Source: Psammoneis japonica (taxonomy: Eukaryota). Taken from it: a stretch of 64,000 nt of DNA. Below are positions 1 to 64,000 of the stretch, piece by piece. Location of the stretch: contig QPGO01000083.1 in NCBI GenBank assembly GCA_008632985.1, forward strand, positions 223,075 through 287,074, in the 5' to 3' direction. Every line of letters starts with the position of its first letter. Within the stretch, counting starts at the first letter, position 1. The notes beneath the pieces are model-generated. The model was given only the letters and a program-made list of their open reading frames with translations. It did no database searches and was not told the DNA's origin. Made by a program: the position numbers and the translations under genes.

Positions 1-879
1 TGCGCAGAAATCTGCGCGCAATCAGTGGGCAGCATGTTTCTGCGCAATGTCTCTCGTAACTTCCGACCCAACTCCCTGAATGAAGGGAGAAAGAGTTCAG
101 ATGCAATGCTCAGGTCTGCTCTCTAGCTGCCAGAGAGCAGGCATGTAGACCTCGGTGTCAAGAGGGCGCGGTCCAGAGATCGCCTGGTGCACTTTTTGTG
201 CAGAAACTGCACAAGAGCCAAGCACGTGCATTCCCACACAGATGCAGCACAAAAACACAAAGCGGCGCTCCATCACGACTCCTCGCGACACACCACCTGA
301 CAACAATCCATCAAAATGGCGCCATCCACATCTTTCTGCAGCTCCTCTTTCACTTGCCCCGATTTCTCCAAAAGGGCCCAGGGGCAGCTCGCACACTTGT
401 GTCATGACAGAACAGTGCAAACACAAGTTGTTTTTTCATTCCAAAATCTCAGAATGGTGCAGTGCAACAGGGGTTGTCAAAGCAAACTCGCATGTTGGCT
501 GCATCAGCCAAATCAACACCTTGTTTGCTGTTCACTCTGGAGCAACAACAGAGATGCAGCACCCTGACAAAATGCGCTCTGCACTCGACAAATTGCGAAG
601 CTCAAAATTCTTGTTGGAAGACACTCTGGATCTGCTTTAGAGACTTGACACAATGACTCATTTGTCCTGTCATTCACCCTCTTAATTTGTTGCATTGGCC
701 AACAACTGGGGTGAGTGAGTCACATTTTCCAGGTCACAAACTGCAGCACAGCCAAAAGAAGCAATCTGTGCCTTTGGAACCATCATGATGCACTGGTCTG
801 CCAAACAAAACTCCGCATCACCACCCAAAGATGGGGGGAGAACTCTTGTCAAAAGTGTGCAATGATGTGTTTGATCTGT

Positions 880-1390
880 TGAGAGCTTGCCCAGCTTAAG
901 ACATCACAGCTCCAAGTTGCCACATTTGTTGTGAACTCTTCCTGATGCTGTGTCTGTGGCTTGGCTTCGTTGTTGAATTGCCGTGGCCATCGCACTTCAG
1001 AAATGACACTTGACAAGAAAAAGTGTCTCTGGGACACCTCACGACAACGGAGACCCTGCAGAACAAAAGAACAATGCAGAAAGAGAAAACACATGCAAGT
1101 TGGATGGTNNNNNNNNNNNNNNNNNNNNNNNNNNNNNNNNNNNNNNNNNNNNNNNNNNNNNNNNNNNNNNNNNNNNNNNNNNNNNNNNNNNNNNNNNNNN
1201 NNNNNNNNNNNNNNNNNNNNNNNNNNNNNNNNNNNNNNNNNNNNNNNNNNNNNNNNNNNNNNNNNNNNNNNNNNNNNNNNNNNNNNNNNNNNNNNNNNNN
1301 NNNNNNNNNNNNNNNNNNNNNNNNNNNNNNNNNNNNNNNNNNNNNNNNNNNNNNNNNNNNNNNNNNNNNNNNNNNNNNNNNNNNNNNNNN

Positions 1391-1425
<35 letters not shown>

Positions 1426-1808
1426 GCCTCAATGAAACACACAGCATGAGTGCATGAATGTGGCAATGCATGAGGTCGGTTGTGATGCAACAAAAGCAAT
1501 GTTGACAATGCGAACCTCCAGCAAGAATTTTCACCATCAGCTGCCCACATGAACCTGTGCGCTCTCAAGCTTGTCACACACCTTGTGCTGTGGCGTGCGA
1601 TGTTCCGTTGAGAGTGCACTGCAAAGTGCCTCAGAAACAACCACATTTTTGAAATCGGCAAAACGCCATTGTTCGTGTCATTTTGCGTGTTGTTTTGCGT
1701 TGAGAGCCAGAAAACACTCCCAAAATCTGTTCTGCAGGAAAAATGCACTGAACCCTCACAGATTTGGGTTGCACCAGGCCACGTGGAAAATGAGCGGGCC
1801 GAGAACTG
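880..1808. repeat. Dispersed repeat (end of a probable transposon); second copy at ~62345-62965; spans an N gap (1109-1390)
   Basis: Co-linear similarity such as CAGCTCCAAGTT.CCACATTT, CACCATCAGCTGCCCA..TGAACCTGTG, ACCACATTTTTGAAATCGG and CCAGGCCACGT.GAAAATGA.CGGGC.GAGAACT at both loci. Confidence 0.8.
1391..1422. repeat. (CA)n microsatellite next to the assembly gap
   Basis: acacac... run directly after the N run. Confidence 0.9.
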
Positions 1809-2246
1809 TGGCGCACCCACTCAAATTTTATGCACATGAAGCTCACCAGTGTCTGAGCATTTTCTTTCTTCCGAATGCTGGGGAGTGGATGACAGTGACA
1901 TGTCTCGCTCAGAATCTTTTGTCATCACAAGAAAACCAGATCTGTGTTTAAAGTGCTGTCACTCCATTGCCAGCCAGGCCGGCACCGGCCGCCAACCCAC
2001 ACTTCCAGCACACCGTCAAGTGCGGCAGAAGCTGACTCTAGGATCAGCCGGAGTGGGCATCACCGTGAGATGATGCCCCTCCGAAACAGCTGGCAACTGA
2101 GCAAGTGCCGTGAAGCACGTCATGCTTTGCCTTCTTGAGGCTGTCTTTCAGGTGTGGTTTGTCCATGGCAACCCAATTCATGATCCATGAAGTGGAGTGG
2201 GACATGTGATTGTTGACTGAATCTGAGAGCACTTCTCTGTCCTCAG

Positions 2247-2491
2247 TGACAGAAAATGAAGATGACTGGGTGGAAGAAAACAACAACTCCTTGCTGCTGT
2301 CTAAATGGCAGATGAGTGTCCATGCAGAGACCATTGCAGGAGCCGAAAGACTGGTGTCGTGATGTCGGCACTGCTGTTGTTGTTCTTGTGAGCCAAGTGG
2401 CTCAAAAGCAAACTGCATTGCGCGACGCACACGGAACTGAGAGCACACATGATCATGTGTGACAAACTAAAATCTTGCTCAAATCCTGTCA
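2247..2491 (-). repeat. 3' LTR of copia element A
   Basis: Direct repeat of 6556-6800, TG...CA termini. Confidence 0.92.
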
Positions 2492-5400
2492 CTCCCCAGT
2501 TTGCTTGAGGGGTCAACAGCGACAGATTCGAAGTCGGATTGGTTGAAAGCCTCAGGATCGAAGTTCCAAAACATTAGAGGATGAAGGAGGTTCCAGATTT
2601 GGGAGCAGCCCCAATGCTTGCTGAGGATGTCAGCCGGGTTGCGGGAGCCTTCGACAAAATGAAGCTCAAGGAAACCGGAGGCAATCGCCTCACTCACATG
2701 ATGGAACAAGAGGGCGGTGTGTCGCTTGTGTAACTTGGAGTGCAGGATGGCAGCACCGTCCACAACCGACTTGTTGTTTTCCAGGAAGATCATCATTTGC
2801 AGGGCACGGAGAGACACTGCTCCAGAACAGACACTGTCGACGGGCACGTCTGTGAGGTGTCCATCGGCAACAAGCCTTGCTTTGTGCTGTCCGTCATGTT
2901 TGACGTCACAGACGAGATGCACCCGGATCTTCTTGTGTCCTGATGGAGCACTGGAATCGTTGTGGTGTCCGCAGTCATGGAAGACCTCGCACTCATCAAG
3001 CTGAGTCATCTCGAGGTCCGTTGCATCTCCCCACTTGCGGTTGCCGTTGTGCTCATCAAGGGCCATGGCATGCCTGTGGTCCCATGGCACTTCATGCCCA
3101 CACTTGCATCATGGCGCAGTGTGAAAGGAGCACAACTTGGCTTGGTTGGCCATGCGGAACAGCTTCTTCTGATGAAGGGCCATCTTGCAAAAGCGTCTCC
3201 ATCCTTCGGTTTCTAGAAGGCCGTGCTCACACGCGTAGATGGCACAGGTGATGGGTTCGTCCTTGGCAATGATGGCAAGGGGTTCGGACGTGATCTCCCT
3301 GTTCTCCCATTCAAGCATGACGTTGCAGCTTGAGCCTTTCCAAGAGGGATCATGGGGTCGCAATGGTCCTTCATGTGGTGCAATGTGTCGGAACTTCCAG
3401 AGGGTGGTGTCCTTGTCTTCTTGCTCAATGTGGTGCATGATGTCATTGCAGGCCAGGACTTCCTCACATTCGTCATTGTTGACAGAGCAAATGAACTTGA
3501 CCAGTTCAGGATTGTCTCCGATTTTCCAGTCATGGTCCTCAATGACTTTGACGATGCGGGCTCTGTGGCGTTGTCCATCCTCTTGTGGCTTCATGAGGAA
3601 GGTGCGTCCCATGACATCCTCAGGGTCAAAGACCGGCACTTTGGGCATCCTGATTGCCTCCCCATCTGGTGAATCTGGTGAATCTGGTGAATCCTCAGAG
3701 TCGTGGCGGGATTTGATGACAGGTTCAGCAGATTTCTTGTCAGGAGGATCAAGACGCAGGTTTGGAGCAGACGGATCATGGGCGGAGCGCATGTTGGAAC
3801 AGCAGAGAATCTTCTGAGTGTCGTCAGAAAGAATCTTGAACGTCATTTGGTGACCAACGTGCTCAGCGATGTGTGGGAGGCCGGCTTTGATGTCGATGGG
3901 AATGACGCATCCATCAACAGTGGTGATGCGCTGCAGACCGTCGGGGACCTTGATGGACCGATCGTTGACATCGTGTTTGCACCACTCAAGCTGGCCGCAA
4001 GAGTGTGTCGTCTTCCCCTTTCCAGTGTGGGTGCACTGGTGAAGGATGGCAATGGCAGGGCTGCGTTGTGTGTGGATGACACCACCGGCAGCGACAATGG
4101 GAATGTCTGCCAGTTGATGATCATCGACACCTTGGACATCAATGTCATTGGGCTTTGCGTCGGAGCAGACGGAAGGTGCAGATCTGGGTGGTTTCCCGCC
4201 AGAACGGGCGGAAGGAGGCCGTTCAGGTGCCAGGAGAAGTTGCAAGTCGCCGGGTGGCAGGGGCTTGCGCCTGGTGAGATGAGCCAGAATGGGGTTAGCA
4301 TCGGCTGCATCAGCTGCAGCGTCAGATTGTGCGAAGGCTGATGCAAGATCGCGAGTGTTGGCGGACAAGTTGACATCGCCATTGCTGCCAATGCGGAGGT
4401 CGTGCAGGTTGACCGCCGTCAAGTCATGGCAGTTGCCGGTGTGGGCGGTGCACGAGCCAAGAATGATGGCCTTGGTGGACTGGGGCAAGGTGTCCCAAAT
4501 GCGCTGATGGTCCGGCGGAATGCGACGCCATTGTTCCTTGGTGAGGGAATTGCCACGAGTTTGTGCAGCACAAGCTTGGATGATGTCAACATCGCTGTCG
4601 ATGTCGAAGAACACATCGTCATCAGGGTCGTCAGGGACCAGGTCATGTTCGTAGATGGCACGGCGCGGAGCGCGAGGAGCCGTCTTGGGGGCGAACGTGC
4701 TGTCGCACTGTGCTGCAGCAGAAAGCAGGAGTCCACAGTGCTCTTCGTAAGAGAGCCCCTTTTCATTCTGTGTGTGGAACTGATCGGCCTGATTCTTCAC
4801 CGAACGGAGTTCTTTGACAGGATGAACGGCATTCTCAAGCATGACACGTTTCTGGCCAGCAGAGAAATGGTCTGCACCCAGGACAAGAGCTTCACACTTG
4901 CAAAGCTGGTCCTGCCAGTGAAGTGTGGAGGCATGGGTGGATCCGTTCCAGGTGCCATCACCAAGGCGAGCAGTGGCGAGGTACGTGAGAAGGGTCGAGG
5001 ACTCCAGGGTTGCGCGAGTGGAAGCAAGGGTGTGCTTGGAGAGGTCACGATGCACCGCTTGAGCATCAGAGGAGCCAACATGTTGATGAACAATTGCCCT
5101 GCCTTTGTCATTCTGCAAGATCCACTCGAGTGTGGCGAACATGTGCTTCTGTTGTTCATCAAACAGGGCCTTGTCCTCAGCTGTAGAAGGCTTGTACGTC
5201 AGATCGAGAATGCGTGTGACATCTTGGGAGCGGGCCTGTGCGATGATGGAGGTGTGCCACGTGTGCCACTGTTTGTCAGATTTGAGAAGTGCGAAGGCAA
5301 GTGGGTCATGTTTGATGCCTCGTTTAAAGTCACGCATGGGATCACGTGGTTTGGGTGGCAACGAGCCAGGAGTGGGAGCAGATGGTGCTGCACCCATGGA

Positions 5401-5745
5401 GAGGGACGCTGCATGCTCAGGACCAAGACGATGGTTGGTGAGCTCCTCTTGTGTGAACAATTGAGGGTCATTGCTGACATCCACACCGCCCCAAGCTTTT
5501 GCCATGTGCAGGCTAATCAGCGCAGCTGTCTGTGCTTTGTAACCGCGTGGCAAGGGCATTTGATTGGCGCCATCGTTGCACACAAGGGCACCCAATTGCA
5601 TTGGAGTAAAAGTGAAAAGGTCCTGATGTGAATCGGTTCCATCAATGTTGAGAGCAGAGCGCAATGGACTGTCTGCAGCTTGATTCAGAACAGTGCCTAG
5701 AATGTGTTCGAGGCCATCGATTTGTTGTTGCCTGGTGAGAACCAT
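2479..5745 (-). pseudogene. gag-pol remnant of copia element A (integrase core and most of RT missing)
   Basis: DFKRGIKHD gag motif, DVNDRSIKV, IRVHLVCDVKHDG, KLHKRHTAL, NPADILSKHWG; abrupt junctions LPHI|AEHVGH and MMIFL|ENNKSVV. Confidence 0.85.
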
Positions 5746-6555
5746 GTTGCAACTGGGTGGATGTCAGAACTGGCTGGAGTCGGAGGGTGAGCTTGAAATG
5801 ACTTGAAACTTGACTTGAATCTTGACTTGATGTCTTGAACTGTCTCAAGAGTCAGAAGCCGCTGGGCTGTGACATCCTGTTTGCAGCCAAGTGCTGAGCT
5901 TCCTGTCCGGTCTGTAGAGTTGTGCCGGCACGTCTGAACCCACAGCTGGCGACGCTTTGGGTTGCTTGAGAGCGGAGTGACGGGTTAAAAACCCCTGCTG
6001 ACAAGCCAGCCAGAGGTGGACAAGACCTCCAAACCGTTCTTGTTTTATGTGGGTTGGATGACCCGATCAGGCCGGCCAAATTTGGCACTGTGGAGGGACG
6101 AACAAATGTGGGAAATGCACCCTCGCCCCAATGCAGGCTGTGATCATGAACTGCTTCCTCTCACAGTTGTCCTCGTGGACCTTGCAGGACTGTGGAAGAC
6201 CAGCAATCCGGTGTAGATACAAAGCGGTAGACTTGGCGTGCGTGGAGCAGAGCCAGAGTCAGGGGTTTGCATCGTGTGCGCATGGATGCGAGCGGATGGA
6301 TTGGCAGGATCCGCTGTGAGGAATCCGGAATCTCGGATGTCTGAGAATTTGGGAATTCCTGGCCAAAGAAACATCTTGAACAAACACATCCAACGATGGG
6401 AGGCATTGGATGAATCCAAACGTGTGGATTCAATGCAGTGTCCAGCAGTGAAGAAGGTGGACATGCACTTCCACCACAAACGGTGCGTGTCGTCGAAAAT
6501 TTCTCGATGACAATGATGAACGCTCAATGGATGACAAAGAGCAAGACTGTTTGTC

Positions 6556-6800
6556 TGACAGAAAATGAAGATGACTGGGCGGAAGAAAACAACAACTCCT
6601 TGCTGCTGTCTAAACAGCAGATGAGTCTCCGTGCAGAGACCGTCACAGGAGCCGAAAGACTGGTGTCATGACATTGGTGCTGCTGTCATTGTTCTTGTGA
6701 GCCGAGTGGCTCGAAAGCAAACTGCATCACGCGACGCGCACGGAACTAAGAGCACTCACAATTGTGTGTGACAAACTAAAATCTTGTTCAAATCCTGTCA
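6556..6800 (-). repeat. 5' LTR of copia element A
   Basis: Direct repeat of 2247-2491. Confidence 0.92.
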
Positions 6801-7564
6801 CTCAGCAAGACATTCCTGTCATTTGTTGTGTGCAGCCACAAGTTTGCCTTCCGCCTGTTGGCATTGAGATGATTTCCTTGTCTCTGCATCATGGTCATGA
6901 ACCTCCTGATTGTGTTCTTCCCAAAGTTCCCACCAGAGCTTCCAAACAAAAGTTCCCATCTGCACTCCCCAAACCGGAGGCGGGCGATTCTCCCTGCGAC
7001 ACTTTTTCAAAAGGCAGGCCCATTTTAAGAAGGTGCATCTCTCCTGAAAAACATTCCAAACCCTTTGACATCACAACGGCAATCTTTTGCACTGTAGAGT
7101 CATTGCGCAAAACTTGTGTGGAACAGCACCAAGACAAGTGATGGAAAGTCTGTCTGTCTGTCCTTGGCGAATTTTGACTTTGCAAAAAATGGACTTGACT
7201 CTTTTCTGACAAGGCGCGTTTTTTTTCAATGCAATCTGCAGGCATTCTCAGCTGTTTTAGATGCATTCCAGGCCCAGGTGGGAGCTCCATGTTGCAGCAC
7301 TGACATGTGACACAATTGTTTTTTTGTCATCCGTTGCGTGTTTCACGCGCACATTTCTGCATGTGATGTGTTTTGCGAAACCCCAGACGTTTTATTTGAC
7401 AAAATTGTGGGAACACAAATGCACCAGGTGCATTCTTAAATGTCTGAAGAATGCACCTGGCCAAGCAGAAAATGATGTGTTTCAATCACAGACGAGTTTG
7501 TGCATTTGCAAAATTGCCTCATTTTCTGTTGGAGATCATTGACATGTTAATCACCTGACAATTT

Positions 7565-7640
7565 TGCTGCGGAGCTCACACGTAGAATTCTGCGGGCCCA
7601 ATGTCACACTGATCCCCACCCATGTCTGGAACGCATCTTT
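7565..7640 (+). repeat. Repeat terminus shared with 28612-28686
   Basis: TGCTGCGGAGCTCACACGTAGAATTCTGCGGGCCCAATGTCACAC vs TACTACGGAGCTCGCACGTAGAATTCTACGGGCCCAATGTCACAC. Confidence 0.8.
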
Positions 7641-8039
7641 ACATGCTTTGCGTCATGGGTCATTTTTGAAGGATTCCCATTGAGACATTCAGTTTGTTGA
7701 GTTTGAGGGTGCATTCAGTCGTGAAAGTCCCCCGGAGCAACCTCCATTCGAAAGCAAAAGTGGAGCACTGTTTTCTGACCATCTTTTTATGCACTTGATT
7801 GTTGAACAATTGTGAGTTCATCCAGAGGACTTTCTTTGCACATGCATGTTCTTAACAGTGCAATTGATTGTGTGTCAAGTGCCTTTGCAAAGTTGTCCTC
7901 TTTGTTTCAGCATCTGAAAATTGTCGTTGTCATTGTTGTTGGTGTCGAACAGCAATTTGTTGTGCAAATCACAATCAATTGCATGGCCGTCATCTCTCCA
8001 ACATTGCACTTCTGCATGCAACTTGTGCACACACCTTAA

Positions 8040-8245
8040 CAGCAAGAATCATGGTGGCAGTCTGTCTGTGTGGCGCAGTGATTTCTGCACATGTTTTGCA
8101 CTTTTGTCCATCTGCACCACCTCCAGCCCAAACCTGACCAACCTGATTCCAGTTGGATCAGGCTGGCGGTGGCAGGGATGGACAAAAGCTCAAAACATGC
8201 ATGGAAATCACCGTGCAGACAGACTGCCACTGTGATTCTTGCTGC
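8040..8245. repeat. Long inverted repeat or foldback (~85-bp arms), MITE-like
   Basis: CAGCAAGAATCA..GTGGCAGTCTGTCTG...TTTTGTCCATC...CCAGCC is the reverse complement of 8161-8245. Confidence 0.8.
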
Positions 8246-8629
8246 AAGCAAGTGGCAACACTCAGGCAGTGCCACAGAGCTTCTGCCTTTTGTCTGCTGC
8301 AAAAGGTGACAAAAATGGGAGCGGATGCACTCTGGTGCATGTGTTTGTCAAGTTGCACATGTGGGCAACATGCTGGTTTCTGCAGACTCCCCCCACAAGA
8401 TGAAACAGGGTTTGGTGGATGGCGCGATTTTCACCAGCACATTTTCTATGAGCTCTGCATGTGAATGCAAGTTTGTCAAAATGCACAGTTTTGTGCATTG
8501 GGGTTTGCTGCTGGAGTCAATCCCAAAATGAGACCCGGCACAAATGACATGTTCCAGCCACACGTGAACCAAAACATGCACAAAAACAACATTTGCATGG
8601 TTTTTGTGCAGTCTCTGACTTGCAAACAA

Positions 8630-9113
8630 GCTTTCACCACCAAAAGCCCAGATTCACACAAATGCAAATGTTTTGCAACACTGACAAGACTCGTGTCAGT
8701 GCTGCAATGTCATTGTTTTTGTGCAATCAATGTTTTTTCATTGCAACAAACGAGTTGCAACGCAACGGATGATTTTCGCCAAAATTTTTAAAGATTCATG
8801 TGCTGTTGCTGTTCAAGGCCAACACAAAATGTTTGTGCATGCATTGTGCAGTGTCAATCTGCTTGCACAAAAGTTTTTGCATTGCAAGTGCTGATGCACA
8901 GTCAGCATTGCTTCCACAAAAAAGTTTTGCAACATGTGCATCATGAAGGCTTGAACACGGATGAAAAATTGTTTAAATGTTCACACTCTCATCAAACATA
9001 AAATCCAGAATGCATGAGTGTTTTAATGAACAGCCTCAATGCACAAAGCTCACACAAATTATGTTCAAAATGGATTGTCATTTTGTGCATCACCTGGGAC
9101 TGGAACACGTCAA
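8630..9113. repeat. Dispersed repeat; second copy at ~54230-54690
   Basis: AGCTTTCACCACCAAAAGC...GATTCACACAAATGCAAATGTTTTGCAACACTGACAAGACT...GGAACACGTCAA at both loci. Confidence 0.85.
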
Positions 9114-9114
9114 A

Positions 9115-9235
9115 TTAAGGCTGGTCGGTTGCTGCTTTTTTTAAACCAAATTTGGCCAAACAGCTTGTGTTGTGCATGATTTTTCCTGAATTTCACTTCA
9201 CCATGGATGGAGGTGGTCCATCCACCAACTCTCAT
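9115..9235 (+). mobile_element. Probable DNA-transposon end (TTAAGGCTGGTCGGTTGC...); related copy inverted at ~55125-55285
   Basis: Reverse-complement match to GCAACCGACCGGCCTTAA and GAAATTCAGG...AATCATGCA. Confidence 0.5.
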
Positions 9236-9239
9236 TTGT

Positions 9240-12200
9240 TTCATGTTTGTCATGTGTCAAAGATTGTTTGTGCATTAAAGTTGGCAGATGGCAAACTGCA
9301 TTTGTGAGAAATGTCAATGATTTTCATCATCATCTTGTTTCAATCGCAGTGCTGATGGTTCTCGTTTTCATGTGTGATCAGATGTGACTGTGAACAATTC
9401 TTCTTGCATTCAAAAACAAACACTGCAAAAACCCTTGTTCAAGTGCACCGGCAATTTTAAAACAAATGCGGGGATGACCCCCCTTAAGACCAGAGTGGCA
9501 CCTGGTGCAAAAATGCACAGAACCTTCTGTTGGTCAAAAAAAAATTGAGAGGCATTGCGCTCAAAACAGCACAACAGACAAGAGCATTCGATTGCCACCC
9601 TTTTTGCCCCCAGAAAAATCCTTGGCCCTTGCGGGGCATGTCTGATCTCCAGCACTGAAATCACACACATTTCTGCATGGGTCTTAAATCATCACCTGCC
9701 CATCAGCCTTGGCTCATTGGACATTTTTGTTTGCATGCTGAAACTCATGAACTGCACAGATTTGAAATGAAGGCAAGGATTTTTTTGTGACAAGTTCAAT
9801 GAGTTCTTTCACATCCAGGCATGAAGTCATGAAATGTGTGGACACTGCAGCATCTGCATGGATGGAGATCTCAGGCGGGTCTTGTGTTTTCAATGCTGAC
9901 AAAAAAACACACACACATTTGATGGCCCAAACAGGTGACCGCCGAAGTGCCTCTCAAAAGCAACCCAGATTGTGCAATCCACAGATGCACACTGTCAATC
10001 AACATGAGTTTGCTGTCAAGTGAACAGAGCTTGCTGTCCAATGAACAGAGTCACTGTGCATGAAATGGAACACTCCATCCACGTCACATTGTCTGCACGG
10101 GTTTGTGTGCATTCAGTCATGTCTGGCGCAAAAAAGTGGATGCCCACCAAAGTGCACTCTTTTGCCTTGACAATGTGTTGAGATGATGAGGATCTTGTTG
10201 TTTGCCTCTGCACTTGTGGCCCTCTTTCTTTGCATCCATTTTGAATGGCATCCCACTCAAACAGAGCTCCAATGGCAAAGAAAATCAACAACGCATTGCC
10301 AGAGGATGAGGCTCTCTTTTTTGGACAGAATGGCAACACTTTCTGGTTTCTGGCAACTTTGTTCTGTGCTAGAGGTTGCTGGCTTGCTGTTGGGGACACC
10401 ATCAAAAATGGGTGCAGCCTGCCAAAGGGGCATTGTGAGACAAAACCTGCTGCCTGGTGTGTTCAATTGCACCGTTGGAGCTGGTCGCTGCTTCTGCCAC
10501 CAACAGAGTGCCATGTTAGAAAGAGAGTGAACAAAACAAGATGCTGTTGCAAAGAGCGCATGAGCAAGGCTGTTCCTGAGCTCACGGAGATGCAACTTAG
10601 AGCACCCTGGGCAAAAACAGGGTCATCCTTTTCAGGCTGGACACAGCTGTCACACAGCCATCACCTTCCCGAGTGATGCAGAACATCTTGATCCTGATTT
10701 CTTTTGCTGTGCCTGCCTGGTTGGTCTCTTCCATGATTTCATCCAACTTAAGCTCTCATGGACTGACCTTCATTGCATTTTCAAATCCACCAAACTTGTC
10801 CACTGCAAGTTGCATGGCCAGGCACAGCATGACAAATGAGCTGGGTGGTTGTTCAGGCAGCTTGGCTTTGGGTGATTTGCAGTCCTCCTTCATGTCTTGG
10901 AGGCACAATGAAAGTGTTGTCCAAGAAAAAATAAAGAATGCACCCTTGTTGGGAATGTCTTGCATGAACTTGACAATTTTGGGAGCAAACTTGGGTGGAG
11001 CAAATGCAAGCTTGACCCTGTCACTTGGCAGCTGGACAAGTTGTTTGCAGACGGTGTTGGAGTCACACTCGCAGTGGCATGAAAAGCACATCTCCACCAC
11101 TTGCATTTGAATGAGAGTTTGCAGCTTGCCTTCTGGTCCTTGATGGTCCTCATGAAAGTTGGCAAATGGAAGGTTGAGGGCAAGCGTGTGGTCAACAACC
11201 TTTTGCTCCACAAATTCATGGAGCTCTTTGTTGTCCATTGGAGCTGCTGTGTTGTCATGTCCCTGTCTTTTCACTTGCTCCTGGACTTGAAATGGCATCC
11301 TAAACTTTCCCAAGATGGTGCCAATGATCAAAAAGTGGATTCTTTCAAGAGTGCAAGACACAGAATGCAGTGGCCATGGAGGCTGCCTGTCTTCAGCCGC
11401 AAGAATCCAAGCCAACCATTCACAGAGAAGAATGAAGTGGAGCTTGTTGAGTTTCTCCTTGCATTCTTTGTTGTTGGTGGTTTCTTCCAACAGCTCATCA
11501 AGGTGCATCTGCTGGGTGACAGCCGGGTTGTCATTGTGGAGCATTGTTTGATGGGGGGCTGTCAATCCTCCTCTGAGCAATCAATGGCACAAGCATGCAT
11601 CCAGTCTGCAGCAGTCACTCCATCAAAGGCTGTTCAACAGCAAGTCCACGCTGCTGTTCCTTTGCATGCAGGATGTGGATCTGAGCCAACAAGTGTTGCA
11701 GATGCTGTTCCACCACCACACGCATCTGCAACATCTGCAGGAGCTCCTGGATCAACCACATGTGCAGGACTTGACACTGTTGCAGCAGTGCTCACTGGTG
11801 CTGCCAGACCTCCTGACAATGACACTTCTTTCTGCTTGGAATGCCTTCACATCATCTGTGTTCACTGTCTTTGTTGTTTGCATCAGACTGGTGACATTTG
11901 TGCTACAAGATCTGTCATCTCCATTCACACTGTGTCATGACAATTTAAAGTTGTGTTTAACTCAACAAACTTGACAAAAATGACAAAGGGGCAATGTTGT
12001 GTAATGACCCTAAAAGTTGCCTTGCCACGCATGCAACGAATTTGCCTTCATGTGTGGTGCAACCTTGTGATGTCCCCCCCCCCCATGTGTGACGAAAAAT
12101 GGTGCAGCACAAGGTGAAATCACTCAAAAAATGACCTTCCATGTGGGCACTGTCCTCATGTGTGGTGTCCCACACTGTTTGATGACTTGCAGCTTGAGTC

Positions 12201-14800
12201 AATGCAGCAGGGAGAGAGGCAGAGAGAGTGGAGAAGAACCAAGTTGGTCAGAAGAATCATCAACAGGAACCTGACTTCATCACTTCCAACAGAAGAGTCA
12301 GCCAGTTGTTGCCTGAAAAGAGCTGCCAAATCATTGTCAATGGCCTTTTGTCAATCCATCACTTTGACAACATGTGCAAACCCATCACAGCCATGCATTG
12401 ATTGCACACATTTCTTTGGCAATGAACTTCTTTTTCAGAATCTCTTGAAACTCTGAATGCACCTGAGGACAATCACCAAACTCCATCTTGGTGCAACAGA
12501 GAAAGTCCAAAGCTTTGTGAGCATGCTCAAATCTGCATCTTCTTGTTCCTCCTCAGAAGGAAAAAATGGCATGTGCTCAGCTTTGCACCATGGCCAAAAA
12601 AATCTTAAGACAATTTTTTGGGCTTTTTCAATGTACAACAATGTGCCAATCATGTTTGAACATGACACAGTTTCTTGAGACACTGTTTCATGGAAATGTC
12701 AACACACTGGTCAGCTTTGGCTCATTCTTCTTGCCAGACATGGCCACACAGCACTGACATTGATGCCCATTTGGGAGAGCTGCAAAAGCCTGCTGTGGTC
12801 AAAACAACTGCAAAGGCATGTGAGGTGGACACCAATCTTCAGCCAATGTGCTGCAAGGCATGTCTTTGAAGTGCAAAGACACACCCAAGTGAGACTGAGA
12901 TGTTCAGAAGCTTTGCTTCACTTTTCATGGGATGCCAACCTGGGAAAACAGCTCTGAAAGATGTGGAAGTGATCTTGAATGTGGGTGAAGGAGCTGTTGG
13001 TGCCACCCAACATCAACTCTCATCAAGCTCACAGTTGACTCTTGCGTGAGCATGTGTTCTTGTGAGTGAAACAAGAAAGGTTGCAGATGCTGTCACAGGT
13101 GATGTGCGCAAGTCTCTGGAGAAATGTGTTGCTGCTTGCCAATCCCTGCTGAAGATGCAGTGCCATCAACCATGCAACTGACAAACTCACTCAACAACTT
13201 TCAAGTTGACATGCCTCCAACAAATCCTTGACCAACTTGAGCTGGTTCTTGACAAAGCAATTGATGCATGACCTCCACCTGGCACAGTTTCTTCTCATTG
13301 CCTGTGCTTCTTTGTGCCCTGCTGCTGTGATCCTGTGCAACATGCAGCTGCTGCCATCTGAACAAGATGCAAGCCTGTGACTGCACTGCAAAGTTGCAAT
13401 GCATCTGGTGTGGGTTGGAGGAGCAAATTGTGTCACAGTCAGTCACTCTTGAGAGGGCCAAAAATGAAAAGCCAAACATCCTTGACACACTGCAAGTCTT
13501 CTGCTCAGCAAATGAGCTTGAACAAAGGCACAAATCAAGTTTTGTGCTAAAGGAACAAAATTGGGTGTGCAATGCAAAATCTCTGTGTTGGCCTTTCTTT
13601 GCAGACATGACTCCAAGAGACTCAACTGATGAAATGGCCAGAGAAAATTCTTGGATTCCTTGGGATCTGCAAATGCTTGTGTCTCAGAGTGCACAACATG
13701 TTGCATGAGTGCTTTGAGCACACAGAAGGAATGGCCTTGAGGAGCTGTTTTCTCACTCTGCCACTGTCAACATGATCTTAACCTTCTCCAACCAATCAGA
13801 GCTTTTCTTGCATGCCTTGACATGGCTTGATGGTGAAAAGAGCATGCAATCTAAAGGACATGGAGATTTCACTGTGCCCTGCAGAGCGCCTTGAGGATGT
13901 TTGTCCAGCATGAAATTTGCGCCCAGTTCTCTGATGTGGTTCATTGCAGTCCAAGGGAATGGACAAGATTCTGCACTGCTTGTCTGCTGCTGGACAACAT
14001 GATGGGTGAGTGCTGTCAAAACATTGGATGAAACATGCTGACAAGAAGCAGCAAAAAAGCATGACACACATGGAAGAAGAAAATCAGGACAAGTGATGAG
14101 TGCAAGCTCAACAACCTCTGACAGAGGGTTTCTTGACACTGACTTGTCCATGAGGAACAAACAACCCAATGGATCATTGTCAATTGAGTGTTGAGTGCTC
14201 TCTTCTGTGGCTGCAGGGTGACTTCTCAAGAGTTCTTTTGCCCTTTCCCATTCAATGACATGGAGACTGTCATTCTCAATGGCGATGATGCCACTGCTCT
14301 TTTTAACTCACCAATCCATTGCTTTCAAGGCAGCTGACAAAACTCATTTTTGACTTGGGAAAAATCAAAGAGATGGGTCAGTCACAAGTGAAAACAAGCA
14401 GTGGAAACATCATGATTTCCCAGAGTTGTGCCATTTTGAGTCATTGTCATGTTGGTTGAGGAATGAGGAGGGGTTCTTGACTGAAGCAAGAGTGAAGAGC
14501 AGTGCACTTTGACTGACAATGGAAATCAAAAGCTTCTGTTGACAGAACAAAACTCTGCAGCTTCTGATCTTTGTTCAACTTGTGTGCCACAACTGAACTT
14601 GATGCACCACATGTTGGGAGCCTTGGCTGGAGCAGAGGGCACCATCTTGGCATGTGCAATTGCCTCTTTGACTTTGGGCATTGCCAGGAGCTTGATGGCT
14701 GCCAGCAAGATTGAAGTGCTGAGTCAAAACAATTGTTCCACATGGACAGACAGACAAAATTCAGATGACTGGACACAGACAATCCCCCAGACTCTCCCTC
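9240..14800. mobile_element. Heavily decayed, unclassified repeat or transposon DNA
   Basis: Near-absence of TpA and CpG, excess TG/CA/TGCA, only Tyr-free short ORFs; no recognisable domain. Confidence 0.5.
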
Positions 14801-14849
14801 TCATTTCACTGATTTGAACCAAAAACAAAAGTTGACAAGAGAAATGATC

Positions 14850-16800
14850 TAATGCTTGCACAAAAGGGAGCTTGCTTCAAAGCCTGATTGCAGAATTTTT
14901 GGTCTTGGCCCAAGCCACAAACAAATGACAAACAAATGGACCCAATTCACTGGCCTGGAGCCTTCTTCCCAGTTGGCAACAAAAAGCTCTCTCTGGAAAA
15001 GGCTTCATGAGAAAATTTGCAAGTTGGTCCCTGACTCAACTTTGATGACCACAAATTCATGGCCATGGGACCAGAGCCAGGGTCTTTTGACCAGAAAACA
15101 CTTGGTGCAGTTGGTGGTGACATGGCGGTTGGTTGTGATGAAGAAGGCACCTTGACTGTCCTCATGAATTTGTGCACAAACAGAGGTCTCAAGGTCTCAT
15201 TGGGCATCAAAAGTCAATGCTGCTTCTTGCAGCATGCTTTTCAAGGGCAAGAGGGTTCTGAGGGCAAAAGATGTGGCTTGGTGCTTGGCTTCAAGAGTCG
15301 AGCACAATGGAGCAGTCTGGAGCTGGGGTGTTTCTAGACCAGAGCACAGGTGTTGGGGGATGACAAAACATCTGGTGCGGGATCAGATGGAGCTTGAGTC
15401 AGAACCCAGTTCTTGGTGAAAGAGAGACAGGCAAAGTCAGCACTGACCTGCAAGTTAAGATCCAGAGCACTCGTGAGAGACATCCACAAGATGCCCTCAG
15501 CTTGCACTCCCTTGAGGAAGCATGTGAGAGTCTTGATCACAGCAGCATGTGGGTTCTTGGGAGCCAAGTTGAAGTGCACACAACTTGACTTGTGGCCAAA
15601 GCAATGTCAGGGTGAGCATTTGCAGACAGACACAAGAGCATGCCAATGATGCCCGGCTGGGTTCAGGGCTCATGCATGGGCCTGCCAGCAGGATCACTGC
15701 CAAGTGCTTGAATGGCTGCCACCAGCAACACATTGGGTTTGCAGTTTTCCATGACCATGGCAGCAAATGTCTCATCAATCAACTCAGACTGAGATGATTT
15801 GACAGTGCTGTTGGCTTGGTCTTCAAACTTGATTCTGAGAAACTCAGCAAAACTCCTTTTCTCAGTCCATTTGAATCCTCTTGTGTGGCCCTTCAATGGG
15901 CTGATGATGCTGTCAACAGCAGACTCACAGTTTGATCCCACAGCCAGTCATTGACACACAAACAGACCATGCAGTCACAGTGAGAGCATGGCAGGAGGCA
16001 AGGATCAATTTTGCTCTGAACAAATCCCAGATCAAGAAAAGCTTGGACTCTTGCCAAGCTTTGGACAAGTTTGGGGCCAAGAGTGGACCTGAGCCCCTGT
16101 GGCAAATGAGCCCACATGGGATCATCTTGTGGGACGCACTTGTTTGCATGAAGATAGACTGAAGCAAAATCAGCAGATGTGGTGATCCATCCCATCATCA
16201 CACTGAATGCAAGGAACAGTTGAGTCACACTCTGTGCAATGATGGGAGCAAAGGTGTCAAAAATGCCATCCAGCAAATCTGCTTGATGACATCATTGGGC
16301 CTTGTGTTTCTTGATTTCTCCAGACAATGGGGATTTGCAGATTGCTTGTGGCAGAATGCCTGCCAAGCTCCAGGAAGTGATCTGGATTTGGCAGACAATG
16401 TCGGGACTTCAATCAATGCGTGCACCTTGGCACATGAGAGCCACATCAAACCATTCTGAAAGAGTCTCTGTGGGGCAATCCTTGACAACCAAGTTGGAAG
16501 GCAAAGAAAGTGTGAAAGGCCAAAGCTGGGGTGTCAGCAGTGGTGGCAGATGAAAACCAGCATTGTTTTGCACTCATCCAAAACATGGCCAGAAGCATGT
16601 CTTTGATGGCAATGACAACACTGCCCTGGGTGGCCATTTCTGTGTCCTCATGAGTCATTTCTGGTTGAGCATGCAACAGCACAAGTTGCTGTGTTTGGTT
16701 TTGGGTGGGTTTCACAAGCCGATGCTCAAGATTCTTCCAAAAGCACTTCCAGTGAAGTCACCAAGTTGACACAGACAATTCAAGACAATGGTCTTCAAAG
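14850..16800 (-). mobile_element. Degenerate copia RT/RNaseH remnant
   Basis: DTFAPII, SADFASVYLH, LGFVQSKIDPCL, CLCVND (expected YVDD), PKNPHAAVIKTLTCFLKG, QVSADFA; many frameshifts. Confidence 0.75.
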
Positions 16801-17229
16801 TTTCTTGTGTGCTTGGGCCTCAGCCACAGATTTGAGTTGATGCTGTGTGCATCCATGGGCACAATGTTGGGATGGCATGCACAGTGGTTTGGCTCAATTT
16901 TGTCAACACTCGGAAGCAGTTTTCTCATCAAGCAATTTCAGAAAAGCAGAGCCTCATGACACACCAATGGGGAGTTGTCAGCAGCATCGCCAACAATGAA
17001 AAGAGTCTCGCTGCAGATGTGTTTTCACTTGGGCCACTTGCAGCCATTTTTCACAATTGGGGGTGCACACATGGCGGCTTCATCCCACGACAATGTGTCA
17101 AAATCCTTGGCTTTCCAATGGGCAGCCTTGTGCACCTGTGAGGAGTGGTGGCAGAGGTGGAAGAAGGCAATGAAACAAGCCAAATGTCAACATCCTTGAG
17201 ATCAATTGTGCCCACAATGCTGGGAGGAG

Positions 17230-19092
17230 CATGCTACCGGCGGCCTCAACCGGTCCCGGCGTCCGTGACTGAAATTTCACCACGGTGAAGTACGACAATC
17301 GAATAATTCGATTGGACTCAACCGGTCCCGATTTTGCATTAAAAACGGCATGTTGTACTTTGATGCATCTCGCCATGGCATACGTCGTGATGACGATGCG
17401 TTATGCAGGGGGGATCTTTTTCTACCATTGTTTTAAAGAGGTTGATATGTTGGTTTGGTTTCCTGGGGTGCTTTGGTTGCTACACATGCTATAAACGGTT
17501 GCGTGCCTCGACTCGTGACTCGATTACGGCACGGTGCTGGTAACATCTGAATGGTCGACAACGTTGCGTGGTAAGTTCTTTCCATATTTTCTCATTTTAT
17601 ACCGTTTATGCGCTCACTAAAGATGTTGTTGGTGCTTTGTTATAGCTTCATAGGTTCATTGATCGTCTCCTACGGTTGATTATCGCTTCTGCAATATTGG
17701 CATCTTGTTCACGGCGTTTGCACCGCATCAGCGCTCCAAGTAAGGAGCCTTTCGCTTGCTCCCACGCAATGATCTTTTGTGGAAAGTTTCATATAATATT
17801 GTTGGGCTTGTGACACTCTTGGCTTGCTTCTAAGGGACTTGATCGGCTCTTAATAACGGCATTTCGTTTTTCGGCCATCACAATTTCTGAAAAGTGCATG
17901 CATTCAGAATGAAACGATGCGAAGGAGCATCGAGGACACCTATGACGTTGGTATTTGTCAGACAGACGTACCATAAACCAAAAAAGCTTTCCCTGTGAGT
18001 ATGTTGTGATTGATTGAGTTTTGGTCTCGTTTTGACGAAACTCGCATGCCTCACTAGCGTTTTTTGGTGTCTTCAGTTCATACGTCAGGCATGTGGTCTA
18101 TAATGACCCTTTCTTCCTACTCTGCAATGGCATTATCATCACTATCTAAGAAATTATATCGCCCACGCTATTTTGGGAGATCTTGGTAGTGTATCGACTA
18201 GTCTAGGCTTTGCAATGGGTAAAATGGGGAGGTGGAGGCTTTTATGGCCGGGCCCCTCGCCTACTCTTGGATGCGTGGATGCAACGAACAGCTGGTGGTA
18301 CTTGATGCAATGAAATTTGGTAATGCAACTCAGAACTACCTCTGAAAGGTGCACTAGTGAGTATACTGTGATTTGTGTCCTCATTGGCTTATTGTTGTGT
18401 GCTTTGTTCCGCTCATATTTTCATTTTGCCTGTCATTTTTTCAGCATGGATATCTAGGACTGCGAGCGCTTAAAGTGGCCTTTCCATGCCAATGCTCTAC
18501 ACAGCTGAAGTCCTTTGATAATAGTTGTTCCTTTGGGGAATCAGATTGTGGATCTTTCAGTATCTAGTGGGGTCTAGAGAGGTACGAGTTATGGATGCAC
18601 TGTACCGCTAGAGTGCGCGTGCGCGTGCGCGTGCGCGTGCTTCGCCATTGCGAATGATGACTAACCGATCTTACAGATCTTAGGTGGAGACAATTGTCCT
18701 GGTCTTGCATCCGTGAGGCAACTGTGGAAGTATCAAGGAAACTATCGAATGCATTGTCCATTTGTGATCTTCTACGGGTACTCGAAGCGGCGTTTTCGGC
18801 ATTTTCCGTCGACGACGAAAAGCTTGATAATCCATTAAAACGACTTATGGTATTTTGTCATTCTTTGGAGGTATGATAGTATAACTCTTGGTATTGTAGT
18901 TTTCTTTAGTGGTATGATTGTATCGCTTGTCCGTCGGGAAGAACAAACTACCGGTATCTTGCGTTGTCATTGCGCTGTGGGGCGGGTTGATGCGGCGCAG
19001 CGGCGCTCGGAATTCAAATCGAGCGAGCGTCCGTCAGTCAGCCGGCGGGACCGGTTGAGGCAGCGGGACCGGTTGAGGCCGCCGGCAGCATG
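17230..19092. mobile_element. Segment bounded by 29-bp inverted repeats; possible TIR element carrying an intron-containing gene or gene fragment
   Basis: CATGCTACCGGCGGCCTCAACCGGTCCCG (17230-17258) vs CGGGACCGGTTGAGGCCGCCGGCAGCATG (19064-19092); extra subterminal CTCAACCGGTCCCG copies; interior keeps TpA and has GTAAGT/GTGAGT donors. Confidence 0.55.
18613..18640. repeat. (GTGCGC)n short tandem repeat
   Basis: gtgcgcgtgcgcgtgcgcgtgcgcgtgc. Confidence 0.85.
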
Positions 19093-20470
19093 GTTGCAAG
19101 TGGAGCACCTGAGGGAGGTGGTGGGTGGAGTTTCCTCCCTCTGTCAGGGTGGCAGAAGTGGCTCCCTCTCTCTTGTCTGAGACTGTGGGATGGATTCTGG
19201 GATGCAGAAGACTCTCATTGAGGACTGGGTGCAGTGCTGGGTGTGGCTCCAAAACAGGGATGTCTCCCTCTGAGATGAGTCTGGGATGGCAGGAGCTGCA
19301 GGAGACTCCAAAAGGAGGTGAAGAGAAAATGACAGGATCTGGCAGAGCAGGGGCAGGACGCAAAGGCATTGCAAGAGAATGGGGAGGGGCCTGAGCTGCA
19401 CAGGGGGGACTTGGAGAGAGGTGGCAGAGGCAGAGGCAATCATGACTCAGTGGCAGCGCACACTTCATGCAGTCTTTGACGGCAGTCATCAGCATGTGGT
19501 CCTGGTTGGCATCACTCAGGGATGATCTTTGTTGTCCAAAGTGTGCTGGCATGCCCTGTCACCAAAGAGAGATTGCCTTTCAGGGGTGTCTGATCCAAGC
19601 TGACTGCAGCAAACCAACTGTCAAAGACAATGTGAAATTGTGGAATGATGGCACCTGCAGGCAGGGCTGATGATGTGTGCAACAAGCACTGAAGCTGGTG
19701 GCGCAAACATGCTGGCTTGAACAGGGTTGCCACCTTGGCATTTTCTTCCCATCAGCAAGTGAGTCATGTGGACCATGGATTTCTGATGCAAGTGCCACTG
19801 GCACAAACCTGGGAGATGCATTCAGTGCAAGCAGTGTGTCCCTTTCCAATGACAGCTCAACTTTGGCCATTGGTGCACTGCAGCACACAGAGCACTGCCC
19901 AGGGAAAAGGCTGAATTCAAATGCACACACTTGAAGAATCTGCCTTGGCACCAGAGGGTGGACTGGTTGATGGTGAGGGCATTGGCAAGGACTGTTTTGG
20001 TGGTTCAGAGTTTGTGGCAGACAATCTGACTGCAGCTTCTTTCAGAGCTTGGGGTGATGATCTCAGCGAGGAAGACTCTGTCACACTTGTGTCTTTGCAA
20101 GCAAAGGCACTGCAATTCAAGAAATTTGAACAATCAACTTGCAAGACAAGACAATGACCATCCTCTCTTTGCTCATTCTTCCGAAACCTCACCCGCCCTC
20201 TGGCCTGGCTGCACCAGCTTGGGATTGTTGGGAATGAGTCTTGCACTCCAATCTAGTGAAGACTTTCCAGTCCAAACAAATGGGCACCACTTCCTTTGCT
20301 CCTTGAACTAGAAGAACACAGGAGAGCGAACGAGAAAGGCGGCACCAGCGCAGCCGCTCCCAACTGGAAGGTGCGGCCGGCGGCCGGAGTGAGCGCGCGT
20401 ACGTCGCGCGCAATGCTCCATGCATCCTGACCTTCAACCGTTTCTTGTGTTTTGAAATTTGAAACCCCGC
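19093..20470 (-). mobile_element. Copia-derived fragment (integrase C-terminal region)
   Basis: GKKMPRWQP and GAIIPQFHIVFDSWFAAV match the GKKLPRWQP...PQ.HV.FDD motif also present in element B; TpA-depleted. Confidence 0.7.
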
Positions 20471-20671
20471 ACCCAAACAGTTTCAAACTTGAAACCATCT
20501 TCCACGAAACCGTGGTCGTAATCGCCACACTTCAATCAAACCAACAACTGTCCACGCTAGTGTAATCGCTTCTTTTCTCCACGCTGTTGCCAAAAAATTG
20601 AGCTTGCTGAGAGACACACTTTAGACAACTCACGACGGTTCTTACCTTTCACTCGCAAAACTGACGACAGC

Positions 20672-21529
20672 ATGAAAATGGATTCAAAGTCTTTGCTTTA
20701 TATCACAATTGCATTAAATGTGTGCATCCATGCATGCTTGCCTGCTGTGCTTGATCATTGGTGGGATATGCCCTCGGCGATCTTGAACACGTCCATGAAA
20801 TCCGTGTTGGCATCCATGTTCAGGCACGTTTCCACGGAACAGCTGGTTGAGACCATGTTGCTCTTGTTCTTTTGCGGACGTGAGGTTTTTGTGAACACAA
20901 CATCCAGAATGTGGAAGACTCCATTAGCTTTTCTAGTTGTTTACGTTGGATCTGGCTTTGGAGCGCAAGTGGGACCACAGGTGGCGTTTCATTTGAGAGC
21001 ACAAATGTTGGCAGCTTCGAAACAGGCAGCACGGGAACTCTTTGAAAGTCAATGCACCCATTGGATCTGCAACTATGAGTTTGCCAGGAAAACGCTTGTG
21101 GAGGGTTCGACACTTTACCGTGTCCGTGACCAGCTTTTGGGCTTCGGAGTGTCAGCGATTAAGCCACAGCTTGGTGTCGCAGAGGGAGCAGTTTGTGGTG
21201 TTGTCGGAGCTATGGCGTACACTTGGATCTGTGGTCCTAAACGTCGCAGTTTTGTTATGGTGCGGCTATTCCTTGGTTTCGCGTCACTTGGTTTAATTGT
21301 CACGGATGGTGACCGCGCACGTCAAGCGATTCAAAAACAACTGTTATACAGCGACATGGTTTCTTCAGTTGAAAGCTGGGCACAAGACGAGCAAACAATT
21401 ATTCGGGTTTCAGGATACCTGAATGGGATTCTTTTTGCAATGGCATTGAACGCAGCTGAAAGGACGGTAATGTGGCGGCAACTAGACCATCCGAGATGGG
21501 GTCAAGGGCAACGGTTGGGAGGGTACTAG
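20672..21529 (+). CDS. Rhomboid-family-like membrane protein, probably catalytically inactive
   Basis: 285-aa ORF with several hydrophobic segments; SMFRH...QL..TML, VYVGSG, and LGVAEGAV in place of GxSG; normal TpA and Tyr. Confidence 0.6.
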   Translation: MKMDSKSLLYITIALNVCIHACLPAVLDHWWDMPSAILNTSMKSVLASMFRHVSTEQLVETMLLLFFCGREVFVNTTSRMWKTPLAFLVVYVGSGFGAQVGPQVAFHLRAQMLAASKQAARELFESQCTHWICNYEFARKTLVEGSTLYRVRDQLLGFGVSAIKPQLGVAEGAVCGVVGAMAYTWICGPKRRSFVMVRLFLGFASLGLIVTDGDRARQAIQKQLLYSDMVSSVESWAQDEQTIIRVSGYLNGILFAMALNAAERTVMWRQLDHPRWGQGQRLGGY

Positions 21530-22187
21530 ACAACAGGACGACAGTCGCATCAAAGTTATTATCGGGAAGGCCTGAGATGATTTATGGTTCTGAAAACTTA
21601 GCATGGGTGGTGGTCGCGGCTGCTACATTTCATACAGTAGATTGACTATTAGTTCAAATAATTGCCTCCTCTACATTTTCTATTATTTATTGAACAACTC
21701 TGCTCTAGCTAGTAGATCTAAGTAGAAGCTGTGCGCCCCCCACATTGCGCTTTCACCACAAATGTCGGGCGTTTCGATCTGCGTCGATCCTGGTCGGCAG
21801 CTCGGATTTTCTATATTGCTTGACCAGGATTCAACATTCATTAGCGTTGCATGGGGCTTGGCTCTTCTCTAGCTGGTGGAACTGCGAGGTTTGGATGCTA
21901 TTCCCTTAGCAGTTTGTGTCGACTTGCGCGGCTGGAGCGAGACACGACACTCGTGTATTGGCTAAGCGCCTTGGGTTTGCTTATTTTGATTGACGCTAGG
22001 TAGCACCCCATGCAAGCCTAAGAACTACTACCGGTACTGTATGCGAGAGTTTAATATCCGGGTACAATCGTGCATAGTGTCGGGCTCCTAAAGAATGAAT
22101 CGACTCAACTATCTGAATTACGAATCAAGCAGAGCCTCTCCCTCGCTCACTGCACATTTTCGTAAATAATATCTTGCATCCTTTTTA

Positions 22188-24043
22188 CTAGCGGGGGATT
22201 TCAACCAATGTTTTCCCGGCTTGTTCGCTATTTTTCTTGGTAGCATCATCTACTTTTTCGGCAAAAATTTCTGCCACCTTTGGCACAGCTGCGGCCGGCC
22301 TCGCTGCTACTGAATCTGCTGCCTCCGCACCAACGTTTCCATATCCCACATCCGTCAGTTGCCTTTGGGTGCTAACGACTGTACCAGACGTTGTCAAAAT
22401 GTTGACAGTATCTTCCATTTCATCCCCGCCATGAATAATTTCTAGTACTTCCGCTTCGCCGTTCATAACGCCACTGCAAGTAGTGAAGCAACACAGCGAG
22501 AACTTAGTTAATGCGAGATGAAAATTAGCAATAGAGGAGTTGACAGCGCTGGCGACTTTTGCCACGAAGGGCCTTCAAACAAACAAACCGTGGAGGCCAA
22601 ACATACCTTGACGCGCCTACATCTACCCTCCAAGCTTTTCCATCCAACGCAGCGTTGATGTGATGCTGAGGCGTGTGTCCCATAACCATCCGTTGGACAT
22701 CACCGCCAAGTTCCTTCAGCGCATCGTCTGAAAAGAATCACGGCAGAAAAGTGAATGCAGATGAGATAAGGGCAAAATAAGGAAAGCTGCTTCAAGACAA
22801 GCGAGACCACCTTTTCCTTACCAATCATTTGTTGCGCACCCTCTGTTGTTGGAGGGATATCAGCCGGTTTGCTGTAACATCGCATCCAAACAGGGGTGTC
22901 GGAACCCTTACCGCCGCTTATACACTCTGGCATGGTTTCAGCAACTCTTGTGGCACGAGTGTGAGCTGATTTGATAACATCGTCGGCTGACTTGTACACA
23001 CCCAAATTGTTGTTGCCGCCGTGTTGGTCTTCAAAGTAGTTTAGCAAGGCAAGCCATAAACATTGAGCAACAGCAATCGCAAACAGAGAACTCATGAATC
23101 AACAACATTGGAAATATTCACCTTGGCTAATCCAATCCCGCACGGCTTGGTTCATGCCCTCGACACCTCCGTACCGTCTTATATGCTCTGCTTTCAATCC
23201 TGCATGTACAAAGACAGTGCGCCCAACGACAATGGCTACATTCATGTTGGCCAAGAGAGGCTCCGCAAGTACGCCACCAGGCTCGTGTGCCGCCCATCGG
23301 GCTGGTTGGTTCTCGGCAAATTGAAGTCTCCATCGGTCTGAGCCCAACTCGGCATCCAGAAGCTTGCCAATTTCTCTGTCGTATTCTTCGTTTCCTCCGT
23401 GATTTGTGTACTCAAAACGTCCAGCAGCATTCATCGATTCATGATTTCCAAACAACATCACCAACGCCCCCCCAACTTTTATTGCTTGCCGCGACAGAGA
23501 AGTCAGTAATCGTAAACATGCCAGCTCGTTATCCCCGCGATCTAGAACGTCTCCCACCTGAACACAAATCGTTTCTCCACCCACCCACTTGGGGTTGCTT
23601 GTCGACGACTTGGGGTCCATTACACCGGCAACCACCAGGAATTCTTTCAGTGCGTCGATATCTCCATGGACATCGCCGAATGATACGATTCGCTGTCCTT
23701 TCCTAATACGATGAAGGCCCGGAGGCGGTGGTGGGAGAGCGTAGTCGTCAAGGTTGAATTCAGCATTCCTTGACAACACTGTAGAAAGAGGCATCCAAGA
23801 AATGTCAAGTAACTCTTCCGAGCTTCGTTCTACACAGAAACAGCATACATTAGAACGCCCTCCAGTTGCTTCCGAACACTGTGGTACGCCGCATCTTGGA
23901 CGCGAGAATGGCGCTGTAAACGGCGTTCTTCTATTCTTCAATTTGGGGACTACAAGAGCCACAGTATCTCTCGCAAACGTGCCTTGGCGACATGTCTCCA
24001 ATGTCACCGCGGTCACCAGAAGGCTTGAATATGAACTTGGCAT
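22188..24043 (-). CDS. Calcineurin-like metallophosphoesterase, Shewanella-like phosphatase type, multi-exon
   Basis: GDVHG, GDVLDRG, GNHE and FVHAG in 23099-24043; PVWMR, MVMGHTPQ, RVDVGASR and EVLEI in downstream exons; ATG at 24043. Confidence 0.88.
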
Positions 24044-24628
24044 ATTGGAAGAAACCTTTGTGTTGTTGTCAAGTGTGTTTGGCCCGACACTTCCCAACTG
24101 GTGTGTTCTTTGCCCGCTGTGGAGAGAAAGATGATGTCAAAAAAAAGAAAAGTCGTTCCGTCGCAAAATTGTGACGTGGCTAGAGTCATGACGTCATAAA
24201 TGACATCTTATAATTTGGCTTTCTTTTGATGACGAGCAGGTTTCCAATCACAACATCTTGGGCATCGCACGCGAACGAACCATGAGACCCCGTCCAAACT
24301 GGATCGTACTTGCGTACTTTCGTACTTGAGTATGGCCTAAAAAAGGCGCTTTGCGACTTTTTTAGGGTTATGTGCCCTATGATTCTACAATATTTAGGCC
24401 ATACGATCTCGCGTCAGGAACAGAGACCACCGGCCCTGTCTGTTCCTTCGCGACATCATACCCCTGACATCACACCCCCCACCCCTGTGGTAGGGGAGAA
24501 TATGGTGATGTCATGGTTACGTGGCAGTTTATATCTTATTCATTATATTTTTACATAAATGTCCTCACATTTATTTGTGCATTTGTGCACAAATGCTGAT
24601 GGCAGCAGGAAAAATCCTGAACCATGTT

Positions 24629-26746
24629 CTCCCCTAAAACTCTAACCACCAAAAACCGAGGGGTCGGAAGCGCACTTTTGGGAGCTCTTTTTCTCCGCAC
24701 AAAAAACACGCGTTTCGTCGACTTGACCATGACGACCTCCCGTTCTTCGTCCCCCACACTGCCTGACGTGTCCCCGCCTGCCATGTCTGATGCGGCAGTC
24801 CCTCCTGTGTTGGCCGGTGCCGTTACACCCACTGTCGTTACCCAAACACAGCCGATTTGCCATCCGGAGGATTTGGGCTTCTGTTCGCCGGATCCTGTGC
24901 CTGAAACACAAACACAGCGCCGTGATTGGTCTGCTCCTGTCATTGCGTCCCCGGAGAAACTGGGTTCTCGTTCGCACCGCCGTGTTGTGGAAGGTGCTGA
25001 TGAGCCTTCTCTCAAACGGTCTGGGGTGCAGCTCCGAAACCAGGTCAAAAAACAAAAGCAACAAACCGATGTCAAGGTTCAGTGGGCGTGGCAGAGGAGC
25101 ATCTATGACAGGAGGTGTGGTGACAACCTTTCTCAGGATGATTGTTCCTGGGCAGAACCTTGTCCATCTGGAGGTGATTGAGACTCACCCAGAGCCCAGC
25201 GGAACCAATCGGAGCCAACAACAAGTGTCAAGATGAACCACAGCAACATGTGAAGGAGGACACAGCTGATGGAACACGGGCAGAGAAGGTGCCGGCATGC
25301 AAAGTGGCAGCATGGCTGTCGACAAGGCACCAGTTTTGAAGGTCTAACAGTGACAAACATGGTGAGCATTTGCCAAAAGCACGTTGCTGCCTGCCTCCAT
25401 TTTAGCAACATGCAAAAACAGTGTGTTGCACATCACATGCAGAGCTCAAACGGCGAGAGTGGCCTCTCATGGAGTTGCACATGATGACCCAGTCCTGGAA
25501 AATGGAGCAGTGTCCAAGTCACATGCACCATTTGAAACCTTGCCAAGTCACCTGCAAACAAATGCCAATTCGCTGACCTCTCCAACTTGAAACTAAAAAA
25601 CTGTGAAAGCATGCCTGCCATCCAACTGTTGTCAGGTTTCTAATTTGCAGAGAGCTGCATGATGTGTCTGTGTGTTCTAAAGATCAGACTGCACTCGAGA
25701 GCTGACCAAGAGGAACCATTCATGTCCATTGATGTGTCATCCATCAGCAGGCCGTGGTTGTGTGGGTTTCCTGGTCTGCCGTCATCCGTCATCCATTGTG
25801 TTCCTTCCAAAGCAAAAACAACAACAGCATCAACAGCAGCTGCAGCAGCAAGGGTGGGATCAACAGTGTCGGGCATGCCAGGGGGCCGAAACGCAGGTGC
25901 GGCATTGGAATTCGTGACAGTGTCTGTGGGAGGCGGTGGGGCAAGAATGAAAGAAGTGTGAGTTACAAGCATTTCGTTGTGGACGTTGTTGGCAAAAGAC
26001 AACAACAGTGTCAACAGTGCCTGCGGCAGCAAGGTGGGAGCAACAGTGTCGGGCATGCTGGGGGGCCGAAACGCAGGTGCGGCGTTGGAATTCGTGATGG
26101 CATCTGTGGGAGGCGGTGGGGCAAGAATGAAAGAAGTGTGAGTCATTGGCATTTCATTGTGGACGTCATTGGCAAAATGCAGTGACAGCATCAACAGCAC
26201 CTGCGGCAGCAAGGGCAGGAGTGACAGTGTCGGGCATGCCAGGGGGCCGAAACGCGGGTGCGGCGTTGGAATTCGTGATGGCATCTGTGGGAGGCGGTGG
26301 GGCGAGAATGAAAGAAGTGTGAGTCATTGGCATTTCATTGTGGACGTCATTGGCAAAATGCAATGACAGTGTCAACAGTGCCTGCGTCAGCAAGGGTGGG
26401 AGCAACAGTGTCGGGCATGCCAGGGGCCCGAAACGCAGGTGCGGCGTTGGAATTCGTGATGGCATCTGTGGGAGGCGGTGGAGCGTGCAAACAACAGTGT
26501 GAGTTTGCAGCATCTTATTTTGTGCGCATCACACCCACGAGAACCGGAATGATGACATTGCCTGTTGCATCAGTGTTGTTGGCAACGGTGTCAGCAGGAT
26601 CGGCGTCCTGGGAAGGCGATGGGGAAGAACCACGAGGCATCATCATGGTCGAGTCGACGAAACGCGTGTTTTTTGTGCAGAGAAAAAGAGCTCCCGAAAG
26701 TGCGCTTCCGACCCCTCGGTTTTTGGTGGTTAGAGTTTTAGGGGAG
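24629..26746. mobile_element. Nested element with ~110-130-bp inverted repeats
   Basis: CTCCCCTAAAACTCTAACCACCAAAAACCGAGGGGTCGGAAGCGCACT... with its reverse complement ending ...GTTTTAGGGGAG at 26746. Confidence 0.8.
25830..26482. repeat. Tandem repeat, ~180-181-bp unit, ~3.6 copies
   Basis: ACAGTGTCGGGCATGC recurs at ~25863, 26043, 26224 and 26405. Confidence 0.92.
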
Positions 26747-28611
26747 CTGTGGAATAGGAATTTTTACTTATGGAATATACACATTCGTGTGGATATTAAC
26801 ATTAAAACTCAACGCACGGCGAAGCCGTGCGCGCACAACCACGCACACACACACAGCTCCCCTACCACAGGGGTGCATACCCCCGCTCGCACGAGAAACA
26901 GCATCACGACGAATGAAGATGACGGCCCACAGCGGCATCAAAGTTTTACCTTATGATGATAAAAGTAACCTTATTAGAACCGCCATATTTTACTTAGTGT
27001 GTAGGTGTGGTTTCTTGTTTTGTTCAGTGAAATAACGTTAGACTTACGGGGTGATTTCAGAAACTTTTCATTTGAACGTTTCTGCACATTCTTCTCGGGC
27101 CATATCGACCCTTACTCTAAAGTCACACCACATACAAATAAACCCATTAAATCCTTCGTATCTAAATTAGTCGATAAGATTGTTGTTGGGCCTAACAGAT
27201 CTAGTTTAGCCACCTTATGCATTGACTTTGTATGATGCAACAGACAGAAAAAATTCCTTTGAATACAAAAGGTCTATTTCAGCAACAAGTGCACAATATT
27301 TTAACATTTTCTTGCCGTAACATATCATATCCGCTTCATATTATCGATTGGTGTTACTTATAAAGTGGTAAAATCGAAAGAAGCTGTCAAAAACAACCAC
27401 ACATCGCCATGGCGACTTGTATCGCATCCACTCGATACGCGCTCCGGTGATGTCAGAAATGAGTAACTCGACTAATTTTTTGGGTATGATAGTACTCTCA
27501 TGTACGCAAGTACGATGCAGTTTGGACACGACTCCCTTTTTATGGCTCGTGACGTCATAAAGCAGGCCATACTCAAGTACGATAGTACGCAAGTACGATC
27601 CAGTTTGGACGGGGTCTGATGATGCGTTTTGTGTTGCTGGAGAGCACGGTCTTCTGCAACCTGGCAACCACAGTGCTTTTTCTGGAACCACCCCAGCTTC
27701 CCTTTGATGGGTTCTTCTTCTGCTGCTCCTGCAACCATGAGAGAGACCCATCTCCAGGAGTGTGCTGCTTTGTCAGCCACTGCTGTGTGCTCTCTCTCCT
27801 GGCCAGGGCGGCAGCACGAACTTTTTGGGGGGACAACTCCAGCCAGCCACTGGCCAAAAAATGTCTGCCTGTCAGCACTTTTTGGGGTTGTCAGCACAGC
27901 TGTTGTTCATGAAAAAGATGCCTCACACCCTCACAAGCTCTGCACAAAAAACGGTTCATCGGCCAGCAGCTGCGTGGCTGGGGCAAGTGCAAAATGAGTC
28001 AAAAGAAGCTGCTGGCTGGAGACGTCTCCCCCCCATTTTGCTTGGCTTGGTGGGAATTTTAATCTTCCGTCTGTCTGTTTGCCACAGATGATTGACTGCA
28101 CACCATTTCTCATGTGTGTTTTACACCATTTTTTGTTCTGCGTGGTTTCCACTCTGCGCCGTGCAGGAACTTTGCTCAAAATGCGTGCATTTTGCGTGAC
28201 ACAACATTTTGAAAAAACAGCTGTTGCCATCACAGCTGTTGCCAAGTTTGAGCACATGGGAGTGCAAGTTTGAAACCGTCACTCAAACTTTTGGGACGCG
28301 TTCCAGGTCCAGGCAGGACCTCGCACTGCTGAACTGTGACATCGACAGTTTTTTGAATCACGTCGTATGTCGCGCACGTAGATTTCTACGTGATTTTTTC
28401 GACATTTTGTGTCATTTTACGGTGCAGTTGTTGAGCGATCCGTCCAACAACTTTTGACATTTTTTGTTACAGCGCGATTCTGTGATGTCTTGAGAATCGC
28501 GCAGGGCAGGCGCATTTGCAAAAACGTCGAGTTGTGAGAGGCACAATTGTGCCACAAACTTGGCCGTTTATTCGATGTCGAAGACAAATGTGTCCATTGA
28601 TTAAATTCTCG

Positions 28612-29400
28612 TACTACGGAGCTCGCACGTAGAATTCTACGGGCCCAATGTCACACGGAATCCCACCTGGGACTGGACCGCATCTTGGTTGAAAAAGCCA
28701 AGACTGGAGCTCTCAGCCATGACTGTTGAATGTTGCTCAGTGCAGTGTTTGCTCACGTCCATTGTGATTGCGCACATGCATGTGATTGAGCAGTTTTCCT
28801 GCAAGTGCCATGAAATCACCAACTCGACTGCAATCCTGTTTGCAACTCAATTGCAGATCGCGATCGAAACGATCACAATCTGCTGACTGTTTGTGTCTGG
28901 CGCTAGTCGCAAAGATCGCAGTCGTGTTCGCGATCGATCACAATCAACTCATTTCTAAAATTTGGTTGTAAATTGGGATTGACAGCAAACATGGGACTCA
29001 AATTGACCAAAACATGGTGTTCATTCACGAAAAATGTGTTCTTGCACAGAAGGCACCTGGGGCGCATGAATGCCATGCAGGGGGGGGGATCGCGATTGCA
29101 GTCAATTGCAACACGTGACAATCGCACGTGAATTGCAATCTTTCAATTGCTGTGAAGCAACATGCAATCGACCAGTGTTGGCTGATTGCTGGGGTCGATT
29201 GCAACCAGCCCTGCTTTGACTGCAATCACTGCTGCAAACTCGACTGCAATGACCTGGTTGTTGGGGAAGAGCCGAGGTCGCAATCACAATCAACCAATTG
29301 CCACAGCGATGCAATCGACTGATTGCAATCTGATTGTCACAGAAAACTTTGCAATTAGTTAACACTGCAGTCGATGGTTGCAATCCTTGATTGTTGGGAG
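28612..29400. mobile_element. Repeat element with many short GATTGCAATC/CGATCG palindromic motifs
   Basis: Terminus shared with 7565; repeated TTGCAATC, GACTGCAATC and GCGATCG motifs; TpA-depleted interior. Confidence 0.55.
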
Positions 29401-29740
29401 AAAGTTAACGATTTTATGACGCTTCCCGCATGGCCTGCGCGAAATTTCGAAATTTCGAAATTCCAAAATTCCACCCGCCAAAAAATCCAAAAAATCGCAA
29501 CACCATTCATTGCAGATTTCAGATTGATCGAATTTATTTCGATGATTCCCCGACCATCTGCTAAGACTGTCACACAACCTGTGCAGTTGTAGCTTCTATG
29601 GCAACTCCCTTTGGTCACCTTCAACGAGCTCTCCACCGTGCGTTGGCCGTGACAATGCAATCGTCGATTGTCGGGAAATGATGATGCGACCCACAAAATA
29701 CAAGATTGACATGGAAGCATGAAGTTCAAAAGACATGTGT

Positions 29741-32007
29741 CTAAATGTTTAATCTAAAGGCATGTGCAGAGCCGGAATTCCTACCATTGGCATCTCCTCC
29801 CGATGCCCCAATTCCAACGATCCGTCCGTCCGACGACAAGGACACACGTCCAAAATGGTTGTGTTCAGCCTCTCCATTTAAAGGATCGCCAACTAGACTC
29901 CATTCTTCTGTGGTGGTGTCATACTGTAAGATTAGAACTTGGCCCACTTCGCGAGATTGGTCGTTGGCGTCATGAGCAGTACTTCCAATCGCCAAGACAT
30001 TTCCGTTCCCACTCAACGACACCGGACGTCCAAAACTGTCACGTAATTGTTTCGAGATAATAGTTTGGCCGCGTTGATTCCATGTCGACGTGGAACCGTC
30101 GTGGACATAAACCGAAACTCTCCCTTTGCCTCTAGTTGAACCATATCCACCTGCGGCCACAATCAAACCGCTATCATCAAGAGAAACCGAAGCTCCAAAT
30201 TTGCCATTTGTAATGTCTCCATTGATTGGCTCACCCAGAAGCTGCCATTTCGATAAAGAAGAATCGTACTCAAACACGGATACTTGACCAGTAGATTTAT
30301 TCTTCTGAAGTGCTCCAACGCCAACAATGTTGCCTGAGCGACTCAAAGAAACTGAAGTGCCAAACTGAATACCGGTTTCTGTACCAAGTGTCTGTCCAAG
30401 TTGGTTCCAAGATGACGAGTCACGGTTGTACTTAAACAACCGAGCAGATCCGTAGGTCTTAGGCTCTCCAACGGCAAGAATGTCGCCCGCCTCCGAAAGC
30501 GAGACGGAAAAACCAAACATATCACCATCGCGCAGCCCGAAAATATCGTTACCGAGTTGCTCCCAAGTATCAGAAGCGGCATTGTATTTATACACTCGGA
30601 CATACCCCGGATTGCGTTTGCCAAAGGCATTACTACCCTCGTCTGCGCCAACCGCAAGAATCGTTCCGTCGCCATTCAACGACACGGACGATCCAAAATG
30701 GTCACTGTCATCTCGGCCTGATATCCGACCAATGCGTGACCACATCTGTTTAGAGTGATCGAATCGATTCACTGTAACATAACCATTCAACTCTCTATAG
30801 CGTTCTTGAGTTGCTCCCACTGCCATGACGGTTCCATCCGGACCGGACGGATGTACAAACATCCATCAATCGGCGTGCAGACTTGTCAGGTTGCCACTGT
30901 TCATGGTAGCTTTTTAAATTTCCATCGACTGATCTGACTAGAGCCACATGTAGTGCCACAGATCCATGTGGAAGAAAAGGCGCTGTTGCTCCTTGCTCTC
31001 TTGATAGCTGCCAATGTCAAAAGGCGCATTATTGACACAGTAGAACCCACGCGTTGGAGGGCTTCCTTGTCCAGATAATTTCCATTGACGTAGATTCTCA
31101 ATGTATTGCCGTCGTAGGTCGCAGCAACGTGCGTCCAAGTCTCAGTTGGAACCTGTTTGTAGCTCTCAACTTTAAACTTGTGTTCCTTTCCGCAACCACC
31201 AAAGTGACCACCCGCCCGCACTTTGCCGCTTTTTTGATGAATAACGAGCCACGCGGCAAAGGGCTTTTGGAAAATCACCTGTGAAAATTCGTCAGTACCA
31301 ACGTATCGCACCCATGCCATCATGGTGTATGATTTCAGGTGGAGCTTGCGAGATTGAGGGATAAGCATGTGATCGCTTCTCCCGTTAAATCTGAGGGCCT
31401 TGTTGGAAAAACCGACAGATTCAAGAGACGGCTTGCCACGAATTTGCCCGTTCCATCCCTTTGTTCCTGTATCCTTGGTAACTTCGTCGCCATCAAAGTT
31501 GTACTCGAGTAGCGGTTCAATGCATGGCTTAAAGCTAGGGAGACTGATTGATTTCGGAAACGTCACACGATTGTTTCCGACAAAGAGAGGGGTGTCTTCG
31601 GGCGACTTGACGGTCAAACATGCTTCTCCTTGACCCCTCAAGATGAAATTGAAACCATCCACATTGCGTTTTCCCACCTGAAAGTTGAAATTCGTAGCAT
31701 TCACCGAATCAATGCCTTTTTCGAGGAGCTTGAGACTACTCTTGATCTTTACGTTGATATCGTCAATTGGCACCAAAGTCCCAGACACTGCAACGTCTTT
31801 TCCACCTGCAATGGATCGCAGATACCAAGTAGTATTGGAGAGACACTTATTCCATAGAAAGATCCCCCTGTCCTTTCTGTTGTTGTACAGCGGAGCACCA
31901 CACAATGGTCTTTCATCCGCAAAAACTCTCTGTGGTCCAGTCCAAACCAACAGTGTGCAAAGGACGAACAAGAGACGACAAAGACGACAGAAAAAGGGGT
32001 CTTGCAT
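29741..32007 (-). pseudogene. Secreted LamG/concanavalin-like plus FG-GAP-type beta-propeller protein, apparently disrupted
   Basis: Signal-like N-terminus from ATG 32007; WTHVAATYDG..LRIYVNG (LamG); repeated FG.SVSLS.DG..AVG; 1-nt frameshift near 31078 and broken junction ~30860-30960. Confidence 0.65.
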
Positions 32008-32523
32008 GTTGCTTGTTTCGTTTTGCCGGTGGATGGTGAAACTGAAAAAAAATCCAAAATAATGGTCTCTTCTCGTTTCTCGTTCTCGTTCGACGCGACA
32101 TCCATAGTTCGGCTTTTTTGTCATACCAGTCTTATACGTCACTTTCCACACAATAAGTGTTTCACGCCCTCTAAGTAAGTACAGTTCTTTTAAAAAATAC
32201 TCTAGATACAGTACATATTATATCATACAGTGCCGCCCGTAAGAAAAAGTCATTGGGTATGTCATAAAGACATTTTTCGACGGACACGACCGTGACACGT
32301 GCCAGCCGCCTGTGCGAAATTTGGAAATTGCCCGAAGTTCCCGCCAAATCCGCAGCACAGCGGCAGCAGTATGGACAGCATGCAGATCCCAAGTCAAATC
32401 CTTGTCCCAAGTCAAATCCTTGTCCCAAGTCATACATACAAGTGCTTTTGTACATGGTAGAGGCCCACAACCAATCAAGATCTGAACACGCTAGCTAATT
32501 TGGGTCTCTCTTGAGGTAACAAC

Positions 32524-33932
32524 ATGGATGTCGCCAATCTTATCTTGCCAGTCACCTTGGCCTATTGTGGCAAGGCATGCACAAATTGTTCCGAGAGCGG
32601 CGGCTCGGCGCTGCTTAGGTGCACGTCGTGCAAGCTGGCACACTACTGCTGCAAAGACTGCCAAAAGGCAGACTGGCCCAAGCACAAGGTGGAATGTAAA
32701 TTGCTCAGGTACCTGAAGGAGCATGCGTACAAGCTCCTACCGGGTCCAGAGGGCCAGCGTTGTAAAAAGGCTGAACGTTTTCTAGCTACGTTTCCTCTCT
32801 TGTTAGAAGCGGGAGAGCCGGAAGTTAAGAAGGGTCTTCCTACTTTGGCGCAGTTTCAAAAAATGGATAAGGGCCGCTTCTCCAAATTTGTCATAGAGGG
32901 TCGCGTTTGCTCGTCTGTCTCCGAAATGAGTTTACGGAGGCAAGCCTGGAGGCGGATTGGAAATGTTGCCCTAATTGCAGCTTTGGGTGGTGCTGTGGTT
33001 CGGATCATTGGGATCAATACTATAGCACACATCATACGCCGGAAATCTGCAACATGTATCAGGCTGATGCCAGAATGAACTTGTTTCACTACAAGCATGC
33101 CAAAAAATGCAACGAAATATTTCTCAACGTTCCCGAACAAGGACTGGCAACCCCCGTCAGAGATTTCCCCACAAGCTGGGACGCCTACTTTCGCCTTCGC
33201 TTTCCAGATCGATATCCGCAGTTGCTCGGTATGCTCCCTCCCGAATTCTTCCCGGCGTCGACTTATCTACTCTCCCAACCGGTGACGTGTTTGTCGGCCA
33301 TGTACAAGCTCGGAATCTCCCAATTTCTTCAGGAGGAGGAACTTGTCATTCACGTCGTGGGTGCCGATTGTGAGTATGAAATACCCGCGACGTGCGTGTG
33401 GGAAGAAATCTCTCACTGTCTTCCAAACGTTAAAACGTTAACGATTGAGTTTGTGGGCCCGAATGCCTGCAAAGTAATCCAACCGCCCGTCAAGGAACTC
33501 CCTACGGAACCAGTCCAATCTGTCTGTCCAGCATGCACCCGGCAGGGACGGACCCGACTCGTGGGCATGTATGCCTACACCTACCATGACTACATGCAGG
33601 AGTACAGCGGCAAAAAACCACCACCCAATTTCATTGTGGCGTTCAACACCGGAATGCACGAGGAATACACCGAGAGTTGGAAAACCAGTGTCAGGACCAT
33701 GCTAGACATGAAGGTGCCTTCATACTTTACATCCTACAATGAAGAAGAAGCTGTGCAGGATCTTGCTCTGTTGCAGAGCTTGGATGCCAATATTCTGCAG
33801 TAGAATGTAGAGCGAAACGCATTTGCGGAGGACAGGATGAGGAGAGAGCCTCCCATGGAGGGACGTGTTGACCAGTTTTATGCCAATAGCCTTTACGGAG
33901 TGTTGTTTTGCGGGAACAAAATGTCTTCCTAG
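32524..33932 (+). pseudogene. MYND zinc-finger protein with MSS51-like C-terminal region; frameshift and premature stop
   Basis: CTNC...CTSCKLAHYCCKDCQKADWPKHKVEC; IHVVGA and VAFNTGMH; frame change near 32910; TAG at 33801 followed in frame by NAF...DQFYANSLY to TAG 33930-33932. Confidence 0.75.
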
Positions 33933-34129
33933 CTAGAGACAAGCTAGCTAGCAATGGGTACTTATCGTCAACGGTTACTTATTTTTGTGTTTCTACATTT
34001 GAGGGAGATGCTGGCGGTGGGCATTCGAAATCACTCTCACCGTTTTATTTCAATTTAAAAACCACTAACCTTGCTTTCCACAACAATGGCTCGCTCTATG
34101 AACTCTGGGATGAAGTTGATTTTGTCTAG

Positions 34130-35290
34130 TTATCAGATCAATGAATGCTGAAGTGACGGTTGCGGCGACAAAATCGTCCTCATTTCCTCTTGCCACCATC
34201 CGACTTGGACATTCACAAGCTTTGTTCTCATTTGTTGAACAAAAAAGTGCTGACCAGGTGCAGGAGTGTGTGCAGCCGTCCCAACTACAGCAGTCAACAT
34301 TCCGTTGGCTTCAAGACCAACACACACATTGCAAGATGATTTTTCCTGCCCCCCCCGCACCATTTGCACACCAAAAACTGAACAACGACAGCTGCCAAAA
34401 GTGCTTGCACACAATCACAAGTGGCTTTGCAGCCTGCCACAACAGATCACCAGTGTAAAAAGGGGCTTGTGCTTGGTGACTCTTGGCAAACCAGCCAAAA
34501 CCAATGTGTGGCAACACAGGCATGGGGCACCATTTTCTTGCGTGTTCCTTGGCAACACTGGCGTCCATCTCAGCAATTCCTGAGAGTCACATTGAGAAAA
34601 AAAGTGTTGCAAAAAATCACATGATTTGTCATTGCAGGGGGTCACATTGCTTCAAGTTGCTCTTTCTGAACTTGTTGCTGGCAGCCTCATCTTCCAATCT
34701 TGTCTGTCACAAAAAGTCTTTTGACTTTTGCCGCTGCATGTGCGGGGCTTTCTGGCAGAGACTCTGCTTCATTTTTCTGGTGTCTCCACAGCATTCTGTC
34801 AGCAACAGGAGCATCCTCAGCACTTCTGCAGTGAACACATTAAACAGATCTGCTCACAGTGAATGGCAGTGGTGAGTGTGCAAGAAAAGATTCAGCGAAG
34901 GCTGTGGTCAGGGGCGAAGGGCACTGCTCTGCTTCATTTGCTGCGTGCAACACAAGGAGGAAAGCTCTTCAGGAACACTGGTGCCCCTTCATTCTTAAGA
35001 ATGTCAAACAGTCACTTGTCAAACCACTCTGGCATTGTCTTGTTTTTTCTTCTTTTTGCCATGTGACACGTGGCAGCCCTCACCACTGTGCTGCTCCTGT
35101 GTTTCTGAGCTCTGCTTTTTTCTCAGCTGGCACCCCCAAGACGAGAGAGAAAAGTGGACACATTTCACTTCTGAGCTGCCCTCCCCGTGCTTCTGAAAGC
35201 ATCCATTGTGATGGTGCAGCAGAGGAAGAGATCGCACTCCACGTTTTGAGGCGGCTTCTTGGCGGGAAAAAATCTTCCGTCTGTCCACTT
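34130..35290. mobile_element. TpA-depleted unclassified repeat insertion
   Basis: Sharp compositional block between the MYND and myosin genes. Confidence 0.45.
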
Positions 35291-35477
35291 GCCCTAGATG
35301 ATAATCTATATTCCATTTCTTATGTATTTTCTACGCCTTTTTTGTACTGTGATGGAATTCATGTTATTTTTCTCCTTGTTTTTCCACTCTGAACTCTGCC
35401 TCGCGAAAATTCCAAAATTCCATCGCCGAAAAATCCCAAAATCGCCAACACATCATCAAATTCGATTCCCTCCCACC

Positions 35478-38400
35478 ATGGCGCAAGTCAATAGCGATGC
35501 GCCGACAACGGCATCCGCTGCAGAGGTTAGAACCTCAAATAATGTTTACATCCTTTCGGAGGAACACGCATGGGTACCAGCCCGAGTGATTGGTCATGAA
35601 GAAACAGAGACAGTGACGGTCTCCATCCCCGTTTATAAGGACGAGCAAGCGATTCAATCCGACGGGGGCAAAGCATCCAAGACTACGACTCGCCAGGTCA
35701 TATCGCTCAAGCATTATCCAAACAGAACATTACCGCTACAAAATGTAAATGAGCATGGTGTTCTCAACGAGGTTGAAGACATGGTTGACCTGCCTTTCTT
35801 ACACGAGGTACGATCTTTGTTCTGCATTTTCTGCTCCTTGAGCTTCTGTTCTAATCGCCAATTCGGCTCTTCTCATAGGCGGCTATTCTTTACAATATCA
35901 AAGCTAGGCATATCCAAGGAAAGCCTTATACCCGGACTGGTGACATTGTAATTGCTGTCAATCCATACAAGGTGAGACACCCTTTGGTATCCTTTTTGGT
36001 ACATTCTATAGCATCATGTCTAACTTTTTTGTTTGTATTTCCAGTGGATGCATGATTTGTACTCGGATGATGTACAGAATAGATATGCAAACATATTGGT
36101 GTGGGATGGTACGTCTTTCTTGCATCCCTTTCTCAAACAAGATTTCAAACTCTCACTCATCCCTCTACGTTTTTAGCATCTGACCACGAAGGCGATCCTC
36201 GCACCTCTATTGAGCCTCATGTCTACGAAACCTCATCCCTCGCGTATCGAGGATTGGCGGTGGACGGTCAAAATCAAAGCATCTTGGTGTCGGGTGAATC
36301 AGGAGCGGGCAAGACAGAGACCACAAAAATTCTCATGAGTCACATTGCGTCCGTTCAGGCGCATTCGTCTCAACATCATGACTCTCCCATTGTCCAATGC
36401 GTGTTGGATTCAAATCCTCTATTAGAGGCGTTTGGCAACGCTAAAACTGTTCGAAATGACAATTCAAGTCGATTCGGAAAGTTTACTCAGTTGCAGTTTG
36501 ATGCCGAGGATCCAACACACGCTGCCTTTTCTGGAAAACGCATACCGAGTTGCGTCTTGGCTGGATCCAAAAGTGAAGTATACCTGCTGGAAAAATCTCG
36601 CGTGGTGGGACATGAAGAAGCAGAGCGTTCCTATCACATTTTTTACCAGCTATTGGCAGCATCCGAAGAAACCAAGACGGACATTTGGGATGGCTTGGCG
36701 GATACGGATAACGAATCCTTTTCGTATGTGGGATGGACCGATACTACTGTGATTGAAGGCAAGACTGATACAGAACGATTCCAACAAACTGTCCGAGCTC
36801 TAGAAATGGTGGGGATAGAGGGAGAGCGCTTCCGTACACTGATGAGAGCTATTTGCATAGTTTTGCAACTCGGTAATCTAACCTTTGAACCGCAGGAAGA
36901 GGACGAAGAACGATCCTGCATAACGTCGACCGATGAATTGCAACGGCTTTCGGAACTCATGGGAGTCGAGGACACGGTTGTCGCCAATAGCTTGACAGAG
37001 CGTACAGTACGGGCACGGAATGAAGTTTACAAGGTCCCACTGCGTGTAGGACAAGCTAACGACACATGTGATGCTTTTGCGAAAGAGATTTATGCAAAAG
37101 CATTCTTGTGGCTTGTACGAAAGATCAATGACGCTACCTGTGCCGAAAATAACTACAACGCTTCAACAAAGTATGCAACCATTGGACTACTTGACATTTT
37201 CGGCTTTGAGTCGTTTGACACGAACAGATACGAACAGCTCACCATTAATCACGCAAACGAGAAGCTGCAATCCAAATTTACGCAAGACATCTTCCGGTCC
37301 GTTCAAGCCGAGTATGAAGAAGAGGGTATCGCTCTGGGCGAAATCACATACCATGACAATGCAGATGTGCTTACATTGATTGAGGGGCGAATGGGTCTGA
37401 TTGCTGTGTTGAACGAGGAATGCGTCCGTCCCAAGGGTAACGATGTCAGTTTCGTTTCGAAGATTCTCACCATGAATAGAGACTCTGACTGCCTCATTGG
37501 AGAAAAATCGTTTCGGGATTATGAATTTGCCGTCCAACATTTTGCAGGCCGAGTCACTTATGATGCGAATGGATTCGTTACAAAAAACATGGACAACTTG
37601 CCCCAAGATTTACTCGATTGTGCGCAAAAGTCCACAAATGAAATCCTAAGTCAGGCTTTGAATGAAGAAGGCAGCATGTCGAAAGTGGGGCCAACATCGC
37701 ACGCCAAGAAGAGACCCAAAGGGAAGGCGGCACCGAAGCGCGACTTGGCGAGGAGAGGTTCTAGTCTAGTCCAGGAATCGGTTTGGGGCAAATTTCGGAA
37801 CCAGTTAACTTCCCTCATGGCGAATCTCAGTCTCACTCGCACGAGATATATTCGTTGCATCAAACCCAATACTGAAAAATTGCCAAGAGTGATGCAGCAT
37901 TTGGCAACAGTGGAGCAGCTGAGATGTGCTGGTGTCGTCGCAGCCGTAACGATATCACGTTCGGCCTTTCCAAATCGTTTGGAGCATGGCGTTGTCTTGG
38001 ATCGTTTCAAATCGCTTTGGACCAAGAAACTGTATTCTGAAGCCATGCATGAGTTGCAGGGATCAAATGACGACATTCAAAGACAACAGGTGGAAATGCT
38101 CTTGTCATCTGCGCTACAGACCCTTGATGTGAGAAAGGAAGACGGGAACGTCACGCGTGCTTTCATTATTGGCAAAACCCGGGCGTACTTTCGAGCAGGG
38201 GCGCTGGAGCACTTGGAGAAGGACCGACTCAAGGGATTGTCTGTCTGGTCTATTGAAATACAACGTGTCGTCCGTGGCTTTCTTGCTCGATCAAGATACC
38301 TCAAGCTTAGAAGGGCGTGCATCACTGCACAAGCAGCCATACGGATGGTATTGGCAAGGAATCGATACTTACGGCTCAGAAAAGCATGCATTTCTATTCA

Positions 38401-39475
38401 GTGCTGGGTTCGATGTCTCCGTGCCGTGTCGGATCTCTTGCGGCGACGCGAATACCAAAAAGCAACCATGGTTCAAACTCACTGGCGAATGGCCGTTGCA
38501 ATGGCCATGCTCAAAAATCACCGAAAGGCCGCAATAACTATCCAAGCCATGGCTCGTGGGGCCATTCAGAGGCCAAAGTTCCGTGAAGCGTTGGTTGAGA
38601 AACGAGAGGAAGCCAAGCTGGAAAATCAGCTGAAATCTCTTCAGAAGAAGCTTGAGGAGGCAGAAGCCCGACGTGTCCAGGCGGAGAAAGATGCAGAAGC
38701 TCGCAGAATTCAAGCAGAGAAGGAAGCAGAAGAGCGCATGCGTGAAGTGGAAAGAAAGCACAAGGAAGAAGCCGCCAAACCAGTTGCGAAAACTCCGGAA
38801 AGTCCTCAAAAGGAGGAAGTAGAGGTTCCGACCCCGGTTTTGGTGTCGGAGCCACCTCGTCCTTTGGTGCCAGAACCACCCAGCGCAGTAGGACAGCTGA
38901 CGGAGCAGCAACAAAATCTCATGGACGAGAGCGGGCGCATGCTGGAATACCTTCGCAAGGAAGTATTCAAACTTCGAGGACAGAATTCTCAGTTGCGTCA
39001 AGACTTTGATCTGCTCAAGGAGAACAACCAGAGATTAATGGACGCCAACGCCTCTGCTGGAGCGTCCTTTGCTGCGTTGAATCAACACTCGAAGCAGTTG
39101 AACAAGACAAACGCCAAACTCGTGGCCGACTTGACTAGTCACAAGCAGCAGATTCACAAGCTCAATCTAGCCCAGATGGAACTAAAAGACGAGCTCAAGA
39201 TGAAGCAAGCAACCTATGTAGCAGAAGTCCAGACGCGTCTGCAGTTTCAAAAGGCAATGGGTAGAATAATCGACATGATTCAGCAAAGGTGCCGCGATAC
39301 TCGACTGGTGGAGGATGTGTTGACACTCAGTGATGAATGTGAGGCTGAATGTATGGATTCGCCGAGAGGAAATGACAACGGACCGTCATCCATGTTTTCC
39401 TCTCCAGCGCCAAATCCAGCCGATTCACAAAGCACCAGGAGCATAACCGGCGCTCTGCGGTCCTTCTTCTCCTAG
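35478..39475 (+). CDS. Myosin (motor domain, IQ motifs, coiled-coil tail); introns 35808-35878, 35972-36044, 36109-36176
   Basis: [50 protein letters not shown], IQxxxRG repeats; GT-AG introns restore the frame. Confidence 0.96.
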
Positions 39476-39904
39476 CTAGAGTAATTAGCTACAAACAGTG
39501 TAATTGAATGAAACGCACGCCGCCACGTTCATTCTAAGTCTTGCAGTACATTGTACAATTAATCCTCTCTCCCTTACCAACTGCTAGACCTATGATCTCT
39601 AGCTAGGTCTAGTACTTCAGGTTACTTCAAACTTTTTTCAGGCCCACACCTCGTCTTGAGTCGAGTCGTCGTCTCGCGGACGAATTGCGCGCCCAGGAAC
39701 GCGCGCGCTAATTTTTTCGCAACCTCAACGTCCGCTTCCGTTTTGAGCGTTGAAGTAAGCGGACATCAGAATTTGCCGCCAACGTCTTCGGCACTTTATC
39801 ACCAACTTGCTTTGTCTGCACCTCTTGTGTCTTGTGTCACATCCATCTGCTTCTTTTGTCTTGGCCTTAGCGTTGGTTCTCATCATTCATTCAAAATCTG
39901 TATC

Positions 39905-41080
39905 ATGAGTGGCACATGCTCTTTGTGTGACACGGCCAAACTGTTGTCGACCGTGTTGGACGGCGCTTCGGAACGAGCCGTGTTGATTTCCAACGACGGC
40001 ACCGTCTTGCACATGAATAACGCCGCCCGTCACTTTTTGTACGCGCCTCCTGATGGAAATGTAGTGCACGTGACGGACTTTTTAGTCTGTGATGATTGGT
40101 CGAGTGTCAAACACTGCCGTGTCGTCATGAAGAATCAAACACAGACGCGGACTGAACGAAACATTCACATCAGCAAACTGGATCCGTGTCCTTGTTGTCA
40201 ACACCAATACTTTACAGCGTACATTTGCAGCAAACACGAGCGTGTCCGGGAGGTGGTGGATCATGCGTTTGATCCCGTCTTGACAGTGGATGAGCAGGGT
40301 ATTATTTGCACCGCCAATGAAGCTGCGTCTGAAACCTTTGGGTACGAAGAAAGCGAGCTCGTGGGACACAATGTGAGCATGATTTGCGGAGGAGGTCATG
40401 CCGGACGCCACGACGACTACATGAAGAAATACATGGAAACTGGAATCAAAAAGGTTATTGGAAAGAACCGTGAGGTTGTGGGAAGAAAAAAGTGTGGAAC
40501 CGAGTTTCCCTGCCAGCTGGGTGTGCGAGAAATATCCGACGTGTCTTCGGGAAAGCGGTACTTTTGCGGTTTCTTCAAGGATTTGACCCTTATCAAACAG
40601 CACGAGGCCGAGTTGGAAGAACGTCAGGCACTGGCACAGGGCATGATTAATGCGTCTTTTGATTGCATGTTTGAAATTGATGAAGGGGGGATCATCAAGA
40701 TTGTAAACGATGCAGCCTGTCACATGTTTGGCTACAGCAGAGAAGAGTTTCTGGGAAGCAACATTTCCATGATTTGCGGTGGTGGGCATGCGGAAAAGCA
40801 TGCAGCGTACATGCAGAGATACTTGACTACCGGCGAAAAGCACATTATTGGACGCAAACGACAGGTCAAGGCGAGACGCAAGGATGGGACAGAACTCGAG
40901 GTGGAGCTCGGCGTGCAAGAAGTCACTCTTTCCACAACGGGCAAGAAGGCCTTTTGCGGATACATTCGTGACTTGACCGAGAGACAAAAGGACAAGCGCG
41001 CACTGCGTAGGCAGCATCAGATGATTCAAAACAAGTTCTTTGGTAGCAGGGAGGAGGAGGACGCAAACGAAGAAGAATGA
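39905..41080 (+). CDS. Multi-PAS-domain sensor protein (two FixL-type PAS), no output domain
   Basis: N.AA...FGY...E..G.N.SMI...H..YM..Y..TG....IG..R.V....K.G.E twice; ATG 39905. Confidence 0.88.
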   Translation: MSGTCSLCDTAKLLSTVLDGASERAVLISNDGTVLHMNNAARHFLYAPPDGNVVHVTDFLVCDDWSSVKHCRVVMKNQTQTRTERNIHISKLDPCPCCQHQYFTAYICSKHERVREVVDHAFDPVLTVDEQGIICTANEAASETFGYEESELVGHNVSMICGGGHAGRHDDYMKKYMETGIKKVIGKNREVVGRKKCGTEFPCQLGVREISDVSSGKRYFCGFFKDLTLIKQHEAELEERQALAQGMINASFDCMFEIDEGGIIKIVNDAACHMFGYSREEFLGSNISMICGGGHAEKHAAYMQRYLTTGEKHIIGRKRQVKARRKDGTELEVELGVQEVTLSTTGKKAFCGYIRDLTERQKDKRALRRQHQMIQNKFFGSREEEDANEEE

Positions 41081-41379
41081 TTAAGTGTCGTGAGTGAAGA
41101 AACAATAGCAGGAGTCGTACTCGTTAATTGTACTGCATAGCACTGTGTTGATGAATGCAGCCGTTGCCACAAGTGACTGCACTCTTTAAATAAATGATGG
41201 ACAGCTAGCTTAACGAAAAATCATGCTGGAAGGGACTCGTTTGTCCAGCAAGCCTCGGCGGATGTAAAAGAGATCGACACTGACCGCTACTGATCAACCT
41301 GTGTCAACAACGCTTCACTCGCGAATAATGCCTTTTAGAATCCACTCCCTCGCGCCATCGCTCGGGTCAGTTTCGTGCA

Positions 41380-42633
41380 CGACGTCTCCTGCTTGAGCCT
41401 TCCAGTGCGGGCTGATTCGTCCCACTGCCATGCGGTGCTGACTCCCCGCATCTGTAAGTGGAAATCAATCAACAGAGTTGGTACGAGACTCAACCCACTC
41501 GTTTCAATGATGAATGTGTTGCTCTCATTGAGGTTGCATCAACTTGTTGGTGCACATTCCTTGCGTTTTCTCCACTTTTGTGCTTCTTCTTTTGTGGCTC
41601 TGCTTCATCAACACCAACCAGCTCTCGTCGTTTGCCATCACTGGAAAACAGGAGGCTGACACTCTCATTCCTGGTGTGAGATTGAGAAGAGCAACAGCAT
41701 GACATGTGATTGAGCCTGTTGGAAGGACCAGGCCTGGTGCTCTTTGCAAACAGGGTGTCGTTGTGTTCCCGCAACAGCCCAACAGCTTTTGGCTCATTGT
41801 CACCGCTTTCATCGCCAGCCATGGCAAAAGTCGATGGTGTTGAGCCACCTGATGCTGCAGGAACACTCCCTGTTGTTCCCAAGGCTTCTCCTGGAGGAAT
41901 GCTGGTTGTTGGGCAGCTGGAATTGGTCGGAGGAGGTGTGACAGAACACACAAGGGGGGGTTGATGGATTGCCGGATGCGCACCTTGAGATCCCGCCAAA
42001 GCCATTTTGGCTCAAAGCAAATCTTTTTGTTGGGTCAAATTGTCAACATTCTTCTTGCACAGATTCTTTTCCCAATGTGGCACATTGGCAACTTTCAATC
42101 TCTCGAAATCACGGTGAGGTTTGTTGAGCGTGCTAAGATCCTTGATTTTCCTGTCCACGACTCTGCTGAAGTCCTTGGAACAACCCGTGGCTGATCTCGG
42201 GAGCACTGCTGAAGACCCCAACTTTGACAAATCAAGGTGAATCTTTGACAATGACTTGGCGCCATTCAAATCAAGCTTCAGTGGCTTCGATTGAAGTTCC
42301 ATTGTGAGCAGCTGATGGACAATTTGACGTGAAAATCGTCCGACACTCAGGTGGTGCAATTGGCAGCGAGCGACAGATGTGAATCAAAACTTCATCCAAT
42401 GAGCATGTGCTTCCCAGCATCAACAGCAACTGTGCAACGCATCGCTTGTCAAATCGTCATGGTCATGCAGTGGCAGGCCTCCGAATTTCACACACCATGG
42501 TGCGGTGTGTTTTTTTTTGTGTGGGATCCTTGAGTCCAGTTGAACGCGATTTCGTTCGAATCGAGCTCTGTGAAGTGATCTGCCCTGCAGCACTTGGTGA
42601 CATCGGAGCTTGAGTCGACGCAGGCCAACTGCG
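41380..42633. mobile_element. Decayed TpA-depleted repeat next to the copia B insertion site
   Basis: Composition only; Tyr-free ORFs. Confidence 0.4.
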
Positions 42634-42638
42634 TAGAG

Positions 42639-42833
42639 AGTTGACATCTGTCAATCTACCTGTCGACTGCGCGCAATCGCGCGCTTCAATTTTCAAATTC
42701 CGCCATCAAAACTCTGCTCGACACTGCAGTCATAATTTTCAGTCAGCAACTTTTGCAACAACAACAGCCACTAGTTTACAACCTTGAGCATCAGCTCTTT
42801 CGACATCTGCAGTTGTGCATCGGCACAACAAGT
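42639..42833 (+). repeat. 5' LTR of copia B
   Basis: Gapless match to 49907-50101 with 12 differences. Confidence 0.95.
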
Positions 42834-43337
42834 GGTCATCGAGCCCAAACGTAGTGTGTAGAGTCTTTAACCGGAACTGCACCGATCCACCGTGTTCTCG
42901 TCAGAACGCGACAGTCATCTCAAGCCGTCGATCGTCCGTTTCAAACGGAATCACCGTTCATCGATTCGACAGACGTCTCCAGTCTGTCGACGTTGATGCC
43001 ACGTACAGCTGAGCCTCCCTCCTTCGTCGACAGGCTCGCACGCATTTTCCCGCCGCCGGAACCGATCCACGGAGCCGGAATCATCATCGTCAAGCGTCAT
43101 CATTTTCGGCCGTTGCGACACCAAACCCGGATTGAGTCGTTTCGAACTCTCCGAGTCTGTGCCAAGTCAAGACCTGCCTCTCACGCCATTCGACGACGAT
43201 GCTCTCGTTGCCGATTGATTGTTGAGCTTCTGCGGCAGTCTCCCAACGATGTGGCGTCAAGAACTTCATTTTGCCGTTTGTGTTTCAAACTCTACGTAGC
43301 TTCAGTGCCAAGTTCTACGCATTGACTCAAATCCACC

Positions 43338-45539
43338 ATGGCCGGAACGCCGTCAAAGACTCCGTCCAAGACCCCCAAGGGTGCCAAGACCCCGCAACAG
43401 AGGAGTCAGACTCCTCAACCTTCTTGAACCGGCAATGGGACACCTGCTGCTCCCGCTGGTAAGAACAGCAGTTCCACCACAGGAGCTAATCAACCTCTGC
43501 CTCCTCCACGGCGTGGAGGGATCCATCCAGAATGTGGGCGACACATGGGCGGTTCTCCGTTAGACGACGACTGCAAGCCCAAGCTGCCTCGTTCCTGCCG
43601 CTCAACTGACCAGTCTCGCGACAAGAAGATTCTACCGCACATCGAACGTGCTCTTCGCGAAGCTCAAGACGGAACACTCGTCGTCAAGTTTGACGGAAAC
43701 CTCGAGCTCACAGACACGACCACCAACAAGCTCGATCAATCCCACTTCGTTCAAGCTGTCCGCACCCTTGTCAAGGAGCATGGCTTGGAGAACTTCTTCG
43801 CCATGAAGCTCGAGAAGAAGGTTGTGTCGCCATTCGACCATCTCCACTCTTTTATGGTCGACGAGGTGATTGCCGAGTGCCTTCATCGCGCCAACGTCGC
43901 CAAGGACTTCACTGCCTATGATGATTACGAGCACAACGATGTCGCTCTCTCCCAATTGGTTGTTGAGTCTAGAATCTCACACCAATTCCGCGAGAAGATC
44001 GAGGTCCAATTCGGACATGACGATCTCTTTGAGCACTGCCCCGGTCAAGTCTATTTGATGATGGCTTTGGATGCTTGCAATGCGTCTGCCACACATGACG
44101 TTGCCCAAGCCGCCGAGGATCTCGATGCTCCATCGCTTGCATCCTACCTGGGTGAGGACGTGACTGAGTTCGCCACCGAAGCTCTCCGTCTCACCAAGCT
44201 GCTCCAAGCCGGGTGTGCGTCACCTGTCAACCTCGGGTCGAGCATTCTCAAGAAGTGCCAAAAGACCTCATGTGAGGCATTCAATTGCAAGATTTACGCC
44301 AAGTTGGACAAGGTGTCGACCATGGAACACAAGCATCGCCTTGGCGATCCCAAGGCGATTGCCGCCAACTCCGACTATGATGAACTCGGGCCCACAGCGT
44401 GCACTTCCTTTTTGCAGAAGGAGCATCGCTTCTGCGTCACCGACAAGGATTGGCCCGGACTTTCCACCAAGCTCCCTCAGAGCAACAACGCTTCCAAGAC
44501 CGGAAAAGGGGCCTGCAATGCATGTGGTGCTCCAGACCACTGGGCCAATGATCCCAAGTGTCCCAAGTGTGCCGAACGTCAGAAGCGCAAGAAAGAGAAA
44601 CGTGAGCAGCGTCAACAGAATGGTCGCAAGGATGACCCGACGGTTCCACCTGCCACTGCACCGCCTCCTGCGTCTTCCGTTACGGTTGATGCTGTCCCTG
44701 CTGACAAACAAGCCAAACTCAAGGAGTTGCTCACCAACGAGCCCCATCGTTACACCCGTCCGGCGGACCTGTCCAAACCCGTCGTGAACAAGTGTGGTTC
44801 GACCACGTGTTTTTGTGGAAAGTGCACTTGCAAGCACACCGGCATTCGGGGGATGTGTGCGAATCACAAGGAGTCAGATCATGTTCGCAAACCACCGAAA
44901 CAAGAACCACCTGCGGCTGGTCTTACCTCCATTGACGACCCAGATTCGGGCGTCCCACCTGGGCCACCCACTCAGACTGCTCCAGACCCAACCAATGCGC
45001 CCGAGCCCTCTCCTGCTGAGGACGAGCTTGTTTGGACTGGATTCCATTGTTGTGTGGTCGAGGACTCGTCTCCTCCCACCCCGTCTGTCATGCGAGTCTC
45101 CTGCAAACCCGCTTCTGCATCTCAGAGGGAGCGCCTGCCGGTTGCAGTCGAGACCATCGAACCTGAAGATGCTGATGACTTCAGCGATTGCTTCGATGCA
45201 CATGACGACCTGTCTTGGGACGATTCCATTGTTGTGTTTCCGCCCATGACTGCTCCTTCATCCAGTGTCCCCACTTCAGGCACTCTGGCTCCTGTGGCAG
45301 AGTTCTTCTTCGATGCCGAGTCCGGACCCGAACCCGTGCCGGATCCACCGGTTCCCCAAGCTCACCATCCATTGCCATGGGATCTCCTCAAGCTCCCGCT
45401 CTTTTGGATCTCTGCAATGCTTTGGGAAGGTCTCCTGTGGCTCGTCTGCTCCCAGGATGATCCCCCCCCTCCTCCCCGCTGTGAACGTCGCCTCAAGCAC
45501 GCCCTGCGCTGCATCGCCACCCCCATCATTGGGGCGTGA
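43338..45539 (+). pseudogene. copia B gag with CCHC zinc knuckle
   Basis: CNACGAPDHWANDPKC; start inferred at ATG ~43338 with a frameshift into ORF 43545-45539. Confidence 0.75.
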
Positions 45540-48500
45540 TTGCGTGCGCAATTGCGCTTTGGCATTTTGTGTGCAGCGGCGCTGTCCCTCCCCACCCCTT
45601 TCAATCATTGGACCGCCTCTCTTCTCCAACATGCAAAGTTGTCTCTGCTCTCGATGAGCGCGTCGATCTGTCGCCTGGTGCGTTCGTCCAGTGCCATGCC
45701 ATCAAGGTCAGACAATTCAAATGTGAGTTGGCGTGCTCAGAGGGAGACAAGCAAGACACCGCCACTCTGCCTTTCGAACTTTCCAAGTTGGTTGACAAGA
45801 GTGACAACGACGATTTCTTTGATGCGCACACGGAGCGCCCCGTCCATGCGGAATGCTTCTTCGATGCTGCCACCTTCCGCGAGTCTGTCTGCTCAAGCCC
45901 GGATGTCTTCGGCATTGCTGACTTGTGTCACGCCTGCTACTTCGTCGACTGCACCAATGCTCCGGAGCTCGCTACGGAGGATCCATCGGCTTCCCCCGCT
46001 TTGCCGACCTCCGCTGCACTTCGTGCTGTTTCCGGGGAGACCCAACTTACGCGTCTCGCCGCTGATCCCCAGGCCCTCTTCCACATCGGACCAAGTGATC
46101 TCCAGGTTGTTTTTGATGCTGGTGCCTCACAGGCCATCACTCCTGACGAGAAAGATTTTGATGGTCCGATCAAGTGCTGCCGGACCCCGCTCCGCCTCGG
46201 CGGCATGGCTGACGGCATGTGCATCCCTGGTGAGGGCACCGTCACGTGGACCTTTCAAGCCAGGGAGGGTCACGAAATTGCTGTCCAGCTCCGTGCCCAT
46301 TTCGTCCCATCCTCCAAGGTTCGCCTGCTTTCTCCACAACGTCTCTTCCATGCAGACGGCATTGAAGGACATTTTTGGGGTGACAGTGAGATTTTCAAGG
46401 TTTGTTTCACAGACATGCCGGAGTTGATGCTCGAGTGCGATGAGCGCTCCCACTTGCCGGTTGGCTGCACGACTCTCGGTTCCATCCATGCACCACAAGT
46501 CAATTTGAGCACTGTCAGTGACCCGGACAATCTCAATCTGTCTGCTGGACAGAAGCTTCTCAATGAATGGCATGCGCGCTTTGGGCACTTACATTTTCCC
46601 AAGATCCAAGCTCCACTCCGCGGCCATCTGTTCGAGGCCATGAAATTCAAGGCAGCATCCAAATGCGACATTCCAAAATGCGACACATGCGAATGTTCCA
46701 AGGCTCATCGCCGTTCTTTGAAGTCTGCCATTCACAAATCCGACCCCAAGCGCGATGGAGCATTGAAGGCTGACCATCTCAATCCCGGCCAGTCCGTCAG
46801 CGTCGACCATTTCGAATCGCGTCTCAAGGGCCGCACCTGTGATTCACACGGCAAACCGTCCTCCCAGCAGTGTGTTGGCGGCTGCATCTTTGTCGACCAC
46901 GCCTCTGGTTACATCCACGTTGAACACCAAGTCGGTTTCTCCGCAGTCGAGACTGTTCGAGCAAAACAGGCATGTGAGACCATGGCAATGGGACACAGCA
47001 TGATCGTCCAAACTCACCTCACCGACGGCGGCGCTTTCAAGGCCAACCAGTTCGTTTCCCACATCCACAACTCCCAGCAACGCATGCACTTTTGTGGCAC
47101 CAATGCTCATCATCAAAATGGTGTTGCCGAACGCTCCATTCGGCCCATGTCCAATGTGGCTCGCGCCATGATCCTCCATGCTTCGATTCACTGGCGTGGC
47201 GGCATCGACAGCTCTCTGTGGCCCATGGCAGTGCACCATGCTGCCCACATCTACAACACTGCTCCCGGCGCCCATGGTCTGTGTCCCGCCGACATCTTTG
47301 CTGGCTCTGCCGTCCCACGCCACCGCCTCCATGATCTCCACGTTTGGGGTTGTCCTGTCTGTGTCTTGGATCCCAAATTACAGGAGGGCAAGAAACTTCC
47401 CCGTTGGCAGCCGCGTTCTCGGCGTGGTGTCTTTCTCAGACTCAGCAATGTTCACGCCAGTGAGGTGCCATTGGTCCTCAATCTCAATGCTGGCTCCATT
47501 GCTCCCCAGTGCCACGTCATGTTTGACGATCTCTTCACCACGGTTGCTTCGATCGTGAGGGAGAGCGAACCGCCGGATCACTGGGAAGAATTGTGGTTGG
47601 AGAACACCACTCAAATTCCCTTGGACTCGTCTGACAGACCGTTGTTCCTTCAAGATGACTGGCTTGCTCCTGCTGAACTTGAACAGAAACGACGACACGA
47701 GACTGGGGAACGCAACATTCGCGCTGCACGTCAACAGCAGCAGAACTTGCCAAAACCCACTGAGAAGCCACCACCTGCAACGGATCCTTTGCAACTCCAA
47801 ATCCACCGCCGTCTACACCATCGATGCCAACAACTGCAGTTGATCCATCACCGACACCACCGCCACAAACACCGTCGCTTCAAAACCCATCATCGCCGAT
47901 GCCTCCAGTTGATGATCCTCCACCTTCAGTCGTACGTCCGCCATCTGCTGCTGGCGATGGTCCGGGCACGTCAGTCCCATCCACGACTGCTCCAGTCCCA
48001 CCTGAACCCTCATCCACGACTGAGACACCAGGGGTGCGCCGATCCCAACGGTCGAACAAGGGTGCGCGCACAACTGCTCGTTTCGCCGACGAAGCATGTC
48101 TGGCTTCTGTCATCCCTGACGATGTTGGAGGACAACAGGCTCAGCTTGCCCATTTGGCTGAGATCCAGACTGACTGTGATTCGGGTGTTTTGGACATTCA
48201 GGACCCGCGGATCTACGCCACTAAAGTCAAACGCGATGCGGACAATCCGAACATTTGCGAGGCTCTCTCGGGTGATTTTGCCAAGCAGTGCATTGAAGCC
48301 ATGAAGACAGAGGTATCTGCTCTTGTCCATCGTAAAACGTGGCAATTTGTGAAGCGGGAGAAGCCAATGAATGTGCTCAAGTCCACGTGGGCATTCAAGT
48401 TGAAACGATTGCCGGATGGCACGCCGCTCAAGTTCTCAAAGCGCGATTTTGTGTCCGAGGAGATCTACAAAAAGAGGGAGTTGACTGCTTCGAGACCCAC

Positions 48501-49883
48501 GCTCCAGTGGTCCAACAGTCGACCATCCGTCTCGCATTGAGTGCCGTCCTACAAGAAGGATGGACCACCCGTCAGGTTGATTGCACCAACGCTTTTGCGC
48601 AGGCCGAGATGACGGAAGACGTTCACATCGAACCACCCAAGTGTTTTGCTCCCAGTTCGGGATCCAATGTTGTCTTGAAGCTGCTCAAGAGTCTCTGCGG
48701 TCTCAAGCAAGCTCCCAAGTGCTTCTTTGATAAGCTGCGTGAAGGATCATTGGAACGTGGATGGACCCAGTCGCAAGTCGACCCGTGCCTGTTTTTCAAG
48801 GACGGTGTGATTTGTGCAGTCCATGTTGATGATGCTGTCCTCGCTGGCAAGAATGGAGCCGCTCTAGAAAATGAGATCAAGGCTCCAGGCATCCAAGACG
48901 ACGAACAACGCCATGCATTCGAGTTGCGAAACGAGGGAGAAGTTGGTGACTTCCTCGGTGTCAAGATTCGCAAAACCGGACCCAAGGAATTCCTCCTTGC
49001 CCAGCCTGGACTCATTGACAAGACCCTCAAAACAGCTGATGTGGAAGATTGCCGCTCTTCTCCCACTCCTGGCACTGCCTCCCCATGTCATGCGGATAAA
49101 GAGGGAGCCGAATTCGACGAGAACTGGGACTGCCGTTCCGTCATCGGCATGTTGATGCACCCATCATCCAACTCCCGACCAGATGTCTGCTGCGCCACGC
49201 ATCAAGCCGCTCGTTTCTCATGTGCTCCCAAGCATTCTCATGCGATTGCGGCGAAGCGCATTCTGCGCTACTTGCAAGGCACTGAGGACAAGGGACTCCA
49301 TCTACGCCCTGGCGACAACGAACGTGTTGATTGTTTCGTTGACGCCGACTTCGCCGGCCTCTGCGGTCACGAAGACACTCAAGATCCGGTCAGCGTCAAG
49401 TCCTGCACCGGACATGTCATCTTGCACTGCGATTGTCCTGTTTTATGGGTTTCTAAGCTACAGACGCAAATGGCACTCTCCACAATGGAAGCCGAGCACC
49501 TTGCTCTGTCGGCTGCGATGCGCGATCTGACCCCGATTCGTGAAATTTTGAAGGAATTCAAGTGTCATGTTTTCGGTCTCACGGATTACAAGACCCCTGC
49601 CACCACCAAGTCCAAGGCCTTTTCAGATGTAAAGGATGGTGCGATCCCTTCTTCAGCAGTTTATGAAGACAATCAGGCGTGCCTCAAGTTTGCGAAAATG
49701 GCCAAGTTGTCTCCACGCACCAAACACATTGGCACTCCCTGTCATTGGTTCCGCACCAAGGTCGAGGCTCTTGAGATCCAGATTGAGCCTGTAGGAACTG
49801 ATTCCCAGTTAGCTGATCAATTTACGAAGGGACTTATTACTGACAAGTTTGAATCTGGTCGGTTGAGTCTCTCAGGCTGGTGG
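45536..49883 (+). pseudogene. copia B pol (protease, GAG-pre-integrase, integrase, RT, RNaseH), frameshifted and hypermutated
   Basis: VFDAGAS (PR), WHARFGH...CDTC, SVDHF/HLTDGG/NGVAER (IN), KARFCVRG, CGLKQAP, HVDD (RT), VDADFAG, EAEH, YEDNQAC, QLADQFTK (RH); frameshifts near 47800 and 48433. Confidence 0.93.
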
Positions 49884-49906
49884 CTCTACCTACGGTTGAG
49901 AGGGAG

Positions 49907-50101
49907 AGTTGACGTCTGTCAATCTACCTGTCGACTGCGCGTAATCGCGCGCTTCAATTTTCAAATTCCGCCATCAAAACTCTGCTCGATATTGCAGTCA
50001 TAATTTTCAGTCAGCGACTTTTGCAACAACAACAGCTACTAGTTTACAACCTTGAGCATCAGCTCTTTCGATATCTACAGTTATACATCGGTATAACAAG
50101 T
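49907..50101 (+). repeat. 3' LTR of copia B
   Basis: Follows the PPT; followed by TSD TAGAG. Confidence 0.95.
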
Positions 50102-50169
50102 TAGAGTGTACATTTTAGGCGGCGAGCGACAACACATAACACGGCATAATCTTTTTGGGTGATCCAACC

Positions 50170-51713
50170 ATGATGAACTCTGAATCAAGCCAAGAACATG
50201 CAGACGATATGTGCAAAGCATGCGGGATACCACGTGGGTGGATTGGAGCTACCGGTGTTCCCCTTGAGGCCGGTGTTTACCCTGAACCTGAAAGATCACT
50301 AAGGTCGTGCTCCGCTTGCGGTCACTATTACAACAAATTGTCATTACCAGAACCACAAGCAGATCGTTTGATTGCCTGTTGCCTTGCTCGCGATTGGGAT
50401 GAAGCACTTGAATGTGTAACTGCTGCACCGCATGCCGCGAAATGCATTTCGAGTGTCAACGGCATTACTCCGATGCAAATGGCAATCCAACACCGAGCTC
50501 CGCTAGCTCTTATTCGAGCTCTTGTCAGCGCTTGGCCAGAGTGTTACGTTGTCGATGAATTCGAATTTTACCGCGATCCCCTTTTTTACGCAATCCTCGA
50601 ATTTGGACTCTCTGAATACACATACAATTTGATGGAGATTTTTGTTGAGGCCGATAACAACGTCCTTCTTGACGTATCGTACATGGTAACTCTTATCGGG
50701 CATATCTGTCGCACTTTTTCTCAAAAGTTTATAGAGGCTTCTGAACTTCCAGCATCACTTCCCATAAATGACGTTCTGGCCTATCACAATGAAGAAAGTG
50801 GAATTGATGCAGGCGAGATTGAGCTGGCTTTTCGGCACCTAACGTTACTAGTCAAGGCGGAATACCACCAGTCCATTCATGTGCACGATTTTTCTCTCGT
50901 GCATGCTATTGCTGGCTGCCGTGATCCGTTGCTGCGGCCAGCGGGTTTGTTGGACCTTGCTATTCGTTTCCATCGACAAGAGCTCGAACAAGTGGATTTG
51001 CATGGAAACTCTCCTCTCCATGTCGCTTCATCGACCACTAACCGTAACAAGAACGAATATGTTGATTACCCGAGTCCACCTTACTGGTTGGATGAGAGTC
51101 AAATTCCAGATTGCATTTATGATTTGTTTTCCAGAAAATTTGATGGATATGGGTTTTACTGTGATTTTTATGATTACCTTCAAGCGAATTGCCGTTGCGT
51201 CGAGTGTAAGTGTTCCGAAAAGACTGACGAAATGGGTTGCACGCAATGCTTTCACAAGTATTACAAAGAAACAGAGTGCACCTGCTCTGAGGAGGAATTC
51301 AACGAGTGCTACACTTCTGGTGATGAAATCTTCGATAGATACTTTTTACCAAAGATGAGCAACGAGCACCGATGGACAAAGAGTCCGAGATTCAAATGCT
51401 TGCAGAGGCATGTCCCAACTCTGCCCGCCTCTATAACAATAGTGGCGAGCTCCCCATACATTGCGCCATTGCGTGTGGGAAGGTTTGGGATGGAGGAATC
51501 AACCATCTTGTCAAAGCATTCCCAGAGTCCTTGGCGTTGAAGCATAAGGGCTTGCACCCATTCGCGTTTGCGGCTCTGGGTGAGAAGTCGGATCTCGACA
51601 CGGTTCTAGAATTATTACTCGCTGATCCTTCTCTGGTCAAGTGTGCAGTGCCTGACTGTGCTGCCGCTATTTCTCCACAGCAGTGCTCAAGCAAGAAACG
51701 TAAGCACGAATGA
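50170..51713 (+). CDS. Ankyrin-repeat-like protein with N-terminal CxxC...CxxC; possible intron 51206-51354 (otherwise a frameshift)
   Basis: GITPMQMAI, GNSPLHVA, GELPIHCAI, LHPFAFAA; removing GTAAGT...AAAG joins ORF 50155-51540 in frame to ORF 51372-51713. Confidence 0.7.
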
Positions 51714-51799
51714 GTCGTCCGGATAAAATAGAGCAGATTTGATTCATTGCTTAATGGTGGAAGACATTGCTTCGTGATAAATCTGATGCGTTGCAGAAA

Positions 51800-54700
51800 T
51801 GGTTAACCATGGACTATCTTAAACACATGACAGACAGGTGGTGGAGGAGAACATTCACTCACCGCACGTCAATGCTGTGTGGAATGTTTGCAACTCTCTG
51901 CCCAAGTCTCGTCAAAGTGTGTGGGCATGGAGCACTTCCGAAGTGTGACCCCAGTTTCAAAACAGTCAAGATGAAGTGCATTGTGGTCATTTGCTTTCCT
52001 CCATCAACACCATTGATGGATCAATTCACAGTTGCTCCCTGTCATTCCTTGGCACAGTCTTGCTGTTCCATGCTTGGGCACTCATGCATTCACAACCTTG
52101 TTGCTTTGTTGCCACACGCACAGCCATTTTGGAGCAACAGATGTTGAAGCCATCTCACCTCTGAGAATTTCATGCTGGCCATTTAGTTGCATCAACCATC
52201 ATGGAAATCAACTGCAAGCTTTGACAAGAGAGGAGGAAACTTCCTTTTCACACCAATGTCACCCTGTTGAATGACTTTCCATGTCCAGCACAGTTGAAAA
52301 GTCCATTCTTCTTGTGCATTGTTCCCTTGTTTTACTCAGTCTGATCTGAGTCTTTTTTCCAACTTAGATGAATTGTTGGATTGCACTGCACAAAGCACAT
52401 GTGCTCACCCACGATCTGCTGCTTTCAACCAGTTCCTGCAGTCTGAACAGCAGAAGTTGGTCTTTTTTTTTTTGGCAAAGAATGCAGCGCCCCGTGGCCC
52501 TGGATCCAGACTTGCTGCCAGCATTTGGACACACTCAATGAACCGGCATGCCTTGACAGTTCTTGGTTCTTGATCCAGACTCACTGCCCCAGCATTTGGA
52601 CACACTTGAGGAACTGGCATGCCTTGACAGTTCTTGGTGCTTTTGAAGTGCTTGCCAGCAAAATCTCAGTCAGCAGTCTTGAAGGCCTTGCAGGAGTCAC
52701 CAGTGGCATTGATGCAGGTGCTCTTGTTCTGCTCATGGATGATTGTTTTTGTTTTGCAAGCCTCTCAAAAATCCTCAATGATGCGAGCAGTGGTTTGCAG
52801 AATGTCAAAGCATGACGGGTGTGGCCACAACCCTTCTCCAGAAAATTGCACTTGTCCACCAGATCGGGGCTCATCAGGAAGTTCTGAGCTCTCTTGTTGT
52901 GTGCATCAGACAATGCTGTCATTTGCATGTGGTCAAATGACTTTGCACCTGCAGAATCATCAGGAATGCAAGTGGCTTGGGCTTGACAATGTTGAGTCTT
53001 AATGTTGGGTCCACATTTCAACATTCTAACAGCTGCCATGCATTGGAATGATTCTGTCACACACTGGAAGAGGCAAGTTCTTGGTTTTGTGAGAGTTGTG
53101 CATCACAGTGTTCCAGTCATCATTGTTTTAATTCCACTGGGATGATGCTGGCTCTCGTGTGCCCCCCTGTCATTGCACTGGCACTTGAAGTTGTTGTTCT
53201 TTTAATTCTTCTGCTGGCACACACACTCTTTTGGGCTTGTTCACTCCAATTGTTGTGCTTCCATTCATTTTTCTTTAAATTCTGCTGATGTGCCAACTCT
53301 CATGTGTCCCCCTCTCTGCCACAATCCTCATCAAATCCTTTTTCTCATGGCAAACAAAGAACAGAAGAAATGTTGTGCAAGCACTGAATGACACATTGCA
53401 CAGAAGTGCACAACAGCAGCAGTTTTGCACAAACTCTCATGTGTCCCTCCCACCACAATTCTCATCAAATCCTTTTTCTGCACTGAGCTTCACGACTTGG
53501 CAATCATCATCATGTGCAAGCTTCTTGTTGAGTGAATCAAGTGGAAACTTGCAAAGGCTGTCAACATCTGCAACTCTAAAAATGTTTCCAGTGGTGCCTC
53601 ATTTTGGTGAAGGAAATGAAAAACATGCGGTCACCAATGGACTTGCATGAGCACAAAAGTGTGGCAGAGACACTTCGTGGCATGCACAAAGGTCGCGCAC
53701 TAGTTTCACAAACTCTGCCAGCAGCTTTTATGATGGGTTGTGCCTGGTGAAACTCCAACCATCCCTGTCACTTTGTTGTGAGCATGGCCTTCCACGGATG
53801 CAGAAGCTGATGCTGTTCTGGCTTGACATGAATGGATCAGACACTTCAGAAGAAAAAGCTGGTTTCTTCATTTTCTTCTGCAATGACAGCTGCTTTTTCT
53901 TTGCAGTGGGTCTCGAAAGTGAGGCAACAGCAATGGAAGGGTCATTGCTGCTTTCAGCCACAACAACACTTGATGATGATGATGATGAGAGTGAATGCAA
54001 ATAAATCACCTTGTCAACTTTCTGCAACCCAACAGGGACGTCACTCATCCCAATGTGCAAGAGTGATGCATTTGAGACCTTGGAACAACCTTGCTGTTTG
54101 TCAAGATGCTGCAGCCTTGTCTTGCATTGAAGAACCTTGAACTGACACATTCCAGCAGCAAGTGAACCAAAAAGTGCACAAAAACAACATTGGCGTGATT
54201 TTTAGCACATGGTCTCTGACTTGCGAATGAGCTTTCACCACCAAAAGCATGGATTCACACAAATGCAAATGTTTTGCAACACTGACAAGACTTGTGTCAG
54301 TGTTGCAACGTCATTGTTTTTGTGCAATCAAACAATGGATGATTTTTGCCAAAACATTTGAAGATTCATGTGCCATTGCTGTTTGAAGGCTGACATGAAA
54401 CATTTGTGCATGCTTTTTGTCGCATCAATCTGTTTCTTTTGCACAAAAATTTCTGCATTGTGAGTGCTGATGCACAGTCAGTGTTGTTTTTGCACAAAAG
54501 TTTTGTCACACATGAGTCATGAAGACTTGAACACCCATGAAAAAAATGTTTGAATGTTCATGCTCTGATCAAATGTAAAAGCCAGAATGCACAAGTGTTT
54601 TAATGAACAGCCCAAATGCATGAAGCTCACACAAATTGTGTTCAAAACAGATTGTCATTTTGTGGGTCACCCGGGGCTGGAACACGTCAATTGAAGGATG

Positions 54701-55290
54701 TGTCATCAAGTCAATGAAAGGTGAGTGTGTCAACGTTGGTGAGGCATCACCGCTCACTTTTCGCAAAAAGTTCATGGTTGATTTCAAGTTGCGCTTGAGA
54801 CTTGAGATCCCATCAGATGCAAGGTCAAACTCTCATGAGCTTCTTTGATCCAACCTTGAATGTGAGCATGTTGCTGGAGTCATCCCCCCGTGTTTGTCCC
54901 AAAATTGCTGGTGCATTTGAACAAGGTTTTTTGCAGTGTTTGTTTTTGAACAGAAGAGTTGTTCACAGCCACACTCAAGTTGAGCACAAAAACAAGAACC
55001 ATCAGCACTGTGATCAAAGCACAATGATGCGATGATGACAATCATCAACATGTCTCAAAAACACAATTTGCCATCTGCCCAATTTTCATGTGCACACAAT
55101 CTTTGACACACAACAAACACAAAATAAATGAGAGTTGGCAGACGGACCTCCTCCGTCACAGACTTGCTTGTGGCTTGTTTTCACCACTGCAGCAAAGCAC
55201 GGAGAAATTCAGGTGAGAAATCATGCAAAACATGAAGCCATTTGTCCAAGTTCAAGCTGAAAAAGTGGCAACCGACCGGCCTTAAGTGCA
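51800..55290. mobile_element. Decayed repeat cluster, including a ~71-bp tandem duplication at ~52520-52640
   Basis: TpA and CpG depletion; CAGCATTTGGACACACT...GGCATGCCTTGACAGTTCTTGGT twice; holds the copy of the 8630-9113 repeat. Confidence 0.6.
54230..54690. repeat. Copy of the 8630-9113 repeat
   Basis: Direct co-linear similarity. Confidence 0.85.
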
Positions 55291-55329
55291 GCACTTGCAC
55301 ACCGTAAGGCACACAGGGGCCGCCAATCC

Positions 55330-56250
55330 AGTGTTTGTCATTTGTTGTTCAGTGGCGCATGGTGTTCTTGTGGACTGTGGAGGAGAACTGGGAGTGGCCG
55401 TGGAGTGAGTCAATCATGTGGGAGCACGTGAGAGCACTTGCTTCAGAGTCATGAGCTGTGGACTCTGTTGGATGAGGGATGGGCAGTCCCAAAAATTTGA
55501 TTGAGAGGGTGGATGGGGCCAGTCTCAGGTCATTGGTGGCTGGGGTCTCCCCAATCAGCACCAGCAGAAAATTGCGCTGTGTTGCGTGCTCTGTGTCGGC
55601 GAATGGTTCGTCACAGTTCTTTGCTGCATGCTGGACACATTGCTGCTGGTGTTGCAGGCACTTCTGCAGACTGGCACAGGCAGTCTGAGGGTGGTGAATT
55701 GTGATCTTGGCAAGTCCCTGGATGACCAAGATTCATGACTCAGCTCTTTCAGCTGGCCAACGGTCGCGCGCGTCTGTCTCTCCGACGAAGCTTCCGAGGC
55801 AGTGGCTGCCAGACTTGACAGCAAAGCCTGGATCTCCAAAGCATGCTCTGACATTTTCCAGGTTGCATTCTGGGACTGCTGTGATGTTCTTGGAGTTGTT
55901 GGCAGGGCAGCATCCGTGTTTGGGGCCTTGGGCTCAGAGAGTCAGGAGGAAAAAATCCCGCAGGATGTTGAATTTTCCCGTGCTGCTGCAGAGTCATTGG
56001 TGCACCAAGGGGTGAATGCATCTTTGAAATGCTCACTCATCTCATGGACCAGTGGAAGAAGTCCTGGCCTGCACGCTGCCATGCCAAGTGGACCGCCCTG
56101 TGCGACGCCTTCTTTGCTGAACAAAATGAAGGCGGTTCCGAAGTTCCCCCGGAGGATGATCAGGACACTCCAACACTTGTGCAGCTGTTGAAGGTGAACC
56201 TTGCACCGGATGGCCAAAGGTGCCTTACGTTGTGTGGCATTAGAATCCTG
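55330..56250 (-). mobile_element. Non-LTR retrotransposon (CRE/R2-like) RT remnant
   Basis: SKEGVAQGGPLGM...GLLPL...PWCTNDSAA corresponds to QGDPL...WYADD; downstream LGLPIPHP. Confidence 0.75.
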
Positions 56251-56581
56251 TTCTCTTCGTTGAACCCGTTGGAGGCGTCGACAAAAAGAAATCCGTAGTC
56301 GTCTTCGAACTCATAAACTGCATTTTTCGTCAATTAGCAATGGAATTTCGCCGAAAATAATACGAAAAACAACAAACACTACATCATGCTGTAGAAGTGC
56401 GCGCTGGACACTTCGATTTCAGATTGCATCAACGACGCCTGTAATCGGGAATAACGTCAAACTTCAACCTTGCTTCAACTGACAACTGACCTTTTGACTT
56501 TCATTGCGATGACTGCTGATTGCGTGTTGTTGCTGTCAGCTTTCTTGTTGCTCGTTGTAAGAGACTCGCATTCCCATCATC

Positions 56582-59500
56582 ATGAGCGCCGAGTTAAAGC
56601 CTAATGGTACTGATGGCATCAGTAGTGGTGGCGTTCCGAGCGGAGGATTGACCATTACGGTTCCAAGAAAAGCGTCTGATGATGATCGTAGAGACTCGTC
56701 AATGGAGAATATTTCCGCAGTCACCATGGTCTCGGATAATTCGATTTCTCGACTCTCCTTCTCACAAGGATCCTTATCCGATTCGAATTTTCCAAAGCGA
56801 CACAGCAGTGACTTGTCAAGTGAGGCAGAGCTAAAGAAATTGAAACCGGCAAATTTCCGTGAATCAAGGAGGAAGATTGAAATGTCTCTTCCAGTCAGCA
56901 GACTGCAGTTTTCTTCCTTAGGTTTAGTTGGTCGAGATGAAGAAAAGACTCTCTTGAAAACGTGTTTGAAAAAAGTCGCGCCTCAGGATCCGCCTGGGAG
57001 TCGAGAGCTTGTACTTTTGTCGGGTGATGCTGGATGCGGGAAAACTGCCCTTGCTTCCTCCCTTCAGAAATCAGTAAAGAAGCTTGATGGGCTGTACGTG
57101 AAAGGCAAGTTTGATCTGTACCAACGGGATGAACCGTATTCCGGTATTGCTGCTGCCTTTCGAGAGATTTGCGGTGCAATTTTGTCGCTGAGGGGTAACG
57201 AATCCTTTGATCAGATTCGAAGCGAGCTCATTGAAAAGCTGGGGCCCGAGAATCTTTCTGTGTTAACCAATATCGTTGGGGAACTAGCGGAGATTGTTGG
57301 TGACGTCTTAATCAATGAAAGTATGGTGGAACAGAGTAGCGAAGAAACGAAAGCCCGCTGCAATTATGCCTTCCGGATTCTCGTTCGAATTGTAGCGAGC
57401 AGATTTGTACCTCTCGTCATTCTTCTCGATGACATTCAGGTACGCCCGGGAAAATTCGTTGTATACTATTCAGATTCGTACTCTTACTTTGTCATTATCC
57501 GGTCGTTGCCAGTGGGCCGATGCTGCGACACTCGACTTACTACAAGTACTCATTTCGGATCGAGACAACCCCAGCTTAATGGTGATTGGGGTATACAGAT
57601 CGAAAGAGGTGGATGATGCTCACCCGTTGACCCCTCGTATTCGAGAGCTGAAACGGGGAGAGGAGCGAGATGAATATAAAGTCACTGAAGTTGAAATTGG
57701 TGACCTGAATTTGTCTCAGACCAATGAGTTTCTCATGCGACTCCTGTCGGTTGACGATCCCTCGATAACGGTCGGCTTGGCAAGCGTGTGTTACAAGCGA
57801 ACTCGTGGGAATGCATTCTCGTTGGTTGTCTTTTTGGAGATGCTACACGAAGAGGGACTCCTGGCGTACAACATTGCGAGATTTTCTTGGGCATGGGACG
57901 TTGAGGAAGTCCTGTCTGCCACCGCTGCGACTTCAAATGTCGTCGACCTGATGAAGCAAAAGATTGAAAGACTGCCCACGTCTGTTTCTCGGCGACTTTC
58001 AATCGCATCGTGTCTGGGATTCTCGTTTGAACCGACGGTTTTGGCTACGGTGTGGTCAAATATCGAAGAAGCGGGTGGTACCCGTGATAGTGAGTCCGTT
58101 GATGATGAGGAAGATATGAACTCATTCCTGAGGCTCGTCGAACAAGATGGCTTCCTCGAACGAGAGGAATCTGCCGGCGACACGTCGTATCGATGGGTCC
58201 ACGACAAGGTACAAGAGGCTACAATGTCGATTGTTCCCACTGACGAGCTTTCAAGGTTAAAGACTCAGGTAGGCAAGGTCCTTATCGACACAGCCGTCGA
58301 CAAAGAGAACAATTCGTACATTTTTACGGCTGTTACCTTATTGAGCGAAGGAGGCCTTCCTGACGAAGAGTCAAGTCGAATCCAAATTGCCGAGCTTAGC
58401 TTGCTGGCTGCCAAGAAGGCCAAGGGTCAATCCGCATTTGAAAGTGCCGGGAAATATGCTGGTATCGGGATCGCATCCTTGCCAGTGAATAAGTGGTCGA
58501 CTCACTATGATTTGACCTTGGATTTGTATTCGACAGCAACAGAAGTAGCAGGATACTTGGGAAACGCGGAAGTTTTGGAAAAGTGCTTCGACGAAGTTCT
58601 GTCTCAACAAGGCCGACCTCTGTACGACAAACTGCGAGCCTATCGAGCGATGATTAGTTACATGATCGGCGCCTTCGGACGACAGAAAGATGCTATGAAT
58701 CTTATTCTGAAGATTCTTTCTCAGCTTGGAGTTAAGTTTCCGAAGGGAAAGACCACTCGAATCTTGTCGACTATTTTAGGACTTCAAAAAGCCAGAAGAA
58801 CTTTGTCTTCCTTCGAGCCCGGCGAAATCAGGAACATGCCTGTGATGGACGACCCCATTCATTTTGAGATAATGCGTCTGCTGGATCAGCTCTTTACCGC
58901 CGCATATATGTCCAAATCTGATATGTTACCGTTATCAATCCTCGCAAGTTTCCAACTCACAATGAAGCATGGTCTCAGTGAGTATGCGGCACCTGCATTC
59001 GCCTGTATTGGTTTGTTACTGGGTGCTGCGTTGGGGGACTTTGCATTAGCAACAAAGACTGGGAGTATAGCGAGAATCACAATGACAGTTGTCGATTCGA
59101 GAAATATGGAAGCTCAAACCGAGTTTTGGCTAAATGGTTTCGTCTTTTGTTGGACAGATCTCAGTGCAAGAATGACATCTCGTTTCTTGAAGTCGTACGA
59201 GACTGGTCTCTCAACCGGTGATAACGAATACGCCTGTTGGGTAAGTGCATTGATGGTTTGTATCAACGTTGCTCTTCCATTTAGAACTCACAGTACTGTG
59301 CAACTTTCTAAACGTTGTGATAAAGTCAATTGCGTTTTATTTAGATTATGTTTTCATGACTGGAAAGCCTCTTGCGATCGTGGAAGCCGACTGTAAGATC
59401 TACCTCAAGCAGATGATAGAGTTTAAACGCGAGGTAGCCCACGCTGGTACGTCCGAGCAAGTTTCTTGCCAATTATTCATGTTGTACTCTAACTATGCCA

Positions 59501-60226
59501 TTTTGACTCGTTACAGATATGAGTATCTTTTTTGAAATGATTCGGAACTTGATAGGACGGTATGAGGGCGACGCAACTGTAATCACAGGTGCGCAACGCT
59601 TCCTTTCACACAGTGATCATTTTGTCCATGTTTGGTTCTACTCTTGCCAAAGCATTCTATACATGTACTTTGGGGATGATGAGAAAGGTGCAGACCTAGC
59701 CATTGAAAGAGGAGACGCTTACGCAAAAGGAGTTCCTGGCCAAATGTGGAATATGATCGATGCCTTTGCACGAGGAATGCCGTTGTATGCTATGGCGAGA
59801 AAGACGAAAAAACGCAGGTACAGAAACCATGCGAAGAAGGTTCATAAGATCATCAAATCTTGGGTTCGAAAAGGGAATCCAAATGTCCAACACTATGACC
59901 TCTTAATGGACGCAGAATCTGCCGCGCTCGGCAGGAAACTGGACACAGCAAAAAGGTGCTATCTTGCGGCTATTGTATCAGCGACACGACAAGGGTACAT
60001 TCACGAGAGTGCGTTTGCGTGTGAGCGTTATGGTGAGTTCTTGCTGGACGAAGCGAACGATCGGGAGGAAGCAGAACACCAGCTTGCTACTGCGGTACAA
60101 CGTTATGGGGAATGGGGCGCTTTGCGGAAAGCGAGGTTGCTACGTGAGAAACACAAAGACTTGTTGTGGCGCGAGGAGAAGCCCTTGGAAGAAGTTGTGG
60201 TTCACCCTGGCAAAGAAAATGGCTAG
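56582..60226 (+). CDS. P-loop AAA ATPase (AAA_16/STAND-like) with helical TPR-like C-terminus, multi-exon
   Basis: Walker A GDAGCGKT, GKFD...PYS, Walker B LDDIQ|WAD across intron 57440-57512, T.GN, WVHDKVQEA, YGEWGA..K; further introns near 59241 and 59448. Confidence 0.88.
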
Positions 60227-60299
60227 GAAACTTGCAGAAAAACAATGCTAGTTAGAGCGTAATGTTTTGTTAACCATTATTGTACATTTTGGTAACCCG

Positions 60300-62344
60300 A
60301 CTATCAGAACCTTGCACACAATGTTCCCTGGTCAATCATGAGCCAGTTTTCCGTGTGGCAAACATGCAGTGGTGCTTTTCTGACCGGCTGCACCTCATCA
60401 AACCAAGTGCAGAATGTGCGGTGCAGACACGGTTCTTTGTGTCAGCAGGCACCATTATGTTGTCATTCAAGCAGGTGCGCAGAAGTGGGATTGCCAAAAC
60501 TCAGCAAAGTGTTCCATCATTCTGATGTCAACGTCCAATGTTTGTGGCCACTTTCTCAAAGAGCCAGTTGTTGGACAATTCAATGCCATCTTCCAGTGCA
60601 CATTTGACAGGTCCATGCAAAATTTAGGAGCTCCACCACTTGTGGACAGCATTGCACAGGCCAGCTCCAGGGCCTGTCACCCAGGCTCTCATTGATGTGT
60701 GGCCTGAGAGTGGATCTTCTGATCACCACAGCACTTTCAATGGCATGTGGGGGTGGTCATTTCCATCCAACCCCAAGGTTGGTGGTCCCAAACTCTCTGA
60801 GCATTGGAGAGATGCATTCTCAAAACAGTGGCAAGGGTGAGATGGACTCAGCATTTCAGCATCTTTCTCTTCTTCTCATGCTGGATTTCTGTGAGTCTGC
60901 CACTGTTGGTCCTTTCCATTTGCTTCACTTGACAGTTTGTTTCCGTAAACTCAATGGAGAGCAGGTGCATGAAACAGATGCTGATGTCAGCCCTGCATGT
61001 CTGTCTGTGCCGGCTTCTTTACAAACCTGATTTATTCACATCGGAATGGTCTGCTGCCCCACACAGCAGTTTGTCTGCCATCCTAAACACGGAGAAGACT
61101 GGTTGCCAGTTGGACAAGAAGTGGACAATCACAGTGCTTTTGCCAGATGCTTGTCTCAAATCTGCCAGTTTTTGAAACAAGCTTGGGGAGCTGCTCTGAT
61201 TCACTGTGCCTGTTCTGCTGAATGGGTGTGGGGCACAGAAGTCAAGTGTTTTGTCAACTCATGCACTGAGACACTGGTGACCAAGCAACACAAGTGCTTG
61301 TGGGGCTCTGTGGCTGAGAGTGCAAATCCAGATGTGGTCATTTAAAAACTTTTTCTTGCAGATTCACATGTTGTTGTCGCACCAGAACAACCTTTGTCAG
61401 CGGTGCTTCAATCGTGAATGATGCCTTGCAGAGTTGACTCTCTCACGCCATCTGCTCTTTGACTGCACAGTGCACTTCTGTTGGCTGATGCTGTTGCAGA
61501 AGCATGTCCTGCCACTTGCTCTAAAGCGGGGCCCTTTGCTTTTCGCTGTCCAACAGAGGGGGCTTGTGGCTTGCAGCTTGACTCCAGATTGCACGCAGCG
61601 AAGTTTTTTTTTGCTGTTCAAAAATTTTGACACAAAAAAGACATGTCAAAAATTGATGTCTTCAATTGTGAGAGCTGCAAAGCAAGAGCAAAGTCCTGAA
61701 ACATTGGGTTCCCCAAGCAATTTGTGTGGCATGCAAATCTGTGTGAAACTTCCAAACTCTGACTTTGAACAACATCATGTTTGTCAATTGACAAATCTTT
61801 GTGCACAAACACAGAAAATGGACAGGGAAAATCACACAAAACAGCCGCTTTTTTGCTTGAGTGACAAACTGGCTTTTAACAGCAAACATTTGCTTTTCAC
61901 TCTCTCTGACCAATGTTTTGCATCTGTCTGATTTTGTTCAGCTGGCTCATCAAGAGCTTTCCAATGATGTGCCCCTGTTTGTCATTTGTGAGAACAAAAG
62001 TTTGCACAGACACATGCTGCTCCAGAGCATGTGTCTGTGCATTTGTGCAGCTTTTGTGCAAGTTGAATTGCAGAGGGATGTTGTTAGACACAAAACATTT
62101 GTCATGCCTGCCAAATTGATGGACAACCATTGGAGGCACATTTTGCTGGTGCAAACGTGCAGAATTTCACACAGCTGCACAGATGGTCTGCCTCTGGAGA
62201 AGGTCTGTGCAGGTGAGAGTGCACAGGAGGTCTCTGGAGGGGGTCTGTGCACAAGTGGGGACACAGGTCATGGGGTCTGTGGCGCAATCCTGAAAAGAAG
62301 TTGGCTGCTTCTGACGCGCCTCCTCGACAGCGACAGATCAGAGC
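60300..62344. mobile_element. Decayed TpA/CpG-depleted repeat DNA, unclassified
   Basis: Composition and Tyr-free ORFs. Confidence 0.5.
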
Positions 62345-62973
62345 TCTTGACAGCTTGTCCAGCTTTGGACATGACAGCTCCAAGTTTCCACATTTTTTGT
62401 GAACTCTTTCTGATGCTGTGCCCATCACTTGGCCTTGTTGTTGGATTGCCATGGCTGTCTGCTGCAGAAGTGGCATTTTTGTTGAGGAAATCTGTCCCAG
62501 GGATGAGATGGCTCATGTGTGGCGAGGGAGACCCTGTGCAGAACAAAACAACAATGAGGAAAGACACTGCACATGTGAGTTTTCAAGAATGTAAACATGT
62601 GAGGCCTCAATGAAACACACAGTGTGAATGGTGATGCACAAGGCTCGTCAATGGACAGCTGGGTGATGATGTTGTCAGCACAAACCTTGACAAGATTTTT
62701 CACCATCAGCTGCCCATGTGAACCTGTGTGTTCTCGAGCTGTCACATGCCTTGTGCCATGACGTGTGATGTTCCATTGAGATTTCACAACAAAACACTTC
62801 AGAGACGACCACATTTTTGAAATCGGTGAAACGCCATTGCCTCTGTGTTATTTTGATCCGCGAGCCAGAAAACACTCCCCAAAATCCAAAATTGCTCTAT
62901 CGGGTGCAGAGCAAAATGTCCTGGGTTGTACCAGGCCACGTAGAAAATGAACGGGCTGAGAACTCCGGTAGTA
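62345..62973. repeat. Copy of the 880-1808 repeat, ending ...GAGAACTCCGGTAGTA
   Basis: Co-linear similarity; the terminal part keeps TpA. Confidence 0.8.
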
Positions 62974-63017
62974 TCTTACCCATCATAATATCCCCCAAAG
63001 TGAGGCAAGATCCAACC

Positions 63018-64000
63018 ATGATGTCAAGCCAAGAACGTGCGATCCACATGTGTGAAGTATGTGGGAGACCACTTGGGTGGATTGAAAATGCCGGTGTCCC
63101 CCTTGCTGTCGGTGTGAGTCTTGACCCTGTCGGATCAACGAATGTGTGCGCCGCTTGCGGTCATCATTACAACGAATTCTCGTCGCCAGAACCACAAGCA
63201 ACTCGTCTGGTTGCCTGTTGTCTTGCACGCGATTGGGATGAAGCGCTTGAATGCGTAACTTCTGCACCGCACGCAGCGAAATGCGTTTCAAGTTTCGACG
63301 GCCGAACTCCGATCCAAATGGCAATCTTTCACCGAGCCCCGCTAGCTCTTATTCGAGCTCTTGTCAGCGCTTGGCCGGAGTGTTACGTTGTCGATGAAAA
63401 CGACGTCGACCCTGACCCCCTCCCTTATGTAATCTCCAAATTTGAACTCTCTGAATATACTTACAATTTGATGGAGATTTTTGTTGAGGCCGATAACAAC
63501 GCCATTCTCAACGCATGGTACTTGAGGATAACTCCTACAGGGTATTTCTGTCGAGAGTTTTCTGAAAAGCTTAAAGAGGCGTCTGGGCTTCCAGCATCAC
63601 TCTCCATGAATGATGTTCTGGCCTATCACAATGAAGAAAATGGAATTGATGCAGGCGAGATTGAACTTGCTTTTCGGCACCTCACGTTACTTGTCAAGGC
63701 GGAATACCATGGGTCCATCCATGTTGACGATTTTTCTCTCGTGCATGCTGTTGCTGGTTGCCGCGATCCGTTCCTTCGGCCAGCGGGCTTGTTGGACCTT
63801 GCCATTCGTTTCCATCGACAAGAGCTTGAACAAGTGGATTTGCATGGAAACTCTCCGCTCCATGTCGCTTCATCTACCACTAACCGTAACAAGAACGAAC
63901 ATGTTGATTTCCAGATTTTCCAGATTCCAGAGTACATTTATGATTTGTTTTGCAGCAAGATTGATGAATATGGGCTTTTCTGTGATTTTGAAGGTTACCG
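63018..64000 (+). CDS. Paralog of the 50170 ankyrin-like gene, running off the window end
   Basis: ATG 63018 gives MMSSQERAIHMCEVCG...CCLARDWDEALECVT...GNSPLHVASSTTNRNKNE, open to 64000 (absent from the ORF track because it has no stop). Confidence 0.85.
   Translation, partial: MMSSQERAIHMCEVCGRPLGWIENAGVPLAVGVSLDPVGSTNVCAACGHHYNEFSSPEPQATRLVACCLARDWDEALECVTSAPHAAKCVSSFDGRTPIQMAIFHRAPLALIRALVSAWPECYVVDENDVDPDPLPYVISKFELSEYTYNLMEIFVEADNNAILNAWYLRITPTGYFCREFSEKLKEASGLPASLSMNDVLAYHNEENGIDAGEIELAFRHLTLLVKAEYHGSIHVDDFSLVHAVAGCRDPFLRPAGLLDLAIRFHRQELEQVDLHGNSPLHVASSTTNRNKNEHVDFQIFQIPEYIYDLFCSKIDEYGLFCDFEGY

Follow-up and report, generated by a model that had tools for sequence, protein, structure and literature searches.

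Mobile-element insertions in the window (the whole 64-kb stretch of raphid pennate diatom DNA analysed here) have lost nearly all of their TpA dinucleotides. The loss is probably due to a process that changes A:T to G:C at TpA on either strand of particular mobile-element insertions until they are almost TpA-free, with adenine-deaminase chemistry favoured, and it most likely acts on the DNA of the integrated copy. The process stops precisely where elements end and leaves host genes untouched, and the data support confinement of the mutation to mobile-element DNA. This signature has so far been reported only in one 2026 preprint, for an unrelated alga, Bigelowiella natans. The observation made in the first-pass annotation of this DNA is confirmed, while its interpretation is partly supported.

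TpA depletion and its borders

Across the whole window, observed/expected ratios (o/e) are 0.30 for TpA, 1.48 for TG, 1.47 for CA and 0.68 for CG. Two-state segmentation on TpA density separates eight low-TpA blocks (38.9 kb together; Table 1) from 25.1 kb between them. The first-pass annotation had described transposon blocks poor in TpA and rich in TG, CA and TGCA, and its coordinates agree with the segmentation within about 150 bp. In the 38,584 non-N bases of the blocks, TA is observed 191 times against 2411 expected (o/e 0.08) and CG 1224 against 2411, with an excess of TG (4082 against 2466) and CA (3909 against 2358). The TpA deficit is far beyond chance. TGCA occurs 132 times per 10 kb in the blocks compared with 57 in host DNA, TATA 0 compared with 15.9, and the longest run without any TA spans 1298 bp (18956-20253) at a GC content of about 54%. 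Since AA (o/e 1.24), AT (0.88) and TT (1.18) are not depleted, what is lost is TpA specifically and not A/T in general.

Table 1. Features of the window, with o/e values for TpA and CpG
Feature	Coordinates	Strand	Evidence or composition
Low-TpA block A, built up from several old mobile elements	1-17234	.	TpA 0.07, CpG 0.37
Copia #2, internally deleted LTR retrotransposon	2247-6803	-	LTR-like repeats, homologs
Copia #3, old reverse-transcriptase remnant	15203-16402	-	tblastn; weak RVT_2, E 5.8e-4
TIR element, non-coding, within Copia #3	17230-19092	.	29-nt TIRs, 97% complementary
Low-TpA block B	18956-20518	.	TpA 0.04
Outer TIR-bounded element	24274-27628	.	65-nt arms, 94% complementary
Inner TIR-bounded element, hypermutated	24629-26746	.	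126-nt arms, 91% complementary
Low-TpA block C	24644-26730		TpA 0.09
Low-TpA block D, unclassified	27595-29355	.	TpA 0.14, CpG 0.73
Low-TpA block E, unclassified	34132-35294	.	TpA 0.05, CpG 0.35; sharp borders
Host myosin gene	36083-39472	+	Myosin_head E 1.6e-171; diatom homologs; ordinary-composition control, taxonomic marker
Low-TpA block	41337-49443
Low-TpA DNA adjoining Copia #1, unclassified	41337-42635	.	TpA 0.05, CpG 0.63
Copia #1, young LTR retrotransposon	42636-50101	+	LTRs 42636-42833 and 49904-50101
Copia #1 gag-like reading frame	43428-45536
Copia #1 integrase reading frame	45485-48301
Copia #1 RT/RNase H reading frame	48336-50000
Low-TpA block G, unclassified	51821-56225	.	TpA 0.06, CpG 0.28; related to 8542-9481
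Low-TpA block H, unclassified	60303-62848	.	TpA 0.06, CpG 0.23; related to 873-1807

The remaining 25,134 bases of the window contain 1027 TA against 1762 expected (o/e 0.58) and 1364 CG against 1391. Tyrosine makes up 2.1-3.7% of four host proteins (2.1% in the myosin) compared with 0.4-1.0% of four Copia reading frames, in keeping with the earlier statement that the host genes in between have normal TpA and Tyr. A duplicated pair of host-like genes (1 kb, 82% identity) is unmutated, so the targets are particular mobile elements and not repeats per se; the original proposal of repeat targeting as such is not supported.

The range of affected elements is narrower than the LTR, LINE and TIR types first listed. 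Only three Copia-type LTR elements and one TIR-bounded element are identifiable among the low blocks. A scan of 139 reading frames revealed no LINE domain, and two of the window's three TIR-bounded elements have normal TpA. One of these, the non-coding element at 17230-19092, shows no hypermutation (TpA o/e 0.79, CpG 1.06), and the normal-TpA segment begins at 17235, 5 bp inside its left TIR. Copia #2 lies in block A, as does part of Copia #3; block B holds the GC-rich right end of this TIR element and the remainder of Copia #3, the upstream part of which was placed at 19599-19762 by tblastn. The other is the outer element at 24274-27628, whose own DNA is normal (0.92 at 26731-27594). The inner element, which corresponds to block C, carries internal tandem repeats of about 180 bp and retains TpA only in the outermost 15 bp or so of each end. 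Nesting thus runs both ways: Copia #3, itself mutated, carries a normal TIR element, and a normal TIR-bounded element carries a mutated one. This makes a simple chromatin-domain model awkward. The borders of the blocks are sharp to the base pair and match the ends of elements, and the flanks are free of leakage. Such borders suit editing before integration equally well.

Direction and origin of the change

Copia #1 provides the clearest record of direction. From 5' to 3', its TpA o/e runs 0.28 (5' LTR), 0.20, 0.08, 0.15, 0.45 and 0.78 (3' LTR), and its CpG o/e has stayed at 0.84-1.03 although most TpA is gone. The LTRs of one element are identical at the time of its making; here the 3' LTR holds 13 TpA and the 5' LTR four, and nine of the 12 differences between them are TA in the 3' LTR and CA or TG in the 5' LTR. 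When the reverse transcriptase (RT) is compared with 80 homologs, 14 conserved tyrosine columns contain His six times, Cys four times, other residues three times and Tyr once (seven, four, one and two, respectively, in the tblastn version); 90% of the conserved non-tyrosine columns are kept. The catalytic YVDD has become HVDD. The RT has 36 inferable single-step changes: T>C precedes A in 10 cases and occurs elsewhere in two, and A>G follows T in 10 cases and occurs elsewhere in none. Among these A>G cases are Ile>Val, Met>Val and Thr>Ala changes in which the preceding codon ends in T.

Copia #2 bears similar marks. Its 884-aa reading frame (3112-5763) matches an 1881-aa protein (E 5e-163) but aligns to it only over residues 1-675, 1060-1423 and 1801-1871; RVT_2 is present in four of six scanned homologs, namely all four long ones (1507-1913 aa). 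Among 15 conserved tyrosine columns, six now hold Cys, two His and one Phe, and 13 CpG transitions lie at conserved codons. Its 248-bp LTR-like direct repeats (2247-2494 and 6556-6803; 88.7% identical) show eight CA/TG double differences, a class of change that in CpG-depleted blocks may reflect either ancestral TA or ancestral CG.

Together, the tyrosine replacements, RT changes and LTR differences support the first-pass reading of a polarised TA>TG/CA transition (A>G after T, T>C before A). Both strands are affected, as had been proposed, since 40 polarised events divide into 20 TG and 20 CA. ATAT is the extended context most fully lost and TTAA the best retained, and a putative 5'-T-A-Y preference was derived from the 40 events. 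In a likelihood test of the flanks, a model based on the adjacent base pair exceeds a distal model by 5.5 log units and a no-flank model by only 0.6; the test mildly favours an influence of the 5' neighbour upon the T:A pair next to it, in the order A>G>C>T.

Deamination of 5-methylcytosine likewise yields TpG and CpA and has been active in the older blocks of the window, where CpG o/e is 0.23-0.42. However, such decay cannot remove TpA and so does not explain its loss, as the first-pass annotation also argued; the CpG content of Copia #1 bears this out. The TpA process is far faster than CpG decay.

Editing before integration, in which a host enzyme attacks extrachromosomal Copia cDNA or excised TIR elements in the manner of APOBEC3 and copies arrive already mutated, would account for the clean flanks and for the mutated TIR element nested in an unmutated one, and at the cDNA stage it can leave the two LTRs of one element different. 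We consider it decidedly unlikely. The 20:20 strand distribution is unlike the outcome of editing a single-stranded replication intermediate. Saturation is also extreme, and a copy whose reverse transcriptase has been killed by the HVDD change would be unable to cycle repeatedly by itself. In addition, the tandem units of the inner TIR element have diverged (57 mismatches, 16 of them CA/TG double differences), and the B. natans signature arises in DNA already integrated, according to the available preprint text (10.64898/2026.01.13.699255).

It is highly improbable that the elements are natively TpA-poor through foreign composition or through selection, such as evasion of RNA decay or of a TA-directed nuclease. 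A TA-free element would indeed escape TA-directed attack, and a TA-free portion of block G has roughly 60-fold single-copy depth at identities of at least 90% (summed contig depth 3765 at 54008-54674, compared with 61-64 in host DNA); some depletion may therefore be inherited within a family and not acquired by each copy. Yet invariant tyrosines, the catalytic one included, are now His or Cys, the depletion is common to unrelated element types, and TpA is normal (o/e 0.36-0.88) at 77 of the 80 related metagenomic Copia loci, so the Copia family is not natively TpA-poor. In addition, none of 120 RT homologs has less than 2.3% Tyr. Native poverty is rejected for Copia #1 and Copia #2 because conserved tyrosines are lost and the Copia #1 LTRs differ. 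Some 28 kb of low-TpA sequence lacks identifiable ancestry, including block D, where a Pfam domain scan of the reading frames gave no match; in the unclassified blocks, depletion could come down from an already TA-free family.

The three other metagenome loci (L069, L065 and L033) are low in TpA (0.04-0.18) and have a similar context order, with ATAT wholly lost and TTAA among the best kept. To judge from their sequences, they are an independent occurrence of the signature. Their contigs were assembled independently, which argues against a sequencing or assembly artefact such as a modified base misread at TpA within elements. Such an artefact is scarcely credible. Run X1 is the only one containing the stretch and may be its source sample; no platform is recorded for this run. 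Nevertheless, unique low-TpA stretches appear in X1 as single contigs with 0 differences and full single-copy depth (67 at 52442-53553, compared with 61-64 in host DNA), whereas strand-dependent misreading would split the sites into half-depth TG and CA variants; the borders also fall at element ends.

Chemistry and comparison with known systems

Under the favoured adenine chemistry, a DNA-acting deaminase preferring 5'-T-A-Y would convert adenine to hypoxanthine, guided to recognised or silenced elements via homology, small RNA or chromatin. The process inactivates elements by missense (Tyr to Cys or His, Ile to Val or Thr, Leu to Pro or Ser), removing TAA and TAG stop codons and making no new ones, and would represent a genome defence resembling RIP in manner and opposite to it in chemistry. 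No deaminase was found among the genes encoded in the 64-kb window.

TpA is self-complementary, so A>G and T>C are indistinguishable from sequence, and the mildly favoured flank effect would read as 5'-R-T-A for a thymine-modifying enzyme. These features would also suit a TET/JBP-type dioxygenase that, within repeats, oxidises the T of TpA to 5-hydroxymethyluracil (5hmU) or 5-formyluracil as a silencing mark; the oxidised bases would occasionally pair with G or be misrepaired, giving T>C on either strand. 5-Formyluracil mispairs with G. Dinoflagellates and diatoms both belong to the SAR group, and we know of no report of 5hmU in diatoms. In dinoflagellates, as described in the available text of PMC11572971, a TET/JBP homolog makes 5hmU, which is enriched in repeats and silences transposable elements, and older work placed T replacement preferentially in TA and TC. 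Thymine oxidation is nonetheless unlikely here. TpC is undepleted (o/e 1.08 in low blocks, 1.07 outside), so an enzyme of the TA/TC type would need to be mutagenic at TA only, and a base-resolution map in Breviolum found 5hmU without a sequence motif (available text of PMC11071213). Dinoflagellate 5hmU is a modification and no fixed mutation, and genomes of dinoflagellates, massive as their 5hmU content is, are not reported to lose TpA.

The closest parallel to the adenine process proposed here comes from B. natans, where integrated viral DNA undergoes TpA-specific A/T>G/C hypermutation (Mettrop et al. 2026, bioRxiv 10.64898/2026.01.13.699255), which makes the first-pass statement that no eukaryotic system of this kind was described out of date. 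According to the available text, A>G and T>C made up 230 of the 231 new mutations that two integrated viral regions acquired in mutation-accumulation lines, every one of these GC-biased changes lay at TpA, and an ADAT2-like candidate enzyme was proposed. As here, TpA becomes TpG or CpA with almost nothing else changed, only foreign DNA is affected while the remaining genome is normal, and the long-term footprint consists of TpA-depleted clusters enriched in CpA and TpG. TpA-poor coding sequences of B. natans are enriched in reverse transcriptase and DDE endonuclease domains. In contrast, B. natans belongs to Rhizaria and the window's host is a stramenopile diatom; its main targets are integrated giant virus and virophage with mild depletion (Rho 0.45; 9.2% TpA), whereas those of the window are transposons with near-complete depletion. 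Its evidence is direct mutation accumulation, while the diatom process is known from its footprint. Word searches of the available preprint text returned neither "diatom" nor "stramenopile", nor sharp borders, nesting patterns or the ATAT-to-TTAA order. A literature search found no report of TpA-erasing hypermutation for diatoms.

RIP in ascomycete fungi shares with the diatom process burst-like, saturating transitions in mobile or repeated DNA with sharp limits, and both inactivate elements and leave a dinucleotide footprint. RIP employs RID and DIM-2 and is premeiotic. Its C>T changes, mostly at CpA, give rise to TpA and to stop codons, whereas the diatom process destroys both, as the earlier description of an opposite to RIP had it. 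RIP depends on duplication, yet the 82%-identical duplicate in the window is untouched.

ADAR acting on retroelement RNA and APOBEC acting on cDNA are deaminases that also produce clustered transitions in mobile elements, and ADAR prefers U before the edited A (available text of 10.64898/2026.01.13.699255). Their signatures are one-stranded and confined to retroelements. In the diatom window the strands are hit equally, the targets include a TIR element, and the change differs from C>U.

Confinement of TpA loss to mobile DNA

Across the window, the observed/expected ratio (o/e) was 0.30 for TpA, 1.48 for TG and 1.47 for CA. Two-state segmentation on TpA density defined eight low blocks totalling 38,866 bp, which closely match the TpA-poor, TG- and CA-rich transposon blocks reported in the first-pass annotation. 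In these blocks, TA occurs 191 times against 2411 expected from base composition (o/e 0.08), CG 1224 times against 2411, TG 4082 against 2466 and CA 3909 against 2358; the remaining 25,134 bp hold 1027 TA (1762 expected) and 1364 CG (1391 expected). The longest TA-free run is 1298 bp, TATA is absent from the low blocks, and TGCA reaches 2.3 times its frequency in host DNA. As AA, AT and TT are unchanged in the low blocks, it is the TpA step itself that was lost and not A and T generally. Host segments within this 64-kb window have a TpA o/e of 0.46-0.92, in agreement with the earlier claim that interspersed host DNA is normal and depletion confined to mobile DNA. An assembly gap of 282 N lies at 1109-1390, inside the first low block.

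The loss has a marked effect on reading frames. Counted on both strands, TAA plus TAG go from 36 to 6.9 per kb and TGA from 37 to 49; the process deletes stop codons and makes none where no stop stood before. Long overlapping open frames are therefore expected by chance in the low blocks, and missense changes are the way in which elements die. Long ORFs in such TpA-depleted DNA should accordingly be treated as artefacts of stop-codon loss.

Coordinates of low-TpA blocks, mobile elements and other features of the window
Feature	Position	Strand	Description
Low block A	1-17234
Low block B	18956-20518
Low block C	24644-26730
Low block D	27595-29355
Low block E	34132-35294
Low block F	41337-49443
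Low block G	51821-56225
Low block H	60303-62848
Copia #1	42636-50101	+	198-bp LTRs, 93.9% identical; integrase and RVT_2
Copia #2	2247-6803	-	248-bp terminal repeats; 884-aa frame; internal deletions
Copia #3	15203-16402 and 19599-19762		old remnant
Outer TIR-bounded element	24274-27628		65-nt arms
Inner TIR-bounded element	24629-26746		126-nt inverted ends; coincides with block C
Tandem array in inner TIR-bounded element	25812-26504		~180-bp units, 88-90% identical; differences mostly paired CA/TG
Unmutated TIR element	17230-19092		29-nt ends at 17230-17258 and 19064-19092
TA-free repeat	54008-55341		related copy at 8542-9481
Host-like 1-kb duplicate	50161-51178 and 63009-63999		82% DNA identity; unmutated
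Paralogous frames	50140-51540 and 62769-63998		466 aa and at least 410 aa; no Pfam family
PAS_9 gene	39596-41077		two PAS/LOV-like domains; E 2.8e-30; directly 3' of the myosin gene

Three of the depleted elements are of the Copia type. Copia #1 contains RVT_2 (E 6e-28), gag_pre-integrs and SH3_retrovirus domains and, having RVT_2, integrase and flanking LTRs, is a Ty1/Copia LTR retrotransposon; its reverse transcriptase (RT) has 1191 homologs, with RVT_2 in 118 of the 120 best listed. The 884-aa frame of Copia #2 has no Pfam match of its own and matches 1881-aa RVT_2 polyproteins (E 5e-163). We scanned 139 of 242 frames (at least 90 aa, those in or beside low blocks) against Pfam at a cut-off of E 0.01. 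One weak transposon-domain match was obtained in these 139 frames (RVT_2, 15896-16291), and no LINE or transposase domain. The proposal that LTR, LINE and TIR elements are all affected holds for Copia LTR elements and one TIR-bounded element; for LINEs the 139 frames gave no domain, and the other two TIR elements escaped mutation. No class could be assigned to about 28 kb of the low-TpA DNA. We attribute three other weak matches to chance: GAF at 4342-5628 (antisense to the Copia #2 frame), CTF_NFI at 34120-34455, and an AID/APOBEC-like NAD2 match at 12679-12954 whose translation has neither HxE nor PCxxC motif.

Direction and context of the change

The RT of Copia #1 records the direction of change. 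Aligned to the first 80 of the 120 listed homologs (of 1191), it has His at six, Cys at four, other residues at three and Tyr at one of 14 conserved Tyr columns; a second alignment method gave seven His, four Cys, one other and two Tyr. The catalytic YVDD has become HVDD, and Tyr content is 0.7%, compared with at least 2.3% in all of the best 120 listed homologs. Conserved non-Tyr columns are 90% retained, as in intact close relatives. Likewise, 15 conserved Tyr columns in Copia #2 include six Cys, two His and one Phe.

Nucleotide changes were inferred from codons only where just one single-step change was possible. The 36 changes that could be inferred in this way for the Copia #1 RT comprise 22 A>G or T>C, four G>A or C>T (two CpG transitions and two other G>A) and 10 transversions, which are background divergence from the homologs. 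T precedes every one of the 10 A>G changes, and A comes directly after 10 of the 12 T>C changes, the other two lying elsewhere. Among the A>G changes are Ile>Val, Met>Val and Thr>Ala substitutions in which the preceding codon ends in T, so the T-A context rule is valid beyond Tyr codons. This strict TpA context, and the fact that W>S changes are not general, led us to reject biased gene conversion. In Copia #2, A>G follows T in 7/11 cases and T>C precedes A in 4/6, making 11 TpA changes and six A>G or T>C changes outside TpA; its 13 CpG transitions are in line with its lower CpG. Among 40 polarised TpA events from Copia #1, Copia #2 and LTRs, 20 give TG and 20 give CA, and both strands have therefore been mutated equally. 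The first-pass annotation had predicted the dominance of TA>TG and TA>CA, found here in 20 of 36 Copia #1 RT changes, and had already noted that both strands are affected. ADAR-type RNA editing fixed by retrotransposition is rejected by this even split on the sense strand and by the affected inner TIR-bounded element. Editing of single-strand cDNA is rejected on the same symmetry and the same element.

LTR pairs provide an internal comparison, since the two LTRs of one element are identical when made. The 3' LTR of Copia #1 retains 13 TpA (o/e 0.78) and the 5' LTR four (o/e 0.28). All 12 differences between them are transitions, 10 of which have T/A in one LTR and C/G in the other; nine are TA in the 3' LTR and CA (six) or TG (three) in the 5' LTR, and the others are two CpG changes and one T>C outside TpA. 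With about 70% of TpA gone from one LTR and three other differences in 198 bp, the acceleration amounts to about two orders of magnitude. From 5' to 3' LTR, the TpA o/e of Copia #1 tapers through 0.28, 0.20, 0.08, 0.15, 0.45 and 0.78, and its 3' part still displays Tyr>His and Tyr>Cys changes. The Copia #2 LTR pair has 28 mismatches, including eight adjacent CA/TG double changes, and the tandem units within the mutated TIR element have 57, including 16. Provided that CpG is not strongly depleted, doubles of this kind are the pattern expected if either strand of an ancestral TA was hit independently.

CpG decay, which the annotation had itself named as a competing account, is ruled out as the sole cause. 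The low blocks have a TG+CA excess of 3167 against a CG deficit of 1187, with a TA deficit of 2220, and CpG o/e in Copia #1 is 0.84-1.03 while TpA is 0.08-0.28. Because CpG in this element is still so high, TpA must have been lost earlier and faster than CpG decays.

Native coding of Cys and His at these sites, another account raised at the outset, is not seen: Tyr is conserved in relatives, and 77 of 80 metagenome loci encoding relatives of the Copia #1 RT have a TpA o/e of 0.36-0.88. The remaining three are depleted (L069 0.04, L065 0.09, L033 0.18), with CpG at 0.1-0.2 and Tyr reduced at conserved columns. One of 150 Copia #2 homologs (P0243) has 0.7% Tyr, with Cys and His raised. Judging from these four sequences, the footprint exists beyond this assembly, though not necessarily in other species.

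Sequencing run X1, the one public run that covers this stretch, was also compared with the window. Its contigs have zero differences from unique low-TpA parts at single-copy depth (67 at 52442-53553, host genes 61-64), a result that a modified base giving different readings on the two strands would not produce. As X1 may be the source of the assembly, it does not provide independent support; the three metagenome loci do. Copia #1 has 6 to 12 times single-copy depth in X1 (summed depth 400-750 vs 61-64). Over the 20 kb compared, 203 of 223 listed differences are transitions, and adjacent CA/TG pairs are frequent among the Copia #1 differences displayed. A subset of 40 of 224 variant rows contains nine CA/TG doubles, 15 TG or CA against CG, four transversions and three others. 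The TA-free repeat at 54008-55341 has summed depths of 3765 and 1141 at 90% identity or above (host 61-64), indicating tens of near-identical copies. This family may have multiplied after losing TpA, a possible escape from the process.

Retention of TpA depends on its flanks. A multiplicative half-site model fits the retention values well, with flank factors of 0.12 for A, 0.26 for G, 0.45 for C and 0.6 for T. The three depleted metagenome loci follow a similar order with exceptions, for example CTAG at 0. For the 40 polarised events, a model in which each flank affects the base pair next to it is better than a distal one by 5.5 log-likelihood units and better than one without flanks by only 0.6; the choice between TG and CA has no visible dependence on flanks in these events. 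Tentatively, an adenine-directed enzyme would prefer 5'-T-A-Y and a thymine-directed enzyme 5'-R-T-A.

Retention of xTAy in low blocks relative to 77 normal Copia loci
Context	Retention
ATAT	0.00
ATAC / GTAT	0.01
ATAG / CTAT	0.03
ATAA / TTAT	0.07
GTAC	0.07
CTAC / GTAG	0.15
GTAA / TTAC	0.16
CTAA / TTAG	0.20
CTAG	0.20
TTAA	0.36

Targeting of individual elements and candidate chemistry

All block borders are sharp to a few bp, with TpA dense outside, none inside and no leakage into the flanks, and they fall at element ends. TpA in the mutated TIR element is restricted to the terminal ~15 bp on each side. This element is nested in the larger TIR-bounded element, whose own DNA has a TpA o/e of 0.92. 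The reverse nesting is also present: the unmutated TIR element, non-coding and 1.86 kb long (TpA 0.79, CpG 1.06), sits inside the fully depleted Copia #3. Sharp borders, nesting in both orders and the unmutated 82% duplicate indicate that particular elements are targeted. The target is therefore neither a broad chromatin region, nor every transposon, nor every duplication. Observations bearing on a RIP-like trigger by sequence duplication differ: Copia #1 is multi-copy and mutated; the 82% pair and two TIR elements are unmutated. The ends of the unmutated TIR element differ by a sole mismatch, TA vs TG, and sub-terminal copies of a 14-nt GC-rich motif are present at both ends.

The affected DNA has undergone a DNA-level, TpA-specific, strand-symmetric A:T>G:C process that is restricted to mobile elements and far faster than CpG decay. 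That integrated copies are its substrate is suggested by saturation, the dead RT, the divergence among tandem units and the comparison with Bigelowiella natans. Guidance to individual elements may come from homology, small RNA or silencing marks, as the sharp borders, the two orders of nesting and the normal CpG of spared elements would suggest. We favour adenine deamination to hypoxanthine as the candidate chemistry. Thymine oxidation by a TET/JBP-type enzyme is the principal alternative, an idea that comes from dinoflagellate 5hmU, which is described as marking and silencing repeats and is reported to prefer TA and TC (PMC11572971); TpC, however, is not depleted in the low blocks.

Relation to known systems and host genes

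The first-pass annotation knew of no described eukaryotic system of this kind, a statement outdated by a 2026 preprint on the chlorarachniophyte B. natans (Mettrop et al., bioRxiv 10.64898/2026.01.13.699255). According to its text, mutation-accumulation lines underwent de novo hypermutation in two integrated viral regions at ~6e-7 per site per generation, ~1000 times background. Mutations were A>G or T>C in 20/20 and 210/211 cases, and the GC-biased mutations are stated to be all on TpA. The same text reports genome-wide clusters of TpA-depleted, CpA- and TpG-enriched DNA, enrichment of RT and DDE domains in TpA-poor coding sequences, and a proposed ADAT2-like deaminase. Diatoms and stramenopiles are not mentioned in the main text of the preprint, and our full-text literature search found no report of a TpA-loss signature in diatoms.

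The present window provides a second case of this very recently described targeted hypermutation, independent of the first and much more extreme, in a new major lineage, and adds detail on borders, nesting, context and consequences. Changes here are likewise almost only A>G or T>C and in TpA, and within the 64 kb they are likewise confined to integrated mobile DNA. The original observation is confirmed and its interpretation partly supported: a polarised TpA change in mobile elements stands, but not its extension to all element types or its being of an undescribed kind. Fungal repeat-induced point mutation (RIP) follows a like logic with opposite chemistry and dinucleotide outcome, and its defining transitions are not those found here. 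RIP consists of C>T and G>A transitions that create TpA, whereas in this window TpA is destroyed and Tyr (TAY) becomes His or Cys.

We put forward, as a tentative reading that falls somewhat short of probable, that an ancient, guided defence by DNA base editing is common to diatoms and chlorarachniophytes; its natural enzyme system would find single chromosomal copies with base-pair precision and turn A:T into G:C at 5'-TA(Y), on both strands, until the element has been killed. Such precision would suggest guidance by homology or small RNA. A shared defence would mirror fungal RIP, act as a natural editor of A:T to G:C on double strands, and bring a second chemistry to the few eukaryotic mutational genome defences (RIP, APOBEC). 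If this reading holds, TpA-directed A:T>G:C hypermutation is not peculiar to one chlorarachniophyte and serves genome defence in at least two distant SAR branches, here saturating ordinary transposons. It would also explain why degraded diatom transposons can escape domain searches. Enzyme discovery would become tractable through genes common to the diatom and B. natans and absent from footprint-free relatives, and the reading would point to a natural enzyme with the activity sought by engineered adenine base editors on double-stranded DNA.

The host genes are long and mostly without introns. They encode a myosin, a PAS-domain protein, FG-GAP proteins, laminin-G proteins, an MSS51-like protein, a metallophosphoesterase and an AAA_16 NTPase. 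Raphid pennate diatoms supply the best named relatives of the myosin, led by Phaeodactylum myosin G (61%) and followed by Fistulifera, Mayamaea, Nitzschia and Fragilaria, and the best unnamed homolog has 72% identity; these relatives mark the window as diatom DNA. The PAS_9 gene may encode a light or redox sensor. Both paralogous frames lie directly downstream of a hypermutated block, yet have normal TpA. Sequencing run X3 has no match to the window, and contigs of run X2 match only host genes within it. One X2 contig over 56537-60000 leaves out three stretches with GT..AG boundaries, of 73, 85 and 70 nt (57436-57510, 59239-59325, 59445-59516). These gaps make X2 a probable RNA run and join the AAA_16 (STAND-type NTPase) frame to the 666-aa frame after it in a single spliced gene.

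Follow-up and report, generated by a model that had tools for sequence, protein, structure and literature searches.

Mobile-element domains in the genome of the diatom Psammoneis japonica carry the footprint of a DNA-level mutator which, after insertion, converts TpA to TpG or CpA and does almost nothing else. The edits are single, fall on either strand and arise independently in each copy, and their per-strand rate follows (R)A-T-A*-Y-B; the last TA to be lost are those with a purine reading on both strands (YTAR), above all TTAA and CTAA in A/T-tracts. As a whole, we lean modestly towards explaining these observations by a silencing-guided DNA adenine deaminase which acts as a mutator of mobile DNA. 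TpA hypermutation as such is already known from one preprint, on Bigelowiella natans, as far as its accessible text goes, and what is added here is the flank rule in diatom mobile elements.

The features of the window, i.e., the whole stretch of 64,000 nucleotides that was analysed, which are drawn upon below are:

1..17229 (unstranded), TpA-erased domain of decayed mobile-element DNA, holding the surviving sites of 600-17200
2247..6803 (minus strand), internally deleted copy of the family 1 LTR retrotransposon
2247..2494 (minus strand), LTR with TA-derived TG/CA differences from its partner and two CTAAA sites, both retained
6556..6803 (minus strand), the partner LTR, 89% identity across 248 nt
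8542..9481 (unstranded), AT-rich repeat common to 54140-55154, with many surviving TTAA, the copies differing largely by TG<->CA
12000..17229 (unstranded), heaviest-erased stretch, a decayed repeat with 0-4 TA per kb and CpG almost absent too, its relatives at other genomic loci being 64-72% identical
17230..19092 (unstranded), TIR element with 29-nt inverted ends and a 2-nt target repeat, sitting unedited in the erased domain
42636..42833 (plus strand), edited left LTR of the family 2 copia element
49904..50101 (plus strand), unedited right LTR adjoining a gene, with 13 TA vs 4 in its partner

The observed/expected ratio of TpA in 600-17200 is 0.071 vs 0.572 in genes, and that of CpG is 0.35 vs 0.98. 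Erased DNA is confined to foreign or mobile sequence and has sharp borders, the genes being spared (TA O/E 0.07 vs 0.57), and TA-free DNA restarts at 19093-20363, beyond the TIR element. The TA-poor sequence recurs in contigs of run X1, where 11481-17262 differs by 4 letters and 1 gap, and this argues against an assembly error, with the proviso that X1 may be the source sample; none of 10 checked single-depth differences between the window and X1 was a TA edit, and the two are probably the same sample.

The 76 TA left in 600-17200 comprise 48 YTAR (TTAA 26, CTAA 11, TTAG 6 and CTAG 5), 16 RTAR, 8 YTAY and 4 RTAY. The first-pass annotation of this DNA had proposed that the remaining TA are mostly YTAR, and this is borne out by comparison with a genic control (142/765; odds ratio 7.5, p=1e-15) and with the local Markov expectation (0.63 observed vs 0.30, p=1.5e-9); all seven of the YTAR positions it named are YTAR within one base, every one of them TTAA or CTAA. 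The count across NTAN contexts which it suggested shows that depletion is non-uniform, relative survival in non-redundant tiles ranging from 0.06 for ATAT, the lowest of the 16, to 3.95 for TTAA, the highest. These tiles (344 depleted, with 466 TA, and 243 normal, with 4284 TA) were built, in place of a random genome-wide sample, on similarity-found loci and their flanks and then made non-redundant, and the survival rank agrees with that obtained from alignments. Surviving TA were also seen to be concentrated in AT-rich tracts.

The mutation spectrum was derived from family 1, in which 24 edited LTR-element copies were scored against a real, lightly edited copy (L065). Edits were found at 2062 of 2655 TA site-copies, 1140 to TG and 922 to CA, and TG and CA were about equal within each copy, i.e., both strands were affected. 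Per strand, A>G reached 36% after T but 2.0% after A, 4.0% after C and 1.5% after G, every class of transversion was at or below 0.37%, and TA>CG was seen six times across the 24 copies. The copies were edited independently of each other (concordance of edit direction 0.60 vs 0.62 expected, 271 pairs), and strand-coordinated runs were absent from both counts made (1012/1999 vs a null of 0.500, and 107/212 vs 105). TA loss among the copies is bimodal, 12-21% vs 53-87%, with copy age and position confounded. CAY and AAY showed A>G rates of about 2%, CAR and AAR of 0.5-0.8%; a secondary CAY/AAY target was considered but not adopted, as CAY does not follow editing dose (rho 0.24, p=0.25).

Within the window, the family 1 copy at 2247..6803, which we take to be of Copia type judging by eye from RT-like motifs, has no Pfam match; relative to L065 it has 75 of 98 scored TA converted (39 TG, 36 CA). 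Its two LTRs give a less clean picture than those of family 2, with 10 of 17 edits at TAY when compared without an outgroup, a count which may include CpG-derived sites, and 16 of 21 against lightly edited LTRs in an alignment read by eye, in which a change common to both LTRs may go back to one event before insertion. The family 2 copia element, which has an RVT_2 match at 48336-50000, is the "element B" of the first-pass annotation, which had reported eight of nine LTR edits as TAC or TAT; the count is exact (4 TAC, 4 TAT and 1 TAG), although the locus is 42636-42833/49904-50101 and lies outside the 600-17200 interval to which it had been assigned. The 12-17 kb element was dropped as a polarising family, its relatives elsewhere in the genome being 63-72% identical over long matches.

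Non-retroelement DNA was represented by the family of the TIR element at 17230..19092, through the pair L125 vs L139, in which 64 of 99 TA were edited vs 5 of 104 CpG, with 8 other changes; the process can therefore do without reverse transcription and without earlier decay of CpG. The target repeat of this element might itself have been an edited TA, but this is ruled out by another copy, in which the same TIR variant goes with an AA repeat. For L141/L147/L148 and L138/L149, the TA edits were polarised against one copy of 84-94% identity.

The first-pass annotation also inferred a preference for TAY on the edited strand, and this preference is real. In family 1, the per-strand rate with a 3' pyrimidine is 3.2-fold that with a 3' purine (CI 2.5-4.3), and a 16-parameter fit gives NTAY/NTAR of 3.0-4.0-fold for each 5' base, with wide intervals but lower bounds all >1.5. 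The choice of strand agrees, as the TAY strand was edited more often at 41 of 49 YTAY sites in this family and the opposite strand at 7. The preference is, however, incomplete, since a 5' A raises the rate about twofold and upstream T-runs or downstream A reduce it to about 0.5-fold, thus making ATAY the fastest context and sparing A/T-tracts, with TTAA slowest. The fraction of TA kept falls from 0.44 for YTAR through 0.22 for YTAY and 0.16 for RTAR to 0.06 for RTAY. These estimates should be considered with some caution as they come from 139 sites of one element, where site effects can imitate flank effects.

Beyond family 1, its model predicts which strand is edited at 94 sites of family 2 (rho 0.61, slope 1.19). 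This family was used for strand choice only, since all 10 copies examined had been edited; nine lone-TA columns of this family were left out of one analysis and retained in another. The model likewise assigns the survivors in the window a median rate of 0.50 vs 1.52 for TA in genes (p=2e-23). Of the 63 early edits in four lightly edited copies, 45 lie at TAY. The DNA TIR transposon shows the same flank bias in weaker form, the YTAY sites of the cleanest DNA-element pair being split 10:10. TA survival was unrelated to local GC, and no hairpin-loop effect was seen, the correlation of rate with predicted unpairedness being rho 0.07 (n=131), which, like the lack of strand runs, bears only indirectly on a single-stranded substrate.

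It had further been suggested that the specificity resembles that of E. coli TadA, and here the strict 5' T and the choice of strand fit the analogy whereas the absolute rate does not. The TACG strand was chosen 362 times vs 81, and in each of the three families strand choice depends most strongly on +1 C. On the other hand, the TAC/TAT rate ratio of 0.70 (CI 0.41-1.24) means that TAT is edited no more slowly than TAC. The effect of a +2 G on rate was 1.12 (0.89-1.43), and family 3 lacks a +2 G effect. A "deaminase-like" specificity is plausible on these sequence patterns, the identification with TadA or ADAT2 is weak, and that the enzyme is TadA itself is unsupported.

The steps of such a process can be sketched conditionally. 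Domains would be picked by chromatin or silencing state rather than by homology pairing; the substrate would be duplex DNA, edited distributively over time; and a Zn-dependent deaminase reading the 5' T strictly would hydrolyse A to I, which is then copied as G. The enzyme is probably not housekeeping TadA or ADAT2/3 in their known mode, and its function is probably one of defence, by wrecking the ORFs and cis sites of elements. Targeted DNA adenine deamination would be the likeliest chemistry, although TpA is self-complementary and sequence therefore cannot separate the deamination of A in TAY from the modification of T in RTA. We know of no natural DNA A-deaminase with an ATAY-type motif.

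That symmetry gives the oxidation of thymine an identical outcome in sequence (TAY being RTA on the other strand). Here, a TET/JBP-like or other enzyme would oxidise T in 5'-RTA(T) within repeats to 5hmU or a further-oxidised form which mispairs with G, turning TA into CA (TA into TG as read on the opposite strand), and we consider this possible but unlikely. The motif is near-palindromic, both strands of ATA/TAT duplexes being edited fastest, and dinoflagellate 5hmU, in the part of that study available to us, is enriched in repeats and takes the place of T preferentially in TA and TC (PMC11572971). It is, however, described there as a silencing mark and not as a mutator (PMC11572971), and the diatom has no TC signal, GA>GG standing at 1.5%. 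No Tet_JBP match was found in the genome, which is weak evidence as the control matched in 0/14 genomes. To our knowledge, 5hmU is not a near-saturating mutagen. Endonuclease V, on the other side, is present and counts against the deaminase reading, and no MPG/AAG glycosylase matched in the genome with a search whose control matched in 4/14 genomes.

As a special case of the adenine deaminase explanation, the mutator could be TadA or ADAT2/3 of the host itself, with a cofactor redirecting it to DNA. Both genes are present, the ADAT2-like frame having Asn in its GCRN motif, and the strict 5' T and the TACG strand bias recall the U-A-C-G read by EcTadA (PMC10586758, as seen in part); we nevertheless rate this distinctly unlikely. 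EcTadA takes no other +1 base and needs the +2 G, strictly within an RNA loop (PMC10586758), whereas in the diatom +1 T equals +1 C, the -2 A matters and no loop effect was seen. The TadA-like protein, whose relatives (diatom ones included) are annotated as tRNA(adenine34) deaminases, reads G-A-P-D with Asp at the position aligned by eye to EcTadA 108, and has a hydrophobic N-terminal leader suggesting organelle import. Among the eight eukaryotic A34 anticodons, seven carry a purine at +1, which counts against ADAT2/3. A dedicated enzyme was not found, the CDA-fold matches being an ordinary set, and a Tudor- or chromo-deaminase fusion was not located with PF00383, PF14437, PF18778 and PF08210 or by protein search; the one APOBEC-like frame found belongs to a cytosine-deaminase family and does not explain A>G.

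An error-prone polymerase is disfavoured, and we regard it as improbable. A Pol eta-like enzyme would refill patches of methylated repeat after 5mC deamination, placing G opposite T; the WA hotspots which Pol eta makes in somatic hypermutation (PMC6423074, from the part consulted) and the CpG decay which accompanies TA loss in the same domains speak for it, but AA>AG at 2.0% is close to GA>GG and far from TA>TG, transversions are at background, patch-like strand runs are absent and the TIR element was edited with hardly any loss of CpG. Another polymerase, strictly specific for TA, would still be conceivable. It is very improbable indeed that the YTAR excess reflects TA made anew, selection on stop codons, target-site repeats or local composition: survivors do cluster in AT-rich tracts, but ancestral TA scored copy by copy give the same ranking, the Markov expectation falls short of the observed share and survival does not follow GC, and since composition cannot produce a choice of strand at a single duplex site, this artefact is refuted. 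Equally refuted, with a likelihood that is virtually nil, is the idea that retroelement transcripts were edited as RNA and the changes then fixed by reverse transcription; the edited DNA examined is mostly retroelement-derived, but TG and CA balance in each copy, the LTRs of a pair differ and a DNA element was edited.

The adenine deaminase reading finds its closest counterpart in Bigelowiella natans, where integrated DNA of NCLDV and virophages has been described as hypermutated from TpA to TpG/CpA (Mettrop et al., bioRxiv 10.64898/2026.01.13.699255), with A-deamination offered as a hypothesis and TadA/ADAT2/3 as a candidate. Both processes affect only TpA, on both strands, in foreign or mobile DNA and unevenly among lineages or copies; they differ in that the Bigelowiella data are de novo mutations in two viral regions, whereas in the diatom it is LTR and TIR elements that carry a footprint close to saturation. 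In the main text of the preprint, the words flank, trinucleotide, context, pyrimidine, downstream and diatom have 0 occurrences, and no flank rule is given there; the flanks of its 230 TpA mutations may be contained in its Table S2. Our literature search yielded no paper on diatom TpA hypermutation or its flank rule, and no source to cite for base editors preferring TAY, PMC6506237 giving no motif.

Known polynucleotide A-deaminases, in the excerpts consulted, have a 5' U/T in common (PMC10586758, PMC11156358), and E. coli TadA and the base editors share the A>G outcome and 5' U/T with the diatom process, in which strand choice leans to TAC(G). TadA8e prefers YA only slightly and is indifferent to +1 and +2 (PMC12296453), whereas the 5' T of the diatom is near-absolute. 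Fungal Tad2-Tad3-Ame1 is a tRNA-type deaminase redirected to mRNA with a strong 5' U, but it acts on hairpin loops of RNA and prefers A or G at +1 (PMC11156358), unlike the +1 pyrimidines favoured in diatom DNA.

RIP of ascomycetes changes C to T, creates TpA and is triggered by homology. It resembles the diatom process in being directed at transposons, permanent and made of transitions on both strands at one dinucleotide, but it makes the TpA which the diatom process destroys (A:T to G:C), and its trigger does not fit the diatom, in which TIR copies of 98-99% identity are mostly unedited and one LTR of a pair was spared.

By changing A:T to G:C in mobile DNA almost to saturation, such a mutator opposes both the usual mutation bias and RIP. 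The 16-context fingerprint makes the search for the enzyme testable and narrows its kind: a candidate must prefer ATAY to TTAA about tenfold, ignore AA, CA and GA, and edit both strands without runs, requirements which speak against Pol eta and also against the published candidate, ADAT2/3 in its known mode. With the same 16 values it can be tested in one step whether diatom and Bigelowiella share one system. Only tentatively do we entertain the idea that a natural dsDNA adenine deaminase, guided by chromatin and common to diatoms and chlorarachniophytes, targets ATAY in defence against transposons and viruses. If true, this enzyme would do for adenine what RIP and APOBEC do for cytosine, and nature would already possess the activity which, for adenine base editors, had to be evolved in the laboratory; should the enzyme be a dsDNA adenine deaminase, it would be relevant to base-editing tools. 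Whatever the enzyme, LTR dating and TE annotation are biased in such genomes.

Gene-bearing blocks with ordinary TpA alternate across the window with blocks nearly devoid of it, and domain edges are abrupt (TA per 100 bp, starting at 16800: 0 0 0 0 2 4 7 5 8). Among the best 120 hits of a housekeeping protein encoded in the genome, named relatives come from Cylindrotheca, Amphora and Seminavis, which makes a raphid pennate diatom the most probable host. The relevant features are, in window coordinates:

600-17200: TpA-erased mobile-element DNA
1109-1390: N gap of 282 nt, inside that range, with an (AC)n tract after it
2247-6803: LTR element (family 1), dozens of copies in the genome
17230-19092: unedited TIR (DNA) element sitting in an erased domain
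24629-24754 and 26621-26746: inverted repeats flanking a TA-poor block
25812-26576: tandem array of 181-bp period within that TA-poor block
42636-42833 and 49904-50101: LTRs of a copia element (family 2; RVT_2 match, E 6e-28)
50185-51178 and 63024-63999: two copies, 84% identical, of a gene-like segment, with 43 and 27 TA respectively; the latter copy adjoins an erased domain

Within 600-17200 the observed/expected ratio (O/E) of TpA is 0.071, compared with 0.572 in genic controls, that of CpG is 0.35 versus 0.98, and those of CA and TG are 1.67 and 1.83; contigs from sequencing run X1, possibly the source sample itself, carry the same TA-poor sequence. The first-pass annotation had held that the remaining TA are mostly YTAR (Y = C/T, R = A/G), and this is borne out: the 76 survivors comprise 48 YTAR, 24 of a mixed class (YTAY and RTAR, pooled as reverse complements of each other) and 4 RTAY, whereas the YTAR share in genes is 142/765 (p=1e-15) and local composition would give 30% (p=1.5e-9 for the excess). 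All seven positions which it named are TTAA or CTAA. The pattern is real and far above chance. Its count of TAC or TAT at 8 of 9 LTR edits is exact, but the LTRs concerned, those of the copia element, fall outside 600-17200; for the LTR pair inside that range, TAY edits number 10/17 when scored without an outgroup and 16/21 in our own reading against lightly edited LTRs.

Edits (TA to TG or CA) were polarised in family 1, for which 30 loci were fetched, five matches being TA-normal (O/E 0.50-0.58) and the remainder depleted. Each of 24 edited copies was aligned pairwise to one real, lightly edited copy, and a TA site was scored only if one or more of four further lightly edited copies shared its hexamer, which retained 139 of 204 TA. 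In these 24 copies A>G per strand reached 36% after T, against 4.0% after C, 2.0% after A and 1.5% after G; every class of transversion was at most 0.37%, CpG decay per strand was 14-21%, and TA>CG occurred six times. The 2655 TA site-copies became TG in 1140 cases and CA in 922, with 593 unchanged. Edit direction agreed between copies at 0.60 versus 0.62 expected (271 pairs), the copies having been edited independently of one another, and no strand coordination was seen along family-1 copies (1012/1999 neighbours, null 0.500) or in young DNA-element copies (107/212 versus 105). The process is a DNA-level, post-insertion one, acting on both strands by single distributive hits, and does not depend on reverse transcription or on CpG decay. 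Separately, the family-1 copies L061-L080 show A>G of ~2% at CAY and AAY versus 0.5-0.8% at CAR/AAR, an excess that does not follow TA editing dose.

The flanks were analysed in family 1 with a competing-risk model, positions being read on the strand showing TA>TG. Relative rates were A 0.39, C 1.39, G 0.56 and T 1.66 at +1, and A 1.86, C 0.80, G 0.71 and T 0.63 for the base 5' of the T, with 0.57 for T at -3 and 0.52 for A at +2; the Y/R rate ratio at +1 was 3.2 (site bootstrap 2.5-4.3). The unedited fraction was 0.44 for YTAR, 0.22 for YTAY, 0.16 for RTAR and 0.06 for RTAY. When strands are compared at a single site, which is unaffected by site accessibility or composition, the TAY strand wins at 41/49 YTAY sites (losing at 7) and the opposite strand at 13/19 RTAR sites (losing at 5). 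A fit with 16 free rates placed ATAT (2.73) and ATAC (2.26) at the top and GTAG (0.31) and TTAA (0.25) at the bottom, with a TAC/TAT ratio of 0.70 (0.41-1.24). The TAY preference proposed earlier holds at every 5' base (Y/R 3.0-4.0 in the same fit) but is incomplete, as a 5' A and A/T-tract terms also act; the target is best given as (R)ATAY(B), with A/T-tracts escaping. Near-mirror weights on either side of TA suggest a duplex-level component; site effects could contribute. Strand choice is led by +1 C (log-odds 0.84, CI 0.68-1.0, sign agreeing in three families), a preference which direction data alone cannot separate from aversion to -2 G; +2 G and +3 G are weaker terms, the former missing in family 3, and the TACG strand was chosen 362 times versus 81.

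The family-1 model also predicts strand choice in family 2, where none of 10 copies examined was unedited: with 9 lone-TA columns excluded, 94 sites gave rho 0.61 and slope 1.19. In the four lightly edited copia copies, early edits were TAY at 45/63. For the window survivors it predicts 57-68% YTAR at 3-8% survival, and 63% was observed. In non-redundant tiles, relative survival runs from ATAT 0.06, ATAC 0.09, GTAC 0.40, ATAG 0.41 and ATAA 0.57 at the low end to CTAC 0.98, GTAA 1.40, CTAG 1.45, CTAA 3.24 and TTAA 3.95 at the high end, nearly matching the family-1 order. Comparison of two TIR-family copies (L139 against L125) gave 64/99 TA edited, 5/104 CpG decayed and 8 other changes; 43/64 of these edits were TAY, and strands split 10:10 at YTAY sites. 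Over five edited TIR-family copies, 123/201 edits lay on the favoured strand (p=0.002).

Many TIR copies are 98-99% identical yet unedited; most of 30 relatives fetched are unedited, even adjoining erased DNA, whilst L139, L142, L147, L148 and L149 are heavily edited. Contigs from run X2 omit GT..AG segments of the TIR element (17569-17645, 18356-18445 and 18579-18675), which shows transcription and splicing of some copy nearly identical to it; youth or transcription may shield the unedited copies. In the copia element LTR 42636-42833 is edited, whereas its partner, which adjoins a gene, is unedited; the domain edge falls within the element. The untouched near-identical copies, the spared LTR and the unedited element in an erased block point to targeting via chromatin domain and not homology.

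YTAR survivors are the signature of a TpA mutator directed at transposons. It works like the process reported from Bigelowiella natans, in which 230/231 de novo mutations across two viral regions were A:T>G:C, all at TpA, and for which ADAT2 was proposed as the enzyme; the main text of that report contains no flank analysis or mention of diatoms, and its supplements may hold flanks (Mettrop et al., bioRxiv 10.64898/2026.01.13.699255). Our literature search found no publication on such TpA hypermutation in diatoms. The mutator resembles RIP in logic, with opposite chemistry, and is a variant of a process hitherto barely described.

As TAY>TGY and RTA>RCA are the same event, sequence does not settle the chemistry. 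We lean slightly towards deamination of A, which at TpA would yield A>G directly: known polynucleotide A-deaminases are reported to read a 5' U/T (PMC10586758; PMC11156358), the product is a clean transition, and MPG/AAG had no match in the genome, although controls gave matches. Endonuclease V, however, is encoded in the genome (contig C147). Thymine might be modified instead, RTA>RCA giving the same outcome, and dinoflagellate 5hmU at TA/TC within repeats is a precedent (PMC11572971); however, TC is not affected in family-1 copies, and Tet_JBP had no match in the genome, although its control was also silent; we consider this reading unlikely. Error-prone synthesis of the Pol eta type, with its WA hotspot (PMC6423074), fails on AA (AA>AG 2.0% versus TA>TG 36%) and seems very improbable.

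Our best guess as to the enzyme is a deaminase, which the first-pass annotation had thought plausible, but its appeal to TadA finds no support, nor does ADAT2 as such, given TAT rates at least equal to TAC and no apparent role for loops. Of the eight eukaryotic A34 anticodons, seven carry a purine at +1. EcTadA requires U-A-C-G (PMC10586758), hence C at +1, whereas in the diatom TAT equals or exceeds TAC; TadA8e is described as having a slight YA preference only and none at +1/+2 (PMC10586758; PMC12296453). In fungi, editing by ADAT2/3 is biased towards loops and towards A or G at +1 (PMC11156358), whereas the diatom pattern favours Y at +1 and no hairpin-loop effect on editing was seen (rho 0.07). 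The pattern matches none of the three in full.

CDA-fold matches in the genome number 9 for PF00383 and 5 for PF14437, in searches that score first-look candidates only and that a divergent enzyme could escape. By eye and Pfam, the set holds a dCMP deaminase, RibD, two metabolic-looking deaminases, an ADAT2-like gene and a TadA-like gene, relatives of whose protein are annotated tRNA(adenine34) deaminase. An AID/APOBEC/SNAD4-like frame of 320 aa (L158:1063-2022, minus strand, G000:C2; E 1e-12) has no paralogue that we found in the genome. Another frame (L085:313-1785, minus strand, G000:C79) joins a CDA-fold deaminase to a 2OG-Fe(II) dioxygenase (DIOX_N), a fusion probably of nucleobase metabolism.

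Follow-up and report, generated by a model that had tools for sequence, protein, structure and literature searches.

Evidence for post-integration TpA to CpA/TpG mutation of a Ty1/copia retrotransposon and other repeats in a diatom genome

Results

A dead copia element among TA-poor repeats

We analysed a 64-kb stretch of a diatom genome (the window), which contains a recently inserted Ty1/copia retrotransposon that is now dead (copia B, Table 1). The element has direct LTRs (195 bp, 94% identical), a TAGAG target site duplication and an RVT_2 reverse transcriptase with the integrase upstream of it. Because the same 5-bp TSD stands at each end, both LTRs belong to one insertion, which speaks against their deriving from different insertions, one of the two circumstances that the earlier note on this DNA named as able to overturn it.

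Copia B is not an intact or active copy: its polyprotein is split over three frames, the catalytic YVDD motif of P0003 reads HVDD and 18 of 22 conserved tyrosines are gone. Homologues of P0003, with 47-65% identity, carry RVT_2, and the Gag-like P0001 gave no Pfam match. The gag_pre-integrase and SH3-like matches in 45485-48304 score under the Pfam cut-off; P0002 lies in a different frame from its neighbours and its final ~200 residues look out of frame, while contigs of DNA run X1 show an extra C behind 45499 in other copies. The 3' LTR adjoins a normal gene.

Table 1 Positions of copia B, its parts and the other repeats of the window.
Feature	Position	Strand	Details
LTR element A	2242..6805		LTRs 2247-2491 and 6556-6800 (TGACAG...CTGTCA), TSD CTCAG
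Old TA-free, CpG-poor copia relic	15014..19762	-	pol fragments 15014-16402 and 19584-19762
181-bp tandem repeat within TA-free island	25814..26519		8 CA/TG swap columns
Older TA-free island adjoining 5' LTR	41489..42633		segment 41489-42652: 2 TA, TA o/e 0.03, CpG o/e 0.56
Left TSD of copia B, TAGAG	42634..42638		read directly, identical 5-mer at 50102-50106
5' LTR of copia B, 195 bp, mutated copy	42639..42833	+	4 TA left; CA/TG at 9 sites where 3' LTR has TA, CA at 2 sites where it has CG
Possible primer-binding site TGGTCATCGAGCC	42833..42845	+	putative, from its TGG start at the LTR edge; no tRNA gene in window
Gag-like open frame P0001	43428..45539	+	aligns to upstream parts of related elements; Tyr 1.0%
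Protease/integrase frame P0002	45485..48304	+	gag_pre-integrase and SH3-like domains; Tyr 0.4%
Reverse transcriptase/RNase H frame P0003	48336..49906	+	RVT_2, E = 6e-28 (in 48336-50003); frame continues into LTR
Polypurine tract GAGAGGGAG	49898..49906	+	immediately precedes 3' LTR
3' LTR of copia B, 195 bp, unmutated copy	49907..50101	+	13 TA (16.6 expected); TpA/ApT 0.87
Right TSD of copia B, TAGAG	50102..50106		read directly

Among the other repeats, element A has no recognisable pol gene, and the old copia relic is interrupted by a TA-normal TIR element (17230-19092, TA o/e 0.74). TA is present in this region only at 17235-18955, inside the ends of the TIR element. Pfam searches of 57 open frames from TA-free islands returned only two weak matches, RVT_2 (E = 6e-4) and GAF (E = 2e-4), so most islands have decayed beyond naming; a tblastn search with homologues free of the mutation added one further copia relic.

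Differences between the two LTRs of copia B

The LTRs (42639-42833 and 49907-50101) were aligned with MAFFT and the differences in the 195 ungapped columns were sorted by script. The alignment reproduces the 12 differences described in the earlier note, whose quoted example strings are present, and every one is a transition (LTR positions 8, 36, 84, 86, 110, 131, 166, 171, 177, 179, 186 and 188). Nine have TA in the 3' LTR and CA (6) or TG (3) in the 5' LTR, two have CG in the 3' LTR against CA in the 5' LTR, and one, likewise, T against C in a TT context; TA occurs 4 times in the 5' LTR and 13 times in the 3' LTR. CA and TG outcomes are both present within positions 166-188.

The probability that at least nine of 12 random transitions fall at TA sites is P = 2e-6, and this class accounts for only 4 of the 30 differences seen across eight LTR pairs of related elements in metagenome contigs (Fisher P = 2.5e-4). 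All 12 differences can be assigned to the 5' LTR (two-sided binomial 5e-4), in which 9 of 13 TA, 2 of 12 CpG and one other site in 195 have changed. Between LTRs of equal age, a TA loss of nine against none has a two-sided P of 0.004. Polarity, however, cannot come from the LTR pair alone, since in the reverse direction nine of 12 changes at the 38 CA/TG sites are also non-random (P = 5e-5); direction rests on Tyr codons, TA depletion and CA/TG swaps elsewhere.

We found no evidence of long single-strand tracts: the outcomes along the 5' LTR (C C C C G G G C C) form three runs, which is not significant (P about 0.11, hand count), and the Tyr outcomes alternate along the pol gene. A simple transcription-coupled model, which would hit only R-U5 in the 5' LTR and U3-R in the 3' LTR, was rejected, as the changes are spread over the full length of the 5' LTR and the 3' LTR has none. 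An exact-match scan with a 38-base invariant LTR stretch gave 0 matches in a genome-contig collection and 0 in a viral-contig collection.

Direction of the change

The whole polyprotein of copia B was compared with 67 metagenome loci at 22 conserved tyrosines and 557 other conserved residues. Copia B keeps only 4 of the tyrosines, against 493 of the other residues (Fisher 4e-13); eight have become histidine (CAY), eight cysteine (TGY) and two phenylalanine, so that T>C and A>G are equal on the sense strand. Against 60 homologues, P0003 keeps one of 12 conserved tyrosines (5 His, 4 Cys). A myosin gene used as control keeps 13 of 17, with one Y>H. TA o/e is 0.11 in the copia B core compared with 0.42-0.86 in the 67 related elements, none of which lies below 0.42, and the Tyr codons 44214/15 and 48624/25 show the other of the two products (CA vs TG) in other copies from the genome.

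Swaps of this kind recur elsewhere in the window. The repeat of element A (248 bp, 2247-2494 vs 6556-6803) has 28 differences, 16 of which make up eight CA-vs-TG swaps; all eight of its adjacent double differences are such swaps, compared with 1.6 expected from CpG decay. Copies of the 181-bp repeat are 96-97% identical in purine/pyrimidine code and only 68-85% in real letters. CpG decay can also produce CA/TG swaps, which are therefore ambiguous in old CpG-poor islands.

The Tyr losses, the TA depletion and the CA/TG swaps at the same sites together indicate that TA changed to CA or TG on both strands after integration. The earlier note had proposed this direction, both-strand action and post-insertion timing on integrated DNA, and its proposals are supported: signature differences separate LTRs of one insertion, 16 of the 22 conserved Tyr codons now read CAY or TGY, and the copy-specific products and the element A swaps agree with them. 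One-strand RNA or cDNA editing is excluded by the both-strand pattern, with which a single-strand-specific enzyme working on either strand of chromosomal DNA may be compatible. We infer post-integration timing for all sites; part of the interior TA loss may go back to a source copy that was already mutated.

TA-free islands and sequence context

TA-free islands occupy 35.7 kb, about 56% of the window, with a TA o/e of 0.03-0.12 compared with 0.32-0.76 elsewhere, and they coincide with LTR elements, the tandem repeat and copia relics. TA is bimodally distributed and the island borders are sharp on a scale of tens of bases. Beside genes, non-ORF DNA has a TA o/e of 0.38-0.76 (one 38-bp stretch at 1.5 left out), equal to or above that of ORFs, and the gene pair 50185-50986 and 63024-63828 (79-87% identity) is not TA-depleted. 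Within this one 64-kb window, TA loss is therefore specific to domains, which suggests targeting to repeats or silent chromatin.

AA is not depleted (o/e 1.23), CA/TG lies above 1 everywhere in the window, and CpG o/e is 0.14-0.59 in old islands. No TA-rich or AT-rich tract is present within the 64 kb. Mutation of copia B is most intense in its central part and weaker at the two ends, and from 49245 onwards TA becomes gradually denser into the 3' LTR.

The loss depends on context. Relative to non-island DNA, the islands have 2% of the TA density at RTAY, 10% at half sites and 33% at YTAR (chi-square P = 1e-22). The surviving TAs are mostly YTAR, enriched in CTAG/TTAG contexts, which implies TAY/RTA as the target.

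Read evidence and copy number

DNA run X1 contains 52% of the words, and no RNA run is listed as matching; as the sole matching run, X1 may be the assembly's own source. Copia B belongs to a multi-copy family, with a summed contig depth of 400-1050 against 61 in the flank bin 41000-41366; the island 41489..42633 has a depth of 145-158. Logan contigs of run X1 break inside this family, and the assembled copia B may be a mosaic of its copies. At site 48467 copia B differs from all other copies among the matches listed, while copy-to-copy letters from the contigs of run X1 include none of the 12 LTR sites among the matches listed. A 9.5-kb Logan contig (k-mers, run X1) matches 41000-42519 with 0 differences, ~1 kb of TA-free island included.

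Discussion

Alternative explanations

The best explanation as a whole, to which we assign a probability of roughly 0.7, is post-integration hypermutation of TpA to CpA/TpG, at the DNA level, in copia B and the repeats of the window. An origin before integration, by editing of RNA or deamination of cDNA, would require a further source for the LTR difference: gene conversion or recombination, at a later time, with a copy that had escaped mutation, or mosaic assembly of a multi-copy family. Both ADAR A-to-G hyperediting and APOBEC cDNA editing of retroelements are known, the multi-copy family with its broken contigs would allow for such events, and sites such as 48467 suggest that part of the pattern may be inherited. 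However, a single template gives rise to both LTRs, which start out identical at integration, while those of copia B differ at 12 sites and those of element A at 28, with signature changes. Moreover, T>C and A>G are equally frequent on the sense strand, the same pattern extends to DNA that is not of retroelements (the 181-bp tandem repeat, relic islands), and the TSD is intact, with a TA rise into the 3' LTR that is gradual rather than abrupt; ADAR favours a 3' G, whereas CTAG/TTAG is enriched among the TAs that survive. We consider this origin unlikely. Still less probable is an artefact in which modified bases of silent chromatin (T or A at TpA, 5mC at CpG) were misread as CA/TG. It would account for the replacement of both TA and CG by the same products in methylated-looking domains, and the sole run that backs the assembled letters may be the assembly's source, but the 9.5-kb contig reproduces about 1 kb of TA-free island without a difference, CA against TG at the same site in different copies fits independent mutations better than a deterministic miscall, and copia B carries frame-breaking indels, which genuine decay of the DNA would produce.

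Targeting would be unnecessary if mutation were biased against TA uniformly across the genome and purifying selection preserved the dinucleotide in genes alone. Genes and their flanks are indeed lowish in TA, and CA/TG is high everywhere. Such a bias is nevertheless very improbable given the TA of non-ORF DNA beside genes, the non-coding TIR element whose TA zone fits inside its ends within a TA-free relic, the unequal loss between LTRs of equal age, and the bimodal distribution with its sharp borders. We give the least credence to a RIP-like C-to-T process, in which CA/TG would be ancestral and the 3' LTR would have gained TA (CpA to TpA on both strands). The LTR pair by itself is symmetric as to direction, and PMC9998398 describes diatom DNMT4 enzymes related to fungal RID. 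On the other hand, this direction conflicts with the Tyr codons of the interior now reading CAY/TGY and with a window devoid of TA-rich or AT-rich tracts; it needs two A-to-G changes making CpG in the same LTR; and C-to-T by itself could yield CA/TG swaps between LTRs only from a CG ancestor. The RIP indices are reversed: against the RIPCAL thresholds of >=0.89 and <=1.03 given in PMC7884421, the copia B core has 0.10 and 1.48 and the old islands 0.07-0.08 and 1.86-1.91. The RIP-like reading is thus already largely refuted.

Proposed mechanism

In the post-integration reading, copia B would first integrate and then be hypermutated at the DNA level, TpA becoming CpA or TpG (A:T to G:C at TA, on either strand) with a preference for TA followed by a pyrimidine (TAY, which is RTA on the opposite strand). 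The process would act on the 5' LTR (9/13 TA lost) and the interior (about 90% lost), halting short of the 3' LTR. Every repeat and relic in the window would likewise lose its TA, while genes, non-coding flanks and the nested TIR element would escape, with slower CpG decay running alongside. The rate would be at least about 100-fold above background substitution, and for this reason we propose that the process is enzymatic and targeted to repeats or silent chromatin. Tyr codons would be destroyed and TAA/TAG stops removed too, so that the dead DNA stays full of long open frames.

TadA/ADAT-like deaminases prefer U/T before the target A, and an enzyme of this type acting on adenine in DNA is one of our leading guesses; the other is oxidation or hypermodification of thymine at TpA, followed by mispairing with G. 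The broader proposal is a previously undescribed diatom genome-defence system, for example a DNA-acting adenine deaminase or a thymine-modifying dioxygenase, which would recognise repeated or silenced DNA and hypermutate it in place, A:T to G:C at TpA (TAY/RTA). As a mirror image of RIP, it would erase Tyr codons and TAA/TAG stops and leave GC-neutral, stop-poor dead transposons full of spurious open frames. We hold this proposal to be evenly balanced between right and wrong. A search of open-access PMC and bioRxiv full text found no description of diatom repeats mutated from TpA to CpA/TpG, and term look-ups in PMC9998398, PMC2806351, 10.1101/2025.10.24.684338 and PMC7884421 gave none either.

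Fungi are known to hypermutate transposons in the chromosome in a targeted way (RIP, C to T). If our reading is true, the strategy would have been invented a second time in a stramenopile alga, with different chemistry (A:T to G:C), and a natural enzyme that alters A or T of DNA within a particular dinucleotide would concern mutagenesis biology and offer a base-editing lead. There are practical consequences as well. As the earlier note anticipated, LTR-divergence ages are inflated, about 12-fold in copia B (12 differences in 195 bp instead of 1). Repeat finders overlook copies whose identity is 97-99% in purine/pyrimidine code and only 68-89% in real letters, and long spurious ORFs are to be expected from gene callers in TA-free DNA. 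Silenced DNA could be mapped straight from sequence by dinucleotide statistics.

Comparison with known systems

Methyl-CpG deamination yields CA/TG products in the same domains, and diatom transposable elements are described as CpG-methylated in PMC9998398. It plausibly explains the two CG-vs-CA LTR differences and the low CpG of the islands, which is part of the pattern only (2/12 LTR differences, old-island CpG); it cannot remove TA, and the 5' LTR lost 9/13 TA against 2/12 CpG. VSP repair, which depletes CTAG in E. coli, and polymerase eta, which makes WA-to-WG errors in somatic hypermutation, also change T:A to C:G at TA-containing words. These processes are, however, slow or genome-wide, or hit AA too, whereas in the diatom AA is at o/e 1.23, CTAG is among the survivors and the changes are confined to repeat domains.

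ADAR hyperediting, the A-to-I editing of retroelement or viral RNA that is fixed by reverse transcription, shares the clustered A-to-G changes and the preference for a 5' U/T before the edited A. It acts on RNA before integration, so that LTRs stay identical and A>G appears on the sense strand only. Here the changes are neither restricted to the transcribed strand (8:8) nor accompanied by identical LTRs; non-retroelement repeats are hit and TAG contexts are relatively spared. To our knowledge, ADARs are metazoan enzymes. APOBEC editing of LTR retrotransposons, described for vertebrates in PMC4866542, is likewise a host-driven hypermutation frozen in integrated LTR elements, but it is C-to-U on minus-strand cDNA (sense G-to-A) before integration; the diatom base change is the opposite and post-integration.

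With RIP of ascomycete fungi, the diatom process shares dense, transition-only mutation of chromosomal repeats on both strands in a strong dinucleotide context, which kills transposons, spares genes and inflates apparent repeat divergence. In the window, too, repeated chromosomal DNA is hit on both strands and single-copy genes are spared. The chemistry runs the other way: RIP converts CpA/TpG to TpA (C to T) in a fungal host and leaves an AT-rich, TA-rich and stop-rich product, whereas the process in the diatom host of copia B converts TpA to CpA/TpG (A:T to G:C), with GC slightly up and TAA/TAG stops vanishing.

Structure and state of copia B

Copia B, together with a second LTR element of the window (element A) and a copia relic, is described in the table below. 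Since its integrase lies upstream of the reverse transcriptase, copia B is a Ty1/copia element. This copy is dead: the polyprotein is divided among three reading frames, and HVDD stands in place of the catalytic YVDD motif.

Features of copia B, element A and the copia relic (window positions)
Feature	Position	Description
copia B	42639-50101	7,463-bp LTR retrotransposon, two 195-bp direct repeats
Target duplication of copia B	42634-42638 and 50102-50106	TAGAG, 5 bp, identical at both ends
Gag-like open frame, copia B	43428-45539	
Integrase frame, copia B	45485-48304	gag_pre-integrase and SH3-like integrase signatures
Reverse transcriptase frame, copia B	48336 onward	RVT_2, E = 6e-28
Purine tract, copia B	immediately upstream of 3' LTR	GAGAGGGAG
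Element A, LTRs	2247-2491 and 6556-6800	target site duplication CTCAG
Copia relic, pol fragments	15014-16402 and 19584-19762	minus strand

Directional differences between the copia B LTRs

Alignment of the two LTRs gives 12 differences, all transitions, and reproduces exactly the counts of an earlier note made from the sequence alone. At nine sites the 3' LTR has TA where the 5' LTR has CA (6) or TG (3), at two it has CG where the 5' LTR has CA, and at one, in a TT context, it has T where the 5' LTR has C. The 3' LTR retains 13 TA (16.6 are expected from base composition) and the 5' LTR 4. The pattern is far from chance: the probability of at least 9 of 12 random transitions falling on TA sites is 2e-6, and among eight LTR pairs from related elements on metagenome contigs the same class accounts for only 4 of 30 differences (Fisher P = 2.5e-4).

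Each of the 12 differences is consistent with a mutation of the 5' LTR, 10 being A:T to G:C and 2 CpG to CpA. Counted in this way, the 5' LTR changed at 9 of 13 TA, 2 of 12 CpG and one other site in 195, and TA loss is thus faster than methyl-CpG decay; it exceeds background roughly 100-fold or more. Dating copia B by its LTRs would overstate its age about 12-fold (divergence 0.062 versus 0.005), an inflation which the earlier note had anticipated.

Ancestral state and strand symmetry

We read the polarity of the change from protein conservation in the copia B polyprotein, and not from an LTR outgroup. Compared with 60 homologues, the RT/RNase H frame departs from consensus at 41 of 262 conserved columns and keeps only 1 of 12 conserved tyrosines, with five changed to His (CAY), four to Cys (TGY), one to Val and one to Phe. 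Leu to Pro (CCA), Leu to Ser (TCA) and Val to Ala (GCA) changes in this frame obey the same rule of TA to CA or TG. Across the whole polyprotein, compared by tblastn with 67 related copia loci from metagenomes, 4 of 22 conserved tyrosines are left (8 Y>H, 8 Y>C, 2 Y>F) while other conserved residues are kept at 493 of 557 positions (Fisher 4e-13). The control myosin gene keeps 13 of 17 conserved tyrosines and shows one Y>H only. Conserved tyrosines were thus lost to His and Cys in copia B and largely kept in the control: TA was the ancestral state and CA or TG the derived one, the direction originally proposed. The even 8:8 split of Y>H and Y>C on the coding strand shows that both strands are equally affected, again as proposed.

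Timing relative to integration

Both LTRs of a retrotransposon are copied from a single template and are hence identical at integration, yet those of copia B differ at 12 sites, all assignable to the 5' LTR, which supports the proposed post-insertion timing. Contigs from X1, the one public sequencing run containing copia B, show that the family is multi-copy, with a summed contig depth of 400-1050 against 61 in the flank bin 41000-41366. These copies differ from copia B at 816 transition and 214 transversion places, and at two conserved Tyr codons the products are reversed: 44214/15 is TG in copia B and CA in the other copies, 48624/25 is CA in copia B and TG in the others.

The 248-bp repeat compared in element A shows 28 differences, of which 26 are transitions; in all 8 cases where two neighbouring bases both differ, CA in one LTR stands against TG in the other. 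Such a swap requires that the ancestor had TA or CG and that each LTR resolved it separately. From the remaining CpGs (5 shared, 8 one-sided), CpG decay predicts only about 1.6 swaps, so that most of the eight derive from TA. LTR asymmetry, differing family copies and the element A swaps thus place the mutation after copying. A 181-bp tandem repeat at 25814-26519, whose copies agree at 96-97% when reduced to purine/pyrimidine code but at 68-85% in their actual letters, has 8 CA/TG swap columns, as in element A.

Two dispersed repeat families (8545-9113/54143-54690 and 859-1813/62327-62970) lie in TA-free, CpG-poor islands; read in purine/pyrimidine code, their copies agree at 85-96%, and CA/TG swaps are numerous, accounting in the first pair for 19 of the 36 adjacent double differences. 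Element A itself is without recognisable pol. Its 884-codon minus-strand open frame lacks a Pfam match, and its plus strand at 4342-5628 has a weak GAF-domain match (E = 2e-4). Element A could be non-autonomous or a captured gene fragment; alternatively, the loss of stop codons may have produced its frames.

TA-poor islands and their borders

The whole window has a TA observed/expected ratio (o/e) of 0.30 and a CA/TG ratio of about 1.47, and its TA distribution is bimodal. Islands, TA-free or TA-poor stretches of repeats and relics, occupy 35.7 of 64 kb with TA o/e of 0.03-0.12 and CA/TG of 1.3-1.9; outside them TA o/e is 0.32-0.76. The copia B core (43661-49244) has 29 TA (o/e 0.11) and a CpG o/e still at 0.86, and older islands are also CpG-depleted (0.14-0.59). 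None of the 67 related copia loci from metagenomes falls below a TA o/e of 0.42. The first TA-free island includes an assembly gap of 282 N (1109-1390).

Island borders can be sharp, as between the last TA at 41482 and the next at 42134. Within copia B, loss is strongest centrally (9 TA in 45001-48000 against about 138 expected) and tapers toward both ends, more at the 3' end. That end adjoins a TA-normal gene-like ORF (50140-51540) and the 5' LTR adjoins an older repeated TA-free island, which explains why the 5' LTR was mutated and the 3' LTR spared. The gene pair 50185-50986 and 63024-63828, 79-87% identical, is unaffected. The paralogous open frames around it (50140-51540 and 62769-63998; 79-87% identical over aligned parts) are TA-normal despite duplication and belong to no Pfam family, with a faint ankyrin match only.

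Gene-flanking non-ORF DNA has a TA o/e of 0.38-0.76 (excluding a 38-bp stretch at 1.5), at least as high as that of ORFs (0.38-0.62). A TIR element of about 1.9 kb (17230-19092; 29-nt terminal inverted repeats), nested in the TA-free copia relic, carries every TA of its region (17235-18955); the DNA outside lacks TA for hundreds of bases. Either it inserted recently or its sequence escapes recognition by the process. Its TA (0.74) and CpG (1.05) ratios are normal, and its terminal repeats are 97% complementary, the sole mismatch being TA against TG/CA.

Neighbouring genes

The control myosin gene (36083-39475) is intron-free. The named proteins that it matches best, with 55-66% identity, come from Nitzschia, Fragilaria, Phaeodactylum, Mayamaea and Fistulifera, which marks the host as a diatom. 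Its motor and IQ motif are followed by a separate open frame (39596-41080) with two PAS/LOV-like domains. Together, 36083-41080 could form one myosin-PAS fusion gene that an intron or frameshift interrupts; Phaeodactylum 'myosin G' is the nearest named relative. The stretch 56561-59396 may hold an NLR-like diatom gene: an AAA_16/STAND-type NTPase frame comes first, then one of 666 codons that matches no Pfam family.

Alternative explanations

If mutation had run in the direction of RIP, fungal repeat-induced point mutation, the 3' LTR of copia B would have gained TA. The tyrosine data contradict this, as do the inverted RIP indices of the copia B core, 0.10 and 1.48, where the RIPCAL thresholds quoted in a passage of PMC7884421 are at least 0.89 and at most 1.03. 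Editing before integration, against which the earlier note had argued, is opposed by the LTR asymmetry, the both-strand symmetry and the 181-bp tandem repeat; that argument stands unless the assembled copy is a mosaic or was gene-converted, as it may be; only then would editing of RNA or cDNA be rescued.

Nor does TA loss reflect a uniform neutral bias, since non-coding DNA and the nested TIR element have been spared. Misreading of modified bases during base calling is an unlikely explanation, as a k-mer contig exactly matches about 1 kb of island and the alternative products differ between copies, both in X1, which may be the assembly's own source.

Context rule and possible mechanism

Relative to non-island DNA, surviving TA density in islands is 2% at RTAY, 10% where only one neighbour is favourable and 33% at YTAR (TTAA, CTAA/TTAG, CTAG; chi-square P = 1e-22). 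From this YTAR survival bias it follows that the preferred target is A in TAY or, equivalently, T in RTA. TA loss this fast, tied to a sequence context and confined to domains, argues for an enzyme rather than a passive bias.

Since TA is self-complementary, one activity on either strand gives both products: A to G in TA would give TG, and the same event on the opposite strand would be read as CA. The chemistry could be adenine deamination in DNA; TadA/ADAT-type adenosine deaminases prefer U/T before the target A. Thymine oxidation or hypermodification at TpA, with a product pairing with G, would fit equally well, and thymine hydroxylation in dinoflagellates and trypanosomes prefers TpA. Recognition may proceed through homology, as in RIP, or through silent chromatin or methylation. 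A candidate enzyme gene was not found within the window.

Consequences and comparison with RIP

As TA loss deletes TAA and TAG, the mutated DNA is rich in long open frames on both strands: 31 of at least 100 codons around copia B, and 57 of at least 120 codons in other islands, 55 of these without Pfam match. The full text of open-access papers and preprints gave no description of a TA to CA/TG process in diatoms or elsewhere. The known system that resembles it is RIP, likewise a repeat-targeted hypermutation with a similar working. The copia B process, however, fails the defining chemical test of RIP, and its direction of mutation is reversed.

Follow-up and report, generated by a model that had tools for sequence, protein, structure and literature searches.

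Post-integration loss of TpA from a copia-type retrotransposon in the diatom Psammoneis japonica

A copia-type LTR retrotransposon of the diatom Psammoneis japonica retains long open frames, and carries Cys or His where copia proteins have a conserved Tyr. Which process replaced these residues, and did it act on the RNA or on the DNA of the element? The locus was analyzed in a 64-kb stretch of genomic DNA, referred to as the window. An earlier note on this DNA had attributed the replacements to changes at TpA, with TA as the ancestral state.

The retrotransposon (element 1; 42636-50101, plus strand) shows the Ty1/copia layout, with an integrase frame upstream of an RVT_2-type reverse transcriptase (RT), and its proteins have their closest matches in diatoms and marine metagenomes. 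It is bounded by 198-nt direct repeats that are 94% identical, the 5′ LTR (42636-42833) and the 3′ LTR (49904-50101), with the target-site duplication TAGAG on either side (read directly at 42634-42638; the same pentamer at 50102-50106, 3′ of the 3′ LTR); the real start of the 5′ LTR is probably 42639 rather than 42636. A purine run directly 5′ of the 3′ LTR (49898-49908) resembles a polypurine tract, a function suggested by its position, and the sequence 3′ of the 5′ LTR may resemble an initiator-tRNA primer site. The interior holds a gag-like frame of 703 aa without a Pfam family (43428-45539), a frame of 939 aa with the integrase (45485-48304; gag_pre-integrs and SH3_retrovirus, each under the Pfam cut-off; phmmer matches down to E=5e-161), and an RT/RNase H frame of 555 aa (48336-50003; RVT_2, E=6e-28, 98.5 bits against a cut-off of 31.6), all on the plus strand. 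A host gene starts at approximately 50140, adjoining the 3′ end of the element.

At residues 163-166 of the RT, HVDD replaces the YVDD seen in the consensus of 40 homologs, so that the YXDD motif is not intact; inactivation of the RT by this change is plausible. Judged by its sequence, element 1 appears to be a damaged copy that still belongs to the Ty1/copia family.

Tyrosine loss at conserved positions and depletion of TpA

The 12 conserved Tyr columns of the RT/RNase H frame contain one Tyr and ten Cys or His in the window (HCHCHCHYFHHC). At the same columns, 118 of 120 homologs carry at most one Cys or His, and none carries more than two. All of the motifs named in the earlier note were found in the sequence, and for those in the RT frame (ETHAPV, VDCTNAF, VHIEPP, LCGLKQAP, HVDD, CRSVIGMLMHP, TGHVILH, and EAEHLA) the 40-homolog consensus has Tyr throughout. 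For the two motifs in the upstream frame (45485-48304) the support is mixed: GCPVCVLDP stands at a Tyr column (86%), whereas PQCHV stands at a column with Phe in 70% of the homologs and Tyr in the nearest relatives. The Tyr content is 4/939 in the integrase frame, 4/555 in the RT frame, and 7/703 in the gag-like frame; the roughly four Tyr per frame given earlier thus stand, whereas the lengths of 922 and 554 aa are corrected to 939 and 555 aa, measured stop to stop.

Among the 270 columns conserved in at least 80% of 40 homologs, Tyr was kept at 1 of 12, whereas the other residues were kept at 228 of 258 (Fisher p=3e-9). In addition, Lys (14/14), Gln (13/13), and Phe (17/17) were fully retained at conserved columns, indicating that the changes do not reflect a general AT>GC drift.

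The replacements in the RT columns are Y>H (five) and Y>C (four), and Y>R, which requires changes of both bases, was seen in 0 of 12. TAY>CAY and TAY>TGY occurred at similar frequencies. TpA is the target and TA the ancestral state, as had been proposed. In the integrase frame, the 12 columns in which Tyr is commonest hold one Tyr, four His, three Cys, and four other residues. The same signature was seen at other TA-containing codons, where the enrichment expected from the earlier note was found: all four L>S, L>P, or V>A changes are TTA, CTA, or GTA to TCA, CCA, or GCA, and in each of the five conserved columns with a first-position A>G change, the preceding codon ends in T. Of the 41 differences found at conserved columns of the RT, 18 are explained by single TpA>CpA/TpG steps. 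Neither outcome that the earlier note had named as refuting its proposal, intact homologs with Cys/His at the same positions or a lack of enrichment at TA-containing codons, was observed. CpG decay, already discounted in that note, cannot yield the observed changes, and the observed/expected ratio (o/e) of CpG in element 1 is still 0.9.

The dinucleotide composition agrees with this target. The TpA o/e is 0.16 for the whole of element 1 and 0.07 for its core, compared to 0.5-0.9 for the neighboring genes, whereas AT, AA, and TT are not depleted; the GC content is 0.55-0.57, compared to 0.46-0.50 in the surroundings. The TpA o/e at codon positions 1-2, 2-3, and 3-1 is 0.13, 0.23, and 0.14 (0.49, 0.48, and 0.58 for nine host ORFs). 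The hypermutated domain covers 42636-49450 (TpA o/e 0.00-0.26 per 500 bp, CpG o/e 0.7-1.3), with only 11 residual TpA between 44924 and 48214, and is followed by a spared 3′ tail (49451-50101, TpA o/e 0.40-0.70). Of the 72 residual TpA in the element, 24 lie from 49454 on and 23 from 49587 on. The effect noted for 46800-49760 is therefore present there but not confined to it, since it runs from the 5′ LTR to approximately 49450 and recurs in much of the window. As judged from TpA survival by context, ATA and TAT are the most sensitive flanks. By our own count, the 19 ordered events in the RT frame fall into 12 runs, compared to 10.5 expected. Both strands were used, without processive runs.

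Such depletion was not seen in related elements. In all 68 related loci the TpA o/e lies between 0.38 and 0.92, and the minimum over 467 1-kb windows of these loci is 0.21, whereas 55 of 125 windows here fall below 0.15; the integrase core retains 2.4 TpA/kb, compared to 55.6/kb (range 21.6-80.5) for the RT regions of 37 relatives. None of the 68 environmental and metagenome loci, which were found by peptide patterns that hypermutated copies may fail, exhibited the TpA-loss signature, suggesting that TpA loss is not general in diatoms. These loci share at most 62% protein identity, with synonymous sites too saturated for nucleotide-level ancestral inference.

LTR pairs and TpA-free blocks in the window

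The two LTRs of an element are identical at integration. Those of element 1 now differ at 12 positions, all by transitions. Nine of the 13 TpA in the 3′ LTR read CA or TG in the 5′ LTR, in which four TpA are left; the remaining differences are two at the 12 CpG of the 3′ LTR and one among 148 other bases. The direction of every difference is a change in the 5′ LTR, and the 3′ LTR lost 0 of its 13 TpA.

A second LTR element (element 2; 2247-6800, minus strand) has LTRs at 2247-2491 and 6556-6800 with TG..CA ends, an 884-aa minus-strand frame, and the target-site duplication CTCAG (2242-2246 and 6801-6805), so that both elements have perfect 5-bp duplications. As a lead only, the best Atlas score of this frame (0.86) points to diatom hypothetical proteins and to clusters some of which carry RVT_2 or zf-CCHC. 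The LTR pair of element 2 exhibited eight CA↔TG doubles, eight CG↔CA/TG, one TA↔CA/TG, and three other events, with two shared TpA, five shared CpG, and transversions in 2 of the 20 events. CpG decay predicts only approximately 0.6 doubles, as estimated from the five shared and eight single CpG, and a host paralogue pair used as control has 2 doubles in 126 events. These results indicate that each LTR of element 2 was hypermutated independently.

Since LTRs that were identical at integration now differ at TpA, the mutations arose in the DNA of integrated elements, and not by RNA editing. The fraction of changed TpA, compared to that of other bases, is 9/13 versus 1/148 in element 1 and approximately 0.87 versus 3 in approximately 190 in element 2; by our own estimate, TpA mutation would be roughly 100- to 250-fold above ordinary substitution. 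Two sites in a comparison with other contigs are best read as independent changes at one ancestral TpA in separate copies: the window reads CCA and the other contigs read CTG at 46614-5, a Leu position in homologs, and TGT in the window stands against CAT in the other contigs at 46694-5, a Phe or Tyr position in homologs.

The signature extends well beyond the two elements and affects every repeat nearby. Approximately 35 kb of the 64-kb window, over half, consists of TpA-free blocks with sharp borders, at which the TpA o/e rises from 0.0 to >0.4 inside 500 bp (17000, 19000, 26500, 41500, and 56000). The blocks are transposon relics and repeats, and the older ones lack CpG too. The first (1-17000, TpA o/e 0.00-0.21) is CpG-free as well from approximately 8000 (o/e 0.00-0.39), and contains a copia RT relic on the minus strand (15014-16402, tblastn E=1e-30) in which no aligned Tyr is kept. 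The block at 19001-20500 contains a copia integrase-end relic (19584-19771, minus strand), and that at 25001-26500 holds a 181-bp tandem array (25824-26484), among the units of which CA↔TG doubles make up 16 of the 35 differences. A short TpA-poor block lies at 34001-35000 (o/e 0.06-0.23), and an older TpA-free block abuts the 5′ LTR of element 1 (41501-42635, TpA o/e 0.00-0.03, CpG o/e 0.37-0.62). Further blocks at 52001-56000 and 60501-62500 are free of both TpA and CpG; the former is related to 8542-9481 and partly a high-copy repeat (summed contig depth up to 3775, compared to 61 for unique DNA). The copia relics were detected by tblastn with homologs, and a Pfam search of 64 open frames in the TpA-free blocks gave three sub-threshold matches only (GAF, RVT_2, and CTF_NFI).

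Alternative explanations and sequencing support

The data establish the target dinucleotide, the direction of change, the use of both strands, the timing after integration, the domain limits, and the relative speed. We consider it probable that they reflect a post-integration, DNA-level mutator, which converts TpA to CpA or TpG in the transposon and repeat domains of this diatom. Hypermutation is deduced here from fixed differences.

A homology-triggered process resembling RIP (repeat-induced point mutation in ascomycete fungi) but with opposite chemistry, in which duplicates are sensed by pairing and mutated at TpA, seems unlikely. It would fit the observation that every clearly affected sequence is or was a repeat (LTR elements, the tandem array, and dispersed repeats), as well as the sparing of a diverged gene pair (85% identity). 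However, the 3′ LTR is unmutated at TpA, although it repeats the sequence of the 5′ LTR and of LTRs in other copies; the mutated domain stops approximately 450 bp inside element 1, not at a repeat edge; and the NCLDV region affected in Bigelowiella natans is stated to be single copy (bioRxiv 10.64898/2026.01.13.699255). The spared 3′ LTR speaks against pure homology sensing, and suggests that the mutator may be targeted through the chromatin state rather than through repeat homology.

Editing before integration, in which ADAR- or ADAT-like enzymes would deaminate the RNA or cDNA of the element and the damaged copies would then be inserted, is very improbable. The retroelement cycle does include RNA and single-stranded cDNA, and ADAR-type enzymes prefer a 5′ U, as the Discussion of the preprint states (bioRxiv 10.64898/2026.01.13.699255). 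The TpA loss may also be largely common to copies: simple TA↔CA/TG differences between the window and the other contigs numbered 0 among 40 listed of 217, which suggests that much of the loss is shared within the family. For the post-integration mutator, such sharing would be hard to explain if the RT had been disabled by HVDD before the copies multiplied. Against pre-integration editing, the LTR pairs of both elements differ as described above, A>G equals T>C on the coding strand without strand bias, and the tandem array and unrecognizable relics bear the same signature. Pre-integration editing as the sole source is thus largely refuted by the LTR pairs.

We give equally little credence to an artefact, in which TpA of silent chromatin would carry a modified base and come out as CA or TG in library amplification or sequencing. 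The random-looking choice between CA and TG would be compatible with it, as would the contigs of a DNA sequencing run (X1; 0.49 of sampled words matched), which are highly fragmented over element 1, with 1379 pieces on 20 kb. However, this fragmentation is accounted for by a multi-copy family: the summed contig depth of the element 1 family is 400-750, compared to 61, so that the family is probably multi-copy, although contigs give neither copy number nor allele frequencies, and the interior of element 1 could be a mosaic of copies. Moreover, the old TpA-free blocks have clean contigs (357-1112 bp and one of 9.5 kb) at single-copy depth with 0 differences, the contigs show no CA/TG bubbles, and near 100% misreading would be needed. 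Single-copy contigs without differences to the window cover 41501-42519 and 51623-54656, and the block at 41501-42635 is matched by one contig of depth 61 without any difference. Run X1 may be the source data of the window assembly, and hence not independent support; the assembly that contains the window has a gap, and the contrast of the two LTRs holds only if they were assembled correctly.

Avoidance of TpA or UpA by the family or host (e.g., for RNA stability), or GC-biased gene conversion, is hardly credible, because, although TpA is mildly under-represented everywhere (including the host genes), catalytic and structural Tyr are destroyed, relatives have normal TpA, the depletion is equal in all codon phases, other A/T contexts are unaffected, and the block borders are sharp. 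CpG decay, RIP, a general AT>GC bias, and UpA selection were rejected on the evidence set out for these alternatives.

A candidate mutator and its known counterparts

In the post-integration mechanism that we favor, the copia element would integrate first, and a DNA-level mutator would then convert TpA to CpA or TpG, by A:T>G:C transitions at TpA only and with the strand chosen at random, site by site. Its domains would coincide with transposons and repeats, ending within a few hundred bases of gene borders, and its rate would be approximately two orders of magnitude above ordinary substitution and several-fold above methyl-CpG decay. Missense changes would arise wherever a codon contains TA, turning Tyr into Cys or His, Leu into Ser or Pro, and Val into Ala; a codon that follows one ending in T would have its first-position A changed to G. 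TAA and TAG stops would be lost and new stops would be impossible, so that dead elements retain long open frames. As to the chemistry, we tentatively prefer deamination of adenine in 5′-TA-3′ to inosine, at somewhat short of even chances; a less likely second choice is that the thymine of TpA is oxidized to a base mispairing with G. The two are inseparable by sequence, because TpA is self-complementary.

The closest counterpart is B. natans, in which de novo TpA>TpG/CpA hypermutation was measured by Mettrop et al. (bioRxiv 10.64898/2026.01.13.699255). That preprint describes the signature for two viruses integrated in the genome, where long-term depletion is modest, and an enrichment of RT and DDE domains in low-TpA coding sequences. 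Both organisms share nearly exclusive A>G/T>C changes, restricted to TpA and giving TpG or CpA by strand, in bounded regions of foreign or selfish DNA that form TpA-poor, CpA- and TpG-rich clusters. The host here is, however, a diatom (Stramenopila) rather than a chlorarachniophyte (Rhizaria), and the process is shown on LTR retrotransposons as well as on a tandem array and old repeats. The depletion here, with an o/e of 0.0-0.15 as opposed to 0.45 in the NCLDV region of B. natans, is near saturation; it is linked in time with CpG decay and has the ATA/TAT flank preference. The rates derive from de novo mutations in B. natans and from an indirect ratio of LTR pairs here. A genome defence like the one proposed for B. 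natans, enzymatic and linked to silencing, may operate in this diatom. We rate as evenly balanced the fuller proposal that this lineage has an active silent-chromatin mutator homologous to the B. natans system, acting by adenine deamination or thymine oxidation at TpA of double-stranded transposon DNA at approximately 100-250 times the background and several times the speed of methyl-CpG decay.

Other systems share single features. Like RIP in ascomycetes, the process is a transition hypermutation of repeats and transposons on both strands of DNA, with a dinucleotide signature readable by o/e; RIP, however, makes TpA by C>T at CpA, lowers GC, and creates stop codons, whereas here TpA is destroyed, GC rises, and stops cannot be created. 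Animal APOBEC3 and ADAR likewise cripple retroelements by deamination-type transitions, ADAR with its 5′ U preference, but they act on cDNA or RNA before integration, with a one-strand bias and matching LTRs; in P. japonica the changes fall on both strands, and the LTRs have diverged since insertion. The decay of methylated CpG in silenced transposons likewise adds to CpA and TpG, and the older blocks here show it, as does the 5′ LTR at 2 of 12 CpG; it differs in the dinucleotide, in the opposite base change, in being slower, and in giving no Tyr-to-Cys/His replacement. The element resembles the diatom CoDi copia elements in its LTRs, 5-bp target-site duplication, and integrase upstream of RVT_2, a likeness drawn from this layout. 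A term search of the text of the CoDi paper of Maumus et al. 2009 (PMC2806351) found neither "hypermutation" nor "dinucleotide", and a full-text literature search found TpA hypermutation only in the B. natans preprint, with no diatom report.

These results provide a new lineage and a new target for a barely known, genome-defence-like mutator: the only earlier report of a TpA-specific A:T>G:C hypermutator of selfish DNA is a preprint of 2026 on a single chlorarachniophyte, and the process, no longer peculiar to that alga, becomes a candidate for a genome defence that spans lineages. For diatom annotation, dead transposons with long frames on both strands will be called genes, and Tyr-poor, Cys/His-rich "proteins" are a warning sign; dating of LTR elements by substitution will go badly astray if TpA and CpG sites are left unmasked. 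The TpA o/e combined with CA↔TG doubles of LTR pairs offers a cheap diagnostic, and an enzyme search could become feasible, as diatoms are genetically more tractable than B. natans. If the proposed mutator is real and homologous to that of B. natans, it would explain transposon graveyards that lack TpA and CpG and are rich in long, stop-free ghost ORFs, and this "reverse RIP" defence would be old and widespread in the SAR supergroup.

Tyrosine and TpA loss in a copia-type element

The feature at 42636-50101 (element 1) is an LTR retrotransposon of the copia type, with 198-nt, 94% identical direct-repeat LTRs at 42636-42833 and 49904-50101 and the pentamer TAGAG immediately outside each end. 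Three successive open frames lie within it, all on the + strand: a gag-like frame (43428-45539) with no Pfam family, a 939-aa integrase frame (45485-48304) with integrase-associated domains slightly under the Pfam cut-offs, and a 555-aa RT frame (48336-50003; RVT_2, E=6e-28). The order, with integrase encoded ahead of RT, is that of Ty1/copia. Judged by similarity, the host of the window is a diatom; the top named relatives of the myosin ORF at 36083-39475 are the myosins of Phaeodactylum (61%), Nitzschia, Fistulifera, Mayamaea, Fragilaria, Odontella, and Thalassiosira, and the top unnamed match reaches 72%.

Element 1 matches the consensus in 229 of the 270 RT columns that are at least 80% conserved in an alignment with 40 homologs. 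Tyr was retained in only 1 of 12 conserved Tyr columns (5 Y>H, 4 Y>C, 1 V, and 1 F), whereas the other residue types were retained in 57-100% of their columns (Lys 14/14, Gln 13/13, Phe 17/17, and Ser 11/11; Fisher p=3e-9). Across the 12 RT Tyr columns, the window has HCHCHCHYFHHC; in the full set of 120 homologs, none had Cys or His at more than two of these columns. For the integrase frame, at the 12 columns where Tyr is commonest among 150 homologs, 1 Tyr was retained, with 4 His and 3 Cys. The replacement of Tyr by Cys or His, which the earlier note had described in conserved copia motifs, is thus borne out in both proteins.

The process acts on TpA, not on tyrosine. At the conserved RT columns, the L>S change reads TCA, both L>P changes read CCA, and the V>A change reads GCA, while a codon ending in T precedes every one of the five A>G changes at a first position (three I>V, M>V, and T>A). 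The Leu and Val changes and the A>G changes after T share this root, so that single TpA>CpA or TpG steps account for at least 18 of the 41 differences, as expected if substitutions are enriched at TA-containing codons. Y>R, which needs both bases changed, was seen in 0 cases. The observed/expected ratios (o/e) of TpA at codon positions 1-2, 2-3, and 3-1 were 0.13, 0.23, and 0.14 in the three frames of element 1, and 0.49, 0.48, and 0.58 in nine host ORFs of the window.

For the whole of element 1, the o/e was 0.16-0.19 for TA, 1.3 for CA, and 1.4 for TG. A general AT>GC drift is rejected by the values for AT, AA, and TT (0.97-1.15), and CpG decay by that for CG (0.9). Native TpA poverty of the family is also rejected: the TA o/e was 0.38-0.92 in 68 related metagenome loci, with a minimum of 0.21 among their 467 1-kb windows. 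The RT regions of 37 related loci carry 55.6 TpA per kb (range 21.6-80.5), and element 1 carries 12.5 per kb in its RT region and 2.4 per kb in its integrase core.

Timing, substrate, and rate from LTR pairs and copies

LTR pairs, which are identical at integration, were used as clocks. Between the LTRs of element 1 there are 12 differences, each of them a transition: nine lie at the 13 TpA of the 3' LTR, with CA or TG in the 5' LTR instead, two at the 12 CpG of the 3' LTR, with CA in the 5' LTR, and one among the 148 other bases. No site in the LTR alignment had TA in the 5' but not the 3' LTR. These one-directional differences indicate that the 5' LTR was mutated after insertion and that the 3' LTR was spared.

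Element 2 (2247-6800, minus strand, 4.55 kb), the older of the two, has 245-nt LTRs with TGACAG..CTGTCA ends and the target site duplication CTCAG at 2242-2246 and 6801-6805. Its 884-aa frame has no Pfam matches, and no RT was recognised; the element may be non-autonomous or too degraded. Its LTRs still share 2 TpA and 5 CpG, and differ by 8 adjacent CA<->TG doubles, 8 CG<->CA/TG singles, 1 TA<->CA/TG, and 3 other changes. A double represents one hit per LTR on an ancestral TA or CG. Because only ~0.6 CpG-derived doubles are expected, as estimated from the CpG singles, the 8 doubles reflect independent TpA hits in both LTRs, at ~0.87 per site, compared with ~0.31 for CpG and ~0.008 for other sites per LTR. 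From the two pairs, we estimate a TpA mutation rate ~100-250 times that of ordinary sites and several times that of CpG. Window-wide, young elements have lost TpA and retained CpG and old relics have lost both, which fits these rates.

The units of a 181-bp tandem array in a TpA-free block showed 16 doubles in 35 events, and the control, host-gene paralogues at 50185-51067 and 63024-63909, showed 2 in 126. These paralogous ORFs, 85% identical over 888 bp and without a Pfam family, are normal in their TpA and CpG content; the process evidently spares diverged gene duplicates.

The contigs of the one public sequencing run that covers the locus (run X1), which may be the source data of the window's assembly, match the window without a difference over 36001-42519. 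Homologs have Leu at 46614-5, where the window reads CCA and other contigs CTG, the ancestral codon being CTA; at 46694-5, homologs have Phe/Tyr, the window reads TGT, and other contigs read CAT, with TAT as the ancestral codon. The contigs therefore agree with independent TpA hits in copies. The two-strand outcomes were equal (Y>H : Y>C of 5:4 in RT and 4:3 in integrase), and 19 dated events ordered along the RT formed 12 runs versus 10.5 expected, with no strand runs. Together, the LTR pairs, the contigs, and the strand parity exclude editing of sense RNA or cDNA as the main source, and point to double-stranded genomic DNA having been hit many times independently.

The 40 listed of the 217 window-versus-contig differences include no simple TA<->CA/TG, which suggests some TpA loss common to copies of the element 1 family. 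The family bearing HVDD, the element 1 form of the RT motif YVDD, may have kept spreading by action in trans, through segmental duplication, or out of a master copy with less damage. The hypermutation itself is read from its traces in the sequence, where an A hit on one strand has the same outcome as a T hit on the other, so that different chemistries would leave one and the same trace.

Extent, borders, and flank preference of the TpA-free blocks

Binned at 500 bp, the window shows two states, and the borders between them are narrower than one bin. Host genes have a TA o/e of 0.4-0.9 and a CG o/e of ~1, and the blocks, with a TA o/e of 0.00-0.2, occupy 1-17000, 19001-20500, 25001-26500, 34001-35000, 41501-49450, 52001-56000, and 60501-62500. 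Bins with a TA o/e below 0.25 total 35.5 kb of the 64 kb, counting 27501-29500. This last stretch (TpA o/e 0.11-0.33, normal CpG, and no recognisable domain), which has a 73-bp repeat in common with 7567-7639, may represent a recent insertion that is mutated only in part.

Copia RT relics at 15014-16402 and 19584-19771, both in blocks, retain zero aligned Tyr, and dispersed repeats are common to several blocks. A high-copy repeat at 54010-55343, related to 8542-9481, sits in a block without TpA and CpG and reaches a summed contig depth of 1131-3775 in run X1, versus 61 in unique DNA. In 8001-17000, 52001-55500, and 60501-62500, which are complex and non-repetitive, both self-complementary pyrimidine-purine steps are almost absent (CpG and TpA o/e 0.0-0.4; CA/TG 1.8-2.1). 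Two nested pairs of inverted repeats, at 24629-24735/26640-26746 (96%) and 24274-24338/27564-27628 (94%), flank the TpA-free block that contains the 181-bp array (25824-26484); the arrangement may represent a DNA transposon or a foldback element. The assembly behind the window is scaffolded, with a gap of 282 N at 1109-1390 followed by an (AC)16 microsatellite at 1391-1423, and this bears on trust in repeat regions.

The mutated domain of element 1 continues upstream into an older TpA-free block and stops ~450 bp inside the element. Of the 72 residual TpA of element 1, 24 lie from 49454 on, 23 of them from 49587 on, and the spared tail precedes a host ORF starting at 50140. A RIP-type homology sensor would treat both LTRs equally, but those of element 1 differ, whereas a mutator bound to a silent chromatin domain ending at an active gene would spare one LTR. 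Chromatin-linked targeting is therefore favoured, assuming correct assembly of a probably multi-copy family.

TpA survival relative to the host background was 0.00 for ATAT, 0.01 for ATAC/GTAT, 0.05 for ATAG/CTAT and GTAC, 0.09 for ATAA/TTAT, 0.15-0.31 for GTAA, CTAG, CTAC, and CTAA, and 0.63 for TTAA (ATA/TAT class versus remaining contexts, p=8e-16). The ranking was similar for young blocks compared with the 68 relatives. This preference is unlike that of ADAR and unlike the UAG preference of fungal ADAT-dependent mRNA editing; speculatively, it may reflect easy opening of alternating A/T steps.

Consequences for open frames and relation to earlier reports

A:T>G:C change at TpA turns TAA or TAG into CAA, CAG, TGG, or TGA, and is unable to create a stop in any frame. 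The blocks contain 2.3 TAA, 1.4 TAG, and 24.8 TGA per kb, and the background 8.9, 8.1, and 18.6 per kb, respectively. Open frames of at least 100 aa number 3.1 per kb in the blocks versus 2.4 per kb in the gene-bearing background. Stop removal accounts for the 30 overlapping open frames, and dead elements thereby appear coding. The invariant Trp at RT residue 61 (48516-48518) has become Gln by a two-step change, TGG>CAG, most readily explained by a TAG nonsense intermediate that the TpA process afterwards erased. A sub-threshold GAF match (E=2e-4) at 4342-5628 (+), opposite the 884-aa frame of element 2, is probably due to chance in stop-poor DNA.

TpA-specific hypermutation of selfish DNA was known previously from one preprint only, on Bigelowiella natans (bioRxiv 10.64898/2026.01.13.699255). 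It reports that, of 231 mutations found in two regions of mutation-accumulation lines, an integrated giant-virus region and a virophage region, 230 were A>G/T>C, all of them at TpA, with a rate of ~6e-7 per site per generation. It also describes 124 TpA-poor clusters and an enrichment of RT and DDE domains in low-TpA coding sequences, and proposes an ADAT2 homolog as a candidate. Its text makes no mention of diatoms. Full-text literature searches found no further reports of the signature. Term searches of the mutation-accumulation paper on Phaeodactylum (PMC6604790), where a GC>AT bias is reported, of the CoDi paper (PMC2806351), and of a 2025 diatom transposon preprint likewise returned no TpA signature.

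The observation of the earlier note and its core interpretation, TpA editing, are right, and element 1 is a clear instance of this hypermutation in a new lineage and on new targets. New here is the evidence for post-integration timing, relative rate, flank preference, and coupling to CpG decay. The joint absence of TpA and CpG could mark old transposon graveyards genome-wide in Psammoneis japonica.

Follow-up and report, generated by a model that had tools for sequence, protein, structure and literature searches.

The locus raises the question of how a hypermutation process that removes TpA (TA) dinucleotides selects its targets: a retrotransposon largely stripped of TA returns to normal TA density in its final ~310 bp, directly beside a gene, and it was asked whether sequence and copy number suffice as a targeting rule or whether position counts as well. 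The window (the whole stretch of DNA that was analysed, 64,000 bp) was divided by two-state segmentation on TA content. This gave 8 depleted segments, together 38,866 of 64,000 bp, with observed/expected ratios (o/e) for TA of 0.04–0.14 against 0.46–0.92 elsewhere and for CA/TG of up to ~2; the genes in the window had TA o/e values of 0.36–0.69. CpG o/e was lower in all 8 TA-poor segments (0.23–0.87) than in all 8 normal segments (0.90–1.14; Mann–Whitney p = 1.6e-4), and TA loss and CpG loss share the same domains. RTAY, the most susceptible context for TA loss, made up 6% of the remaining TA in depleted domains (11/191) and 30% in normal DNA (315/1034; p = 3e-15).

The interval under study belongs to a 7.5-kb Ty1/copia LTR retrotransposon, of which it forms the 3′ end; the element was annotated together with its flanks as follows:

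41337..42633, no strand assigned: TA-free block immediately 5′ of where the copia element inserted, with 1 TA in 41500–42628
42634..42638, + strand: TAGAG target-site duplication, 5′ copy
42639..42833, + strand: 5′ LTR, 195 bp, edited, with 4 TA remaining
43545..45539, + strand: copia gag-region ORF, without Pfam match
45536..48304, + strand: protease/integrase-region ORF in a different frame, with weak gag_pre-integrs and SH3_retrovirus matches, both under the Pfam cut-offs
48339..49886, + strand: reverse transcriptase (RT)/RNase H ORF (RVT_2, E = 5e-28)
49444..49791, + strand: lightly edited zone, with the last proven edit (TGT) at 49740
49792..49906, + strand: TA-rich internal tail, 7 TA in 115 bp, with a purine run (49898–49906) at its end
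49907..50101, + strand: 3′ LTR of 195 bp without edits; 13 TA, 4 of them RTAY
50102..50106, + strand: TAGAG target-site duplication, 3′ copy
50170..51713, + strand: neighbouring gene, ORFs 50170–51540 and 51372–51713, TA o/e ~0.55

The presence of TAGAG on both flanks indicates a single insertion. The integrase-region matches, although below the cut-offs, lie 5′ of RVT_2, as in the copia-type pol order, and the RT had 1949 homologues with a top identity of 65%. Look-ups with the 3′ end and the interior of the element in an index of scanned DNA returned no look-alikes. From its position, the purine run is presumably the polypurine tract. Frame breaks and the replacement of YVDD by HVDD mean that the element is not autonomous. 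The end of the 3′ LTR lies 69 bp from the ATG at 50170, the start of a gene for which a Pfam search returned no match; its ankyrin-repeat look-alikes by language-model features (score 0.93) offer a lead that the product may be ankyrin-like.

The direction of the mutation was read from the RT. At 13 of 18 aligned columns of conserved Tyr the element now has His (7) or Cys (6) and at 2 it has Tyr, YVDD among those changed to His, while the 60 homologues examined kept Tyr at 13–19 of 20; the change from conserved Tyr to His or Cys sets the direction as TA to CA/TG. Of the 12 LTR differences, 9 were transitions at TpA; two independent repeat pairs added CA/TG swaps, 14 in one and 8 in the other, and both strands were affected (His 7 and Cys 6 in the RT; CA 6 and TG 3 in the LTRs). 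Repeats other than retroelements were edited as well. A candidate strand asymmetry among the surviving TA of the copia element (YTAC 22, GTAR 5) was rejected, since plus-strand genes also gave 84 against 39 and the difference was not significant (p = 0.24). Repeat-induced point mutation (RIP) was likewise rejected as the process, its direction being opposite to Tyr to His/Cys and the GC content of the edited copia interior being higher (0.54–0.57) than that of the unedited LTR (0.42).

The two LTRs, 195 bp each and 93.8% identical (183/195), carry the central observation. All 12 differences in their alignment were transitions, 9 of TA type, 2 of CpG type and 1 other T/C. Nine sites that are TA in the 3′ LTR are CA (6) or TG (3) in the 5′ LTR, 2 sites that are CG in the 3′ LTR are CA in the 5′ LTR, 4 TA are common to both, and no TA is found in the 5′ LTR alone. 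The claim of the sequence-only reading that the 3′ LTR, 69 bp from the ATG, is unedited and the 5′ LTR edited was thus borne out, with 9/13 TA sites edited in the 5′ LTR and 0/13 in the 3′ LTR (Fisher p = 4.6e-4), a comparison that comprises 13 sites in one LTR pair, of two that the window contains. It is controlled for context, since the 3′ LTR keeps intact all nine sites that were edited in its partner, four of them RTAY and five not. Because LTRs are identical at insertion and of the same age, their opposite outcomes mean that targeting follows position as well as sequence. The changes are post-insertion and one-sided. By arithmetic from the footprint in this one pair, TA loss (ln(13/4) = 1.2 per TA) is estimated to have outpaced other substitutions (3/338 per remaining base) roughly a hundredfold.

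The differences between the two LTRs rule out editing of RNA or cDNA before integration. An intrinsic difference between 5′ and 3′ LTRs was ruled out by a second pair, which lies deep within a depleted domain:

2247..6803, no strand assigned: control LTR element far from genes, with LTRs at 2247–2494 and 6556–6803, 88.7% identical

Both of its LTRs are edited, with 8 CA/TG swaps, 1 site with TG opposite TA and 2 shared TA. A TA-bearing 3′ LTR would also result if gene conversion with an unedited copy had restored an edited 3′ end, several near-identical copies being available as donors, or if reads of such an unedited copy had been misplaced in the assembly. Both TAGAG duplications are intact, however. 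A unique-depth contig (54.5) that shows 0 differences covers 50072–50529 and links the terminal 30 bp of the 3′ LTR (50072–50101), where 6 of the 9 TA sites changed in its counterpart survive, to the gene flank. With the same pattern also present at a second, unrelated repeat (below), repair or misassembly is very improbable.

Across the interior of the element, the position at which TA returns was located by maximum likelihood. It had been proposed that TpA returns from about 49550, which the counts did not support: 49540–49799 contained 4 TA in 260 bp, against 14 in 1340 bp in 48200–49539 (p = 0.52), and a conserved Tyr is still Cys (TGT) at 49740. The change point of TA density fell at 49792 (support 49758–49810), and a graded two-step model gained just 2.67 lnL. 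A weaker fade, resolved by context, does exist in 49444–49791, where 4.4 RTAY were expected and none was present (P = 0.012), and mixed contexts were near expectation (5 against 7.0). Depletion was strongest in the ORF at 45536..48304, with 9 TA in 45000–48199 (3200 bp); the 5′ side was less depleted than this middle part (22 TA in 2166 bp, p = 0.0007). This gives the profile a bell shape rather than a purely gene-ward slope, and an effect of the element's edges therefore contributes or competes.

Such an edge effect would be expected of a homology-sensing, RIP-like mechanism that needs homology on both sides, in which case the gene would be incidental and the 5′ LTR would be edited because it abuts a repeat block. 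It fits the bell shape, the multi-copy state of the copia family in the reads and the fact that both spared stretches, here and at the second repeat, are repeat ends adjoining unique DNA. Summed contig depth, a rough guide only, was nevertheless highest over the LTR (677 in 49832–50215, against 218–612 elsewhere in the element and 49–72 in unique flanks). The block upstream of the element is fully TA-free despite contig depth of ~61 in 41000–42151, like that of the unique flanks, and a homologue search within the window with 41500–42633 returned matches at chance level only. The paralogue of the neighbouring gene gave further evidence against it:

63018..64000, + strand: gene paralogous to that at 50170 (82% identical across ~1 kb)

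Despite 1 kb of homology, these two genes are unedited: sites of TA loss numbered 8 and 5, with 21 TA shared, hence without directional TA loss. An edge effect as the explanation is accordingly considered unlikely. Opposite LTR fates, a depth at the spared end that is not lower, the spared paralogues and the control pair edited in both LTRs support the earlier proposal that targeting is not by homology alone; asymmetry between the LTRs, like the unedited paralogues, speaks against homology as a sufficient trigger.

A more serious alternative for the interior, and for the interior gradient only, is that the pattern was inherited, the progenitor RNA having been already TA-depleted inside and TA-rich at its ends, so that the step at 49792 and the gradient would be historical and unrelated to the gene. 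Selection for LTR and polypurine-tract signals in a trans-mobilised defective lineage, or template switching between edited and unedited RNA, could have produced such a progenitor, and the element, with its frame breaks and HVDD, is non-autonomous. Read contigs of 156–258 depth (unique ~61) carry the window's edited states. Among 40 of the 77 places that differ from the read contigs, all at or below 46697 and so outside the 3′ end of the element, 0 show TA against an edited state and 8 are CA/TG swaps, or ~0.2 per 100 bp, against 2.5–3.4 per 100 bp in independently edited pairs. So few swaps imply that most interior edits, possibly including the step at 49792, may predate insertion. The private non-TA divergence of the interior (0.6%, 24 in 4.1 kb) matches that per LTR (0.8%, 3 in 2 × 195 bp), which places the TA-poor state of the interior at about the time of insertion. 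On the other side, Logan contigs drop rare variants, edits could also be shared through gene conversion among copies, and inheritance cannot account for 9/13 against 0/13 in once-identical LTRs. We regard an inherited gradient as a real possibility, held at somewhat less than even chances; the data suggest that most interior TA loss is common to other copies and may predate insertion, unrelated to the gene. As the interior pattern may thus have been inherited, the LTR pair is left as the clean positional evidence.

A second locus, beside the paralogous gene, was compared through a repeat present in two copies:

873..1830, + strand: repeat copy A, with an N gap at 1109–1390, edited as far as its end and lying in a large depleted domain
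62341..62975, + strand: repeat copy B, in which homology to copy A stops ~43 bp before the ATG at 63018

In 62423–62827, 14 of 14 visible sites of copy B are CA/TG swaps relative to copy A. Beyond that, copy B retains TA at 62849, 62929 and 62941, where copy A has CA/TG at 1691, 1772 and 1784. TA is thus retained over the last ~170 bp 5′ of the ATG at 63018, and the same pattern that had been noticed near 62925–62973 was recovered (14/14 edited up to 62827, 0/3 after, p = 0.0015), the sparing at this locus being that of 3 sites. A 95-bp repeat also retained 6 TA at 35258–35349 beside a gene start, its copy at 28046–28140 having CA/TG.

Gene distance and TA o/e were compared at 15 domain borders, all within the window. 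Depleted domains ended about 150–730 bp before start codons (one at 3 bp, where the start codon is uncertain) and 76–386 bp past stop codons, and this similarity of distances means that the effect is not promoter-specific. The proposal of the sequence-only reading that editing is blocked near promoters was therefore too narrow, since domains likewise end short of stop codons. The equal distance at gene 3′ ends also speaks against purifying selection, by which the whole element would have been edited and haplotypes edited in the ~300 bp 5′ of the gene, now its promoter or 5′ UTR, would have been purged. Spared DNA directly 5′ of the ATG at two paralogous genes would suit such purging, as would the bursts of 2–45 mutations per line reported for Bigelowiella natans (bioRxiv 10.64898/2026.01.13.699255), by which a burst reaching the gene would be selectable as a unit. 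Constraint on all 13 TA of a recent LTR is, however, hard to credit, and the LTR is without partial editing; purifying selection is judged highly unlikely.

The TA-free block upstream of the copia element extends to the insertion site, and before the element arrived no more than ~70 bp separated that site from the ATG; either spared DNA once formed a much narrower zone, or the block was edited after its displacement by the insertion. A 1.86-kb element bounded by terminal inverted repeats, within a depleted domain and away from ORF-defined genes, was unedited (RTAY at 32 of 100 TA), so that location in a domain is insufficient and age or another trigger matters. An Rfam scan of the window gave 0 matches, and the gene-less, TA-normal segment 17235–18955 is thus not explained by an RNA gene.

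On balance, it is somewhat more likely than not that a TpA to TpG/CpA (A:T to G:C) hypermutation of resident DNA acts regionally, with edges that follow transcription units. It would work within silent, transposon-filled domains, whose edges would be set by the neighbouring transcription units and not by transposon ends. The copia element inserted 69 bp 5′ of the gene, on this reading at the border of such a silent domain, after which its domain-side LTR lost nine of 13 TA and its gene-side LTR none. The adenines of TpA may be the target of a deaminase-like activity that silent, cytosine-methylated chromatin recruits or licenses and that active chromatin at the gene keeps out. Much of the interior TA loss would stem from a progenitor that had itself been edited while its LTR-forming ends remained rich in TA; if so, the LTR contrast alone measures the position effect at the copia locus. 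Chromatin state is a plausible targeting factor, for which the CpG depletion of the TA-poor segments serves as an indirect proxy. In Phaeodactylum tricornutum, H3K9me2/3 and H3K27me3 have been described on copia elements, and nucleosome depletion ~150 bp 5′ of the transcription start site in highly expressed genes.

Regional hypermutation of this kind resembles most closely the hypermutation, specific to TpA, that integrated NCLDV and virophage DNA undergoes in B. natans (Mettrop et al., bioRxiv 10.64898/2026.01.13.699255). There, mutation-accumulation lines yielded de novo measurements of the TpA-only signature, in a transcriptionally silent region of integrated virus. In both, T/A to C/G is the only change, it occurs at TpA and gives TpG or CpA by strand, and it is limited to kb-scale regions of foreign or mobile DNA. 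TpA-poor, CpA- and TpG-rich clusters in B. natans are described as enriched in reverse transcriptase and DDE genes, and its main hypermutable region is silent and reaches ~21 kb past the annotated virus, so that the process is regional there too. The two cases differ in that B. natans is a rhizarian alga with de novo mutations, whereas a footprint alone in a diatom-like genome is described here, and in the deeper depletion here (TA o/e 0.04–0.14 against a Rho of 0.45 for the NCLDV region). The main text of the preprint contains no analysis of stopping points relative to genes or within elements. A literature search, with subscription journals mostly outside its coverage, found no paper on TpA-erasing hypermutation in diatoms.

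RIP in Neurospora and other ascomycetes, including its leakage to adjacent single-copy DNA (PMC7296669, PMC3105345, PMC2973834), is similar as a dinucleotide-specific transition hypermutation that inactivates inserted transposons in place, in a zone that may overrun repeat ends. RIP changes C:G to T:A, makes TpA and lowers GC, whereas the process here destroys TpA, raises GC and spares gene paralogues. Editing of retroelements before integration by APOBEC3 (cDNA) or ADAR (RNA) (PMC4866542) is likewise a deaminase-type transition hypermutation, and ADARs favour U preceding the edited A (bioRxiv 10.64898/2026.01.13.699255). Pre-integration edits give identical LTRs, however, and cDNA editing a strand bias, in contrast to the 9 TA-type LTR differences on both strands found here. 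The CpG loss in the window has the same domains and the same TG/CA products as the TA loss and is one-sided in the LTR pair (2 sites), as in 5-methylcytosine CpG decay. Such decay, through deamination of 5-methylcytosine, cannot remove TpA. CpG loss is also the slower of the two here, the young copia element having a CpG o/e of 0.87 against a TA o/e of 0.12.

So far a single description of TpA-erasing hypermutation exists, from a preprint of 2026 that concerns an unrelated alga. The LTR pair amounts to a natural before-and-after experiment, in which sequence, age and element are the same and the neighbours alone differ, and its contrast indicates that the targeting rule includes position (domain or chromatin state) beyond sequence or copy number. 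This narrows the search for a mechanism towards chromatin-recruited editors, and LTR asymmetry compared with the state of the flank offers a simple genome-wide test. In a fuller version, advanced tentatively and rather doubtful as a whole, a deaminase-like enzyme guided by silent-chromatin marks would rewrite TpA over whole domains, active transcription units would fence it out within a few hundred bp, and defective, trans-mobilised retrotransposons would persist, their interiors erased and their LTRs TA-rich since a copy must have its ends unedited to remain mobile. There is a hint that defective elements with erased interiors and intact LTRs are still spreading, which, if true, would be a transposon's way of coexisting with a hypermutation defence. 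Should the chromatin-guided reading be true, maps of TA loss would be a lasting DNA record of former chromatin borders.

The interval 49540–50170 was identified as the 3' end of a Ty1/copia LTR retrotransposon, and the features compared were as follows:

42639–42833, 5' LTR of the copia element, 195 bp, flanked by the 5-bp duplication TAGAG
49907–50101, 3' LTR of the copia element, 195 bp, flanked by the same duplication
873–1830, copy A of another repeat, containing an assembly gap (282 N, 1109–1390)
62341–62975, copy B of that repeat

A purine run lies immediately 5' of the 3' LTR, and the copia element holds three long ORFs, each in a different frame, the last encoding a copia-type reverse transcriptase (RVT_2, E = 5e-28; 1949 database homologues, top identity 65%). 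From the end of the 3' LTR, 69 bp remain to the ATG at 50170 of a gene without any Pfam match, for which ankyrin-like features are a lead only. On the other side, the insertion site is abutted by a TA-free block (41337–42633; 1 TA in 1.1 kb), with single-copy contig depth across 41000–42151 and no homologue found within the window. Before the insertion, this block ended ~70 bp from the gene's ATG; either editing (TA → CA/TG hypermutation) formerly reached that near the gene, or the displaced DNA was edited later.

LTRs of one element are identical at insertion. The two were found to differ at 12 positions, every one a transition: at 9 the 3' LTR has TA and the 5' LTR CA (6) or TG (3), at 2 the 3' LTR has CG and the 5' LTR CA, and the remaining T/C difference adjoins an edited site. 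TA is common to both at 4 sites; no site had TA in the 5' LTR alone, and CA/TG swaps (CA in one copy, TG in the other) were absent. Edited sites thus number 9/13 in the 5' LTR vs 0/13 in the 3' LTR (Fisher p = 4.6e-4), which bears out the sequence-only reading that the former is edited and the latter is not. Arithmetic on this pair gives a rate of TA loss about two orders of magnitude above that of other substitutions. Context matters to survival: among surviving TA, RTAY makes up 6% (11/191) in TA-depleted vs 30% (315/1034) in normal DNA, and YTAR 46% vs 19%. The LTR comparison is controlled for context because the same sites are compared; all 4 RTAY sites of the 3' LTR are kept. Misassembly of the 3' LTR end is unlikely, since an independently assembled contig from the sole public DNA run holding the locus matched with 0 differences at unique depth (54.5), bridging 50072–50101 and the gene flank and taking in 6 of the 9 TA sites whose 5' LTR counterparts are edited.

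The direction of change was assessed on the reverse transcriptase, using 60 of 120 listed homologues and scoring aligned columns with Tyr in at least half of them (n = 18). The copia protein has His (CAY) at 7, Cys (TGY) at 6, Tyr at 2 and other residues at 3 of these columns, and its YVDD motif now reads HVDD. Homologues themselves retain Tyr at 13–19 of 20 such columns; TA is therefore the ancestral state. By the His and Cys counts (7 vs 6), both strands were affected about equally.

The proposed return of TA from about 49550 has no statistical support (4 TA in 49540–49799 vs 14 in 48200–49539, p = 0.52). A single change point in TA density is best placed at 49792 (support 49758–49810), ~115 bp ahead of the 3' LTR and ~380 bp ahead of the ATG; an extra earlier step at 48210 gained just 2.67 lnL, and a conserved Tyr at 49740 is still altered to Cys. 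Retention of mixed-context TA, expressed relative to the normal DNA of the window, was 39% in 42834–44999, 12% in 45000–48199, 32% in 48200–49443, 71% in 49444–49791 (RTAY there 0 vs 4.4 expected, P = 0.012) and at least 100% from 49792 onward; in the 5' LTR, with the 3' LTR as reference, 3/8 (38%) survive. A shallow fade is thus visible once contexts are separated, and what gradual fade there is from 49550 is weak. Over the element the profile is bell-shaped, its single clear asymmetry being the untouched 3' LTR with the ~115 bp preceding it. Surviving TA in the copia interior (42834–49443) lies in YTAC/GTAR in 27 of 42 cases (CTAC 13, TTAC 9), and in older depleted DNA mostly in YTAR (TTAA 38, CTAA 21; of 144).

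In the reads, the copia family has multiple copies: contig depth when summed, a rough guide only, was 218–677 over the element, 49–72 on the gene-side flank and 61 upstream. Read contigs differed from the window at 77 places, of which 40, spanning 42611–46697, were listed; the rest may include the 3' end. At each listed place the sole covering contig has the other letter (depth 64–258); these differences comprise CA/TG swaps at 8 sites (16 letters), CA/TG in the window vs CG in the contig at 16 places, and 8 other changes; none of the 40 sets TA opposite an edited state. Swaps amount to ~0.2 per 100 bp, compared with 2.5–3.4 in independently edited pairs. With few swaps and no TA against edited states, most interior edits appear common to other copies; they are probably older than the insertion, or homogenised. 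With 13 TA in 195 bp, the LTR had not lost its TA-richness by the time of insertion; a defective progenitor whose interior was erased and whose ends were intact may have passed on both the interior bell and the step at 49792. The effect of position in place is accordingly measured only by the LTR contrast and copy B. Contigs at 3–4x unique depth carry nearly all of the element's edited states among the listed places in 42611–46697, which suggests ongoing copying of a defective lineage whose interior is erased and whose LTRs are TA-rich. At 42611, the sole read contig, at unique depth, has C (CG) vs T (TG) in the assembly; this may be an allelic difference.

Copies A and B differ as CA vs TG at 14 places (62423–62827), and both were therefore edited independently from TA. 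Copy B retains TA at 62849, 62929 and 62941, where copy A is edited; it is edited at 14/14 places up to 62827 vs 0/3 after (p = 0.0015). The switch lies ~170–190 bp upstream of the ATG at 63018 and ~125–150 bp within the repeat. The same pattern had been described from sequence for 62925–62973 beside this gene, and the TA kept at 62929 and 62941 agrees with it. For control, the LTR pair at 2247–2494/6556–6803, far inside the large depleted domain, was compared; it showed 8 swaps and 1 one-sided site, and both LTRs were edited. A 95-bp repeat has 6 TA at 35258–35349, where the myosin locus starts, and CA/TG instead in its copy at 28046–28140.

The gene at 50170 has a paralogue at 63018 (82% identity over ~1 kb). 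TA vs CA/TG differences between the two are balanced (8 vs 5) and 21 TA are common; ~1 kb of homology failed to bring editing. These ankyrin-like paralogues (50161–51178 and 63009–63999) lie 12.8 kb apart, each behind a different transposon ending 43–69 bp ahead of the ATG, and their upstream homology is lost within ~45 bp.

Along the window, nearly TA-free, CA- and TG-rich DNA alternates with DNA of ordinary TA content. Two-state segmentation yielded 8 depleted segments (38,866 of 64,000 bp; TA o/e 0.04–0.14) and 8 normal segments (0.46–0.92), the latter holding the recognisable genes (myosin, PAS protein, AAA_16 protein, metallophosphatase, MSS51/zf-MYND protein, others). With gene ends derived from ORFs and hence approximate, depleted domains border 153, ~600, 357, 170 and 378–726 bp upstream of start codons, with one extra border at 3 bp where the start codon is uncertain, and 386, 328, 256, 107 and 76 bp downstream of stop codons. 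Since borders fall short of both starts and stops, sparing is not particular to promoters, contrary to the suggested block near promoters; the spared DNA comprises the transcription units and, on each side, a few hundred bp beyond them. CpG o/e was 0.23–0.87 in all 8 depleted vs 0.90–1.14 in all 8 normal domains (p = 1.6e-4), and at both CpG-type LTR differences the 5' LTR again holds the derived state. This CpG loss is compatible with present or past cytosine methylation and silencing. In another species, the diatom Phaeodactylum tricornutum, copia elements are marked by H3K9me2/3 and H3K27me3, and highly expressed genes show nucleosome depletion ~150 bp upstream of the TSS (PMC4504042). Chromatin would be a reasonable, unproven explanation of targeting.

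A further TA-poor core, within 24274–27628, holds a 180-bp tandem array (4 copies, 25824–26576) between inverted-repeat arms (24629–24754/26621–26746, 91%; 24274–24338/27564–27628, 94%). The outer arms are TA-normal and differ from each other at sites not of TA type; the left arm is upstream of the metallophosphatase gene (minus strand).

Amid a depleted domain, a 1.86-kb element with 29-nt inverted repeats (17230–17258/19064–19092, 97% complementary) is unedited (TA o/e 0.79; 32 of 100 TA in RTAY); on the left side, the zone of normal TA starts at most 5 bp from the element's inverted repeat. Within 17235–18955 no ORF exceeds 76 aa, and Rfam gave no match. Repeated subterminal motifs are present, and the sole mismatch between the inverted repeats is of TA/CA type. 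The element is probably a young non-autonomous DNA transposon, so far unedited. It follows that being far from genes, within a depleted domain, does not suffice for editing; age, episodic activity or another trigger counts besides location.

The mutation type itself is already in print for Bigelowiella natans (bioRxiv 10.64898/2026.01.13.699255). In its mutation-accumulation lines, A>G or T>C changes, always at TpA, accounted for 230/231 mutations across two integrated viral regions; the rate was ~6e-7 there vs 3.5e-10 elsewhere, and hypermutation was episodic (11/15 lines). The larger of the two regions is transcriptionally silent and reaches ~21 kb past the annotated virus, and TpA-poor coding sequences are enriched in RT and DDE domains. 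The authors propose an adenosine deaminase of the ADAT-like type, with RNA or epigenetic state as possible guides; the main text of the preprint contains no analysis of stopping points relative to genes or within elements. Our literature search found no description of a TA → CA/TG process in diatoms. RIP is the nearest system in logic; its chemistry fails, its direction being opposite. Leakage of RIP into flanking DNA is known. The earlier proposal that homology alone does not aim the process is supported: twin LTRs differ in fate, the ~1-kb paralogues are unedited and a second locus behaves alike. With one LTR edited, its gene-side twin not, and the second locus in addition, targeting depends on more than sequence.
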